Part shown: positions 1 to 64,000 of the stretch, in pieces
Position numbering within the stretch: the stretch's first letter is position 1
Layout: every line of letters begins with the position of its first letter
Assembly: GCF_009914755.1 (NCBI RefSeq)
Contig: NC_060926.1
From: the human T2T-CHM13v2.0 reference genome, Homo sapiens
DNA length: 64,000 nucleotides
Direction: 5' to 3' (one strand)
The notes under the pieces: generated by a model
The model's input: only the letters and a program-made list of their open reading frames with translations
What the model was told of the DNA's origin: nothing
Database searches by the model: none
Translations under genes and position numbers: made by a program

Positions 1-3000
1 GGTGGCTTGGCTGGCTTGGCTGGCTTGGTGGCTTGGCTTGCTTGGCTGGCTGGGAGGCTTGGCTGGCTTGGCTGGCTGGGAGGCTTGGCTGGCTGGGTGG
101 CTGGCTGGCTTGGCTGGCTTGGGTGGCTGGCTGCCTGGCTGGCTGATGGGCTTGGCTGGCTTGGCTGGCTGGGTGGCTTGGCTGGCTGGGTGGCTTGGCT
201 GGTTTGGCTAGCTGGCTGGCTGGGTAGCTTGGCTAGCCGGCTGGCTTGGCTGGTTGGCTGGCTTGGCTGGCTTGGCTAGCCGGCTGGCTTAGTTGGCTGG
301 ATGGCTTGGCTGGCATGCCTGGCTTGGCTGGCTGGCTGGCGTGGCTGGCTTGGCTGCCTGGCTGGCTTGGCTGACATGCCTGGCTTTGCTTGCTGGCTGG
401 CTTGGCTGGCTTGGCTGCCTGCCTGGCTTGGCTGCCTGGCTGGCTTGGCTAGCATGCCTGTCTTGGCTGGTTGGCGGGTTTGGCTGGCTTGGCTGTCTGG
501 GCTGGCTGACTGGCTTGGCTGGCTTGGATGTTCGGGTGACTTGGCTGGCTTGAGTGGCTGAGAGGATTGCCTAGCTTGGCTGGCCGGCTGGCTTGGCAGG
601 CTGGCTGTCTTGGCTGGCTTGGCTCGCTGGCTGGCTGGCTGGCTGGCTGGCGGGCCTGGCTGGCTAGGTGGCTTGGCTGGCTTGGCTGGCTGGGTGGCTT
701 GGCTGGTTTTGCTGGCTGGGAGGCTTGGCTGGCTTGGCTGGCTGGCTGGCTGACTGACTTGGCTGGCTTGGCTGGCTTGGCTGGCTGGCTTGGATGGCCG
801 GGTGGCTTGTCTGGCTTGGCTGGCTAGCTGGCTTAGCCGGGGGGATGGCTTGGCTGGCATGCCTGGCTTGGCTGGCTGGCTGGTTTTTCTGGCTTGGCTG
901 CCTAGCTGGCTTGGCTGGCCTGCCTGGCTTTGCTTGCTGCCTGGCTTGGCTGGCTTGGCTGCCTGGCTGGCTTGGCTGGCATGCCTGTCTTGGCTGGCTG
1001 GCGGGCTTGACTGGCTTGGCTGGCTTGGCTGCCTGGCTGGCTTGGCTGGCTTGGCTAGCTGGCTGGCTGGCTGGCGGGCCTGGCTGGCTAGGTGGCTTGG
1101 CTGGCTTGGCTGGCTGGGTGGCTTGGCTGGCTTGGCTGGGTGGGAGGCTTGGCTGGCTTGGCTGTCTGGGAGGCTTGGCTGGCTGGGTGGCTGGGTGGCT
1201 GGCTGGCTTGGCTGGCTTGGCTGGCTTGGGTGGCTGGCTGCCTGGCTGGCTGATGGGCTTGGCTGGCTTGGCTTGCTGGGTGGCTTGGCTGGCTGGGTGG
1301 CTTGGCTGGTTTGGCTAGCAGGCTGGCTGGGTAGCTTGGCTAGCTGGCTGGCTTGGCTGGTTGGCTGGCTTGGCTGGCTTGGCTAGCCGGCTGGCTTAGT
1401 TGGCTGGATGGCTTGGCTGGCATGCCTGGCTTGGCTGGCTGGCTGGCTTGGCTGCCTAGCTGGCTTGGCTGACATGCCTGGCTTTGCTTGCTGGCTGGCT
1501 TGGCTGGCTTGGCTGCCTGGCTGGCTTGGCTGCCTGGCTGGCTTGGCTAGCATGCCTGTCTTGGCTGGTTGGCGGGCTTGGCTGGCTTGGCTGGCTTGGC
1601 TGGCTTGGCTGTCTGGGCTGGCTGACTGGCTTGGCTGGCTTGGATGGTCGGGTGACTTGGCTGGCTTGAGTGGCTCAGTGGATTGCCTAGCTTGGCTGGC
1701 CGGCTGGCTTGGCAGGCTGGCTGGCTTGGGTGGCTTGGCTCGCTGGCTGGCTGGCTGGTGGGCCTGGCTGGCTAAGTGGCTTGGCTGGCTGGGCTGGCTG
1801 GGTGGCTTGGTTGGTTTTGCTGGCTGGGAGGCTTGGCTGTCTTGGCTGGCTGGCTGGCTGACTGACTTGGCTGGCTTGGCTGGCTTGGCTGGCTTGGCTG
1901 GCTGGCTTGGATGGCCGGGTGGCTTGTCTGGCTTGGCTGGCCAGCTGGCTTAGCCGGCTGGATGGCTTGGCTGGCATGCCTGGCTTGGCTGGCTGGCTGG
2001 TTTTGCTGGCTTGGCTGCCTAGCTGGCTTGGCTGGCCTGCCTGGCTTTGCTTGCTGCCTGGCTTGGCTGGCTTGGCTGCCTGGCTGGCTTGGCTGGCATG
2101 CCTGTCTTGGCTGGCTGGCGGGCTTGACTGGCTTGGCTGGCTTGGCTGCCTGGCTGGCTTGGCTGGCTTGGCTAGCTGGCTGGCTGGCTGGCGGGCCTGG
2201 CTGGCTAGGTGGCTTGGCTGGCTTGGCTGGCTGGGTGGCTTGGCTGGCTTGGCTGGCTGTGAGGCTTGGCTGGCTTGGCTGGCTGGGAGGCTTCGCTGGC
2301 TGGGTGGCTGGCTGGCTTGGCTGGCTTGGCTGGCTTGGGTGGCTGGCTGCCTGGCTGGCTGATGGGCTTGGCTGGCTTGGCTGGCTGGGTGGCTTGGCTG
2401 GCTGGGTGGCTTGGCTGGTTTGGCTAGCTGGCTGGCTGGGTAGCTTGGCTAGCTGGCTGGCTTGGCTGGTTGGCTGGCTTGGCTGGCTTGGCTAGCCGGC
2501 TGGCTTAGTTGGCTGGATGGCTTGGCTGGCATGCCTGGCTTGGCTGGCTGGCTGGCTTGGCTGGCTTGGCTGCCTGGCTGGCTTGGCTGACATGCCTGGC
2601 TTTGCTTGCTGGCTGGCTTGGCTGGCTTGGCTGCCTGGCTGGCTTGGCTAGCATGCCTGTCTTGGCTGGTTGGCGGGCTTGGCTGGCTTGGCTGGCTTGG
2701 CTGGCTTGGCTGTCTGGGCTGGCTGATTGGCTTGGCTGGCTTGGATGGTCGGGTGACTTGGCTGGCTTGAGTGGCTGAGTGGATTGCCTAGCTTGGCTGG
2801 CCGGCTGGCTTGGCAGGCTGGCTGGCTTGGCTGGCTTGGCTCGCTGGCTGGCTGGCTGGCTGGCTGGCGGGCCTGGCTGGCTAGGTGGCTTGGCTGGCTT
2901 GGCTGGCTGGGTGGCTTGGCTGGTTTTGCTGGCTGTGAGGCTTGGCTGGCTTGGCTGGCTGGCTGGCTGACTGACTTGGCTGGCTTGGCTGGCTTGGCTG

Positions 3001-6000
3001 GCTGGCTTGGATGGCCGGGTGGCTTGTCTGGTTTGGCTGGCCAGCTGGCTTAGCCGGCTGGATGGCTTGGCTGGCATGCCTGGCTTGGCTGGCTGGCTGG
3101 TTTTGCTGGCTTGGCTGCCTGGCTGGCTTGGCTGGCCTGCCTGGCTTTGCTTGCTGCCTGGCTTGGCTGGCTTGGCTGCCTGGCTGGCTTGGCTGGCATG
3201 CCTGTCTTGGCTGGCTGGCGGGCTTGACTGGCTTGGCTGGCTTGGCTGCCTGGCTGGCTTGGCTGGCTTGGCTACCTGGCTGGCTGGCTGACTGGCGGGC
3301 CTGGCTGGCTAGGTGGCTTGGCTGGCTTGGCTGGCTGGGTGGCTTGGCTGGCTTGGCTGGCAGGGAGGCTTGGCTGGCTTGGCTGTCTGGGAGGCTTGGC
3401 TGGCTGGGTGGCTGGCTGGCTTGGCTGGCTTGGCTGGCTTGGCTGGCTTGGGTGGCTGGCTGCCTGGCTGGCTGATTGGCTTGGCTGGCTTGGCTGGCTG
3501 GGTGGCTTGGCTGGCTGGGTGGCTTGGCTGGTTTGGCTAGCTGGCTGGCTGGGTAGCTTGGCTAGCTGGCTGGCTTGGCTGGTTGGCTGGCTTGGCTGGC
3601 TTGGCTAGCCGGCTGGCTTAGTTGGCTGGATGGCTTGGCTGGCATGTCTGGCTTGGCTGGCTGGCTGGCTTGGCTGGCTTGGCTGCCTGGCTGGCTTGGC
3701 TAGCATGCCTGTCTTGGCTGGTTGGCGGGCTTGGCTGGCTTGGCTGCCTTGGCTGGCTTGGCTGTCTGGGCTGGCTGACTGGCTTGGCTGGCTTGGATGG
3801 TCGGGTGACTTGGCTGGCTTGAGTGGCTGAGTGGATTGCCTAGCTTGGCTGGCCGGCTGGCTTGGCAGGCTGGCTGGCTTGGCTGGCTTGGCTCGCTGGC
3901 TGGCTGGCTGGCTGGCTGGCGGGCCTGGCTGGCTAGGTGGCTTGGCTGGCTTGGCTGGCTGGGTGGCTTGGCTGGTTTTGCTGGCTGTGAGGCTTGGCTG
4001 GCTTGGCTGGCTGGCTGGCTGACTGACTTGGCTGGCTTGGCTGGCTTGGCTGGCTGGCTTGGATGGCCGGGTGGCTTGTCTGGCTAGGCTGGCCAGCTGG
4101 CTTAGCCGGCTGGATGGCTTGGCTGGCATGCCTGGCTTGGCTGGCTGGCTGGTTTTGCTGGCTTGGCTGCCGGGCTGGCTTAGCTGGCCTGCCTGGCTTT
4201 GCTTGCTGTCTGGCTTGGCTGGCTTGGCTGCCTGGCTGGCTTGGCTGGCATGCCTGTCTTGGCTGGCTGGCGGGCTTGACTGGCTTGGCTGGCTTGGCTG
4301 CCTGGCTGGCTTGGCTGGCTTGGCTAGCTGGCTGGCTGGCTGGCGGGCCTGGCTGGCTAGGTGGCTTGGCTGGCTTGGCTGGCTGGGTGGCTTGGCTGGC
4401 TTGGCTGGCTGGGAGGCTTGGCTGGCTTGGCTGTCTGGGAGGCTTGGCTGGCTGGGTGGCTGGCTGGCTTGGCTGGCTTGGCTGGCTTGGCTGGCTTGGG
4501 TGGCTGGCTGCCTGGCTGGCTGATTGGCTTGGCTGGCTTGGCTGGCTGGGTGGCTTGGCTGGCTGGGTGGCTTGGCTGGTTTGGCTAGCTGGCTGGCTGG
4601 GTAGCTTGGCTAGCTGGCTGGCTTGGCTGGTTGGCTGCCTTGGCTGGCTTGGCTAGCCGGCTGGCTTAGTTGGCTGGATGGCTTGGCTGGCATGCCTGGC
4701 TTGGCTGGCTGGCTGGCTTGGCTGGCTTGGCTGCCTGGCTGGCTTGGCTGACATGCCTGGCTTTGCTTGCTGGCTGGCTTGGCTGGCTTGGCTGCCTGGC
4801 TGGCTTGGCTAGCATGCCTGTCTTGGCTGGTTGGCGGGCTTGGCTGGCTTGGCTGGCTTGGCTGGCTTGGCTGTCTGGGCTGGCTGACTGGCTTGGCTGG
4901 CTTGGATGGTCGGGTGACTTGGCTGGCTTGAGTGGCTGAGTGGATTGCCTAGCTTGGCTGGCCGGCTGGCTTGGCAGGCTGGCTGGCTTGGCTGGCTTGG
5001 CTCGCTGGCTGGCTGGCTGGCGGGCCTGGCTGGCTAGGTGGCTTGGCTGGCTTGGCTGGCTGGGTGGCTTGGCTGGTTTTGCTGGCTGGGAGGCTTGGCT
5101 GTCTTGGCTGGCTGGCTGGCTGACTGACTTGGCTGGCTTGGCTGGCTTGGCTGGCTTGGCTGGCTGGCTTGGATGGCCGGGTGGCTTGTCTGGCTTGGCT
5201 GGCCAGCTGGCTTAGCCGGCTGGATGGCTTGGCTGGCATGCCTGGCTTGGCTGGCTGGCTGGTTTTGCTGGCTTGGCTGCCTAGCTGGCTTGGCTGGCCT
5301 GCCTGGCTTTGCTTGCTGCCTGGCTTGGCTGGCTTGGCTGCCTGGCTGGCTTGGCTGGCATGCCTGTCTTGGCTGGCGGGCGGGCTTGACTGGCTTGGCT
5401 GGCTTGGCTGCCTGGCTGGCTTGGCTGGCTTGGCTAGCTGGCTGGCTGGCTGGCGGGCCTGGCTGGCTAGGTGGCTTGGCTGGCTTGGCTGGCTGGGTGG
5501 CTTGGCTGGTTTTGCTGGCTGGGAGGCTTGGCTGGCTTGGCTGGCTGGCTGGTTGACTGACTTGGCTGGCTTGGCTGGCTTGGCTGGCTGGCTTGGATGG
5601 CCGGGTGGCTTGTCTGGCTTGGCTGGCCAGCTGGCTTAGCCGGCTGGATGGCTTGGCTGGCATGCCTGGCTTGGCTGGGTGGCTGGTTTTGCTGGCTTGG
5701 CTGCCTGGCTGGCTTGGCTGGCCTGCCTGGCTTTGCTTGCTGCCTGGTTTGGCTGGCTTGGCTGCCTGGCTGGCTTGGCTGGCATGCCTGTCTTGGCTGG
5801 CTGGCGGGCTTGACTGGCTTGGCTGGCTTGGCTGCCTGGCTGGCTTGGCTGGCTTGGCTAGCTGGCTGGCTGGCTGGCGGGCCTGGCTGGCTAGGTGGCT
5901 TGGCTGGCTTGGCTGGCTGGGAGGATTGGCTGGCTTGGCTGGCTGGGAGGCTTGGCTGGCTTGGCTGGCTGGGTGGCTTGGCTGGCTTGGCTGGCTGGGA

Positions 6001-9000
6001 GGCTTCGCTGGCTTGGCTGTCTGGGAGGCTTGGCTGGCTGGGTGGCTGGCTGGCTTGGCTGGCTTGGCTGGCTTGGTTGGCTTGGGTGGCTGGCTGCCTG
6101 GCTGGCTGATTGGCTTGGCTGGCTTGGCTGGCTGGGTGTCTTGGCTGGCTGGGTGGCTTGGCTGGTTTGGCTAGCTTGCTGGCTGGGTAGCTTGGCTAGC
6201 TGGCTGGCTTGGCTGGTTGGCTGGCTTGGCTGGCTTGGCTAGCCGGCTGGCTTAGTTGGCTGGATGGCTTGGCTGGCATGCCTGGCTTGGCTGGCTGGCT
6301 GGCTTGGCTGGCTTGGCTGCCTGGCTGGCTTGGCTGACATGCCTGGCTTTGCTTGCTGGCTGGCTTGGCTGGCTTGGCTGCCTGGCTGGCTTGGCTAGCA
6401 TGCCTGTCTTGGCTGGTTGGCGGGCTTGACTGGCTTGGCTGGCTTGGCTGGCTTGGCTGTCTGGGCTGGCTGACTGGCTTGGCTGGCTTGGACGGTCGGG
6501 TGACTTGGCTGGCTTGAGTGGCTGAGTGGATTGCCTAGCTTGGCTGGCCGGCTGGCTTGGCAGGCTGGCTGGCTTGGCTGGCTTGGCTCGCTGGCTGGCT
6601 GGTTGGCAGGCCTGGCTGGCTAGGTGGCTTGGCTGGCTTGGCTGGCTGGGTGGCTTGGATGGTTTTGCTGGCTGGGAGGCTTGGCTGGCTTGGCTGGCTG
6701 GCTGGTTGACTGACTTGGCTGGCTTGGCTGGCTTGGCTGGCTTGGCTGGCTGGCTTGGATGGCCGGGTGGCTTGTCTGGCTTGGCTGGCCAGCTGGCTTA
6801 GCCGGCTGGATGGCTTGGCTGGCATGCCTGGCTTGGCTGGCTGGCTGGTTTTTCTGGCTTGGCTGTCTAGCTGGCTTGGCTGGCCTGCCTGGCTTTGCTT
6901 GCTGCCTGGCTTGGCTGGCTTGGCTGCCTGGCTAGCTTGGCTGGCATGCCTGTCTTGGCTGGCTGGCGGGCTTGACTGGCTTGGCTGGCTTGGCTGCCTG
7001 GCTGGCTTGGCTGGCTTGGCTAGCTGGCTGGCTGGGTGGCGGGCCTGGCTGGCTAGGTGGCTTGGCTGGCTTGGCTGGCTTGGTGGCTTGGCTTGCTTGG
7101 CTGGCTGGGAGGCTTGGCTGGCTTGGCTGGCTGGGAGGCTTGGCTGGCTGGGTGGCTGGCTGGCTTGGCTGGCTTGGGTGGCTGGCTGCCTGGCTGGCTG
7201 ATGGGCTTGGCTGGCTTGGCTGGCTGGGTGGCTTGGCTGGCTGGGTGGCTTGGCTGGTTTGGCTAGCTGGCTGGCTGGGTAGCTTGGCTAGCCGGCTGGC
7301 TTGGCTGGTTGGCTGGCTTGGCTGGCTTGGCTAGCCGGCTGGCTTAGTTGGCTGGATGGCTTGGCTGGCATGCCTGGCTTGGCTGGCTGGCTGGCGTGGC
7401 TGGCTTGGCTGCCTGGCTGGCTTGGCTGACATGCCTGGCTTTGCTTGCTGGCTGGCTTGGCTGGCTTGGCTGCCTGCCTGGCTTGGCTGCCTGGCTGGCT
7501 TGGCTAGCATGCCTGTCTTGGCTGGTTGGCGGGCTTGGCTGGCTTGGCTGTCTGGGCTGGCTGACTGGCTTGGCTGGCTTGGATGTTCGGGTGACTTGGC
7601 TGGCTTGAGTGGCTGAGAGGATTGCCTAGCTTGGCTGGCCGGCTGGCTTGGCAGGCTGGCTGTCTTGGCTGGCTTGGCTCGCTGGCTGGCTGGCTGGCTG
7701 GCTGGCGGGCCTGGCTGGCTAGGTGGCTTGGCTGGCTTGGCTGGCTGGGTGGCTTGGCTGGTTTTGCTGGCTGGGAGGCTTGGCTGGCTTGGCTGGCTGG
7801 CTGGCTGACTGACTTGGCTGGCTTGGCTGGCTTGGCTGGCTGGCTTGGATGGCCGGGTGGCTTGTCTGGCTTGGCTGGCTAGCTGGCTTAGCCGGGGGGA
7901 TGGCTTGGCTGGCATGCCTGGCTTGGCTGGCTGGCTGGTTTTTCTGGCTTGGCTGCCTAGCTGGCTTGGCTGGCCTGCCTGGCTTTGCTTGCTGCCTGGC
8001 TTGGCTGGCTTGGCTGCCTGGCTGGCTTGGCTGGCATGCCTGTCTTGGCTGGCTGGCGGGCTTGACTGGCTTGGCTGGCTTGGCTGCCTGGCTGGCTTGG
8101 CTGGCTTGGCTAGCTGGCTGGCTGGCTGGCGGGCCTGGCTGGCTAGGTGGCTTGGCTGGCTTGGCTGGCTGGGTGGCTTGGCTGGCTTGGCTGGGTGGGA
8201 GGCTTGGCTGGCTTGGCTGTCTGGGAGGCTTGGCTGGCTGGGTGGCTGGGTGGCTGGCTGGCTTGGCTGGCTTGGCTGGCTTGGGTGGCTGGCTGCCTGG
8301 CTGGCTGATGGGCTTGGCTGGCTTGGCTTGCTGGGTGGCTTGGCTGGCTGGGTGGCTTGGCTGGTTTGGCTAGCAGGCTGGCTGGGTAGCTTGGCTAGCT
8401 GGCTGGCTTGGCTGGTTGGCTGGCTTGGCTGGCTTGGCTAGCCGGCTGGCTTAGTTGGCTGGATGGCTTGGCTGGCATGCCTGGCTTGGCTGGCTGGCTG
8501 GCTTGGCTGCCTAGCTGGCTTGGCTGACATGCCTGGCTTTGCTTGCTGGCTGGCTTGGCTGGCTTGGCTGCCTGGCTGGCTTGGCTGCCTGGCTGGCTTG
8601 GCTAGCATGCCTGTCTTGGCTGGTTGGCGGGCTTGGCTGGCTTGGCTGGCTTGGCTGGCTTGGCTGTCTGGGCTGGCTGACTGGCTTGGCTGGCTTGGAT
8701 GGTCGGGTGACTTGGCTGGCTTGAGTGGCTCAGTGGATTGCCTAGCTTGGCTGGCCGGCTGGCTTGGCAGGCTGGCTGGCTTGGGTGGCTTGGCTCGCTG
8801 GCTGGCTGGCTGGTGGGCCTGGCTGGCTAAGTGGCTTGGCTGGCTGGGCTGGCTGGGTGGCTTGGTTGGTTTTGCTGGCTGGGAGGCTTGGCTGTCTTGG
8901 CTGGCTGGCTGGCTGACTGACTTGGCTGGCTTGGCTGGCTTGGCTGGCTTGGCTGGCTGGCTTGGATGGCCGGGTGGCTTGTCTGGCTTGGCTGGCCAGC

Positions 9001-12000
9001 TGGCTTAGCCGGCTGGATGGCTTGGCTGGCATGCCTGGCTTGGCTGGCTGGCTGGTTTTGCTGGCTTGGCTGCCTAGCTGGCTTGGCTGGCCTGCCTGGC
9101 TTTGCTTGCTGCCTGGCTTGGCTGGCTTGGCTGCCTGGCTGGCTTGGCTGGCATGCCTGTCTTGGCTGGCTGGCGGGCTTGACTGGCTTGGCTGGCTTGG
9201 CTGCCTGGCTGGCTTGGCTGGCTTGGCTAGCTGGCTGGCTGGCTGGCGGGCCTGGCTGGCTAGGTGGCTTGGCTGGCTTGGCTGGCTGGGTGGCTTGGCT
9301 GGCTTGGCTGGCTGTGAGGCTTGGCTGGCTTGGCTGGCTGGGAGGCTTCGCTGGCTGGGTGGCTGGCTGGCTTGGCTGGCTTGGCTGGCTTGGGTGGCTG
9401 GCTGCCTGGCTGGCTGATGGGCTTGGCTGGCTTGGCTGGCTGGGTGGCTTGGCTGGCTGGGTGGCTTGGCTGGTTTGGCTAGCTGGCTGGCTGGGTAGCT
9501 TGGCTAGCTGGCTGGCTTGGCTGGTTGGCTGGCTTGGCTGGCTTGGCTAGCCGGCTGGCTTAGTTGGCTGGATGGCTTGGCTGGCATGCCTGGCTTGGCT
9601 GGCTGGCTGGCTTGGCTGGCTTGGCTGCCTGGCTGGCTTGGCTGACATGCCTGGCTTTGCTTGCTGGCTGGCTTGGCTGGCTTGGCTGCCTGGCTGGCTT
9701 GGCTAGCATGCCTGTCTTGGCTGGTTGGCGGGCTTGGCTGGCTTGGCTGGCTTGGCTGGCTTGGCTGTCTGGGCTGGCTGATTGGCTTGGCTGGCTTGGA
9801 TGGTCGGGTGACTTGGCTGGCTTGAGTGGCTGAGTGGATTGCCTAGCTTGGCTGGCCGGCTGGCTTGGCAGGCTGGCTGGCTTGGCTGGCTTGGCTCGCT
9901 GGCTGGCTGGCTGGCTGGCTGGCGGGCCTGGCTGGCTAGGTGGCTTGGCTGGCTTGGCTGGCTGGGTGGCTTGGCTGGTTTTGCTGGCTGTGAGGCTTGG
10001 CTGGCTTGGCTGGCTGGCTGGCTGACTGACTTGGCTGGCTTGGCTGGCTTGGCTGGCTGGCTTGGATGGCCGGGTGGCTTGTCTGGTTTGGCTGGCCAGC
10101 TGGCTTAGCCGGCTGGATGGCTTGGCTGGCATGCCTGGCTTGGCTGGCTGGCTGGTTTTGCTGGCTTGGCTGCCTGGCTGGCTTGGCTGGCCTGCCTGGC
10201 TTTGCTTGCTGCCTGGCTTGGCTGGCTTGGCTGCCTGGCTGGCTTGGCTGGCATGCCTGTCTTGGCTGGCTGGCGGGCTTGACTGGCTTGGCTGGCTTGG
10301 CTGCCTGGCTGGCTTGGCTGGCTTGGCTACCTGGCTGGCTGGCTGACTGGCGGGCCTGGCTGGCTAGGTGGCTTGGCTGGCTTGGCTGGCTGGGTGGCTT
10401 GGCTGGCTTGGCTGGCAGGGAGGCTTGGCTGGCTTGGCTGTCTGGGAGGCTTGGCTGGCTGGGTGGCTGGCTGGCTTGGCTGGCTTGGCTGGCTTGGCTG
10501 GCTTGGGTGGCTGGCTGCCTGGCTGGCTGATTGGCTTGGCTGGCTTGGCTGGCTGGGTGGCTTGGCTGGCTGGGTGGCTTGGCTGGTTTGGCTAGCTGGC
10601 TGGCTGGGTAGCTTGGCTAGCTGGCTGGCTTGGCTGGTTGGCTGGCTTGGCTGGCTTGGCTAGCCGGCTGGCTTAGTTGGCTGGATGGCTTGGCTGGCAT
10701 GTCTGGCTTGGCTGGCTGGCTGGCTTGGCTGGCTTGGCTGCCTGGCTGGCTTGGCTAGCATGCCTGTCTTGGCTGGTTGGCGGGCTTGGCTGGCTTGGCT
10801 GCCTTGGCTGGCTTGGCTGTCTGGGCTGGCTGACTGGCTTGGCTGGCTTGGATGGTCGGGTGACTTGGCTGGCTTGAGTGGCTGAGTGGATTGCCTAGCT
10901 TGGCTGGCCGGCTGGCTTGGCAGGCTGGCTGGCTTGGCTGGCTTGGCTCGCTGGCTGGCTGGCTGGCTGGCTGGCGGGCCTGGCTGGCTAGGTGGCTTGG
11001 CTGGCTTGGCTGGCTGGGTGGCTTGGCTGGTTTTGCTGGCTGTGAGGCTTGGCTGGCTTGGCTGGCTGGCTGGCTGACTGACTTGGCTGGCTTGGCTGGC
11101 TTGGCTGGCTGGCTTGGATGGCCGGGTGGCTTGTCTGGCTAGGCTGGCCAGCTGGCTTAGCCGGCTGGATGGCTTGGCTGGCATGCCTGGCTTGGCTGGC
11201 TGGCTGGTTTTGCTGGCTTGGCTGCCGGGCTGGCTTAGCTGGCCTGCCTGGCTTTGCTTGCTGCCTGGCTTGGCTGGCTTGGCTGCCTGGCTGGCTTGGC
11301 TGGCATGCCTGTCTTGGCTGGCTGGCGGGCTTGACTGGCTTGGCTGGCTTGGCTGCCTGGCTGGCTTGGCTGGCTTGGCTAGCTGGCTGGCTGGCTGGCG
11401 GGCCTGGCTGGCTAGGTGGCTTGGCTGGCTTGGCTGGCTGGGTGGCTTGGCTGGCTTGGCTGGCTGGGAGGCTTGGCTGGCTTGGCTGTCTGGGAGGCTT
11501 GGCTGGCTGGGTGGCTGGCTGGCTTGGCTGGCTTGGCTGGCTTGGCTGGCTTGGGTGGCTGGCTGCCTGGCTGGCTGATTGGCTTGGCTGGCTTGGCTGG
11601 CTGGGTGGCTTGGCTGGCTGGGTGGCTTGGCTGGTTTGGCTAGCTGGCTGGCTGGGTAGCTTGGCTAGCTGGCTGGCTTGGCTGGTTGGCTGCCTTGGCT
11701 GGCTTGGCTAGCCGGCTGGCTTAGTTGGCTGGATGGCTTGGCTGGCATGCCTGGCTTGGCTGGCTGGCTGGCTTGGCTGGCTTGGCTGCCTGGCTGGCTT
11801 GGCTGACATGCCTGGCTTTGCTTGCTGGCTGGCTTGGCTGGCTTGGCTGCCTGGCTGGCTTGGCTAGCATGCCTGTCTTGGCTGGTTGGCGGGCTTGGCT
11901 GGCTTGGCTGGCTTGGCTGGCTTGGCTGTCTGGGCTGGCTGACTGGCTTGGCTGGCTTGGATGGTCGGGTGACTTGGCTGGCTTGAGTGGCTGAGTGGAT

Positions 12001-13650
12001 TGCCTAGCTTGGCTGGCCGGCTGGCTTGGCAGGCTGGCTGGCTTGGCTGGCTTGGCTCGCTGGCTGGCTGGCTGGCGGGCCTGGCTGGCTAGGTGGCTTG
12101 GCTGGCTTGGCTGGCTGGGTGGCTTGGCTGGTTTTGCTGGCTGGGAGGCTTGGCTGTCTTGGCTGGCTGGCTGGCTGACTGACTTGGCTGGCTTGGCTGG
12201 CTTGGCTGGCTTGGCTGGCTGGCTTGGATGGCCGGGTGGCTTGTCTGGCTTGGCTGGCCAGCTGGCTTAGCCGGCTGGATGGCTTGGCTGGCATGCCTGG
12301 CTTGGCTGGCTGGCTGGTTTTGCTGGCTTGGCTGCCTAGCTGGCTTGGCTGGCCTGCCTGGCTTTGCTTGCTGCCTGGCTTGGCTGGCTTGGCTGCCTGG
12401 CTGGCTTGGCTGGCATGCCTGTCTTGGCTGGCGGGCGGGCTTGACTGGCTTGGCTGGCTTGGCTGCCTGGCTGGCTTGGCTGGCTTGGCTAGCTGGCTGG
12501 CTGGCTGGCGGGCCTGGCTGGCTAGGTGGCTTGGCTGGCTTGGCTGGCTGGGTGGCTTGGCTGGTTTTGCTGGCTGGGAGGCTTGGCTGGCTTGGCTGGC
12601 TGGCTGGTTGACTGACTTGGCTGGCTTGGCTGGCTTGGCTGGCTGGCTTGGATGGCCGGGTGGCTTGTCTGGCTTGGCTGGCCAGCTGGCTTAGCCGGCT
12701 GGATGGCTTGGCTGGCATGCCTGGCTTGGCTGGGTGGCTGGTTTTGCTGGCTTGGCTGCCTGGCTGGCTTGGCTGGCCTGCCTGGCTTTGCTTGCTGCCT
12801 GGTTTGGCTGGCTTGGCTGCCTGGCTGGCTTGGCTGGCATGCCTGTCTTGGCTGGCTGGCGGGCTTGACTGGCTTGGCTGGCTTGGCTGCCTGGCTGGCT
12901 TGGCTGGCTTGGCTAGCTGGCTGGCTGGCTGGCGGGCCTGGCTGGCTAGGTGGCTTGGCTGGCTTGGCTGGCTGGGAGGATTGGCTGGCTTGGCTGGCTG
13001 GGAGGCTTGGCTGGCTTGGCTGGCTGGGTGGCTTGGCTGGCTTGGCTGGCTGGGAGGCTTCGCTGGCTTGGCTGTCTGGGAGGCTTGGCTGGCTGGGTGG
13101 CTGGCTGGCTTGGCTGGCTTGGCTGGCTTGGTTGGCTTGGGTGGCTGGCTGCCTGGCTGGCTGATTGGCTTGGCTGGCTTGGCTGGCTGGGTGTCTTGGC
13201 TGGCTGGGTGGCTTGGCTGGTTTGGCTAGCTTGCTGGCTGGGTAGCTTGGCTAGCTGGCTGGCTTGGCTGGTTGGCTGGCTTGGCTGGCTTGGCTAGCCG
13301 GCTGGCTTAGTTGGCTGGATGGCTTGGCTGGCATGCCTGGCTTGGCTGGCTGGCTGGCTTGGCTGGCTTGGCTGCCTGGCTGGCTTGGCTGACATGCCTG
13401 GCTTTGCTTGCTGGCTGGCTTGGCTGGCTTGGCTGCCTGGCTGGCTTGGCTAGCATGCCTGTCTTGGCTGGTTGGCGGGCTTGACTGGCTTGGCTGGCTT
13501 GGCTGGCTTGGCTGTCTGGGCTGGCTGACTGGCTTGGCTGGCTTGGACGGTCGGGTGACTTGGCTGGCTTGAGTGGCTGAGTGGATTGCCTAGCTTGGCT
13601 GGCCGGCTGGCTTGGCAGGCTGGCTGGCTTGGCTGGCTTGGCTCGCTGGC
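1..13650. repeat. 7,055-bp internal tandem duplication within the HOR (also at ~23454-37100)
   Basis: ORFs repeat at +7,055 (790>7845, 3007>10062, 5593>12648). Distinguishing bases noticed: 479 T vs 7534 C; 4209 T vs 11264 C. Confidence 0.93.
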
Positions 13651-16600
13651 TGGCTGGCTGGCGGGCCTGGCTGGCTAGGTGGCTTGGCTGGCTTGGCTGG
13701 CTGGGTGGCTTGGCTGGTTTTGCTGGCTGGGAGGCTTGTCTGTCTTGGCTGGCTGGCTGGCTGACTGACTTGGCTGGCTTGGCTGGCTTGGCTGGTTTGG
13801 CTGGCTGGCTTGGATGGCCGGGTGGCTTGTCTGGCTTGGCTGGCCAGCTGGCTTAGCCGGCTGGATGGCTTGGCTGGCATGCCTGGCTTGGCTGGCTGGC
13901 TGGTTTTTCTGGCTTGGCTGTCTAGCTGGCTTGGCTGGCCTGCCTGGCTTTGCTTGCTGCCTGGCTTGGCTGGCTTGGCTGCCTGGCTAGCTTGGCTGGC
14001 ATGCCTGTCTTGGCTGGCTGGCGGGCTTGACTGGCTTGGCTGGCTTGGCTGCCTGGCTGGCTTGGCTGGCTTGGCTAGCTGGCTGGATGGCTGGCGGTCC
14101 TGGCTGGCTAGGTGGCTTGGCTGGCTTGGCTGGCTGGGAGGCTTGGCTGGCTTGGCTGGCTGGGAGGCTTGGCTGGCTTGGCTGGCTGGGTGGCTTGGCT
14201 GGCTTGGCTGGCTGGGAGGCTTGGCTGGCTTGGCTGGCTGGGTGGCTTGGCTGGCTGGGTGGCTTGGCTGGCTTGGCTAGCTGGCTGGCTGGGTAGCTTG
14301 GCTAGCTGGCTGGCTTGGCTGGTTGGCTGGCTTGGCTGGCTTGGCTAGCCGGCTGGCTTAGTTGGCTGGATGGCTTGGCTGGCATGCCTGGCTTGGCTGG
14401 CTGGCTGGCGTGGCTGGCTTGGCTGCCTGGCTGGCTTGGCTGACATGCCTGATTTTGCTTGCTGGCTGGCTTGGCTGGCTTGGCTGCCTGGCTGGCTTGG
14501 CTGCCTGGCTGGCTTGGCTAGCATGCCTGTCTTGGCTGGTTGGCGGGCTTGGCTGGCTTGGCTGGCTTGGCTGGCTTGGCTGTCTGGGCTGGCTGACTGG
14601 CTTGGCTGGCTTGGATGGTCGGGTGACTTGGCTGGCTTGAGTGGCTGAGTGGTTTGCCTAGCTTGGCTGGCCGGCTGGCTTGGCAGGCTGGCTGGCTTGG
14701 CTGGCTTGGCTCGCTGGCTGGCTGGCTGGCGGGCCTGGCTGGCTAGGTGGCTTGGCTGGCTTGGCTGGCTGGGTGGCTTGGCTGGTTTTGCTGGCTGGGA
14801 GGCTTGGCTGGCTTGGCTGGCTGGCTGCTTGACTGACTTGGCCGGCTTGGCTGGCTTGGCTGGCTTGGCTGGCTGGCCGGGTGGCTTGTCTGGCTTGGCT
14901 GGCCAGCTGGCTTACCCGGCTGGATGGCTTGGCTGGCATGCCTGGCTTGGCTGGCTGGCTGGTTTTGCTGGCTTGGCTGCCTGGCTGGCTTGGCTGGCCT
15001 GCCTGGCTTTGCTTGCTGCCTGGCTTGGCTGGCTTGGCTGCCTGGCTGGCTTGGCTGGCATGCCTGTCTTGGCTGGCTGGCGGGCTTGACTGGCTTGGCT
15101 GGCTTGGCTGCCTGGCTGGCTTGGCTGGCTTGGCTAGCTGGCTGGCTGGGTAGCTTGGCTAGCTGGCTGGCTTGGCTGGTTGGCTGGCTTGGCTGGCTTG
15201 GCTAGCCGGCTGGCTTAGTTGGCTGGATGGCTTGGCTGGCATGCCTGGCTTGGCTGGCTGGCTGGCTTGGCTGGCTTGGCTGCCTGGCTGGCTTGGCTGA
15301 CATGCCTGGCTTTGCTTGCTGGCTGGCTTGGCTGGCTTGGCTGCCTGGCTGGCTTGGCTAGCATGCCTGTCTTGGCTGGTTGGCGGGCTTGGCTGGCTTG
15401 GCTGGCTTGGCTGGCTTGGCTGTCTGGGCTGGCTGACTGGCTTGGCTGGCTTGGATGGTCGGGTGACTTGGCTGGCTTGAGTGGCTGAGTGGATTGCCTA
15501 GCTTGGCTGGCCGGCTGGCTTGGCAGGCTGGCTGGCTTGGCTGGCTTGGCTCGCTGGCTGGCTGGCTGGCGGGCCTGGCTGGCTAGGTGGCTTGGCTGGC
15601 TTGGCTGGCTGGGTGGCTTGGCTGGTTTTGCTGGCTGGGAGGCTTGGCTGGCTTGGCTGGCTGGCTGGCTGACTGACTTGGCTGGCTTGGCTGGCTTGGC
15701 TGGCTGGCTTGGATGGCCGGGTGGCTTCTCTGGCTTGGCTGGCCAGCTGGCTTAGCCGGCTGGATGGCTTGGCTGGCATGCCTGGCTTGGCTGGCTGGCT
15801 GGTTTTGCTGGCTTGGCTGCCTGGCTGGCTTGGCTGGCCTGCCTGGCTTTGCTTGCTGCCTGGCTTGGCTGGCTTGGCTGCCTGGCTGGCTTGGCTGGCA
15901 TGCCTGTCTTGGCTGGCTGGCAGGCTTGACTGGCTTGGCTGGCTTGGCTGCCTGGCTGGCTTGGCTGGCTTGGCTAGCTGGCTGGCTGGCTGGCGGGCCT
16001 GGCTGGCTAGGTGGCTTGGCTGGCTTGGCTGACTGGGTGGCTTGGCTGGCTTGGCTGGCTGGGAGGCTTGGCTGGCTTGGCTGGCTGGGTGGCTTGGCTG
16101 GCTTGGCTGGCTGGGTGGCTGGCTGGCTTGGCTGGCTTGGCTGGCTTGGCTGGCTTGGGTGGCTGGCTGCCTGGCTGGCTGATTGTCTTGGCTGGCTTGG
16201 CTGGCTGGGTGGCTTGGCTGGTTTGGCTAGCTTGCTGGCTGGGTAGCTTGGCTAGCTGGCTGGCTTGGCTGGTTGGCTGGCTTGGCTGGCTTGGCTAGCC
16301 GGCTGGCTTAGTTGGCTGGATGGCTTGGCTGGCATGCCTGGCTTGGCTGGCTGGCTGGCTTGGCTGACATGCCTGATTTTGCTTGCTGGCTGGCTTGGCT
16401 AGCTGGCTGGCTGGCTGGCGGGCCTGGCTGGCTAGGTGGCTTGGCTGGCTTGGCTGGCTGGGTGGCTTGGCTGGCTTGGCTGGCTGGGTGGCTTGGCTGG
16501 CTTGGCTGGCTGGGAGGCTTGGCTGGCTGGCGGGCTTGACTGGCTTGGCTGGCTTGGCTGCCTGGCTGGCTTGGCTGGCTTCGCTAGCTGGCTGGCTGGC

Positions 16601-19600
16601 TGGCGGGCTTGGCTGGCTAGGTGGCTTGGCTGGCTTGGCTGGCTGGCAGGCTTGGCTGGCTTGGCTGGCTGGGAGGCTTGGCTGGCTTGGCTGGCTGGGT
16701 GGCTTGGCTGGCTTGGCTGGCTGGGAGGCTTGGCTGGGTTGGCTGGCTGGGTGGCTTGGCTGGCTTGGCTGGCTGGGTGGCTGGCTGGCTTGGCTGGCTT
16801 TGCTGCCTTGGCTGGCTTGGGTGGCTGACTGCCTGGCTGGCTTGGCTGGCTTGGCTAGCTGGCTGGCTGGCTGGCGGTCCTGGCTGGCTAGGTGGCTTGG
16901 CTGGCTTGGCTGGCTGGGTGGCTGGCTGGCTTGGCTGGCTTGGGTGGCTGGCTGCCTGGCTGGCTGTTTGGCTTGGCTGGCTTGGCTGGCTGGGTGGCTT
17001 GGCTGGTTTGGCTAGCTGGCTGGCTGGGTAGCTTGGCTAGCTGGCTGGCTTGGCTGGTTGGCTGGCTTGGCTGGCTTGGCTAGCCGGCTGGCTTAGTTGG
17101 CTGGATGGCTTGGCTGGCATGCCTGGCTTGGCTGGCTGGCTGGCTTGGCTGGCTTGGCTGCCTGGCTGGTTTGGCTGACATGCCTGGCTTTGCTTGCTGT
17201 CTGGCTTGGCTGGGTTGGCTGCCTGGCTGGCTTGGCTGGCTTGGCTAGCTGGCTGGCTGGCTAGCGGGCCTGGCTGGCTAGGTGGCTTGGCTGGCTTGGC
17301 TGGCTGGGTGGCTTGGCTGTCTTGGCTGGCTGGGAGGCTTGGCTGGCTTGGCTGGCTGGGAGGCTTGGCTGGCTGGGTGGCTGGCTGGCTTGGCTGGCTT
17401 GGCTGGCTTGGCTGGCTTGGGTGGCTGGCTGCCTGGCTGGCTGATGGGCTTGGCTGGCTTGGCTGGCTGGGTGGCTTGGCTGGCTGGGTGGCTTGGCTGG
17501 TTTGGCTAGCTGGCTGGCTGGGTAGCTTGGCTAGCCGGCTGGCTTGGCTGGTTGGCTGGCTTGGCTGGCTTGGCTAGCCGGCTGGCTTAGTTGGCTGGAT
17601 GGCTTGGCTGGCATGCCTGGCTTGGCTGGCTGGCTGGCGTGGCTGGCTTGGCTGCCTGGCTGGCTTGGCTGACATGCCTGGCTTTGCTTGCTGGCTGGCT
17701 TGGCTGGCTTGGCTGCCTGCCTGGCTTGGCTGCCTGGCTGGCTTGGCTAGCATGCCTGTCTTGGCTGGTTGGCGGGCTTGGCTGGCTTGGCTGGCTTGGC
17801 TGGCTTGGCTGTCTGGGCTGGCTGACTGGCTTGGCTGGCTTGGATGTTCGGGTGACTTGGCTGGCTTGAGTGGCTGAGAGGATTGCCTAGCTTGGCTGGC
17901 CGGCTGGCTTGGCAGGCTGGCTGGCTTGGCTGGCTTGGCTCGCTGGCTGGCTGGCTGGCTGGCTGGCGGGCCTGGCTGGCTAGGTGGCTTGGCTGGCTTG
18001 GCTGGCTGGGTGGCTTGGCTGGTTTTGCTGGCTGGGAGGCTTGGCTGGCTTGGCTGGCTGGCTGGCTGACTGACTTGGCTGGCTTGGCTGGCTTGGCTGG
18101 CTGGCTTGGATGGCCGGGTGGCTTGTCTGGCTTGGCTGGCCAGCTGGCTTAGCCGCCTGGATGGCTTGGCTGGCATGCCTGGCTTGGCTGGCTGGCTGGT
18201 TTTGCTGGCTTGGCTGCCTGGCTGGCTTGGCTGGCCTGCCTGGCTTTGCTTGCTGCCTGGCTTGGCTGGCTTGGCTGCCTGGCTGGCTTGGCTGGCATGC
18301 CTGTCTTGGCTGGCTGGCGGGCTTGACTGGCTTGGCTGGCTTGGCTGCCTGGCTGGCTTGGCTGGCTTGGCTAGCTGGCTGGCTGGCTGGCGGGCCTGGC
18401 TGGCTAGGTGGCTTGGCTGGCTTGGCTGGCTGGGTGGCTTGTCTGGCTTGGCTGGCTGTGAGGCTTGGCTGGCTTGGCTGGCTGGGAGGCTTCGCTGGCT
18501 GGGTGGCTGGCTGGCTTGGCTGGCTTGGCTGGCTTGGGTGGCTGGCTGCCTGGCTGGCTGATGGGCTTGGCTGGCTTGGCTGGCTGGGTGGCTTGGCTGG
18601 CTGGGTGGCTTGGCTGGTTTGGCTAGCTGGCTGGCTGGGTAGCTTGGCTAGCTGGCTGGCTTGGCTGGTTGGCTGGCTTGGCTGGCTTGGCTAGCCGGCT
18701 GGCTTAGTTGGCTGGATGGCTTGGCTGGCATGCCTGGCTTGGCTGGCGTGGCTGGCTTGGCTGCCTAGCTGGCTTGGCTGACATGCCTGGCTTTGCTTGC
18801 TGGCTGGCTTGGCTGGCTTGGCTGCCTGGCTGGCTTGGCTGTCTGGCTGGCTTGGCTAGCATGCCTGTCTTGGCTGGTTGGCGGGCTTGGCTGGCTTGGC
18901 TGGCTTGGCTGGCTTGGCTGTCTGGGCTGGCTGACTGGCTTGGCTGGCTTGGATGGTCGGGTGACTTGGCTGGCTTGAGTGGCTCAGTGGATTGCCTAGC
19001 TTGGCTGGCCGGCTGGCTTGGCAGGCTGGCTGGCTTGGCTGGCTGGGTGGCTTGGCTGGTTTTGCTGGCTGGGAGGCTTGGCTGGCTTGGCTGGCTGGCT
19101 GGTTGACTGACTTGGCTGGCTTGGCTGGCTTGGCTGGCTTGGCTGGCTGGCTTGGATGGCCGGGTGGCTTGTCTGGCTTGGCTGGCCAGCTGGCTTAGCC
19201 GGCTGGATGGCTTGGCTGGCATGCCTGGCTTGGCTGGCTGGCTGGTTTTGCTGGCTTGGCTGCCTAGCTGGCTTGGCTGGCCTGCCTGGCTTTGCTTGCT
19301 GCCTGGCTTGGCTGGCTTGGCTGCCTGGCTGGCTTGGCTGGCATGCCTGTCTTGGCTGGCTGGCGGGCTTGACTGGCTTGGCTGGCTTGGCTGCCTGGCT
19401 GGCTTGGCTGGCTTGGCTAGCTGGCTGGCTGGCTGGCGGGCCTGGCTGGCTAGGTGGCTTGGCTGGCTTGGCTGGCTGGGTGGCTTGGCTTGCTTGGCTG
19501 GCTGGGAGGCTTGGCTGGCTTGGCTGGCTGGGAGGCTTGGCTGGCTGGGTGGCTGGCTGGCTTGCCTGGCTTTGCTGGCTTGGCTGGCTTGGGTGGCTGG

Positions 19601-22600
19601 CTGCCTGGCTGGCTGATGGGCTTGGCTGGCTTGGCTGGCTGGGTGGCTTGGCTGGTTTGGCTAGCTGGCTGGCTGGGTAGCTTGGCTAGCCGGCTGGCTT
19701 GGCTGGTTGGCTGGCTTGGCTGGCTTGGCTGGCTTGGCTGTCTGGGCTGGCTGACTGGCTTGGCTGGCTTGGATGTTCGGGTGACTTGGCTGGCTTGAGT
19801 GGCTGAGTGGATTGCCTAGCTTGGCTGGCCGGCTGGCTTGGCAGGCTGGCTGGCTTGGCTGGCTTGGCTCGCTGGCTGGCTGGCTGGCTGGCTGGCGGGC
19901 CTGGCTGGCTAGGTGGCTTGGCTGGCTTGGCTGGCTGGGTGGCTTGGCTGGTTTTGCTGGCTGGGAGGCTTGGCTGGCTTGGCTGGCTGGCTGGCTGACT
20001 GACTTGGCTGGCTTGGCTGGCTTGGCTGGCTGGCTTGGATGGCCGGGTGGCTTGTCTGGCTTGGCTGGCCAGCTGGCTTAGCCGGGGGGATGGCTTGGCT
20101 GGCATGCCTGGCTTGGCTGGCTGGCTGGTTTTTCTGGCTTGGCTGCCTAGCTGGCTTGGCTGGCCTGCCTGGCTTTGCTTGCTGCCTGGCTTGGCTGGCT
20201 TGGCTGCCTGGCTGGCTTGGCTGGCATGCCTGTCTTGGCTGCCTGGCGGGCTTGACTGGCTTGGCTGGCTTGGCTGCCTGGCTGGCTTGGCTGGCTTGGC
20301 TGGCTAGGTGGCTTGGCTGGTTTGGCTAGCTGGCTGGCTGGGTAGCTTGGCTAGCCGGCTGGCTTGGCTGGTTGGCTGGCTTGGCTGGCTTGGCTAGCCG
20401 GCTGGCTTAGTTGGCTGGATGGCTTGGCTGGCATGCCTGGCTTGGCTGGCTGGCTGGCGTGGCTGGCTTGGCTGCCTGGCTGGCTTGGCTGACATGCCTG
20501 GCTTTGCTTGCTGGCTGGCTTGGCTGGCTTGGCTGCCTGCCTGGCTTGGCTGCCTGGCTGGCTTGGCTAGCATGCCTGTCTTGGCTGGTTGGCGGGCTTG
20601 GCTGGCTTGGCTGGCTTGGCTGGCTTGGCTGTCTGGGCTGGCTGACTGGCTTGGCTGGCTTGGATGTTCGGGTGACTTGGCTGGCTTCAGTGGCTGAGAG
20701 GATTGCCTAGCTTGGCTGGCCGGCTGGCTTGGCAGGCTGGCTGGCTTGGCTGGCTTGGCTCGCTGGCTGGCTGGCTGGCTGGCTGGCGGGCCTGGCTGGC
20801 TAGGTGGCTTGGCTGGCTTGGCTGGCTGGGTGGCTTGGCTGGTTTTGCTGGCTGGGAGGCTTGGCTGGCTTGGCTGGCTGGCTGGCTGACTGACTTGGCT
20901 GGCTTGGCTGGCTTGGCTGGCTGGCTTGGATGGCCGGGTGGCTTGTCTGGCTTGGCTGGCCAGCTGGCTTAGCCGCCTGGATGGCTTGGCTGGCATGCCT
21001 GGCTTGGCTGGCTGGCTGGTTTTTCTGGCTTGGCTGCCTAGCTGGCTTGGCTGGCCTGCCTGGCTTTGCTTGCTGCCTGGCTTGGCTGGCTTGGCTGCCT
21101 GGCTGGCTTGGCTTGCATGCCTGTCTTGGCTGGCTGGCGGGCTTGACTGGCTTGGCTGGCTTGGCTGCCTGGCTGGCTTGGCTGGCTTGGCTAGCTGGCT
21201 GGCTGGCTGGCGGGCCTGGCTGGCTAGGTGGCTTGGCTGGCTTGGCTGGCTGGGTGGCTTGGCTGGCTTGGCTGGCTGGGAGGCTTGGCTGGCTTGGCTG
21301 GCTGGGAGGCTTGGCTGGCTGGGTGGCTGGCTGGCTTGGCTGGCTTGGCTGGCTTGGGTGGCTGGCTGCCTGGCTGGCTGATGGGCTTGGCTGGCTTGGC
21401 TGGCTGGGTGGCTTGGCTGGCTGGGTGGCTTGGCTGGTTTGGCTAGCTGGCTGGCTGGGTAGCTTGGCTAGCTGGCTGGCTTGGCTGGTTGGCTGGCTTG
21501 GCTGGCTTGGCTAGCCGGCTGGCTTAGTTGGCTGGATGGCTTGGCTGGCATGCCTGGCTTGGCTGGCTGGCTGGCTTGGCTGCCTAGCTGGCTTGGCTCA
21601 CATGCCTGGCTTTGCTTGCTGGCTGGCTTGGCTGGCTTGGCTGCCTGGCTGGCTTGGCTGTCTGGCTGGCTTGGCTACCATGCCTGTCTTGGCTGGTTGG
21701 CGGGCTTGGCTGGCTTGGCTGGCTTGGCTGGCTTGGCTGTCTGGGCTGGCTGACTGGCTTGGCTGGCTTGGATGGTCGGGTGACTTGGCTGGCTTGAGTG
21801 GCTCAGTGGATTGCCTAGCTTGGCTGGCCGGCTGGCTTGGCAGGCTGGCTGGCTTGGCTGGCTTGGCTCGCTGGCTGGCTGGCTGGCGGGCCTGGCTGGC
21901 TAAGTGGCTTGGCTGGCTTGGCTGGCTGGGTGGCTTGGCTGGTTTTGCAGGCTGTGAGGCTTGGCTGGCTTGGCTGGCTGGCTGGCTGACTGACTTGGCT
22001 GGCTTGGCTGGCTTGGCTGGCTGGCTTGGATGGCCCGGTGGCTTGTCTGGCTTGGCTGGCCAGCTGGCTTAGCCGGCTGGATGGCTTGGCTGGCATGCCT
22101 GGCTTGGCTGGCTGGCTGGTTTTTCTGGCTTGGCTGCCTAGCTGGCTTGGCTGGCCTGCCTGGCTTTGCTTGCTGCCTGGCTTGGCTGGCTTGGCTGCCT
22201 GGCTGGCTTGGCTGGCATGCCTGTCTTGGCTGGCTGGCGGGCTTGACTGGCTTGACTGGCTTGGCTGCCTGGCTGGCTTGGCTGGCTTGGCTAGCTGGCT
22301 GGCTGGCTGGCGGGCCTGGCTGGCTAGGTGGCTTGGCTGGCTTGGCTGGCTGGGTGGCTTGGCTGGCTTGGCTGGCTGGGAGGCTTGGCTGGCTTGGCTG
22401 GCTGGGAGGCTTGGCTGGCTGGGTGGCTGGCTGGCTTGGCTGGCTTGGCTGGCTTGGCTGGCTTGGGTGGCTGGCTGCCTGGCTGGCTGATTGGCTTGGC
22501 CGGCTTGGCTGGCTGGGTGGCTTGGCTGGCTGGGTGGCTTGGCTGGTTTGGCTAGCTTGCTGGCTGGGTAGCTTGGCTAGCTGGCTGGCTTGGCTGGTTG

Positions 22601-23453
22601 GCTGGCTTGGCTGGCTTGGCTAGCCGGCTGGCTTAGTTGGCTGGATGGCTTGGCTGGCATGCCTGGCTTGGCTGGCTGGCTGGCTTGGCTGGCTTGGCTG
22701 CCTGGCTGGCTTGGCTGACATGCCTGGCTTTGCTTGCTGGCTGGCTTGGCTGGCTTGGCTGCCTGGCTGGCTTGGCTGCCTGGCTGGCTTGGCTAGCATT
22801 CCTGTCTTGGCTGGTTGGCGGGCTTGGCTGGCTTGGCTGGCTTGGCTGGCTTGGCTGTCTGGGCTGGCTGACTGGCTTGGTTGGCTTGGATGGTCGGGTG
22901 ACTTGGCTGGCTTGAGTGGCTGAGTGGATTGCCTAGCTTGGCTGGCCGGCTGGCTTGGCAGGCTGGCTGGCTTGGCTGGCTTGGCTGGCTGGCTGGCTGG
23001 TTGGCAGGCCTGGCTGGCTAGGTGGCTTGGCTGGCTTGGCTGGCTGGGTGGCTTGGATGGTTTTGCTGGCTGGGAGGCTTGGCTGGCTTGGCTGGCTGGC
23101 TGGTTGACTGACTTGGCTGGCTTGGCTGGCTTGGCTGGCTTGGCTGGCTGGCTTGGATGGCCGGGTGGCTTGTCTGGCTTGGCTGGCCAGCTGGCTTAGC
23201 CGGCTGGATGGCTTGGCTGGCATGCCTGGCTTGGCTGGCTGGCTGGTTTTGCTGGCTTGGCTGCCTAGCTGGCTTGGCTGGCCTGCCTGGCTTTGCTTGC
23301 TGCCTGGCTTGGCTGGCTTGGCTGCCTGGCTGGCTTGGCTGGCATGCCTGTCTTGGCTGGCTGGCGGGCTTGACTGGCTTGGCTGGCTTGGCTGCCTGGC
23401 TGGCTTGGCTGGCTTGGCTAGCTGGCTGGCTGGGTGGCGGGCCTGGCTGGCTA
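1..23453. repeat. Higher-order repeat copy A (23,453 bp; phase set arbitrarily by the window start)
   Basis: ORF-track entries from 2 to ~15219 recur identically at +23,453 (e.g. 2>23455, 790>24243, 13810>37263). Confidence 0.95.
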
Positions 23454-26400
23454 GGTGGCTTGGCTGGCTTGGCTGGCTTGGTGGCTTGGCTTGCTTGGCT
23501 GGCTGGGAGGCTTGGCTGGCTTGGCTGGCTGGGAGGCTTGGCTGGCTGGGTGGCTGGCTGGCTTGGCTGGCTTGGGTGGCTGGCTGCCTGGCTGGCTGAT
23601 GGGCTTGGCTGGCTTGGCTGGCTGGGTGGCTTGGCTGGCTGGGTGGCTTGGCTGGTTTGGCTAGCTGGCTGGCTGGGTAGCTTGGCTAGCCGGCTGGCTT
23701 GGCTGGTTGGCTGGCTTGGCTGGCTTGGCTAGCCGGCTGGCTTAGTTGGCTGGATGGCTTGGCTGGCATGCCTGGCTTGGCTGGCTGGCTGGCGTGGCTG
23801 GCTTGGCTGCCTGGCTGGCTTGGCTGACATGCCTGGCTTTGCTTGCTGGCTGGCTTGGCTGGCTTGGCTGCCTGCCTGGCTTGGCTGCCTGGCTGGCTTG
23901 GCTAGCATGCCTGTCTTGGCTGGTTGGCGGGTTTGGCTGGCTTGGCTGTCTGGGCTGGCTGACTGGCTTGGCTGGCTTGGATGTTCGGGTGACTTGGCTG
24001 GCTTGAGTGGCTGAGAGGATTGCCTAGCTTGGCTGGCCGGCTGGCTTGGCAGGCTGGCTGTCTTGGCTGGCTTGGCTCGCTGGCTGGCTGGCTGGCTGGC
24101 TGGCGGGCCTGGCTGGCTAGGTGGCTTGGCTGGCTTGGCTGGCTGGGTGGCTTGGCTGGTTTTGCTGGCTGGGAGGCTTGGCTGGCTTGGCTGGCTGGCT
24201 GGCTGACTGACTTGGCTGGCTTGGCTGGCTTGGCTGGCTGGCTTGGATGGCCGGGTGGCTTGTCTGGCTTGGCTGGCTAGCTGGCTTAGCCGGGGGGATG
24301 GCTTGGCTGGCATGCCTGGCTTGGCTGGCTGGCTGGTTTTTCTGGCTTGGCTGCCTAGCTGGCTTGGCTGGCCTGCCTGGCTTTGCTTGCTGCCTGGCTT
24401 GGCTGGCTTGGCTGCCTGGCTGGCTTGGCTGGCATGCCTGTCTTGGCTGGCTGGCGGGCTTGACTGGCTTGGCTGGCTTGGCTGCCTGGCTGGCTTGGCT
24501 GGCTTGGCTAGCTGGCTGGCTGGCTGGCGGGCCTGGCTGGCTAGGTGGCTTGGCTGGCTTGGCTGGCTGGGTGGCTTGGCTGGCTTGGCTGGGTGGGAGG
24601 CTTGGCTGGCTTGGCTGTCTGGGAGGCTTGGCTGGCTGGGTGGCTGGGTGGCTGGCTGGCTTGGCTGGCTTGGCTGGCTTGGGTGGCTGGCTGCCTGGCT
24701 GGCTGATGGGCTTGGCTGGCTTGGCTTGCTGGGTGGCTTGGCTGGCTGGGTGGCTTGGCTGGTTTGGCTAGCAGGCTGGCTGGGTAGCTTGGCTAGCTGG
24801 CTGGCTTGGCTGGTTGGCTGGCTTGGCTGGCTTGGCTAGCCGGCTGGCTTAGTTGGCTGGATGGCTTGGCTGGCATGCCTGGCTTGGCTGGCTGGCTGGC
24901 TTGGCTGCCTAGCTGGCTTGGCTGACATGCCTGGCTTTGCTTGCTGGCTGGCTTGGCTGGCTTGGCTGCCTGGCTGGCTTGGCTGCCTGGCTGGCTTGGC
25001 TAGCATGCCTGTCTTGGCTGGTTGGCGGGCTTGGCTGGCTTGGCTGGCTTGGCTGGCTTGGCTGTCTGGGCTGGCTGACTGGCTTGGCTGGCTTGGATGG
25101 TCGGGTGACTTGGCTGGCTTGAGTGGCTCAGTGGATTGCCTAGCTTGGCTGGCCGGCTGGCTTGGCAGGCTGGCTGGCTTGGGTGGCTTGGCTCGCTGGC
25201 TGGCTGGCTGGTGGGCCTGGCTGGCTAAGTGGCTTGGCTGGCTGGGCTGGCTGGGTGGCTTGGTTGGTTTTGCTGGCTGGGAGGCTTGGCTGTCTTGGCT
25301 GGCTGGCTGGCTGACTGACTTGGCTGGCTTGGCTGGCTTGGCTGGCTTGGCTGGCTGGCTTGGATGGCCGGGTGGCTTGTCTGGCTTGGCTGGCCAGCTG
25401 GCTTAGCCGGCTGGATGGCTTGGCTGGCATGCCTGGCTTGGCTGGCTGGCTGGTTTTGCTGGCTTGGCTGCCTAGCTGGCTTGGCTGGCCTGCCTGGCTT
25501 TGCTTGCTGCCTGGCTTGGCTGGCTTGGCTGCCTGGCTGGCTTGGCTGGCATGCCTGTCTTGGCTGGCTGGCGGGCTTGACTGGCTTGGCTGGCTTGGCT
25601 GCCTGGCTGGCTTGGCTGGCTTGGCTAGCTGGCTGGCTGGCTGGCGGGCCTGGCTGGCTAGGTGGCTTGGCTGGCTTGGCTGGCTGGGTGGCTTGGCTGG
25701 CTTGGCTGGCTGTGAGGCTTGGCTGGCTTGGCTGGCTGGGAGGCTTCGCTGGCTGGGTGGCTGGCTGGCTTGGCTGGCTTGGCTGGCTTGGGTGGCTGGC
25801 TGCCTGGCTGGCTGATGGGCTTGGCTGGCTTGGCTGGCTGGGTGGCTTGGCTGGCTGGGTGGCTTGGCTGGTTTGGCTAGCTGGCTGGCTGGGTAGCTTG
25901 GCTAGCTGGCTGGCTTGGCTGGTTGGCTGGCTTGGCTGGCTTGGCTAGCCGGCTGGCTTAGTTGGCTGGATGGCTTGGCTGGCATGCCTGGCTTGGCTGG
26001 CTGGCTGGCTTGGCTGGCTTGGCTGCCTGGCTGGCTTGGCTGACATGCCTGGCTTTGCTTGCTGGCTGGCTTGGCTGGCTTGGCTGCCTGGCTGGCTTGG
26101 CTAGCATGCCTGTCTTGGCTGGTTGGCGGGCTTGGCTGGCTTGGCTGGCTTGGCTGGCTTGGCTGTCTGGGCTGGCTGATTGGCTTGGCTGGCTTGGATG
26201 GTCGGGTGACTTGGCTGGCTTGAGTGGCTGAGTGGATTGCCTAGCTTGGCTGGCCGGCTGGCTTGGCAGGCTGGCTGGCTTGGCTGGCTTGGCTCGCTGG
26301 CTGGCTGGCTGGCTGGCTGGCGGGCCTGGCTGGCTAGGTGGCTTGGCTGGCTTGGCTGGCTGGGTGGCTTGGCTGGTTTTGCTGGCTGTGAGGCTTGGCT

Positions 26401-29400
26401 GGCTTGGCTGGCTGGCTGGCTGACTGACTTGGCTGGCTTGGCTGGCTTGGCTGGCTGGCTTGGATGGCCGGGTGGCTTGTCTGGTTTGGCTGGCCAGCTG
26501 GCTTAGCCGGCTGGATGGCTTGGCTGGCATGCCTGGCTTGGCTGGCTGGCTGGTTTTGCTGGCTTGGCTGCCTGGCTGGCTTGGCTGGCCTGCCTGGCTT
26601 TGCTTGCTGCCTGGCTTGGCTGGCTTGGCTGCCTGGCTGGCTTGGCTGGCATGCCTGTCTTGGCTGGCTGGCGGGCTTGACTGGCTTGGCTGGCTTGGCT
26701 GCCTGGCTGGCTTGGCTGGCTTGGCTACCTGGCTGGCTGGCTGACTGGCGGGCCTGGCTGGCTAGGTGGCTTGGCTGGCTTGGCTGGCTGGGTGGCTTGG
26801 CTGGCTTGGCTGGCAGGGAGGCTTGGCTGGCTTGGCTGTCTGGGAGGCTTGGCTGGCTGGGTGGCTGGCTGGCTTGGCTGGCTTGGCTGGCTTGGCTGGC
26901 TTGGGTGGCTGGCTGCCTGGCTGGCTGATTGGCTTGGCTGGCTTGGCTGGCTGGGTGGCTTGGCTGGCTGGGTGGCTTGGCTGGTTTGGCTAGCTGGCTG
27001 GCTGGGTAGCTTGGCTAGCTGGCTGGCTTGGCTGGTTGGCTGGCTTGGCTGGCTTGGCTAGCCGGCTGGCTTAGTTGGCTGGATGGCTTGGCTGGCATGT
27101 CTGGCTTGGCTGGCTGGCTGGCTTGGCTGGCTTGGCTGCCTGGCTGGCTTGGCTAGCATGCCTGTCTTGGCTGGTTGGCGGGCTTGGCTGGCTTGGCTGC
27201 CTTGGCTGGCTTGGCTGTCTGGGCTGGCTGACTGGCTTGGCTGGCTTGGATGGTCGGGTGACTTGGCTGGCTTGAGTGGCTGAGTGGATTGCCTAGCTTG
27301 GCTGGCCGGCTGGCTTGGCAGGCTGGCTGGCTTGGCTGGCTTGGCTCGCTGGCTGGCTGGCTGGCTGGCTGGCGGGCCTGGCTGGCTAGGTGGCTTGGCT
27401 GGCTTGGCTGGCTGGGTGGCTTGGCTGGTTTTGCTGGCTGTGAGGCTTGGCTGGCTTGGCTGGCTGGCTGGCTGACTGACTTGGCTGGCTTGGCTGGCTT
27501 GGCTGGCTGGCTTGGATGGCCGGGTGGCTTGTCTGGCTAGGCTGGCCAGCTGGCTTAGCCGGCTGGATGGCTTGGCTGGCATGCCTGGCTTGGCTGGCTG
27601 GCTGGTTTTGCTGGCTTGGCTGCCGGGCTGGCTTAGCTGGCCTGCCTGGCTTTGCTTGCTGTCTGGCTTGGCTGGCTTGGCTGCCTGGCTGGCTTGGCTG
27701 GCATGCCTGTCTTGGCTGGCTGGCGGGCTTGACTGGCTTGGCTGGCTTGGCTGCCTGGCTGGCTTGGCTGGCTTGGCTAGCTGGCTGGCTGGCTGGCGGG
27801 CCTGGCTGGCTAGGTGGCTTGGCTGGCTTGGCTGGCTGGGTGGCTTGGCTGGCTTGGCTGGCTGGGAGGCTTGGCTGGCTTGGCTGTCTGGGAGGCTTGG
27901 CTGGCTGGGTGGCTGGCTGGCTTGGCTGGCTTGGCTGGCTTGGCTGGCTTGGGTGGCTGGCTGCCTGGCTGGCTGATTGGCTTGGCTGGCTTGGCTGGCT
28001 GGGTGGCTTGGCTGGCTGGGTGGCTTGGCTGGTTTGGCTAGCTGGCTGGCTGGGTAGCTTGGCTAGCTGGCTGGCTTGGCTGGTTGGCTGCCTTGGCTGG
28101 CTTGGCTAGCCGGCTGGCTTAGTTGGCTGGATGGCTTGGCTGGCATGCCTGGCTTGGCTGGCTGGCTGGCTTGGCTGGCTTGGCTGCCTGGCTGGCTTGG
28201 CTGACATGCCTGGCTTTGCTTGCTGGCTGGCTTGGCTGGCTTGGCTGCCTGGCTGGCTTGGCTAGCATGCCTGTCTTGGCTGGTTGGCGGGCTTGGCTGG
28301 CTTGGCTGGCTTGGCTGGCTTGGCTGTCTGGGCTGGCTGACTGGCTTGGCTGGCTTGGATGGTCGGGTGACTTGGCTGGCTTGAGTGGCTGAGTGGATTG
28401 CCTAGCTTGGCTGGCCGGCTGGCTTGGCAGGCTGGCTGGCTTGGCTGGCTTGGCTCGCTGGCTGGCTGGCTGGCGGGCCTGGCTGGCTAGGTGGCTTGGC
28501 TGGCTTGGCTGGCTGGGTGGCTTGGCTGGTTTTGCTGGCTGGGAGGCTTGGCTGTCTTGGCTGGCTGGCTGGCTGACTGACTTGGCTGGCTTGGCTGGCT
28601 TGGCTGGCTTGGCTGGCTGGCTTGGATGGCCGGGTGGCTTGTCTGGCTTGGCTGGCCAGCTGGCTTAGCCGGCTGGATGGCTTGGCTGGCATGCCTGGCT
28701 TGGCTGGCTGGCTGGTTTTGCTGGCTTGGCTGCCTAGCTGGCTTGGCTGGCCTGCCTGGCTTTGCTTGCTGCCTGGCTTGGCTGGCTTGGCTGCCTGGCT
28801 GGCTTGGCTGGCATGCCTGTCTTGGCTGGCGGGCGGGCTTGACTGGCTTGGCTGGCTTGGCTGCCTGGCTGGCTTGGCTGGCTTGGCTAGCTGGCTGGCT
28901 GGCTGGCGGGCCTGGCTGGCTAGGTGGCTTGGCTGGCTTGGCTGGCTGGGTGGCTTGGCTGGTTTTGCTGGCTGGGAGGCTTGGCTGGCTTGGCTGGCTG
29001 GCTGGTTGACTGACTTGGCTGGCTTGGCTGGCTTGGCTGGCTGGCTTGGATGGCCGGGTGGCTTGTCTGGCTTGGCTGGCCAGCTGGCTTAGCCGGCTGG
29101 ATGGCTTGGCTGGCATGCCTGGCTTGGCTGGGTGGCTGGTTTTGCTGGCTTGGCTGCCTGGCTGGCTTGGCTGGCCTGCCTGGCTTTGCTTGCTGCCTGG
29201 TTTGGCTGGCTTGGCTGCCTGGCTGGCTTGGCTGGCATGCCTGTCTTGGCTGGCTGGCGGGCTTGACTGGCTTGGCTGGCTTGGCTGCCTGGCTGGCTTG
29301 GCTGGCTTGGCTAGCTGGCTGGCTGGCTGGCGGGCCTGGCTGGCTAGGTGGCTTGGCTGGCTTGGCTGGCTGGGAGGATTGGCTGGCTTGGCTGGCTGGG

Positions 29401-32400
29401 AGGCTTGGCTGGCTTGGCTGGCTGGGTGGCTTGGCTGGCTTGGCTGGCTGGGAGGCTTCGCTGGCTTGGCTGTCTGGGAGGCTTGGCTGGCTGGGTGGCT
29501 GGCTGGCTTGGCTGGCTTGGCTGGCTTGGTTGGCTTGGGTGGCTGGCTGCCTGGCTGGCTGATTGGCTTGGCTGGCTTGGCTGGCTGGGTGTCTTGGCTG
29601 GCTGGGTGGCTTGGCTGGTTTGGCTAGCTTGCTGGCTGGGTAGCTTGGCTAGCTGGCTGGCTTGGCTGGTTGGCTGGCTTGGCTGGCTTGGCTAGCCGGC
29701 TGGCTTAGTTGGCTGGATGGCTTGGCTGGCATGCCTGGCTTGGCTGGCTGGCTGGCTTGGCTGGCTTGGCTGCCTGGCTGGCTTGGCTGACATGCCTGGC
29801 TTTGCTTGCTGGCTGGCTTGGCTGGCTTGGCTGCCTGGCTGGCTTGGCTAGCATGCCTGTCTTGGCTGGTTGGCGGGCTTGACTGGCTTGGCTGGCTTGG
29901 CTGGCTTGGCTGTCTGGGCTGGCTGACTGGCTTGGCTGGCTTGGACGGTCGGGTGACTTGGCTGGCTTGAGTGGCTGAGTGGATTGCCTAGCTTGGCTGG
30001 CCGGCTGGCTTGGCAGGCTGGCTGGCTTGGCTGGCTTGGCTCGCTGGCTGGCTGGTTGGCAGGCCTGGCTGGCTAGGTGGCTTGGCTGGCTTGGCTGGCT
30101 GGGTGGCTTGGATGGTTTTGCTGGCTGGGAGGCTTGGCTGGCTTGGCTGGCTGGCTGGTTGACTGACTTGGCTGGCTTGGCTGGCTTGGCTGGCTTGGCT
30201 GGCTGGCTTGGATGGCCGGGTGGCTTGTCTGGCTTGGCTGGCCAGCTGGCTTAGCCGGCTGGATGGCTTGGCTGGCATGCCTGGCTTGGCTGGCTGGCTG
30301 GTTTTTCTGGCTTGGCTGTCTAGCTGGCTTGGCTGGCCTGCCTGGCTTTGCTTGCTGCCTGGCTTGGCTGGCTTGGCTGCCTGGCTAGCTTGGCTGGCAT
30401 GCCTGTCTTGGCTGGCTGGCGGGCTTGACTGGCTTGGCTGGCTTGGCTGCCTGGCTGGCTTGGCTGGCTTGGCTAGCTGGCTGGCTGGGTGGCGGGCCTG
30501 GCTGGCTAGGTGGCTTGGCTGGCTTGGCTGGCTTGGTGGCTTGGCTTGCTTGGCTGGCTGGGAGGCTTGGCTGGCTTGGCTGGCTGGGAGGCTTGGCTGG
30601 CTGGGTGGCTGGCTGGCTTGGCTGGCTTGGGTGGCTGGCTGCCTGGCTGGCTGATGGGCTTGGCTGGCTTGGCTGGCTGGGTGGCTTGGCTGGCTGGGTG
30701 GCTTGGCTGGTTTGGCTAGCTGGCTGGCTGGGTAGCTTGGCTAGCCGGCTGGCTTGGCTGGTTGGCTGGCTTGGCTGGCTTGGCTAGCCGGCTGGCTTAG
30801 TTGGCTGGATGGCTTGGCTGGCATGCCTGGCTTGGCTGGCTGGCTGGCGTGGCTGGCTTGGCTGCCTGGCTGGCTTGGCTGACATGCCTGGCTTTGCTTG
30901 CTGGCTGGCTTGGCTGGCTTGGCTGCCTGCCTGGCTTGGCTGCCTGGCTGGCTTGGCTAGCATGCCTGTCTTGGCTGGTTGGCGGGCTTGGCTGGCTTGG
31001 CTGTCTGGGCTGGCTGACTGGCTTGGCTGGCTTGGATGTTCGGGTGACTTGGCTGGCTTGAGTGGCTGAGAGGATTGCCTAGCTTGGCTGGCCGGCTGGC
31101 TTGGCAGGCTGGCTGTCTTGGCTGGCTTGGCTCGCTGGCTGGCTGGCTGGCTGGCTGGCGGGCCTGGCTGGCTAGGTGGCTTGGCTGGCTTGGCTGGCTG
31201 GGTGGCTTGGCTGGTTTTGCTGGCTGGGAGGCTTGGCTGGCTTGGCTGGCTGGCTGGCTGACTGACTTGGCTGGCTTGGCTGGCTTGGCTGGCTGGCTTG
31301 GATGGCCGGGTGGCTTGTCTGGCTTGGCTGGCTAGCTGGCTTAGCCGGGGGGATGGCTTGGCTGGCATGCCTGGCTTGGCTGGCTGGCTGGTTTTTCTGG
31401 CTTGGCTGCCTAGCTGGCTTGGCTGGCCTGCCTGGCTTTGCTTGCTGCCTGGCTTGGCTGGCTTGGCTGCCTGGCTGGCTTGGCTGGCATGCCTGTCTTG
31501 GCTGGCTGGCGGGCTTGACTGGCTTGGCTGGCTTGGCTGCCTGGCTGGCTTGGCTGGCTTGGCTAGCTGGCTGGCTGGCTGGCGGGCCTGGCTGGCTAGG
31601 TGGCTTGGCTGGCTTGGCTGGCTGGGTGGCTTGGCTGGCTTGGCTGGGTGGGAGGCTTGGCTGGCTTGGCTGTCTGGGAGGCTTGGCTGGCTGGGTGGCT
31701 GGGTGGCTGGCTGGCTTGGCTGGCTTGGCTGGCTTGGGTGGCTGGCTGCCTGGCTGGCTGATGGGCTTGGCTGGCTTGGCTTGCTGGGTGGCTTGGCTGG
31801 CTGGGTGGCTTGGCTGGTTTGGCTAGCAGGCTGGCTGGGTAGCTTGGCTAGCTGGCTGGCTTGGCTGGTTGGCTGGCTTGGCTGGCTTGGCTAGCCGGCT
31901 GGCTTAGTTGGCTGGATGGCTTGGCTGGCATGCCTGGCTTGGCTGGCTGGCTGGCTTGGCTGCCTAGCTGGCTTGGCTGACATGCCTGGCTTTGCTTGCT
32001 GGCTGGCTTGGCTGGCTTGGCTGCCTGGCTGGCTTGGCTGCCTGGCTGGCTTGGCTAGCATGCCTGTCTTGGCTGGTTGGCGGGCTTGGCTGGCTTGGCT
32101 GGCTTGGCTGGCTTGGCTGTCTGGGCTGGCTGACTGGCTTGGCTGGCTTGGATGGTCGGGTGACTTGGCTGGCTTGAGTGGCTCAGTGGATTGCCTAGCT
32201 TGGCTGGCCGGCTGGCTTGGCAGGCTGGCTGGCTTGGGTGGCTTGGCTCGCTGGCTGGCTGGCTGGTGGGCCTGGCTGGCTAAGTGGCTTGGCTGGCTGG
32301 GCTGGCTGGGTGGCTTGGTTGGTTTTGCTGGCTGGGAGGCTTGGCTGTCTTGGCTGGCTGGCTGGCTGACTGACTTGGCTGGCTTGGCTGGCTTGGCTGG

Positions 32401-35400
32401 CTTGGCTGGCTGGCTTGGATGGCCGGGTGGCTTGTCTGGCTTGGCTGGCCAGCTGGCTTAGCCGGCTGGATGGCTTGGCTGGCATGCCTGGCTTGGCTGG
32501 CTGGCTGGTTTTGCTGGCTTGGCTGCCTAGCTGGCTTGGCTGGCCTGCCTGGCTTTGCTTGCTGCCTGGCTTGGCTGGCTTGGCTGCCTGGCTGGCTTGG
32601 CTGGCATGCCTGTCTTGGCTGGCTGGCGGGCTTGACTGGCTTGGCTGGCTTGGCTGCCTGGCTGGCTTGGCTGGCTTGGCTAGCTGGCTGGCTGGCTGGC
32701 GGGCCTGGCTGGCTAGGTGGCTTGGCTGGCTTGGCTGGCTGGGTGGCTTGGCTGGCTTGGCTGGCTGTGAGGCTTGGCTGGCTTGGCTGGCTGGGAGGCT
32801 TCGCTGGCTGGGTGGCTGGCTGGCTTGGCTGGCTTGGCTGGCTTGGGTGGCTGGCTGCCTGGCTGGCTGATGGGCTTGGCTGGCTTGGCTGGCTGGGTGG
32901 CTTGGCTGGCTGGGTGGCTTGGCTGGTTTGGCTAGCTGGCTGGCTGGGTAGCTTGGCTAGCTGGCTGGCTTGGCTGGTTGGCTGGCTTGGCTGGCTTGGC
33001 TAGCCGGCTGGCTTAGTTGGCTGGATGGCTTGGCTGGCATGCCTGGCTTGGCTGGCTGGCTGGCTTGGCTGGCTTGGCTGCCTGGCTGGCTTGGCTGACA
33101 TGCCTGGCTTTGCTTGCTGGCTGGCTTGGCTGGCTTGGCTGCCTGGCTGGCTTGGCTAGCATGCCTGTCTTGGCTGGTTGGCGGGCTTGGCTGGCTTGGC
33201 TGGCTTGGCTGGCTTGGCTGTCTGGGCTGGCTGATTGGCTTGGCTGGCTTGGATGGTCGGGTGACTTGGCTGGCTTGAGTGGCTGAGTGGATTGCCTAGC
33301 TTGGCTGGCCGGCTGGCTTGGCAGGCTGGCTGGCTTGGCTGGCTTGGCTCGCTGGCTGGCTGGCTGGCTGGCTGGCGGGCCTGGCTGGCTAGGTGGCTTG
33401 GCTGGCTTGGCTGGCTGGGTGGCTTGGCTGGTTTTGCTGGCTGTGAGGCTTGGCTGGCTTGGCTGGCTGGCTGGCTGACTGACTTGGCTGGCTTGGCTGG
33501 CTTGGCTGGCTGGCTTGGATGGCCGGGTGGCTTGTCTGGTTTGGCTGGCCAGCTGGCTTAGCCGGCTGGATGGCTTGGCTGGCATGCCTGGCTTGGCTGG
33601 CTGGCTGGTTTTGCTGGCTTGGCTGCCTGGCTGGCTTGGCTGGCCTGCCTGGCTTTGCTTGCTGCCTGGCTTGGCTGGCTTGGCTGCCTGGCTGGCTTGG
33701 CTGGCATGCCTGTCTTGGCTGGCTGGCGGGCTTGACTGGCTTGGCTGGCTTGGCTGCCTGGCTGGCTTGGCTGGCTTGGCTACCTGGCTGGCTGGCTGAC
33801 TGGCGGGCCTGGCTGGCTAGGTGGCTTGGCTGGCTTGGCTGGCTGGGTGGCTTGGCTGGCTTGGCTGGCAGGGAGGCTTGGCTGGCTTGGCTGTCTGGGA
33901 GGCTTGGCTGGCTGGGTGGCTGGCTGGCTTGGCTGGCTTGGCTGGCTTGGCTGGCTTGGGTGGCTGGCTGCCTGGCTGGCTGATTGGCTTGGCTGGCTTG
34001 GCTGGCTGGGTGGCTTGGCTGGCTGGGTGGCTTGGCTGGTTTGGCTAGCTGGCTGGCTGGGTAGCTTGGCTAGCTGGCTGGCTTGGCTGGTTGGCTGGCT
34101 TGGCTGGCTTGGCTAGCCGGCTGGCTTAGTTGGCTGGATGGCTTGGCTGGCATGTCTGGCTTGGCTGGCTGGCTGGCTTGGCTGGCTTGGCTGCCTGGCT
34201 GGCTTGGCTAGCATGCCTGTCTTGGCTGGTTGGCGGGCTTGGCTGGCTTGGCTGCCTTGGCTGGCTTGGCTGTCTGGGCTGGCTGACTGGCTTGGCTGGC
34301 TTGGATGGTCGGGTGACTTGGCTGGCTTGAGTGGCTGAGTGGATTGCCTAGCTTGGCTGGCCGGCTGGCTTGGCAGGCTGGCTGGCTTGGCTGGCTTGGC
34401 TCGCTGGCTGGCTGGCTGGCTGGCTGGCGGGCCTGGCTGGCTAGGTGGCTTGGCTGGCTTGGCTGGCTGGGTGGCTTGGCTGGTTTTGCTGGCTGTGAGG
34501 CTTGGCTGGCTTGGCTGGCTGGCTGGCTGACTGACTTGGCTGGCTTGGCTGGCTTGGCTGGCTGGCTTGGATGGCCGGGTGGCTTGTCTGGCTAGGCTGG
34601 CCAGCTGGCTTAGCCGGCTGGATGGCTTGGCTGGCATGCCTGGCTTGGCTGGCTGGCTGGTTTTGCTGGCTTGGCTGCCGGGCTGGCTTAGCTGGCCTGC
34701 CTGGCTTTGCTTGCTGCCTGGCTTGGCTGGCTTGGCTGCCTGGCTGGCTTGGCTGGCATGCCTGTCTTGGCTGGCTGGCGGGCTTGACTGGCTTGGCTGG
34801 CTTGGCTGCCTGGCTGGCTTGGCTGGCTTGGCTAGCTGGCTGGCTGGCTGGCGGGCCTGGCTGGCTAGGTGGCTTGGCTGGCTTGGCTGGCTGGGTGGCT
34901 TGGCTGGCTTGGCTGGCTGGGAGGCTTGGCTGGCTTGGCTGTCTGGGAGGCTTGGCTGGCTGGGTGGCTGGCTGGCTTGGCTGGCTTGGCTGGCTTGGCT
35001 GGCTTGGGTGGCTGGCTGCCTGGCTGGCTGATTGGCTTGGCTGGCTTGGCTGGCTGGGTGGCTTGGCTGGCTGGGTGGCTTGGCTGGTTTGGCTAGCTGG
35101 CTGGCTGGGTAGCTTGGCTAGCTGGCTGGCTTGGCTGGTTGGCTGCCTTGGCTGGCTTGGCTAGCCGGCTGGCTTAGTTGGCTGGATGGCTTGGCTGGCA
35201 TGCCTGGCTTGGCTGGCTGGCTGGCTTGGCTGGCTTGGCTGCCTGGCTGGCTTGGCTGACATGCCTGGCTTTGCTTGCTGGCTGGCTTGGCTGGCTTGGC
35301 TGCCTGGCTGGCTTGGCTAGCATGCCTGTCTTGGCTGGTTGGCGGGCTTGGCTGGCTTGGCTGGCTTGGCTGGCTTGGCTGTCTGGGCTGGCTGACTGGC

Positions 35401-38400
35401 TTGGCTGGCTTGGATGGTCGGGTGACTTGGCTGGCTTGAGTGGCTGAGTGGATTGCCTAGCTTGGCTGGCCGGCTGGCTTGGCAGGCTGGCTGGCTTGGC
35501 TGGCTTGGCTCGCTGGCTGGCTGGCTGGCGGGCCTGGCTGGCTAGGTGGCTTGGCTGGCTTGGCTGGCTGGGTGGCTTGGCTGGTTTTGCTGGCTGGGAG
35601 GCTTGGCTGTCTTGGCTGGCTGGCTGGCTGACTGACTTGGCTGGCTTGGCTGGCTTGGCTGGCTTGGCTGGCTGGCTTGGATGGCCGGGTGGCTTGTCTG
35701 GCTTGGCTGGCCAGCTGGCTTAGCCGGCTGGATGGCTTGGCTGGCATGCCTGGCTTGGCTGGCTGGCTGGTTTTGCTGGCTTGGCTGCCTAGCTGGCTTG
35801 GCTGGCCTGCCTGGCTTTGCTTGCTGCCTGGCTTGGCTGGCTTGGCTGCCTGGCTGGCTTGGCTGGCATGCCTGTCTTGGCTGGCGGGCGGGCTTGACTG
35901 GCTTGGCTGGCTTGGCTGCCTGGCTGGCTTGGCTGGCTTGGCTAGCTGGCTGGCTGGCTGGCGGGCCTGGCTGGCTAGGTGGCTTGGCTGGCTTGGCTGG
36001 CTGGGTGGCTTGGCTGGTTTTGCTGGCTGGGAGGCTTGGCTGGCTTGGCTGGCTGGCTGGTTGACTGACTTGGCTGGCTTGGCTGGCTTGGCTGGCTGGC
36101 TTGGATGGCCGGGTGGCTTGTCTGGCTTGGCTGGCCAGCTGGCTTAGCCGGCTGGATGGCTTGGCTGGCATGCCTGGCTTGGCTGGGTGGCTGGTTTTGC
36201 TGGCTTGGCTGCCTGGCTGGCTTGGCTGGCCTGCCTGGCTTTGCTTGCTGCCTGGTTTGGCTGGCTTGGCTGCCTGGCTGGCTTGGCTGGCATGCCTGTC
36301 TTGGCTGGCTGGCGGGCTTGACTGGCTTGGCTGGCTTGGCTGCCTGGCTGGCTTGGCTGGCTTGGCTAGCTGGCTGGCTGGCTGGCGGGCCTGGCTGGCT
36401 AGGTGGCTTGGCTGGCTTGGCTGGCTGGGAGGATTGGCTGGCTTGGCTGGCTGGGAGGCTTGGCTGGCTTGGCTGGCTGGGTGGCTTGGCTGGCTTGGCT
36501 GGCTGGGAGGCTTCGCTGGCTTGGCTGTCTGGGAGGCTTGGCTGGCTGGGTGGCTGGCTGGCTTGGCTGGCTTGGCTGGCTTGGTTGGCTTGGGTGGCTG
36601 GCTGCCTGGCTGGCTGATTGGCTTGGCTGGCTTGGCTGGCTGGGTGTCTTGGCTGGCTGGGTGGCTTGGCTGGTTTGGCTAGCTTGCTGGCTGGGTAGCT
36701 TGGCTAGCTGGCTGGCTTGGCTGGTTGGCTGGCTTGGCTGGCTTGGCTAGCCGGCTGGCTTAGTTGGCTGGATGGCTTGGCTGGCATGCCTGGCTTGGCT
36801 GGCTGGCTGGCTTGGCTGGCTTGGCTGCCTGGCTGGCTTGGCTGACATGCCTGGCTTTGCTTGCTGGCTGGCTTGGCTGGCTTGGCTGCCTGGCTGGCTT
36901 GGCTAGCATGCCTGTCTTGGCTGGTTGGCGGGCTTGACTGGCTTGGCTGGCTTGGCTGGCTTGGCTGTCTGGGCTGGCTGACTGGCTTGGCTGGCTTGGA
37001 CGGTCGGGTGACTTGGCTGGCTTGAGTGGCTGAGTGGATTGCCTAGCTTGGCTGGCCGGCTGGCTTGGCAGGCTGGCTGGCTTGGCTGGCTTGGCTCGCT
37101 GGCTGGCTGGCTGGCGGGCCTGGCTGGCTAGGTGGCTTGGCTGGCTTGGCTGGCTGGGTGGCTTGGCTGGTTTTGCTGGCTGGGAGGCTTGTCTGTCTTG
37201 GCTGGCTGGCTGGCTGACTGACTTGGCTGGCTTGGCTGGCTTGGCTGGTTTGGCTGGCTGGCTTGGATGGCCGGGTGGCTTGTCTGGCTTGGCTGGCCAG
37301 CTGGCTTAGCCGGCTGGATGGCTTGGCTGGCATGCCTGGCTTGGCTGGCTGGCTGGTTTTTCTGGCTTGGCTGTCTAGCTGGCTTGGCTGGCCTGCCTGG
37401 CTTTGCTTGCTGCCTGGCTTGGCTGGCTTGGCTGCCTGGCTAGCTTGGCTGGCATGCCTGTCTTGGCTGGCTGGCGGGCTTGACTGGCTTGGCTGGCTTG
37501 GCTGCCTGGCTGGCTTGGCTGGCTTGGCTAGCTGGCTGGATGGCTGGCGGTCCTGGCTGGCTAGGTGGCTTGGCTGGCTTGGCTGGCTGGGAGGCTTGGC
37601 TGGCTTGGCTGGCTGGGAGGCTTGGCTGGCTTGGCTGGCTGGGTGGCTTGGCTGGCTTGGCTGGCTGGGAGGCTTGGCTGGCTTGGCTGGCTGGGTGGCT
37701 TGGCTGGCTGGGTGGCTTGGCTGGCTTGGCTAGCTGGCTGGCTGGGTAGCTTGGCTAGCTGGCTGGCTTGGCTGGTTGGCTGGCTTGGCTGGCTTGGCTA
37801 GCCGGCTGGCTTAGTTGGCTGGATGGCTTGGCTGGCATGCCTGGCTTGGCTGGCTGGCTGGCGTGGCTGGCTTGGCTGCCTGGCTGGCTTGGCTGACATG
37901 CCTGATTTTGCTTGCTGGCTGGCTTGGCTGGCTTGGCTGCCTGGCTGGCTTGGCTGCCTGGCTGGCTTGGCTAGCATGCCTGTCTTGGCTGGTTGGCGGG
38001 CTTGGCTGGCTTGGCTGGCTTGGCTGGCTTGGCTGTCTGGGCTGGCTGACTGGCTTGGCTGGCTTGGATGGTCGGGTGACTTGGCTGGCTTGAGTGGCTG
38101 AGTGGTTTGCCTAGCTTGGCTGGCCGGCTGGCTTGGCAGGCTGGCTGGCTTGGCTGGCTTGGCTCGCTGGCTGGCTGGCTGGCGGGCCTGGCTGGCTAGG
38201 TGGCTTGGCTGGCTTGGCTGGCTGGGTGGCTTGGCTGGTTTTGCTGGCTGGGAGGCTTGGCTGGCTTGGCTGGCTGGCTGCTTGACTGACTTGGCCGGCT
38301 TGGCTGGCTTGGCTGGCTTGGCTGGCTGGCCGGGTGGCTTGTCTGGCTTGGCTGGCCAGCTGGCTTACCCGGCTGGATGGCTTGGCTGGCATGCCTGGCT

Positions 38401-41400
38401 TGGCTGGCTGGCTGGTTTTGCTGGCTTGGCTGCCTGGCTGGCTTGGCTGGCCTGCCTGGCTTTGCTTGCTGCCTGGCTTGGCTGGCTTGGCTGCCTGGCT
38501 GGCTTGGCTGGCATGCCTGTCTTGGCTGGCTGGCGGGCTTGACTGGCTTGGCTGGCTTGGCTGCCTGGCTGGCTTGGCTGGCTTGGCTAGCTGGCTGGCT
38601 GGGTAGCTTGGCTAGCTGGCTGGCTTGGCTGGTTGGCTGGCTTGGCTGGCTTGGCTAGCCGGCTGGCTTAGTTGGCTGGATGGCTTGGCTGGCATGCCTG
38701 GCTTGGCTGGCTGGCTGGCTTGGCTGGCTTGGCTGCCTGGCTGGCTTGGCTGACATGCCTGGCTTTGCTTGCTGGCTGGCTTGGCTGGCTTGGCTGCCTG
38801 GCTGGCTTGGCTAGCATGCCTGTCTTGGCTGGTTGGCGGGCTTGGCTGGCTTGGCTGGCTTGGCTGGCTTGGCTGTCTGGGCTGGCTGACTGGCTTGGCT
38901 GGCTTGGATGGTCGGGTGACTTGGCTGGCTTGAGTGGCTGAGTGGATTGCCTAGCTTGGCTGGCCGGCTGGCTTGGCAGGCTGGCTGGCTTGGCTGGCTT
39001 GGCTCGCTGGCTGGCTGGCTGGCGGGCCTGGCTGGCTAGGTGGCTTGGCTGGCTTGGCTGGCTGGGTGGCTTGGCTGGTTTTGCTGGCTGGGAGGCTTGG
39101 CTGTCTTGGCTGGCTGGCTGGCTGACTGACTTGGCTGGCTTGGCTGGCTTGGCTGGCTTGGCTGGCTGGCTTGGATGGCCGGGTGGCTTGTCTGGCTTGG
39201 CTGGCCAGCTGGCTTAGCCGGCTGGATGGCTTGGCTGGCATGCCTGGCTTGGCTGGCTGGCTGGTTTTGCTGGCTTGGCTGCCTAGCTGGCTTGGCTGGC
39301 CTGCCTGGCTTTGCTTGCTGCCTGGCTTGGCTGGCTTGGCTGCCTGGCTGGCTTGGCTGGCATGCCTGTCTTGGCTGGCGGGCGGGCTTGACTGGCTTGG
39401 CTGGCTTGGCTGCCTGGCTGGCTTGGCTGGCTTGGCTAGCTGGCTGGCTGGCTGGCGGGCCTGGCTGGCTAGGTGGCTTGGCTGGCTTGGCTGGCTGGGT
39501 GGCTTGGCTGGTTTTGCTGGCTGGGAGGCTTGGCTGGCTTGGCTGGCTGGCTGGTTGACTGACTTGGCTGGCTTGGCTGGCTTGGCTGGCTGGCTTGGAT
39601 GGCCGGGTGGCTTGTCTGGCTTGGCTGGCCAGCTGGCTTAGCCGGCTGGATGGCTTGGCTGGCATGCCTGGCTTGGCTGGGTGGCTGGTTTTGCTGGCTT
39701 GGCTGCCTGGCTGGCTTGGCTGGCCTGCCTGGCTTTGCTTGCTGCCTGGTTTGGCTGGCTTGGCTGCCTGGCTGGCTTGGCTGGCATGCCTGTCTTGGCT
39801 GGCTGGCGGGCTTGACTGGCTTGGCTGGCTTGGCTGCCTGGCTGGCTTGGCTGGCTTGGCTAGCTGGCTGGCTGGCTGGCGGGCCTGGCTGGCTAGGTGG
39901 CTTGGCTGGCTTGGCTGGCTGGGAGGATTGGCTGGCTTGGCTGGCTGGGAGGCTTGGCTGGCTTGGCTGGCTGGGTGGCTTGGCTGGCTTGGCTGGCTGG
40001 GAGGCTTCGCTGGCTTGGCTGTCTGGGAGGCTTGGCTGGCTGGGTGGCTGGCTGGCTTGGCTGGCTTGGCTGGCTTGGTTGGCTTGGGTGGCTGGCTGCC
40101 TGGCTGGCTGATTGGCTTGGCTGGCTTGGCTGGCTGGGTGTCTTGGCTGGCTGGGTGGCTTGGCTGGTTTGGCTAGCTTGCTGGCTGGGTAGCTTGGCTA
40201 GCTGGCTGGCTTGGCTGGTTGGCTGGCTTGGCTGGCTTGGCTAGCCGGCTGGCTTAGTTGGCTGGATGGCTTGGCTGGCATGCCTGGCTTGGCTGGCTGG
40301 CTGGCTTGGCTGGCTTGGCTGCCTGGCTGGCTTGGCTGACATGCCTGGCTTTGCTTGCTGGCTGGCTTGGCTGGCTTGGCTGCCTGGCTGGCTTGGCTAG
40401 CATGCCTGTCTTGGCTGGTTGGCGGGCTTGACTGGCTTGGCTGGCTTGGCTGGCTTGGCTGTCTGGGCTGGCTGACTGGCTTGGCTGGCTTGGACGGTCG
40501 GGTGACTTGGCTGGCTTGAGTGGCTGAGTGGATTGCCTAGCTTGGCTGGCCGGCTGGCTTGGCAGGCTGGCTGGCTTGGCTGGCTTGGCTCGCTGGCTGG
40601 CTGGCTGGCGGGCCTGGCTGGCTAGGTGGCTTGGCTGGCTTGGCTGGCTGGGTGGCTTGGCTGGTTTTGCTGGCTGGGAGGCTTGTCTGTCTTGGCTGGC
40701 TGGCTGGCTGACTGACTTGGCTGGCTTGGCTGGCTTGGCTGGTTTGGCTGGCTGGCTTGGATGGCCGGGTGGCTTGTCTGGCTTGGCTGGCCAGCTGGCT
40801 TAGCCGGCTGGATGGCTTGGCTGGCATGCCTGGCTTGGCTGGCTGGCTGGTTTTTCTGGCTTGGCTGTCTAGCTGGCTTGGCTGGCCTGCCTGGCTTTGC
40901 TTGCTGCCTGGCTTGGCTGGCTTGGCTGCCTGGCTAGCTTGGCTGGCATGCCTGTCTTGGCTGGCTGGCGGGCTTGACTGGCTTGGCTGGCTTGGCTGCC
41001 TGGCTGGCTTGGCTGGCTTGGCTAGCTGGCTGGATGGCTGGCGGTCCTGGCTGGCTAGGTGGCTTGGCTGGCTTGGCTGGCTGGGAGGCTTGGCTGGCTT
41101 GGCTGGCTGGGAGGCTTGGCTGGCTTGGCTGGCTGGGTGGCTTGGCTGGCTTGGCTGGCTGGGAGGCTTGGCTGGCTTGGCTGGCTGGGTGGCTTGGCTG
41201 GCTGGGTGGCTTGGCTGGCTTGGCTAGCTGGCTGGCTGGGTAGCTTGGCTAGCTGGCTGGCTTGGCTGGTTGGCTGGCTTGGCTGGCTTGGCTAGCCGGC
41301 TGGCTTAGTTGGCTGGATGGCTTGGCTGGCATGCCTGGCTTGGCTGGCTGGCTGGCGTGGCTGGCTTGGCTGCCTGGCTGGCTTGGCTGACATGCCTGAT

Positions 41401-44400
41401 TTTGCTTGCTGGCTGGCTTGGCTGGCTTGGCTGCCTGGCTGGCTTGGCTGCCTGGCTGGCTTGGCTAGCATGCCTGTCTTGGCTGGTTGGCGGGCTTGGC
41501 TGGCTTGGCTGGCTTGGCTGGCTTGGCTGTCTGGGCTGGCTGACTGGCTTGGCTGGCTTGGATGGTCGGGTGACTTGGCTGGCTTGAGTGGCTGAGTGGT
41601 TTGCCTAGCTTGGCTGGCCGGCTGGCTTGGCAGGCTGGCTGGCTTGGCTGGCTTGGCTCGCTGGCTGGCTGGCTGGCGGGCCTGGCTGGCTAGGTGGCTT
41701 GGCTGGCTTGGCTGGCTGGGTGGCTTGGCTGGTTTTGCTGGCTGGGAGGCTTGGCTGGCTTGGCTGGCTGGCTGCTTGACTGACTTGGCCGGCTTGGCTG
41801 GCTTGGCTGGCTTGGCTGGCTGGCCGGGTGGCTTGTCTGGCTTGGCTGGCCAGCTGGCTTACCCGGCTGGATGGCTTGGCTGGCATGCCTGGCTTGGCTG
41901 GCTGGCTGGTTTTGCTGGCTTGGCTGCCTGGCTGGCTTGGCTGGCCTGCCTGGCTTTGCTTGCTGCCTGGCTTGGCTGGCTTGGCTGCCTGGCTGGCTTG
42001 GCTGGCATGCCTGTCTTGGCTGGCTGGCGGGCTTGACTGGCTTGGCTGGCTTGGCTGCCTGGCTGGCTTGGCTGGCTTGGCTAGCTGGCTGGCTGGGTAG
42101 CTTGGCTAGCTGGCTGGCTTGGCTGGTTGGCTGGCTTGGCTGGCTTGGCTAGCCGGCTGGCTTAGTTGGCTGGATGGCTTGGCTGGCATGCCTGGCTTGG
42201 CTGGCTGGCTGGCTTGGCTGGCTTGGCTGCCTGGCTGGCTTGGCTGACATGCCTGGCTTTGCTTGCTGGCTGGCTTGGCTGGCTTGGCTGCCTGGCTGGC
42301 TTGGCTAGCATGCCTGTCTTGGCTGGTTGGCGGGCTTGGCTGGCTTGGCTGGCTTGGCTGGCTTGGTTGTCTGGGCTGGCTGACTGGCTTGGCTGGCTTG
42401 GATGGTCGGGTGACTTGGCTGGCTTGAGTGGCTGAGTGGATTGCCTAGCTTGGCTGGCCGGCTGGCTTGGCAGGCTGGCTGGCTTGGCTGGCTTGGCTCG
42501 CTGGCTGGCTGGCTGGCGGGCCTGGCTGGCTAGGTGGCTTGGCTGGCTTGGCTGGCTGGGTGGCTTGGCTGGTTTTGCTGGCTGGGAGGCTTGGCTGGCT
42601 TGGCTGGCTGGCTGGCTGACTGACTTGGCTGGCTTGGCTGGCTTGGCTGGCTGGCTTGGATGGCCGGGTGGCTTCTCTGGCTTGGCTGGCCAGCTGGCTT
42701 AGCCGGCTGGATGGCTTGGCTGGCATGCCTGGCTTGGCTGGCTGGCTGGTTTTGCTGGCTTGGCTGCCTGGCTGGCTTGGCTGGCCTGCCTGGCTTTGCT
42801 TGCTGCCTGGCTTGGCTGGCTTGGCTGCCTGGCTGGCTTGGCTGGCATGCCTGTCTTGGCTGGCTGGCAGGCTTGACTGGCTTGGCTGGCTTGGCTGCCT
42901 GGCTGGCTTGGCTGGCTTGGCTAGCTGGCTGGCTGGCTGGCGGGCCTGGCTGGCTAGGTGGCTTGGCTGGCTTGGCTGACTGGGTGGCTTGGCTGGCTTG
43001 GCTGGCTGGGAGGCTTGGCTGGCTTGGCTGGCTGGGTGGCTTGGCTGGCTTGGCTGGCTGGGTGGCTGGCTGGCTTGGCTGGCTTGGCTGGCTTGGCTGG
43101 CTTGGGTGGCTGGCTGCCTGGCTGGCTGATTGTCTTGGCTGGCTTGGCTGGCTGGGTGGCTTGGCTGGTTTGGCTAGCTTGCTGGCTGGGTAGCTTGGCT
43201 AGCTGGCTGGCTTGGCTGGTTGGCTGGCTTGGCTGGCTTGGCTAGCCGGCTGGCTTAGTTGGCTGGATGGCTTGGCTGGCATGCCTGGCTTGGCTGGCTG
43301 GCTGGCTTGGCTGACATGCCTGATTTTGCTTGCTGGCTGGCTTGGCTAGCTGGCTGGCTGGCTGGCGGGCCTGGCTGGCTAGGTGGCTTGGCTGGCTTGG
43401 CTGGCTGGGTGGCTTGGCTGGCTTGGCTGGCTGGGTGGCTTGGCTGGCTTGGCTGGCTGGGAGGCTTGGCTGGCTGGCGGGCTTGACTGGCTTGGCTGGC
43501 TTGGCTGCCTGGCTGGCTTGGCTGGCTTCGCTAGCTGGCTGGCTGGCTGGCGGGCTTGGCTGGCTAGGTGGCTTGGCTGGCTTGGCTGGCTGGCAGGCTT
43601 GGCTGGCTTGGCTGGCTGGGAGGCTTGGCTGGCTTGGCTGGCTGGGTGGCTTGGCTGGCTTGGCTGGCTGGGAGGCTTGGCTGGCTTGGCTGGCTGGGTG
43701 GCTTGGCTGGCTTGGCTGGCTGGGTGGCTGGCTGGCTTGGCTGGCTTTGCTGCCTTGGCTGGCTTGGGTGGCTGACTGCCTGGCTGGCTTGGCTGGCTTG
43801 GCTAGCTGGCTGGCTGGCTGGCGGTCCTGGCTGGCTAGGTGGCTTGGCTGGCTTGGCTGGCTGGGTGGCTGGCTGGCTTGGCTGGCTTGGGTGGCTGGCT
43901 GCCTGGCTGGCTGTTTGGCTTGGCTGGCTTGGCTGGCTGGGTGGCTTGGCTGGTTTGGCTAGCTGGCTGGCTGGGTAGCTTGGCTAGCTGGCTGGCTTGG
44001 CTGGTTGGCTGGCTTGGCTGGCTTGGCTAGCCGGCTGGCTTAGTTGGCTGGATGGCTTGGCTGGCATGCCTGGCTTGGCTGGCTGGCTGGCTTGGCTGGC
44101 TTGGCTGCCTGGCTGGTTTGGCTGACATGCCTGGCTTTGCTTGCTGTCTGGCTTGGCTGGGTTGGCTGCCTGGCTGGCTTGGCTGGCTTGGCTAGCTGGC
44201 TGGCTGGCTAGCGGGCCTGGCTGGCTAGGTGGCTTGGCTGGCTTGGCTGGCTGGGTGGCTTGGCTGTCTTGGCTGGCTGGGAGGCTTGGCTGGCTTGGCT
44301 GGCTGGGAGGCTTGGCTGGCTGGGTGGCTGGCTGGCTTGGCTGGCTTGGCTGGCTTGGCTGGCTTGGGTGGCTGGCTGCCTGGCTGGCTGATGGGCTTGG

Positions 44401-47400
44401 CTGGCTTGGCTGGCTGGGTGGCTTGGCTGGCTGGGTGGCTTGGCTGGTTTGGCTAGCTGGCTGGCTGGGTAGCTTGGCTAGCCGGCTGGCTTGGCTGGTT
44501 GGCTGGCTTGGCTGGCTTGGCTAGCCGGCTGGCTTAGTTGGCTGGATGGCTTGGCTGGCATGCCTGGCTTGGCTGGCTGGCTGGCGTGGCTGGCTTGGCT
44601 GCCTGGCTGGCTTGGCTGACATGCCTGGCTTTGCTTGCTGGCTGGCTTGGCTGGCTTGGCTGCCTGCCTGGCTTGGCTGCCTGGCTGGCTTGGCTAGCAT
44701 GCCTGTCTTGGCTGGTTGGCGGGCTTGGCTGGCTTGGCTGGCTTGGCTGGCTTGGCTGTCTGGGCTGGCTGACTGGCTTGGCTGGCTTGGATGTTCGGGT
44801 GACTTGGCTGGCTTGAGTGGCTGAGAGGATTGCCTAGCTTGGCTGGCCGGCTGGCTTGGCAGGCTGGCTGGCTTGGCTGGCTTGGCTCGCTGGCTGGCTG
44901 GCTGGCTGGCTGGCGGGCCTGGCTGGCTAGGTGGCTTGGCTGGCTTGGCTGGCTGGGTGGCTTGGCTGGTTTTGCTGGCTGGGAGGCTTGGCTGGCTTGG
45001 CTGGCTGGCTGGCTGACTGACTTGGCTGGCTTGGCTGGCTTGGCTGGCTGGCTTGGATGGCCGGGTGGCTTGTCTGGCTTGGCTGGCCAGCTGGCTTAGC
45101 CGCCTGGATGGCTTGGCTGGCATGCCTGGCTTGGCTGGCTGGCTGGTTTTGCTGGCTTGGCTGCCTGGCTGGCTTGGCTGGCCTGCCTGGCTTTGCTTGC
45201 TGCCTGGCTTGGCTGGCTTGGCTGCCTGGCTGGCTTGGCTGGCATGCCTGTCTTGGCTGGCTGGCGGGCTTGACTGGCTTGGCTGGCTTGGCTGCCTGGC
45301 TGGCTTGGCTGGCTTGGCTAGCTGGCTGGCTGGCTGGCGGGCCTGGCTGGCTAGGTGGCTTGGCTGGCTTGGCTGGCTGGGTGGCTTGTCTGGCTTGGCT
45401 GGCTGTGAGGCTTGGCTGGCTTGGCTGGCTGGGAGGCTTCGCTGGCTGGGTGGCTGGCTGGCTTGGCTGGCTTGGCTGGCTTGGGTGGCTGGCTGCCTGG
45501 CTGGCTGATGGGCTTGGCTGGCTTGGCTGGCTGGGTGGCTTGGCTGGCTGGGTGGCTTGGCTGGTTTGGCTAGCTGGCTGGCTGGGTAGCTTGGCTAGCT
45601 GGCTGGCTTGGCTGGTTGGCTGGCTTGGCTGGCTTGGCTAGCCGGCTGGCTTAGTTGGCTGGATGGCTTGGCTGGCATGCCTGGCTTGGCTGGCGTGGCT
45701 GGCTTGGCTGCCTAGCTGGCTTGGCTGACATGCCTGGCTTTGCTTGCTGGCTGGCTTGGCTGGCTTGGCTGCCTGGCTGGCTTGGCTGTCTGGCTGGCTT
45801 GGCTAGCATGCCTGTCTTGGCTGGTTGGCGGGCTTGGCTGGCTTGGCTGGCTTGGCTGGCTTGGCTGTCTGGGCTGGCTGACTGGCTTGGCTGGCTTGGA
45901 TGGTCGGGTGACTTGGCTGGCTTGAGTGGCTCAGTGGATTGCCTAGCTTGGCTGGCCGGCTGGCTTGGCAGGCTGGCTGGCTTGGCTGGCTGGGTGGCTT
46001 GGCTGGTTTTGCTGGCTGGGAGGCTTGGCTGGCTTGGCTGGCTGGCTGGTTGACTGACTTGGCTGGCTTGGCTGGCTTGGCTGGCTTGGCTGGCTGGCTT
46101 GGATGGCCGGGTGGCTTGTCTGGCTTGGCTGGCCAGCTGGCTTAGCCGGCTGGATGGCTTGGCTGGCATGCCTGGCTTGGCTGGCTGGCTGGTTTTGCTG
46201 GCTTGGCTGCCTAGCTGGCTTGGCTGGCCTGCCTGGCTTTGCTTGCTGCCTGGCTTGGCTGGCTTGGCTGCCTGGCTGGCTTGGCTGGCATGCCTGTCTT
46301 GGCTGGCTGGCGGGCTTGACTGGCTTGGCTGGCTTGGCTGCCTGGCTGGCTTGGCTGGCTTGGCTAGCTGGCTGGCTGGCTGGCGGGCCTGGCTGGCTAG
46401 GTGGCTTGGCTGGCTTGGCTGGCTGGGTGGCTTGGCTTGCTTGGCTGGCTGGGAGGCTTGGCTGGCTTGGCTGGCTGGGAGGCTTGGCTGGCTGGGTGGC
46501 TGGCTGGCTTGCCTGGCTTTGCTGGCTTGGCTGGCTTGGGTGGCTGGCTGCCTGGCTGGCTGATGGGCTTGGCTGGCTTGGCTGGCTGGGTGGCTTGGCT
46601 GGTTTGGCTAGCTGGCTGGCTGGGTAGCTTGGCTAGCCGGCTGGCTTGGCTGGTTGGCTGGCTTGGCTGGCTTGGCTGGCTTGGCTGTCTGGGCTGGCTG
46701 ACTGGCTTGGCTGGCTTGGATGTTCGGGTGACTTGGCTGGCTTGAGTGGCTGAGTGGATTGCCTAGCTTGGCTGGCCGGCTGGCTTGGCAGGCTGGCTGG
46801 CTTGGCTGGCTTGGCTCGCTGGCTGGCTGGCTGGCTGGCTGGCGGGCCTGGCTGGCTAGGTGGCTTGGCTGGCTTGGCTGGCTGGGTGGCTTGGCTGGTT
46901 TTGCTGGCTGGGAGGCTTGGCTGGCTTGGCTGGCTGGCTGGCTGACTGACTTGGCTGGCTTGGCTGGCTTGGCTGGCTGGCTTGGATGGCCGGGTGGCTT
47001 GTCTGGCTTGGCTGGCCAGCTGGCTTAGCCGGGGGGATGGCTTGGCTGGCATGCCTGGCTTGGCTGGCTGGCTGGTTTTTCTGGCTTGGCTGCCTAGCTG
47101 GCTTGGCTGGCCTGCCTGGCTTTGCTTGCTGCCTGGCTTGGCTGGCTTGGCTGCCTGGCTGGCTTGGCTGGCATGCCTGTCTTGGCTGCCTGGCGGGCTT
47201 GACTGGCTTGGCTGGCTTGGCTGCCTGGCTGGCTTGGCTGGCTTGGCTGGCTAGGTGGCTTGGCTGGTTTGGCTAGCTGGCTGGCTGGGTAGCTTGGCTA
47301 GCCGGCTGGCTTGGCTGGTTGGCTGGCTTGGCTGGCTTGGCTAGCCGGCTGGCTTAGTTGGCTGGATGGCTTGGCTGGCATGCCTGGCTTGGCTGGCTGG

Positions 47401-50400
47401 CTGGCGTGGCTGGCTTGGCTGCCTGGCTGGCTTGGCTGACATGCCTGGCTTTGCTTGCTGGCTGGCTTGGCTGGCTTGGCTGCCTGCCTGGCTTGGCTGC
47501 CTGGCTGGCTTGGCTAGCATGCCTGTCTTGGCTGGTTGGCGGGCTTGGCTGGCTTGGCTGGCTTGGCTGGCTTGGCTGTCTGGGCTGGCTGACTGGCTTG
47601 GCTGGCTTGGATGTTCGGGTGACTTGGCTGGCTTCAGTGGCTGAGAGGATTGCCTAGCTTGGCTGGCCGGCTGGCTTGGCAGGCTGGCTGGCTTGGCTGG
47701 CTTGGCTCGCTGGCTGGCTGGCTGGCTGGCTGGCGGGCCTGGCTGGCTAGGTGGCTTGGCTGGCTTGGCTGGCTGGGTGGCTTGGCTGGTTTTGCTGGCT
47801 GGGAGGCTTGGCTGGCTTGGCTGGCTGGCTGGCTGACTGACTTGGCTGGCTTGGCTGGCTTGGCTGGCTGGCTTGGATGGCCGGGTGGCTTGTCTGGCTT
47901 GGCTGGCCAGCTGGCTTAGCCGCCTGGATGGCTTGGCTGGCATGCCTGGCTTGGCTGGCTGGCTGGTTTTTCTGGCTTGGCTGCCTAGCTGGCTTGGCTG
48001 GCCTGCCTGGCTTTGCTTGCTGCCTGGCTTGGCTGGCTTGGCTGCCTGGCTGGCTTGGCTTGCATGCCTGTCTTGGCTGGCTGGCGGGCTTGACTGGCTT
48101 GGCTGGCTTGGCTGCCTGGCTGGCTTGGCTGGCTTGGCTAGCTGGCTGGCTGGCTGGCGGGCCTGGCTGGCTAGGTGGCTTGGCTGGCTTGGCTGGCTGG
48201 GTGGCTTGGCTGGCTTGGCTGGCTGGGAGGCTTGGCTGGCTTGGCTGGCTGGGAGGCTTGGCTGGCTGGGTGGCTGGCTGGCTTGGCTGGCTTGGCTGGC
48301 TTGGGTGGCTGGCTGCCTGGCTGGCTGATGGGCTTGGCTGGCTTGGCTGGCTGGGTGGCTTGGCTGGCTGGGTGGCTTGGCTGGTTTGGCTAGCTGGCTG
48401 GCTGGGTAGCTTGGCTAGCTGGCTGGCTTGGCTGGTTGGCTGGCTTGGCTGGCTTGGCTAGCCGGCTGGCTTAGTTGGCTGGATGGCTTGGCTGGCATGC
48501 CTGGCTTGGCTGGCTGGCTGGCTTGGCTGCCTAGCTGGCTTGGCTCACATGCCTGGCTTTGCTTGCTGGCTGGCTTGGCTGGCTTGGCTGCCTGGCTGGC
48601 TTGGCTGTCTGGCTGGCTTGGCTACCATGCCTGTCTTGGCTGGTTGGCGGGCTTGGCTGGCTTGGCTGGCTTGGCTGGCTTGGCTGTCTGGGCTGGCTGA
48701 CTGGCTTGGCTGGCTTGGATGGTCGGGTGACTTGGCTGGCTTGAGTGGCTCAGTGGATTGCCTAGCTTGGCTGGCCGGCTGGCTTGGCAGGCTGGCTGGC
48801 TTGGCTGGCTTGGCTCGCTGGCTGGCTGGCTGGCGGGCCTGGCTGGCTAAGTGGCTTGGCTGGCTTGGCTGGCTGGGTGGCTTGGCTGGTTTTGCAGGCT
48901 GTGAGGCTTGGCTGGCTTGGCTGGCTGGCTGGCTGACTGACTTGGCTGGCTTGGCTGGCTTGGCTGGCTGGCTTGGATGGCCCGGTGGCTTGTCTGGCTT
49001 GGCTGGCCAGCTGGCTTAGCCGGCTGGATGGCTTGGCTGGCATGCCTGGCTTGGCTGGCTGGCTGGTTTTTCTGGCTTGGCTGCCTAGCTGGCTTGGCTG
49101 GCCTGCCTGGCTTTGCTTGCTGCCTGGCTTGGCTGGCTTGGCTGCCTGGCTGGCTTGGCTGGCATGCCTGTCTTGGCTGGCTGGCGGGCTTGACTGGCTT
49201 GACTGGCTTGGCTGCCTGGCTGGCTTGGCTGGCTTGGCTAGCTGGCTGGCTGGCTGGCGGGCCTGGCTGGCTAGGTGGCTTGGCTGGCTTGGCTGGCTGG
49301 GTGGCTTGGCTGGCTTGGCTGGCTGGGAGGCTTGGCTGGCTTGGCTGGCTGGGAGGCTTGGCTGGCTGGGTGGCTGGCTGGCTTGGCTGGCTTGGCTGGC
49401 TTGGCTGGCTTGGGTGGCTGGCTGCCTGGCTGGCTGATTGGCTTGGCCGGCTTGGCTGGCTGGGTGGCTTGGCTGGCTGGGTGGCTTGGCTGGTTTGGCT
49501 AGCTTGCTGGCTGGGTAGCTTGGCTAGCTGGCTGGCTTGGCTGGTTGGCTGGCTTGGCTGGCTTGGCTAGCCGGCTGGCTTAGTTGGCTGGATGGCTTGG
49601 CTGGCATGCCTGGCTTGGCTGGCTGGCTGGCTTGGCTGGCTTGGCTGCCTGGCTGGCTTGGCTGACATGCCTGGCTTTGCTTGCTGGCTGGCTTGGCTGG
49701 CTTGGCTGCCTGGCTGGCTTGGCTGCCTGGCTGGCTTGGCTAGCATTCCTGTCTTGGCTGGTTGGCGGGCTTGGCTGGCTTGGCTGGCTTGGCTGGCTTG
49801 GCTGTCTGGGCTGGCTGACTGGCTTGGTTGGCTTGGATGGTCGGGTGACTTGGCTGGCTTGAGTGGCTGAGTGGATTGCCTAGCTTGGCTGGCCGGCTGG
49901 CTTGGCAGGCTGGCTGGCTTGGCTGGCTTGGCTGGCTGGCTGGCTGGTTGGCAGGCCTGGCTGGCTAGGTGGCTTGGCTGGCTTGGCTGGCTGGGTGGCT
50001 TGGATGGTTTTGCTGGCTGGGAGGCTTGGCTGGCTTGGCTGGCTGGCTGGTTGACTGACTTGGCTGGCTTGGCTGGCTTGGCTGGCTTGGCTGGCTGGCT
50101 TGGATGGCCGGGTGGCTTGTCTGGCTTGGCTGGCCAGCTGGCTTAGCCGGCTGGATGGCTTGGCTGGCATGCCTGGCTTGGCTGGCTGGCTGGTTTTGCT
50201 GGCTTGGCTGCCTAGCTGGCTTGGCTGGCCTGCCTGGCTTTGCTTGCTGCCTGGCTTGGCTGGCTTGGCTGCCTGGCTGGCTTGGCTGGCATGCCTGTCT
50301 TGGCTGGCTGGCGGGCTTGACTGGCTTGGCTGGCTTGGCTGCCTGGCTGGCTTGGCTGGCTTGGCTAGCTGGCTGGCTGGGTGGCGGGCCTGGCTGGCTA
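23454..50400. repeat. Higher-order repeat copy B (26,947 bp = 23,453 + 3,494)
   Basis: Offset to copy A is +23,453 up to ~38.9 kb and +26,947 afterwards (15709>42656, 18106>45053, 23153>50100). Confidence 0.95.
35160..42147. repeat. 3,494-bp tandem duplication unique to HOR copy B
   Basis: ORFs repeat at +3,494 (35448>38942, 36101>39595, 37263>40757, 38102>41596). The block is single in the equivalent part of copy A. Confidence 0.93.
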
Positions 50401-52656
50401 GGTGGCTTGGCTGGCTTGGCTGGCTTGGTGGCTTGGCTTGCTTGGCTGGCTGGGAGGCTTGGCTGGCTTGGCTGGCTGGGAGGCTTGGCTGGCTGGGTGG
50501 CTGGCTGGCTTGGCTGGCTTGGGTGGCTGGCTGCCTGGCTGGCTGATGGGCTTGGCTGGCTTGGCTGGCTGGGTGGCTTGGCTGGCTGGGTGGCTTGGCT
50601 GGTTTGGCTAGCTGGCTGGCTGGGTAGCTTGGCTAGCCGGCTGGCTTGGCTGGTTGGCTGGCTTGGCTGGCTTGGCTAGCCGGCTGGCTTAGTTGGCTGG
50701 ATGGCTTGGCTGGCATGCCTGGCTTGGCTGGCTGGCTGGCGTGGCTGGCTTGGCTGCCTGGCTGGCTTGGCTGACATGCCTGGCTTTGCTTGCTGGCTGG
50801 CTTGGCTGGCTTGGCTGCCTGCCTGGCTTGGCTGCCTGGCTGGCTTGGCTAGCATGCCTGTCTTGGCTGGTTGGCGGGTTTGGCTGGCTTGGCTGTCTGG
50901 GCTGGCTGACTGGCTTGGCTGGCTTGGATGTTCGGGTGACTTGGCTGGCTTGAGTGGCTGAGAGGATTGCCTAGCTTGGCTGGCCGGCTGGCTTGGCAGG
51001 CTGGCTGTCTTGGCTGGCTTGGCTCGCTGGCTGGCTGGCTGGCTGGCTGGCGGGCCTGGCTGGCTAGGTGGCTTGGCTGGCTTGGCTGGCTGGGTGGCTT
51101 GGCTGGTTTTGCTGGCTGGGAGGCTTGGCTGGCTTGGCTGGCTGGCTGGCTGACTGACTTGGCTGGCTTGGCTGGCTTGGCTGGCTGGCTTGGATGGCCG
51201 GGTGGCTTGTCTGGCTTGGCTGGCTAGCTGGCTTAGCCGGGGGGATGGCTTGGCTGGCATGCCTGGCTTGGCTGGCTGGCTGGTTTTTCTGGCTTGGCTG
51301 CCTAGCTGGCTTGGCTGGCCTGCCTGGCTTTGCTTGCTGCCTGGCTTGGCTGGCTTGGCTGCCTGGCTGGCTTGGCTGGCATGCCTGTCTTGGCTGGCTG
51401 GCGGGCTTGACTGGCTTGGCTGGCTTGGCTGCCTGGCTGGCTTGGCTGGCTTGGCTAGCTGGCTGGCTGGCTGGCGGGCCTGGCTGGCTAGGTGGCTTGG
51501 CTGGCTTGGCTGGCTGGGTGGCTTGGCTGGCTTGGCTGGGTGGGAGGCTTGGCTGGCTTGGCTGTCTGGGAGGCTTGGCTGGCTGGGTGGCTGGGTGGCT
51601 GGCTGGCTTGGCTGGCTTGGCTGGCTTGGGTGGCTGGCTGCCTGGCTGGCTGATGGGCTTGGCTGGCTTGGCTTGCTGGGTGGCTTGGCTGGCTGGGTGG
51701 CTTGGCTGGTTTGGCTAGCAGGCTGGCTGGGTAGCTTGGCTAGCTGGCTGGCTTGGCTGGTTGGCTGGCTTGGCTGGCTTGGCTAGCCGGCTGGCTTAGT
51801 TGGCTGGATGGCTTGGCTGGCATGCCTGGCTTGGCTGGCTGGCTGGCTTGGCTGCCTAGCTGGCTTGGCTGACATGCCTGGCTTTGCTTGCTGGCTGGCT
51901 TGGCTGGCTTGGCTGCCTGGCTGGCTTGGCTGCCTGGCTGGCTTGGCTAGCATGCCTGTCTTGGCTGGTTGGCGGGCTTGGCTGGCTTGGCTGGCTTGGC
52001 TGGCTTGGCTGTCTGGGCTGGCTGACTGGCTTGGCTGGCTTGGATGGTCGGGTGACTTGGCTGGCTTGAGTGGCTCAGTGGATTGCCTAGCTTGGCTGGC
52101 CGGCTGGCTTGGCAGGCTGGCTGGCTTGGGTGGCTTGGCTCGCTGGCTGGCTGGCTGGTGGGCCTGGCTGGCTAAGTGGCTTGGCTGGCTGGGCTGGCTG
52201 GGTGGCTTGGTTGGTTTTGCTGGCTGGGAGGCTTGGCTGTCTTGGCTGGCTGGCTGGCTGACTGACTTGGCTGGCTTGGCTGGCTTGGCTGGCTTGGCTG
52301 GCTGGCTTGGATGGCCGGGTGGCTTGTCTGGCTTGGCTGGCCAGCTGGCTTAGCCGGCTGGATGGCTTGGCTGGCATGCCTGGCTTGGCTGGCTGGCTGG
52401 TTTTGCTGGCTTGGCTGCCTAGCTGGCTTGGCTGGCCTGCCTGGCTTTGCTTGCTGCCTGGCTTGGCTGGCTTGGCTGCCTGGCTGGCTTGGCTGGCATG
52501 CCTGTCTTGGCTGGCTGGCGGGCTTGACTGGCTTGGCTGGCTTGGCTGCCTGGCTGGCTTGGCTGGCTTGGCTAGCTGGCTGGCTGGCTGGCGGGCCTGG
52601 CTGGCTAGGTGGCTTGGCTGGCTTGGCTGGCTGGGTGGCTTGGCTGGCTTGGCTGG
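50401..52656. repeat. Partial HOR copy C
   Basis: Line 50401 onward reproduces line 1 onward (offset 50,400) until a difference at 52657 (ggttgggagg vs ggctgtgagg at 2257). Confidence 0.93.
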
Positions 52657-54776
52657 TTGGGAGGCTTGGCTGGCTTGGCTGGCTGGCTGGCTGGCTGACT
52701 TTGATGGCTTGGCTGGCTTGGCTGGCTTGGGTGGCTGGCTGCCTGGCTGGCTGATTGGCTTGGCTGGCTTGGCTGGCTGGGTGGCTTGGCTGGTTTGGCT
52801 GGCTGGCTGGCTGGGTGGCTTGGCTAGCTGGCTGGTTTGGCTGGCTTCGTTGGCTGGCTCTCTTGTTTGGTTGGCTGGCTTGGTTGCCTTGTCTGGCTGG
52901 CTGACTTGGCTGTCTGGGCTGGCTGCGTTGCTGGCTGGCCTGACTGGCTGGGTGGCTGGCTGTCTTGGCTGGCTTGTCTGGCTTGGCTGGCTGGGTGGCA
53001 GGCTGGCCTGGCTGGCTGGATGGCTGGCTGGCCTGGCTGGCTGGGTGGCTGGCTGGCCTGGCTGGCTGGGTGGCTGGGTGACTTGGCTGTCTGGCTGGCT
53101 TGCTGGCTGTCTTGTCTGGCTGGGTGGCTTGGCTGGCTGTGTGGCTTGGCTGGCTTGGCTTGCTTGGCTGTCTGGGCTGGCTGGCTTGGCTGTCTGGGCT
53201 GGCTGGCTGGCTTGGCTGGCTTGGCTGTCCGCGTGACTTGGCTGGCTTGAGTGGGTGAGTGGATTGGCTAGCTTGGCTGGCTAGCTGGCTTGGCAGGCTG
53301 GATGTCTTGGCTGGCTTGGCTGGCAGACTGGTTTGGCTGGCTTGGCTGTCTTGGCTGGCCGGGTGGCTTGGCTGGGTTGGTGGCTTGGCTGGCTTGGCTG
53401 CCAGGCCGGCTTGGCTGGCTTGGCTGTCTGGCTGGCTTGGTTGGCTGGCTTGGCTAGCTGACTGTCTTGGCTGGTTGGCTGGCTTGGCTGGGTTGGCTGG
53501 CTGGCTTGGCTGGCTGGGTGGCTTGGCTGGCTTGGCTAGCCGGCCGGCTTCGCTGACTTGATGGCTTGGTTGGCATGCCTGGCTTGGCTGGCTGGCTGGC
53601 TGGCTTGGCTGGCTTGGCTGGCTTGGCTGCCTGGCTGGCTTGGCTGGCTTGGCTCACTGGCTGGGTGGCTGGCCTGGCTAGCTGGGTGGCTTGGCTGGCT
53701 TGGCTGGCTGGGCGGCTTGGGTGGGCGGCTTGGCTGGCTTGGCTGGCTGGGTGGCTTTGCTGGCTTGGCTGGCTGGGAGGCTTGGCTAGTTGGCTGGCTT
53801 GGCTGTCTGGGCTGGCTAGCTGGCTTGGCTGGCTTGGCTGGCTGGCTGGCTTGGCTGGCTTGGCTCGCTGGCTTGTCTGGTTTGGCTGCCTGGGCTGGCT
53901 GTCTGGCTGGGCTGTCTGGCTGGTTGGCTGGCTTGGCTGGCTTGGCTGGGTGGCCGGCTTGGCTGACTTGGCTGACTGGCTTGGCTGGGTTGGCCAGCTT
54001 CGCTGGCTGGCTTGGGTCTCTTGGCTGCCTGGGCTGGCTGTCTGGCTGGGCTGTCTGGCTGGTTGGCTGGCTTGGCTGGCTTGGCTGGGTGGCCGGCTTG
54101 GCTGGCTTGGCTCACTGGCTTGGCTGGTTTGGCCAGCTTTGCTGGCTGGCTTGGGTCTCTTGGCTGGCTTTGCTGGGTGGCTGGCTTGGCTGGGTGGCTG
54201 GCTGGCTTGGCTGGCTGGCTGGTTTGGCTGGCTGACTGGCTGGGCTGGCTGGGCTCACTGTCTGGCTTGGCCGGCTCGGCTGGCTGGCTGGCTGGCTGGC
54301 TGGGCTGGCTTTGCTGGCTGTCTGGCTTGGCTGGCTTGGCTGGCTAGCTGGCTGGCTTGGCCTGCTGGCTTGGCTGCCTTGTCTGGCTGGCTGGCTTGGC
54401 TTGCTTGGCTCCCTGGCTGGCTTGGATGTCTTGGCTGCCTTGGCTGGCTTGGCTGGCTGGCTGGCTTGGCTGGCTTGGCTGTTTGGGTTGGCTGGCTGGC
54501 TGGTGCTCCTGGGGTGGCTGGCTGGTTTGGCTGGCTGGCTTGCTTGGCTGGCTTGGCTGGCTGGCAGGCTTGGCTGGCTTGGCTGGCTGGCTGGCTTGGC
54601 TGGCTTGGCTGGCTGGCAGGCTTGGCTGGCTTGGCTGGCTGGCTGGCTTGGCTGGCTTGGCTGGCTGACTGGCTTGGCTGGTTTGGCTGGCTTGGCTGGC
54701 TGGCTAGCTGGCTCACTTGGCTGGCTTGGCGGGTGGGTGGCTTAGCTGGCTTGGCTGACTGGCTTGGCTGGCTTGG
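52657..54776. repeat. Diverged, non-HOR edge layer of the same satellite
   Basis: Same GGCT/GGCTT units but many private substitutions. Degenerate monomer landmark at ~53229-53300 (ccgcgtgacttggctggcttgagtgggtgagtggattggctagc). Confidence 0.9.
53882..54166. repeat. 139-bp x2 tandem duplication in the edge layer
   Basis: ttggctgcctgggctggctgtctggctgggctgtctgg... starts at 53882 and 54021; both copies end ...ggccagctt(c/t)gctggctggcttgggtctcttggctg. Confidence 0.85.
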
Positions 54777-55372
54777 ACATTAAATATAATAATATATTTG
54801 GTACATTAAATATAAATTGTATACGTTAAATATAAACATCTTTTATACATCAAACATAAACATTTTATACATTAAATGTAAACATATCTTATATGTTAAA
54901 TATAAACTTCTTTTATACATTAAATATAAGAATACATTTGGTATATTTAATGTATACAGTACATTAAATATAGACATTTTAGACATTAAATATAAGCATA
55001 TATTCAGCACATTAAATGTAAACATATTTTATACATTAAATATAAATACTGTGTATGTTAAATATAAATATGTATTTTCTATATTAAATGTAAATATGTA
55101 TCCTGTACATTAAATATAAACATATTTTCTATATTAAATATAAACATGTATTTTGCATAGTAAATATATCTATACATTTTCTATATTAAATATCAACATG
55201 TATTATGTATATTAAACAAAGACATATATTTCCCATATTAAATATAAACATATATTTTTATATGTTAAATATAAATATATATTTCCTGTATTAAATATAC
55301 ACATATATATTAAATATAAATATATTTTTCTATATGAAATGTAATCATATTTTAAACATTAAATATAAATAT
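54777..55372. repeat. AT-rich minisatellite, ~22-26-bp unit (approx. ACATTAAATATAAACATATTTTCTAT), about 25 diverged copies
   Basis: (A/G)TTAAAT(A/G)TAAA motif recurs every ~22-26 bp. Confidence 0.9.
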
Positions 55373-55411
55373 TCGTCTTAGATATGGCCCGTGTTGGAAT
55401 GTGTAGTAGAT

Positions 55412-55585
55412 TGAGTATATAATGTCTACTCAATATAAAATTTATATTTATATATGCAGTAATGATTCAAGTTGATTGTAGTTAAGAAAAACAAGCTCCA
55501 AATTCGAAAGAAATATGTAAGAAGAGAGACAGGAAGAAAAAATAATGAGGCAGGTAAATGCAACAGACAATTCGAGACCCACAAG
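55412..55585 (+). repeat. Diverged direct repeat of 63169-63297 + 63600-63662
   Basis: gtatataatgtctact...tatatttatatatgcagtaatgattcaagttgatt...ttaagaaaaacaa...ccaaattcga...agaaatatgtaagaagag...aaatgcaacagacaattcgagaccca matches the segment inside the L1 once the Alu there is removed. Confidence 0.85.
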
Positions 55586-55801
55586 TGCAGAGCAGGCTTC
55601 CCAGACCCAGGTAATGTCTCCTGGGCTGATAGGAAGCCCTCAACCCCCCAAGTCCTTCTCAGCCATAAACCACCTGAGCACAGAGCCACAGGGACCGTGT
55701 TGGGGCTGGGCCTCCCGACTTCAGTTCCTCTCATTCTGTGCAAAAGGAAAAACAACTCAGAATCTACAGAGGTTTAGATGTGTGCAGATGTGGACAGAGA
55801 A

Positions 55802-56164
55802 GTCCGGGCACAGTGGTTTACTGCCCAAGAAGACAGTGAGTCCCCGGAGGAATAGAAGAATATACATCATGCTAATATATGTCATCCCAGTACTTTGGGA
55901 GGCCGAGGCGGGTGGATCACTTGAGGTCAAGAGTTCGAGACCAGCCTGGCCAACATGGTGAAACCCCGTCTCTACTAAAAATACAGAAATTAGTTGGCCG
56001 CGGGGGTGGATGACTGTGATCCCAGATACTCGGGAGACAGAGGCGGGATGAACTGCTTGAACCTGGGAGGAGGAGGTTGCAGTGAGCTGAGATCATGCCA
56101 TTGCACTCCAGCCTGGGGAAAAGAGCAAGATCCAGTCTCAAAGAAAAAAGAAAAAAAGAAAGAA
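55802..56164 (+). mobile_element. Alu (S-type, diverged) with a ~54-bp insertion near its 5' end
   Basis: gtccgggcacagtggtttactgcc (Alu start-like), insert, then tgtcatcccagtactttgggaggccgagg...ctactaaaaatacagaaattag...ttgcactccagcctggg...A-rich tail. Confidence 0.93.
55827..55880 (-). repeat. Inverted copy of part of the downstream VNTR unit
   Basis: Reverse complement of 57751-57804; 49/54 ungapped identities by manual comparison. Confidence 0.9.
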
Positions 56165-56580
56165 GTTGTGAGTGCTAAGTTCTCTCTGGATTTTCAGGAG
56201 GCCAGTTCTCCAGTCCACAGTGGCCTGGGAGGACAGGGGTTCCTGAGGGTGAACAGAGCCTGTGCCCGGTCAGGTAGGATCATATGTCCCTGAAGTTCAG
56301 AACCCAGGAGCATGGGGATGGTCCTGGGGGTTCCTGCTGCACGGAGGGAAGACCCTCTTTCCACAGGGGCCCCGGAGAGCGAGAGGAAGGAGGAGGGCAG
56401 GTCAGTGAGTGTGATGGGGTCACATTGGAGAGGGAAGCAGAAAGAAGTGTTCCCACAGCAAGACACACACACTGTCCATGCTGAAGCTACAGAGAGGACC
56501 TCTCCACCTGTGTCTGCCGCAAAGCAGTGGGGCGTCTTCTGGCAGCCCAGAGTCACCTCCAGATCCCACCTGCACCATGC

Positions 56581-58239
<1,659 letters not shown>

Positions 58240-58240
<1 letters not shown>

Positions 58241-59050
58241 CTGTGTACTTATATTCTATATATTATAAAACATTGTATAAAATTATATATGTATAATAAA
58301 ATGTTACATAAAAATTTTAACATAATACCATTTTATTACATATATTTCTAAATTTAATATAATGAAATTTTATATATAATAATGTATAACATCTCTAAAT
58401 TTATTATAATACAATGATATATAATTATTTTCTCATATTATAATTATACATAAGGTAATTTATTATAAATAAGATTTTATATAATCTACATTTATTATAA
58501 TAACATTTTATTACATATAACACATTTCTAAATTTAATACAATAAAATACTATGTATAATAATTTATAACATTTCAAAATTTATTATATAATTTTATTAT
58601 ACAATTATTTTATACATAATTATACATAGTATATAATTGTACTTATAGAAATATAATTATGCATATACAATATGTAATTTTATTTTTACACGGTATATAT
58701 GTATAATTATGTATTAACAAATATAATATCAATTTTATATACTTATTTACATTAAGTTATATATTATATAAATGATGTTATATATTATATATGTTACATA
58801 TATTTTTGCTTAATATATTAAATTTAATCTATAAAATTATGTATTAGAAATAAAAGTATTTGCTTAATATATTAAATTTAATCTATAAAATTATATATTA
58901 GAAATAAAAGTATTTTACATATACACTACATATAACTTTATTTTTATAAAAATATAAAAGTCATATGGTTAAGTTACTAAAATAATTTATATCAATCTAT
59001 TCATATAAAATATACACAATGCGTATTTCTATAAATACAAAGTATATAAA
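58240..59050. repeat. Very AT-rich low-complexity DNA with internal ~175-bp and ~53-bp tandem duplications
   Basis: ttttattacatat...tttctaaatttaata at 58331 and 58506; tttgcttaatatattaaatttaatctataaaattat twice at ~58806 and ~58859. Confidence 0.85.
58638..59035 (+). repeat. AT-rich segment D (direct repeat, copy 1)
   Basis: tatagaaatataattatgca...attatgtattaacaaatataa...aaatgatgttatat...tttacatatacacta recurs at 60090-60436. Confidence 0.9.
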
Positions 59051-59278
59051 ACTTTTACCAGTAGGATGCAAAGAGTTGCTGACCGTCTGCAGAAATCCTG
59101 AACCTCTGGAAGCAGAATAAAATCTTACCTCCCAGTCTGCTTTGAAAGGAACAGTAAAGCAGTCCCGAACCCCAAACCCACCCTAAGGGGAGATGGGGGA
59201 GTTGGGATGGACGCGTTGACCAGTGAGGACTTTCCTTTGCTGGTTTTGAGGTGTCTTAGCCCAGAAGCTAAGATGGGA

Positions 59279-59615
59279 AGTGATTCTGGAGCAGGTGAGC
59301 TGATCACAAGCCTGAGCCAAGAATCCATGGAGCTCATAAATAGCAGAAGCCGGGACCCTGTGCAAATCCTTCTGAAATATTCTCCATTTACTGGGCTCCT
59401 AGGGGTGGGGAAGAAAAATTCCCTGACATTTCGGCCTCAGGGAAAGAGAGAGACACCCCACTGGCCGGAAGCCTCTGCTATTTTTCAGAAGACAGCTGGG
59501 GCATCACCCTTTCCCAAATGACGGTGATTTTCAGAGTGGTTCACTTTTTGGAGAGACATTTCTGCCCTGGAGATCCATACATATTGAACCCAAATGAATA
59601 TTTTTTAATTAAAAA
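59279..59615 (+). repeat. Inverted-repeat arm 1 (337 bp)
   Basis: agtgattctggagcaggtgagctgatcacaag...catattgaacccaaatgaatattttttaattaaaaa. The + ORF 59207-59521 and - ORF 60533-60796 share SDSGAGELITSLS...GKKNSLTFRPQGKRETP. Confidence 0.95.
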
Positions 59616-60089
59616 GAATTAAACTTTAGAAAGTTCAATATTGAGGCAGCTACGAGTTTGAATTCCTCATTTTTCCTAAATGCATGTTGTCAAAATCTGT
59701 ATTGCATTTAGTAACTACTTATGTTTCTAAAGTATATAAGGTTACACAATGTTTTCTTCTTTTTCTGCTCCTCAGGGTCAGAATTTGAAATAAAAGTTTT
59801 GGAAAGAAAAAACACTCTTGTCTGTTTGTGCAAAAATAAAAGAACCCATATTTTAAGAATATTTTAAAATAAATACAAATTTTGTGTGTGGGGTTGCTTA
59901 TAAGAATTCTTCATATCCTAAATCAAAGATAGATCTTGTTATTAACCAGAAAACAAAATGTGTGTGTATAAATGTACAACACTCTTACACTCACACAAAC
60001 ACAGGCACACATGCACACACACACATTCACACACTCACTGATGTACTCACACAAACACAGGCATTCATGTATAAATACACACATAAGCG

Positions 60090-60436
60090 TGTATTTATAG
60101 AAATATAATTATGCACATACAATATATAATTTTATTTTTACATAGTATATATACATAATTATGTATTAACAAATATAAGATCAATTTTATTATATACTTA
60201 TTTACATAAAGATATATTATATAAATGATGTTATATGGCATGTATATATCACATATAACTTTGCTTAGTATATAAAATTTAATCTATAAAATTATGTATC
60301 ACAAATAAAAGTATATTTTACATATACACTATATATAACTTTATTTATATGAACTATAAAAATCATGTTTATATTAATAAAATATATTTATATCAATATA
60401 TTAATATAAAATATGCACAATGTATATTTATATAAA
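60090..60436 (+). repeat. AT-rich segment D (direct repeat, copy 2; lacks the ~53-bp internal duplication)
   Basis: Colinear with 58638-59035. Confidence 0.9.
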
Positions 60437-60438
60437 AA

Positions 60439-60775
60439 TTTTTAATTAAAAAATATTCATTTGGGTTCAATATGTATGGATCGCCAGGGCAGAAACGTCT
60501 CTTCAAAAGGTGAACCCTTCTTAAAATCACCGTCATTTGGGAAAGAGTGATACCCCACCTGTTTTCTGAGAAACAGCAGAGGTGTACGGCCAGCGGGGTG
60601 TCTCTCTCTTTCCCTGAGGCCGAAAAGTCAGGGAATTTTTCTTCCCCACCCCTAGGAGCTCTGTAAACCGGGGATATTTCAGAAGGATTTGCACAGGGTC
60701 CCAGCTTCTGTTGTAAATGAGCTCCATGGATTCTCGGCTCAGACTTGTGATCAGCTCACCTGCTCCAGAATCACT
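60439..60775 (-). repeat. Inverted-repeat arm 2 (337 bp)
   Basis: tttttaattaaaaaatattcatttgggttcaatatg...cttgtgatcagctcacctgctccagaatcact is the diverged reverse complement of 59279-59615. Confidence 0.95.
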
Positions 60776-61968
<1,193 letters not shown>

Positions 61969-62060
61969 GTAGAACAGGCCTGCATTACCTGATAACGCAG
62001 TGAAATCAGACGTGATGCTGCCTGCTGAGGAGACCTGGAGGCTTCCCATGAATGGGCTTT

Positions 62061-62461
62061 CAGAAGAGAGGTCTCTGGGTGCATTTGGTGACACCCCAGG
62101 CAGTGGGGGAGACGTCCAAGCTAGGCTAGAAGGCCAGCCACAGCCAGCTCTGCCCAAGGATGCCACGTCCATTTGCTTCAGTAGGATATGTACCCTGGAA
62201 ACCCAGCTTCCTGCCTCTCCAGGAAACCCCACTGAGGTCAGCACATCCCCCCAGGTTTAGAAGGGGTCTCTGGGTGCATCTGGTGACACCCCAGGCGGGG
62301 GGGGTGGAGACATCCAGGCTGGAAGGCCAGCCACAGCCAGCTCTGCCCACGGATGCCACGTCCATTTGCTTCAGTAGGATCTGCACCCTGTAAACCCTGG
62401 TTCCTGCCTCTCCAGGACACCCCACTGAGGTCAGCACCCCCCACCCCCCACCCCCAGGTTT
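62061..62461. repeat. ~195-bp x2 GC-rich tandem duplication
   Basis: gtctctgggtgcat(t/c)tggtgacaccccaggc at 62071 and 62266; both continue gaaggccagccacagccagctctgccca...ccccactgaggtcagcac...ccccaggttt. Confidence 0.93.
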
Positions 62462-63019
62462 GTGCAGCTTCACTATCTGGGGAGAGACACAGAAAGACCA
62501 CATTCGGTGGAATTCTGGCTATAACCTTTTGTGGCCGGCAAGAAGGATCACCAAGCTGTCCTGTTACCTTGCTGGAGAGATCACTGGTTTCACGCTTGGC
62601 CCCCGTGCAGTGAGTGCCTGGGCCAGGCTCGATTCTTGGAGCTCCAGTGAAATTTGGGCTTGGAGCTCACACCTGCACCATCCAGAAAGCAGAAGGCAGC
62701 TGGCCCGGGCTGTACGGTTCGTAGAATCAGAGAGAACACTGCTTGCCTTCATGTCTGTACCACAATAAATCTGCCAACTGTGGTCAAAGTCTCTGGATTC
62801 CTGCCCCCTCATTTTATTTTGTCTATTATGGAGTGGAAGGAGTGAGAAAGATTTTGCTTCCTATTTTGTTTTGCAAGGCGTTTCTAAGAAAAACAACCCG
62901 TGTTCGGCAAACGACATTCTGAGTGTCCCCTGGGCGTGACGAAAACAAACTTTGGGAATCCAAGGGCCTGAGAGGCAGAGTGAATGTCATTCACATTTCC
63001 CTGCGAATGACAAAGTCAC

Positions 63020-63163
63020 TTTTTATTTATTATTATTATTATTATTAATTATTATTATTATAGATTCAGGGGATCCACGGGCAGCTTTGTGTCCTGGGGA
63101 TATTGTACGATGCTGAGGTTTGGGGTATGAATAATCCCGTCACCCAGGCGCTGAGCATTGTAC
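63020..63163 (-). mobile_element. L1 3' terminus (old primate L1, L1PA13-16-like), with tail decayed to (TTA)n
   Basis: T-rich tail then tagattcagggg...gatgctgaggtttggggtatgaataatcccgtcacccagg...tgagcattgtac, matching the antisense L1 3' UTR as I recall it; subfamily tentative. Confidence 0.85.
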
Positions 63164-63227
63164 ATTCCTGAGGTATATAATGTGTACTAAAAATAAAATG
63201 TATATTTATATATGCACTAATGATTCA

Positions 63228-64000
<773 letters not shown>

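What the first reader, a model, noticed from the sequence alone, without database searches (positions are those of the whole stretch)
1..52656. A simple-repeat-looking satellite with nested higher-order structure up to 23-27 kb
Seen: GGCT/GGCTT > 9-mer > ~550-bp halves > ~1.1-kb monomers > 7,055 / 23,453 / 26,947-bp periods, and 23,453 + 26,947 = 50,400 returns exactly to the start sequence. Known: HOR organisation is typical of alpha satellite, whereas repeat annotators would probably label this only as a (CAGC)n-type simple repeat. Inference: this is an actively homogenised, HOR-organised satellite that I cannot assign to alpha, beta, gamma or HSat1-3. Whether it is already catalogued cannot be determined here.
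Basis: partly seen in the sequence, partly recalled or inferred. Interest (0 to 1): 0.8.

Follow-up and report, generated by a model that had tools for sequence, protein, structure and literature searches.

The report
GGCT-rich satellite with recent block duplications
A 79-kb G/T-rich satellite between the two halves of the human kappa antibody locus has real 1.1-kb repeat units, and its striking 7-27 kb "periods" come from a few very recent block duplications; it is a tidy example of how satellites grow, not a new kind of element.

Summary
Window 1-52,793 is a (GGCT/GGCTT)n-derived array with 9-, 17- and 26-bp sub-periods and ~1.1-kb monomers. Exact long periods are 7,055, 23,453 and 26,947 bp, and 50,400 bp returns to the start.

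The array is larger than reported: window -23,832 to 54,777, about 78.6 kb. All long periods reduce to three tandem duplications of 7,055, 23,453 and 3,494 bp. For example, 26,947 = 23,453 + 3,494. Each level has only 2-3 copies, and larger blocks are younger: 5 mismatches in 29.6 kb at lag 23,453, against 9 in 7.2 kb at lag 7,055.

An inverted sister array lies about 190 kb upstream. Its flanks differ from ours by about 0.3%, but its block periods are different (5,109 and 6,812 bp). The higher-order structure therefore formed after that inverted duplication.

Related arrays with their own periods lie on chr1q21, elsewhere on chr2p11, and as short relics on chr22q11. It is not alpha, beta, gamma or HSat1-3.

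A 2024 paper already lists (GGCT)n/(AGCC)n clusters on chr2 labelled "censat". Verdict: a real, ordinary satellite of modest interest.

The parts
1..52793 (+). Monomer- and block-structured part of the G/T-rich satellite that lies within the window. The array continues left of the window to about -23,832.
   Evidence: Composition of the main array is A 0.033, C 0.227, G 0.437, T 0.303, with CpG o/e 0.098.
1..23453 (+). One full 23,453-bp period in the window's register. In anchor register it reads X X Y, where X = 7,055 bp (6 anchor segments) and Y = 9,343 bp (8 segments).
   Evidence: One search gives the anchor barcode. One search gives 5 mismatches and no indel over 29.6 kb at lag 23,453 (-14,000..15,599).
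1..14110 (+). Two tandem copies of the 7,055-bp sub-unit, each made of five ~1.1-kb monomers plus one 1,586-bp segment.
   Evidence: lag 7,055 gives 9 mismatches in 7.2 kb (-600..6,599). Searches agree.
23454..50400 (+). Second full period in the window. It is lengthened to 26,947 bp by an internal 3,494-bp tandem duplication.
   Evidence: Lag 26,947 gives 2 mismatches in 13.8 kb (11,800..25,599).
35059..42046 (+). The 3,494-bp tandem duplication: 35,059-38,552 is repeated as 38,553-42,046. In anchor segments it is 1586 + 1068 + 840.
   Evidence: 35,059-40,237 = 38,553-43,721; 1 mismatch in 3.8 kb at lag 3,494. One search shows the extra segments.
50401..52793 (+). Start of a further, truncated period. 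It is the same as 1-2,401.
   Evidence: 99.3% identity; lag 50,400 gives 3 mismatches in 14 kb (-11,800..2,199).
52794..54777 (+). Degenerate tail of the same simple repeat, with no in-register 1.1-kb monomer. The array ends sharply at 54,777.
   Evidence: no copy at 84% or better after 52,626. (sequence); this edge is shared with the sister arm at 97%.
54778..55372 (.). AT-rich minisatellite (unit ~26 bp, ACATTAAATATAAACATATTTTAT) directly abutting the array. It marks the boundary and is not part of the satellite.
56668..62359 (.). Outer flank. It is present in inverted orientation next to the sister array at chr2:89,717,001-89,722,694.
   Evidence: 5,704 bp at 99.26%, with 20 mismatches.

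Best explanation
This is a non-coding pericentromeric-type satellite that grew in steps. A (GGCT)n/(GGCTT)n simple repeat degenerated into 9-, 17- and 26-bp sub-repeats. A ~1.1-kb stretch of that became the unit of tandem amplification, giving monomers now 1-11% apart. Unequal but in-register homologous exchange between monomers then duplicated ever larger blocks.

In this copy of the array three such events explain every long period:
- a 7,055-bp duplication (X to XX);
- a ~2.7-fold repetition of the 23,453-bp block XXY;
- one 3,494-bp duplication inside the last full block.

These events are very young and happened after the inverted duplication that placed mirror-image arrays on either side of the centre of the IGK locus. 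The sister array started from the same monomer types but was rebuilt differently.

Shown: the anatomy, the ranking of identities, the mirror-image arms and the multi-locus family. Inferred: the exchange mechanism, the absolute ages, the likely copy-number polymorphism in people, and the lack of any cellular function.
For: 1. Periods and monomers are real and far above shuffled controls.

2. The anchor-to-anchor barcode reads X0 Y | X X Y | X X Y' | X(partial):
- X = 1091, 1116, 1101, 1052, 1109, 1586 = 7,055.
- Y = 1068, 840, 2389, 1109, 820, 891, 1108, 1118 = 9,343.
- Y' is Y plus 1586, 1068, 840 = 3,494.
- The peaks at 16,398, 30,508, 26,947, 50,400, 19,892, 34,002, 43,345 and 10,549 are all sums or differences of 7,055, 23,453 and 3,494.

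3. Mismatches at fixed lags:
- 23,453: 5 in 29.6 kb.
- 26,947: 2 in 13.8 kb.
- 50,400: 3 in 14 kb.
- 3,494: 1 in 3.8 kb.
- 7,055: 9 in 7.2 kb.
By contrast, monomers within a block have a median identity of 0.937, range 0.89-1.0.

4. The sister array at chr2:89,725,000-89,763,000 is on the minus strand and is a mirror image, including the Alu interruption.
- Non-satellite sequence differs between the arms by 45 mismatches in 14,794 bp, or 0.30%.
- The sister array's periods are 5,109 and 6,812 bp, with no 7,055 or 23,453, and its barcode differs.
- One sister monomer is 99.3% identical to our 1,109-bp type.

5. Other loci of the family have their own periods: exactly 3,855 bp at chr1:143.19 Mb, and ~6.9-7.0 kb, at least 7 copies, at chr2:90.85-90.89 Mb.

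6. There is no gene or functional element in the hub's RefSeq table. CpG o/e is 0.098, and the longest stop-free + frame is 972 nt.
Against: - Only one haplotype (T2T-CHM13) could be examined, so polymorphism and recency are inferred, not seen.
- Blocks of 23 kb that differ at 5 sites in 29.6 kb are at the edge of what an assembly can resolve. The copy number could be off.
- Gene conversion between blocks would mimic recent duplication and would make the identity-based ordering of events unreliable.
- No breakpoint of an unequal exchange can be pinpointed in a tandem array, so the mechanism rests on the in-register periods alone.
- Absence of function is an argument from silence. No expression, methylation or chromatin data were available here.
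Confidence: 0.8

Rival explanations
1. One reading: a classical higher-order-repeat satellite under continuing array-wide homogenisation. On this view the 7-, 23- and 27-kb periods are stable levels of the repeat hierarchy.
For: - Units are far more alike than the monomers inside them.
- Other loci of the family carry HOR-like units in more copies: ~6.9 kb, at least 7 copies, at chr2:90.85 Mb, and 3,855 bp, at least 4 copies, at chr1:143.19 Mb.
Against: - Here each level has only 2-3 copies.
- 26,947 is 23,453 plus a one-off 3,494-bp insertion.
- The first block (X0 Y) lacks the second X, and its first ~3 kb is ~2% diverged.
- A monomer type is shared at 99.3% between arms, so monomers are not being homogenised arm by arm.
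Confidence: 0.15
2. Assembly artefact: the near-identical 23-kb blocks are an over-expansion, or a mis-joined collapse, of a shorter array in T2T-CHM13.
For: The blocks differ at only 5 of 29,600 and 2 of 13,800 positions. That is close to read error and longer than typical HiFi reads. The read length is recalled, not tested.
Against: - The blocks are not perfect copies. They carry a few fixed differences, a distinct 3,494-bp insertion and a diverged first block. Those are the markers an assembler needs.
- The mirror-image sister array was resolved as a different structure.
- No read data were available to test this directly.
Confidence: 0.04
3. A functional element of the IGK locus. The G-rich, GGCT (RGYW)-dense tract would act like a switch-region-type R-loop or AID-target sequence, or as a chromatin boundary between the proximal and distal V clusters.
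For: - The array has a strong G over C skew of 0.32 and is 43.7% G on one strand. It holds 10,972 GGCT and 4,004 TTGGC words in 72.5 kb.
- It lies near the centre of the IGK locus (hub table).
Against: - The same family sits on chr1q21, outside IGK on chr2, and on chr22. It is therefore not IGK-specific.
- There are only 444 AGCT words and no canonical G4 motif.
- Size and structure differ two-fold between the two arms, which argues against constraint.
- No transcript or functional element is listed in the hub table.
Confidence: 0.03

Closest known systems
(GGCT)n / (AGCC)n microsatellite-cluster regions of chr2 in T2T-CHM13v2.0, labelled 'censat' (PMC11477012, passages read)
   Same: Same motif, same chromosome and same assembly. 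One (GGCT)n region and two (AGCC)n regions fit one plus-strand and two large minus-strand arrays seen here. This is very probably the same object.
   Different: The paper's main text gives no coordinates, and its supplements could not be read. In the passages read, the regions are treated as microsatellite-density clusters. Monomers, block structure, the sister-arm relation and the other chromosomes are not described there.
Alpha-satellite higher-order repeats
   Same: Tandem monomers of set length, with multi-monomer units much more alike than the monomers inside them.
   Different: - Monomer of ~1.1 kb, not 171 bp.
- 66% GC, not AT-rich.
- No CENP-B box and no peak at lag 171.
- 2-3 unit copies, not hundreds.
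- Sits in a segmental-duplication zone about 2 Mb from the centromere (the position of the centromere is recalled).
HSat2/HSat3, satellites that evolved from a simple (CATTC)n repeat (Altemose et al. preprint 10.1101/2021.07.12.452052, passage read)
   Same: Same route: a short simple repeat decays and is re-amplified as longer, locus-specific units.
   Different: The motif is unrelated: GGAAT occurs 0 times and CATTC twice in the array. Total size is tens of kb per locus, not megabases.
CAGGG-type pericentromeric interspersed repeats at duplication boundaries (PMC2566985, passages read; primary papers recalled, not held)
   Same: GC-rich, degenerate short-unit repeats. They are carried between pericentromeric regions, including 2p11 and 22q11, by segmental duplication.
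   Different: The motif differs: CAGGG occurs 5 times in 72.5 kb. The passages read describe no 1.1-kb monomer or block structure for CAGGG repeats.
Composite satellites made of transposon fragments plus satellite (Hoyt et al. preprint 10.1101/2021.07.12.451456, passages read)
   Same: The related array at chr2:90.85-90.91 Mb repeats a ~6.9-kb unit. That unit is made of this satellite plus a ~2.6-kb cluster of antisense Alu fragments.
   Different: Inside the window the array contains no transposon. The Alu cluster lies once, at window -21,164..-18,429, outside the window. I found no mention of this composite in the passages read.

Membership tests
Alpha satellite | ~171-bp AT-rich monomer periodicity | tested here: not met
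   Self-identity at lag 171 is 0.318, at most 0.348 within +-4 bp, against a baseline of 0.335. AT content is 0.336.
Alpha satellite | CENP-B box (motif recalled: TTCGNNNNANNCGGG) in a share of monomers | tested here: not met
   0 matches in 64,000 bases on both strands.
HSat2 / HSat3 | Derived from (CATTC)n/(GGAAT)n | tested here: not met
   Counts in 54,777 bases: GGAAT 0, GAATG 0, CATTC 2, ATTCC 2.
Beta satellite / gamma satellite / HSat1 | Periods of ~68 bp, ~220 bp and ~42 bp respectively (values recalled) | tested here: not met
   Self-identity is 0.330 at lag 68, 0.326 at lag 220 and 0.296 at lag 42. The nearby maxima belong to the 4/9/13/17/26 series.
Higher-order-repeat satellite (generic) | Discrete tandem monomers that differ from one another | tested here: met
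   Steps are 1,052-1,118 bp, and monomers are 89-98.7% alike, median 93.7%.
Higher-order-repeat satellite (generic) | Multi-monomer unit repeated head to tail with much higher identity than between monomers | tested here: met
   Identity is 99.87% at lag 7,055 and 99.98% at lag 23,453.
Higher-order-repeat satellite (generic) | Many copies of the unit, forming a homogeneous array | tested here: not met
   There are two copies of X per block and about 2.7 copies of the 23,453-bp block. The blocks are unequal: X0 Y, XXY, XXY'.
Plain simple repeat / microsatellite | A single short unit explains the sequence, with no longer-range order | tested here: not met
   TRF fits a 9-mer at only 74% matches. 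Strong order exists at 1.1 kb and above.
CAGGG pericentromeric interspersed repeat | CAGGG-based unit | tested here: not met
   CAGGG occurs 5 times and CCCTG once in 72,531 bases.
T2T 'censat' (GGCT)n region of chr2 (PMC11477012) | Same coordinates as the published region | tested here: inconclusive
   Motif, chromosome, strand count and assembly all fit. Coordinates are only in supplements that could not be read.

The most novel reading that the evidence does not exclude
The family may be an Alu-seeded satellite caught at several stages.

Junction evidence. Both junctions between the satellite and a cluster of antisense Alu fragments fall at the same Alu position, the GCCCAGGCTGG site. The array therefore sits as if it had expanded from the GGCTGG word of one Alu.

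Stages seen. The same junction pair occurs at the following places:
- next to only ~3 kb of repeat on chr22q11 and at chr2:91.7 Mb;
- next to 38- and 79-kb arrays in the two IGK arms;
- inside a ~6.9-kb composite unit amplified about 8-9 times at chr2:90.85-90.91 Mb.

If the inverted IGK duplication is human-specific (recalled, not tested), the two arms are a dated natural experiment. The same starting array would have become 38 kb with 5.1/6.8-kb blocks on one side and 79 kb with 7/23-kb blocks on the other. The last triplication would be young enough to vary between people.
Probability: 0.2. Interest if true: 0.5.

Novelty: new member of a known kind. Interest (0 to 1): 0.3.

Why it matters
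Satellites that arise from simple repeats and then gain longer units are well known, so the kind is not new.

What this locus offers is a clean, small and datable example. Two arrays descend from one inverted duplication, with flanks 0.3% apart. They have since been rebuilt into different block structures and a two-fold size difference. The order of events can be read directly from block identities.

It also matters in practice:
- Repeat maskers see the tract as a simple repeat. NCBI masks about 60% of the window.
- It lies in the part of the IGK locus that was a gap in earlier references.
- Its near-identical 23-kb blocks are a likely source of mapping error, copy-number variation and mis-assembly in kappa-locus haplotyping.

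Tried and rejected
- Residual Alu sequence inside monomers. The local alignment score of monomer against Alu unit is 21, against 19.0 +- 3.0 for 200 shuffles. No support.
- Rfam families in 52,000-64,000: none at gathering score.
- Stop-to-stop ORFs in the right flank (48 of 70 aa or more) were listed but not pursued.
- Long open frames in the array reach 972 nt at most. They follow from the lack of A and are not taken as genes.
- Switch-region-like or G-quadruplex reading. There are 0 canonical G4 motifs, 444 AGCT and 5 Chi-like GCTGGTGG. The family is not IGK-specific. Kept only as a low-odds rival.
- A three-way MAFFT alignment of the 23-kb blocks mis-placed large gaps because of the internal X duplication. 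It was replaced by fixed-lag comparison and the anchor barcode.
- Literature searches:
  - 18-mers of the repeat are in no held paper, and the 9-mers hit only primers.
  - The IGK haplotype papers describe the gap as 'complex repeats' without naming this satellite.
  - The ape-genome and HG002 benchmark papers say nothing relevant.
  - The Hoyt and Altemose preprints do not mention it in the passages found. Their supplements are closed.
  - A search for the GCTTTTTGC / GGGCAAAAAGCCG repeat gave only primers.
  - The Science versions and the two Horvath 2p11 papers are not held.
- Earlier findings of this scan were not open.
- No non-human primate or other human assembly is reachable with these tools, so no cross-species or population test was possible.


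Full report

Yes. The window from 1 to about 54.8 kb is 66% G+C with almost no A. The main array has A 0.033, C 0.227, G 0.437 and T 0.303.

Long periods. The distances between identical 24-mers peak at 23,453 (15,511 pairs), 7,055 (14,130) and 26,947 (13,840). Lesser peaks lie at 16,398, 30,508, 3,494, 1,586, 1,109 and 50,400. When the same array is shuffled in blocks, the top long-range peak falls sharply. It is at most 63 with 26-bp blocks and at most 294 with 100-bp blocks, in 10 shuffles each.

Block matches by self-BLAST:
- 1-16,687 = 23,454-40,152 at 99.25%.
- 11,606-25,854 = 38,553-52,793 at 99.84%.
- 1-8,125 = 7,056-15,149 at 98.7%.
- 35,059-40,237 = 38,553-43,721 at 97.2%.
- 1-2,401 = 50,401-52,793 at 99.3%.

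2. SHORT AND MIDDLE SCALES

Self-identity by lag peaks at 4 (0.64), 9 (0.63), 13 (0.60), 17 (0.62) and, highest, 26 (0.66). Tandem Repeats Finder gives units of 9 (TGGCTTGGC, 74% matches), 17 and 26 bp over the whole of 1-7,100. That is why a masker treats it as a simple repeat.

The ~1.1-kb monomer is real.
- Copies of 1-1,109 in register are 84-100% identical, mostly 91-96%, at steps of 1,074-1,127 bp.
- All 1,083 alignments of 800 bp or more have a median identity of 78.6%, which is the out-of-register background.
- There is no minus-strand copy in the window.

The '~550-bp halves' are only faint. Half-register alignments reach 81-83%. The 14-mer pair density is 0.135 at lag 540, against a median of 0.079 and 0.484 at lag 1,100.

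3. TRUE EXTENT

The array does not start at base 1.
- The GGCT-rich sequence begins at about window -23,832, next to a (CTTT/CCTT)n tract.
- It is interrupted at about -21,164..-18,429 and then runs to 54,777.
- The total is about 78.6 kb, at chr2:89,938,168-90,016,777.
- The monomer- and block-structured part ends at 52,793.
- 52,794-54,777 is a degenerate tail with no in-register monomer.
- The end at 54,777 is sharp and abuts an AT-rich 26-bp minisatellite.

4. WHAT THE LONG PERIODS ARE

I cut the array at a 26-base anchor that occurs about once per monomer. This gives a barcode of segment lengths.
- X = 1091, 1116, 1101, 1052, 1109, 1586, which sums to 7,055.
- Y = 1068, 840, 2389, 1109, 820, 891, 1108, 1118, which sums to 9,343.
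- From the first anchor, at window -16,957, the array reads X0 Y | X X Y | X X Y' | X(partial).
- X0 is an older version of X: 1109, 1108, 1093, 1052, 1109, 1586.
- Y' is Y with an extra 1586, 1068, 840, which sums to 3,494.

XXY is 23,453 bp and XXY' is 26,947 bp. The other large peaks that I checked are all sums or differences of 7,055, 23,453 and 3,494:
- 16,398 = 23,453 - 7,055
- 30,508 = 23,453 + 7,055
- 50,400 = 2 x 23,453 + 3,494
- 19,892 = 26,947 - 7,055
- 34,002 = 26,947 + 7,055
- 43,345 = 50,400 - 7,055
- 10,549 = 7,055 + 3,494

Three tandem duplication steps therefore account for the whole 'hierarchy'. Each level has only 2-3 copies.

5. ORDER OF EVENTS

Comparison at fixed lags, with no gaps allowed, gives these mismatch counts:
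- lag 23,453: 5 over 29.6 kb (-14,000..15,599);
- lag 26,947: 2 over 13.8 kb;
- lag 50,400: 3 over 14 kb;
- lag 3,494: 1 over 3.8 kb;
- lag 7,055: 9 over 7.2 kb.

Monomers within a block are 89-98.7% alike, with a median of 93.7%. The first ~3-4 kb of the main array is about 2% diverged from its later counterparts.

Bigger blocks are therefore younger. At a recalled rate of roughly 0.5e-9 substitutions per site per year, and with no gene conversion, 0.017% corresponds to the order of 0.2 million years and 0.125% to about 1 million years. These ages are inference.

6. THE SISTER ARRAY

A second array lies on the minus strand at chr2:89,725,000-89,763,000, about 38 kb long. It is a mirror image of ours.
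- Its outer flank matches window 62,359->56,668 inverted, at 99.26% over 5,704 bp.
- The interruption and the small inner piece of array are mirrored too.

Non-satellite sequence differs between the arms as follows:

| Region | Length (bp) | Mismatches |
|---|---|---|
| Inner flank | 3,783 | 1 |
| Alu interruption | 2,757 | 13 |
| Outer flank, piece 1 | 5,704 | 20 |
| Outer flank, piece 2 | 2,550 | 11 |
| Total | 14,794 | 45 (0.30%) |

The midpoint between the two arrays, about 89.86 Mb, is close to the midpoint of the annotated IGK span, about 89.83 Mb from the hub table. The literature describes IGK as two large inverted segmental duplications separated by a long-unsequenced gap 'dominated by complex repeats' (passages of PMC11327106 and bioRxiv 10.1101/006866; PMC7555362). 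I did not trace the homology out to the V-gene clusters, so 'same duplication event' is likely but not shown.

Inside the arrays the arms align at only 90-95%, with many gaps. The sister's block periods are 5,109 and 6,812 bp, not 7,055 or 23,453, and its barcode is different. Even so, one sister monomer of 1,109 bp is 99.3% identical to our 1,109-bp type, and the array edges are shared. The monomer types are therefore older than the inverted duplication. The block structure is younger and specific to each arm.

7. THE FAMILY ELSEWHERE IN THE GENOME

The 26-base anchor, with up to 2 mismatches, has 225 matches in T2T-CHM13, against 0 for its reversed control. Only the first 100 places were listed. 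They lie on:
- chr1: 142.34, 143.18-143.20 and 143.96-143.98 Mb;
- chr2: 87.40, 89.73-89.76, 89.945-90.014 and 90.85-90.87 Mb.

A variant 24-mer that is absent from our two arms has 48 exact matches. All are on chr1 (the same three places) and chr2 (87.404-87.443 and 90.845-90.901 Mb). Monomer 1-1,109 aligns full-length at 80-85% to chr2:87.40 and 90.85-90.90 Mb.

Local structure differs from locus to locus:
- chr1:143.189-143.199 Mb is pure satellite with an exact 3,855-bp period.
- chr2:90.845-90.875 Mb repeats a ~6.9-7.0-kb composite of satellite plus ~2.6 kb of other sequence.

The chromosomes involved (1, 2, 22) overlap those that carry IGKV orphons according to the IMGT review (PMC7555362, passage). 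This association fits co-dispersal by segmental duplication, but it is not proof.

8. THE INTERRUPTION AND A LEAD ON ORIGIN

The 2.7-kb interruption is a tandem cluster of antisense Alu fragments.
- TRF finds periods of 222-226 bp.
- Rfam finds four minus-strand Metazoa_SRP matches below the gathering score, with E from 1.6e-6 to 7.5e-12.
- It is 97% identical to the non-satellite part of the chr2:90.85 Mb composite unit.

Both satellite/Alu junctions fall at the same place in the Alu unit, around its GCCCAGGCTGG site, at unit positions ~24-43. The satellite therefore sits as if inside one Alu.

The two 34-base junction words each occur 13 times in the genome, against 0 for controls. The places are:
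- both IGK arms;
- chr2:87.41 Mb;
- 8-9 times at chr2:90.85-90.91 Mb;
- chr2:91.70 Mb;
- chr22:17.238-17.239 Mb;
- none on chr1.

At chr22 and at chr2:91.7 Mb only ~3.3 and ~2.8 kb of the repeat follow the junction.

This fits an ancestral 'Alu cluster plus a few kb of repeat' that was dispersed and then amplified locally. It allows, but does not prove, that the repeat began as an expansion of the Alu's GGCTGG word. Against that, monomers keep no detectable Alu similarity. Microhomology-mediated capture of an Alu cluster would give similar junctions.

9. WHAT IT IS NOT

- No CENP-B box.
- No excess self-identity at lags 171, 342, 68, 220 or 42.
- No GGAAT.
- CAGGG occurs 5 times in 72.5 kb.
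- CpG is strongly depleted, at o/e 0.098. There is no canonical G-quadruplex motif. The longest stop-free plus-strand frame is 972 nt, which is expected when A is 3%.
- The hub table lists no gene or functional element in the window.

10. WHAT IS ALREADY IN PRINT

A 2024 survey of microsatellite density in T2T-CHM13v2.0 (PMC11477012) was read as passages only; its supplements were unreadable. It lists one 'HML(GGCT)n' and two 'HML(AGCC)n' peak-cluster regions, all on chromosome 2 and all with the corresponding annotation 'censat'. That matches one plus-strand and two large minus-strand arrays. The tract is therefore very probably already in the T2T CenSat track as an unnamed 'other' satellite. 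I could not check the coordinates.

I found no description of its monomers, block structure, mirror-image arms, other loci or Alu junction, in ten full-text searches and in the passages read. Several things remain unseen and could hold a name for it:
- the supplements of the T2T repeat papers;
- the Dfam/RepeatMasker tracks;
- the older 2p11 papers.

11. MECHANISM AND VERDICT

Best reading, about 0.8: a functionless satellite that grew from a simple repeat to 1.1-kb monomers. In this arm it then grew by three recent in-register unequal exchanges (7,055, 23,453 x ~2.7, and 3,494 bp), after the inverted duplication.

Rivals:
- steady-state HOR homogenisation, 0.15;
- assembly artefact, 0.04;
- a switch-like or boundary function in IGK, 0.03.

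It is a new, or at least undescribed, member of a known kind, probably already labelled 'censat'. Its main value is as a compact, datable example of satellite growth and as a warning for kappa-locus assembly and mapping.

12. LIMITS

- Only one human haplotype was available, with no reads, no apes and no epigenomic data.
- The genome-wide lists are truncated: 125 of the 225 anchor matches were not shown.

Noticed in passing
window 54,778-55,372: An AT-rich minisatellite (unit ~26 bp, ACATTAAATATAAACATATTTTAT, about 24 copies, 65-73% matches) begins at the very base where the GC-rich array ends.
   Followed up: partly
L011 8,834 to L010 1,571 (window about -21,164..-18,429, outside the window): A tandem cluster of antisense Alu fragments (period 222-226 bp) interrupts the array. 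Both junctions with the satellite map to the same Alu site. The sub-threshold Rfam matches to mir-3135 and mir-1268 there overlap the Alu (SRP-like) units.
   Followed up: yes
L013 4,065-7,005 (window about -45,900..-43,000): About 2.9 kb of a CpG-rich degenerate repeat with unit near GCCGCCGCGGCTTTTTGCCCCCC. I recall a GCTTTTTGC / GGGCAAAAAGCCG repeat described at pericentromeric duplication boundaries, but I could not confirm this in any held paper.
   Followed up: partly
L011 about 5,780-6,165 (window about -24,220..-23,835): A polypyrimidine (CTTT/CCTT/CT)n tract directly abuts the far-left end of the satellite.
   Followed up: no
L024-L026 (chr2:90,845,001-90,875,000): A composite tandem array with a unit of ~6.9-7.0 kb, made of this satellite on the minus strand plus the ~2.6-kb Alu-fragment cluster. 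The junction words recur 8-9 times between 90.849 and 90.907 Mb.
   Followed up: partly
L027 (chr1:143,189,001-143,199,000): Pure satellite of the same family with an exact 3,855-bp higher-order period. A partner array in opposite orientation lies at chr1:143.96-143.98 Mb.
   Followed up: partly
L028 (chr22:17,228,201-17,238,200) and L029 (chr2:91,706,001-91,716,000): Short relic copies of the repeat, ~3.3 kb and ~2.8 kb, sit next to the same Alu junction and show no large array.
   Followed up: partly
window 57,364-57,851, 58,398-58,915, 61,341-61,677 and 62,070-62,437: Further small tandem duplications in the right flank: a 258-bp AT-rich unit x1.9, AT-rich units of 31 and 54 bp, a 161-bp Alu-like unit x2.1, and a 193-bp unit x1.9.
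   Followed up: no
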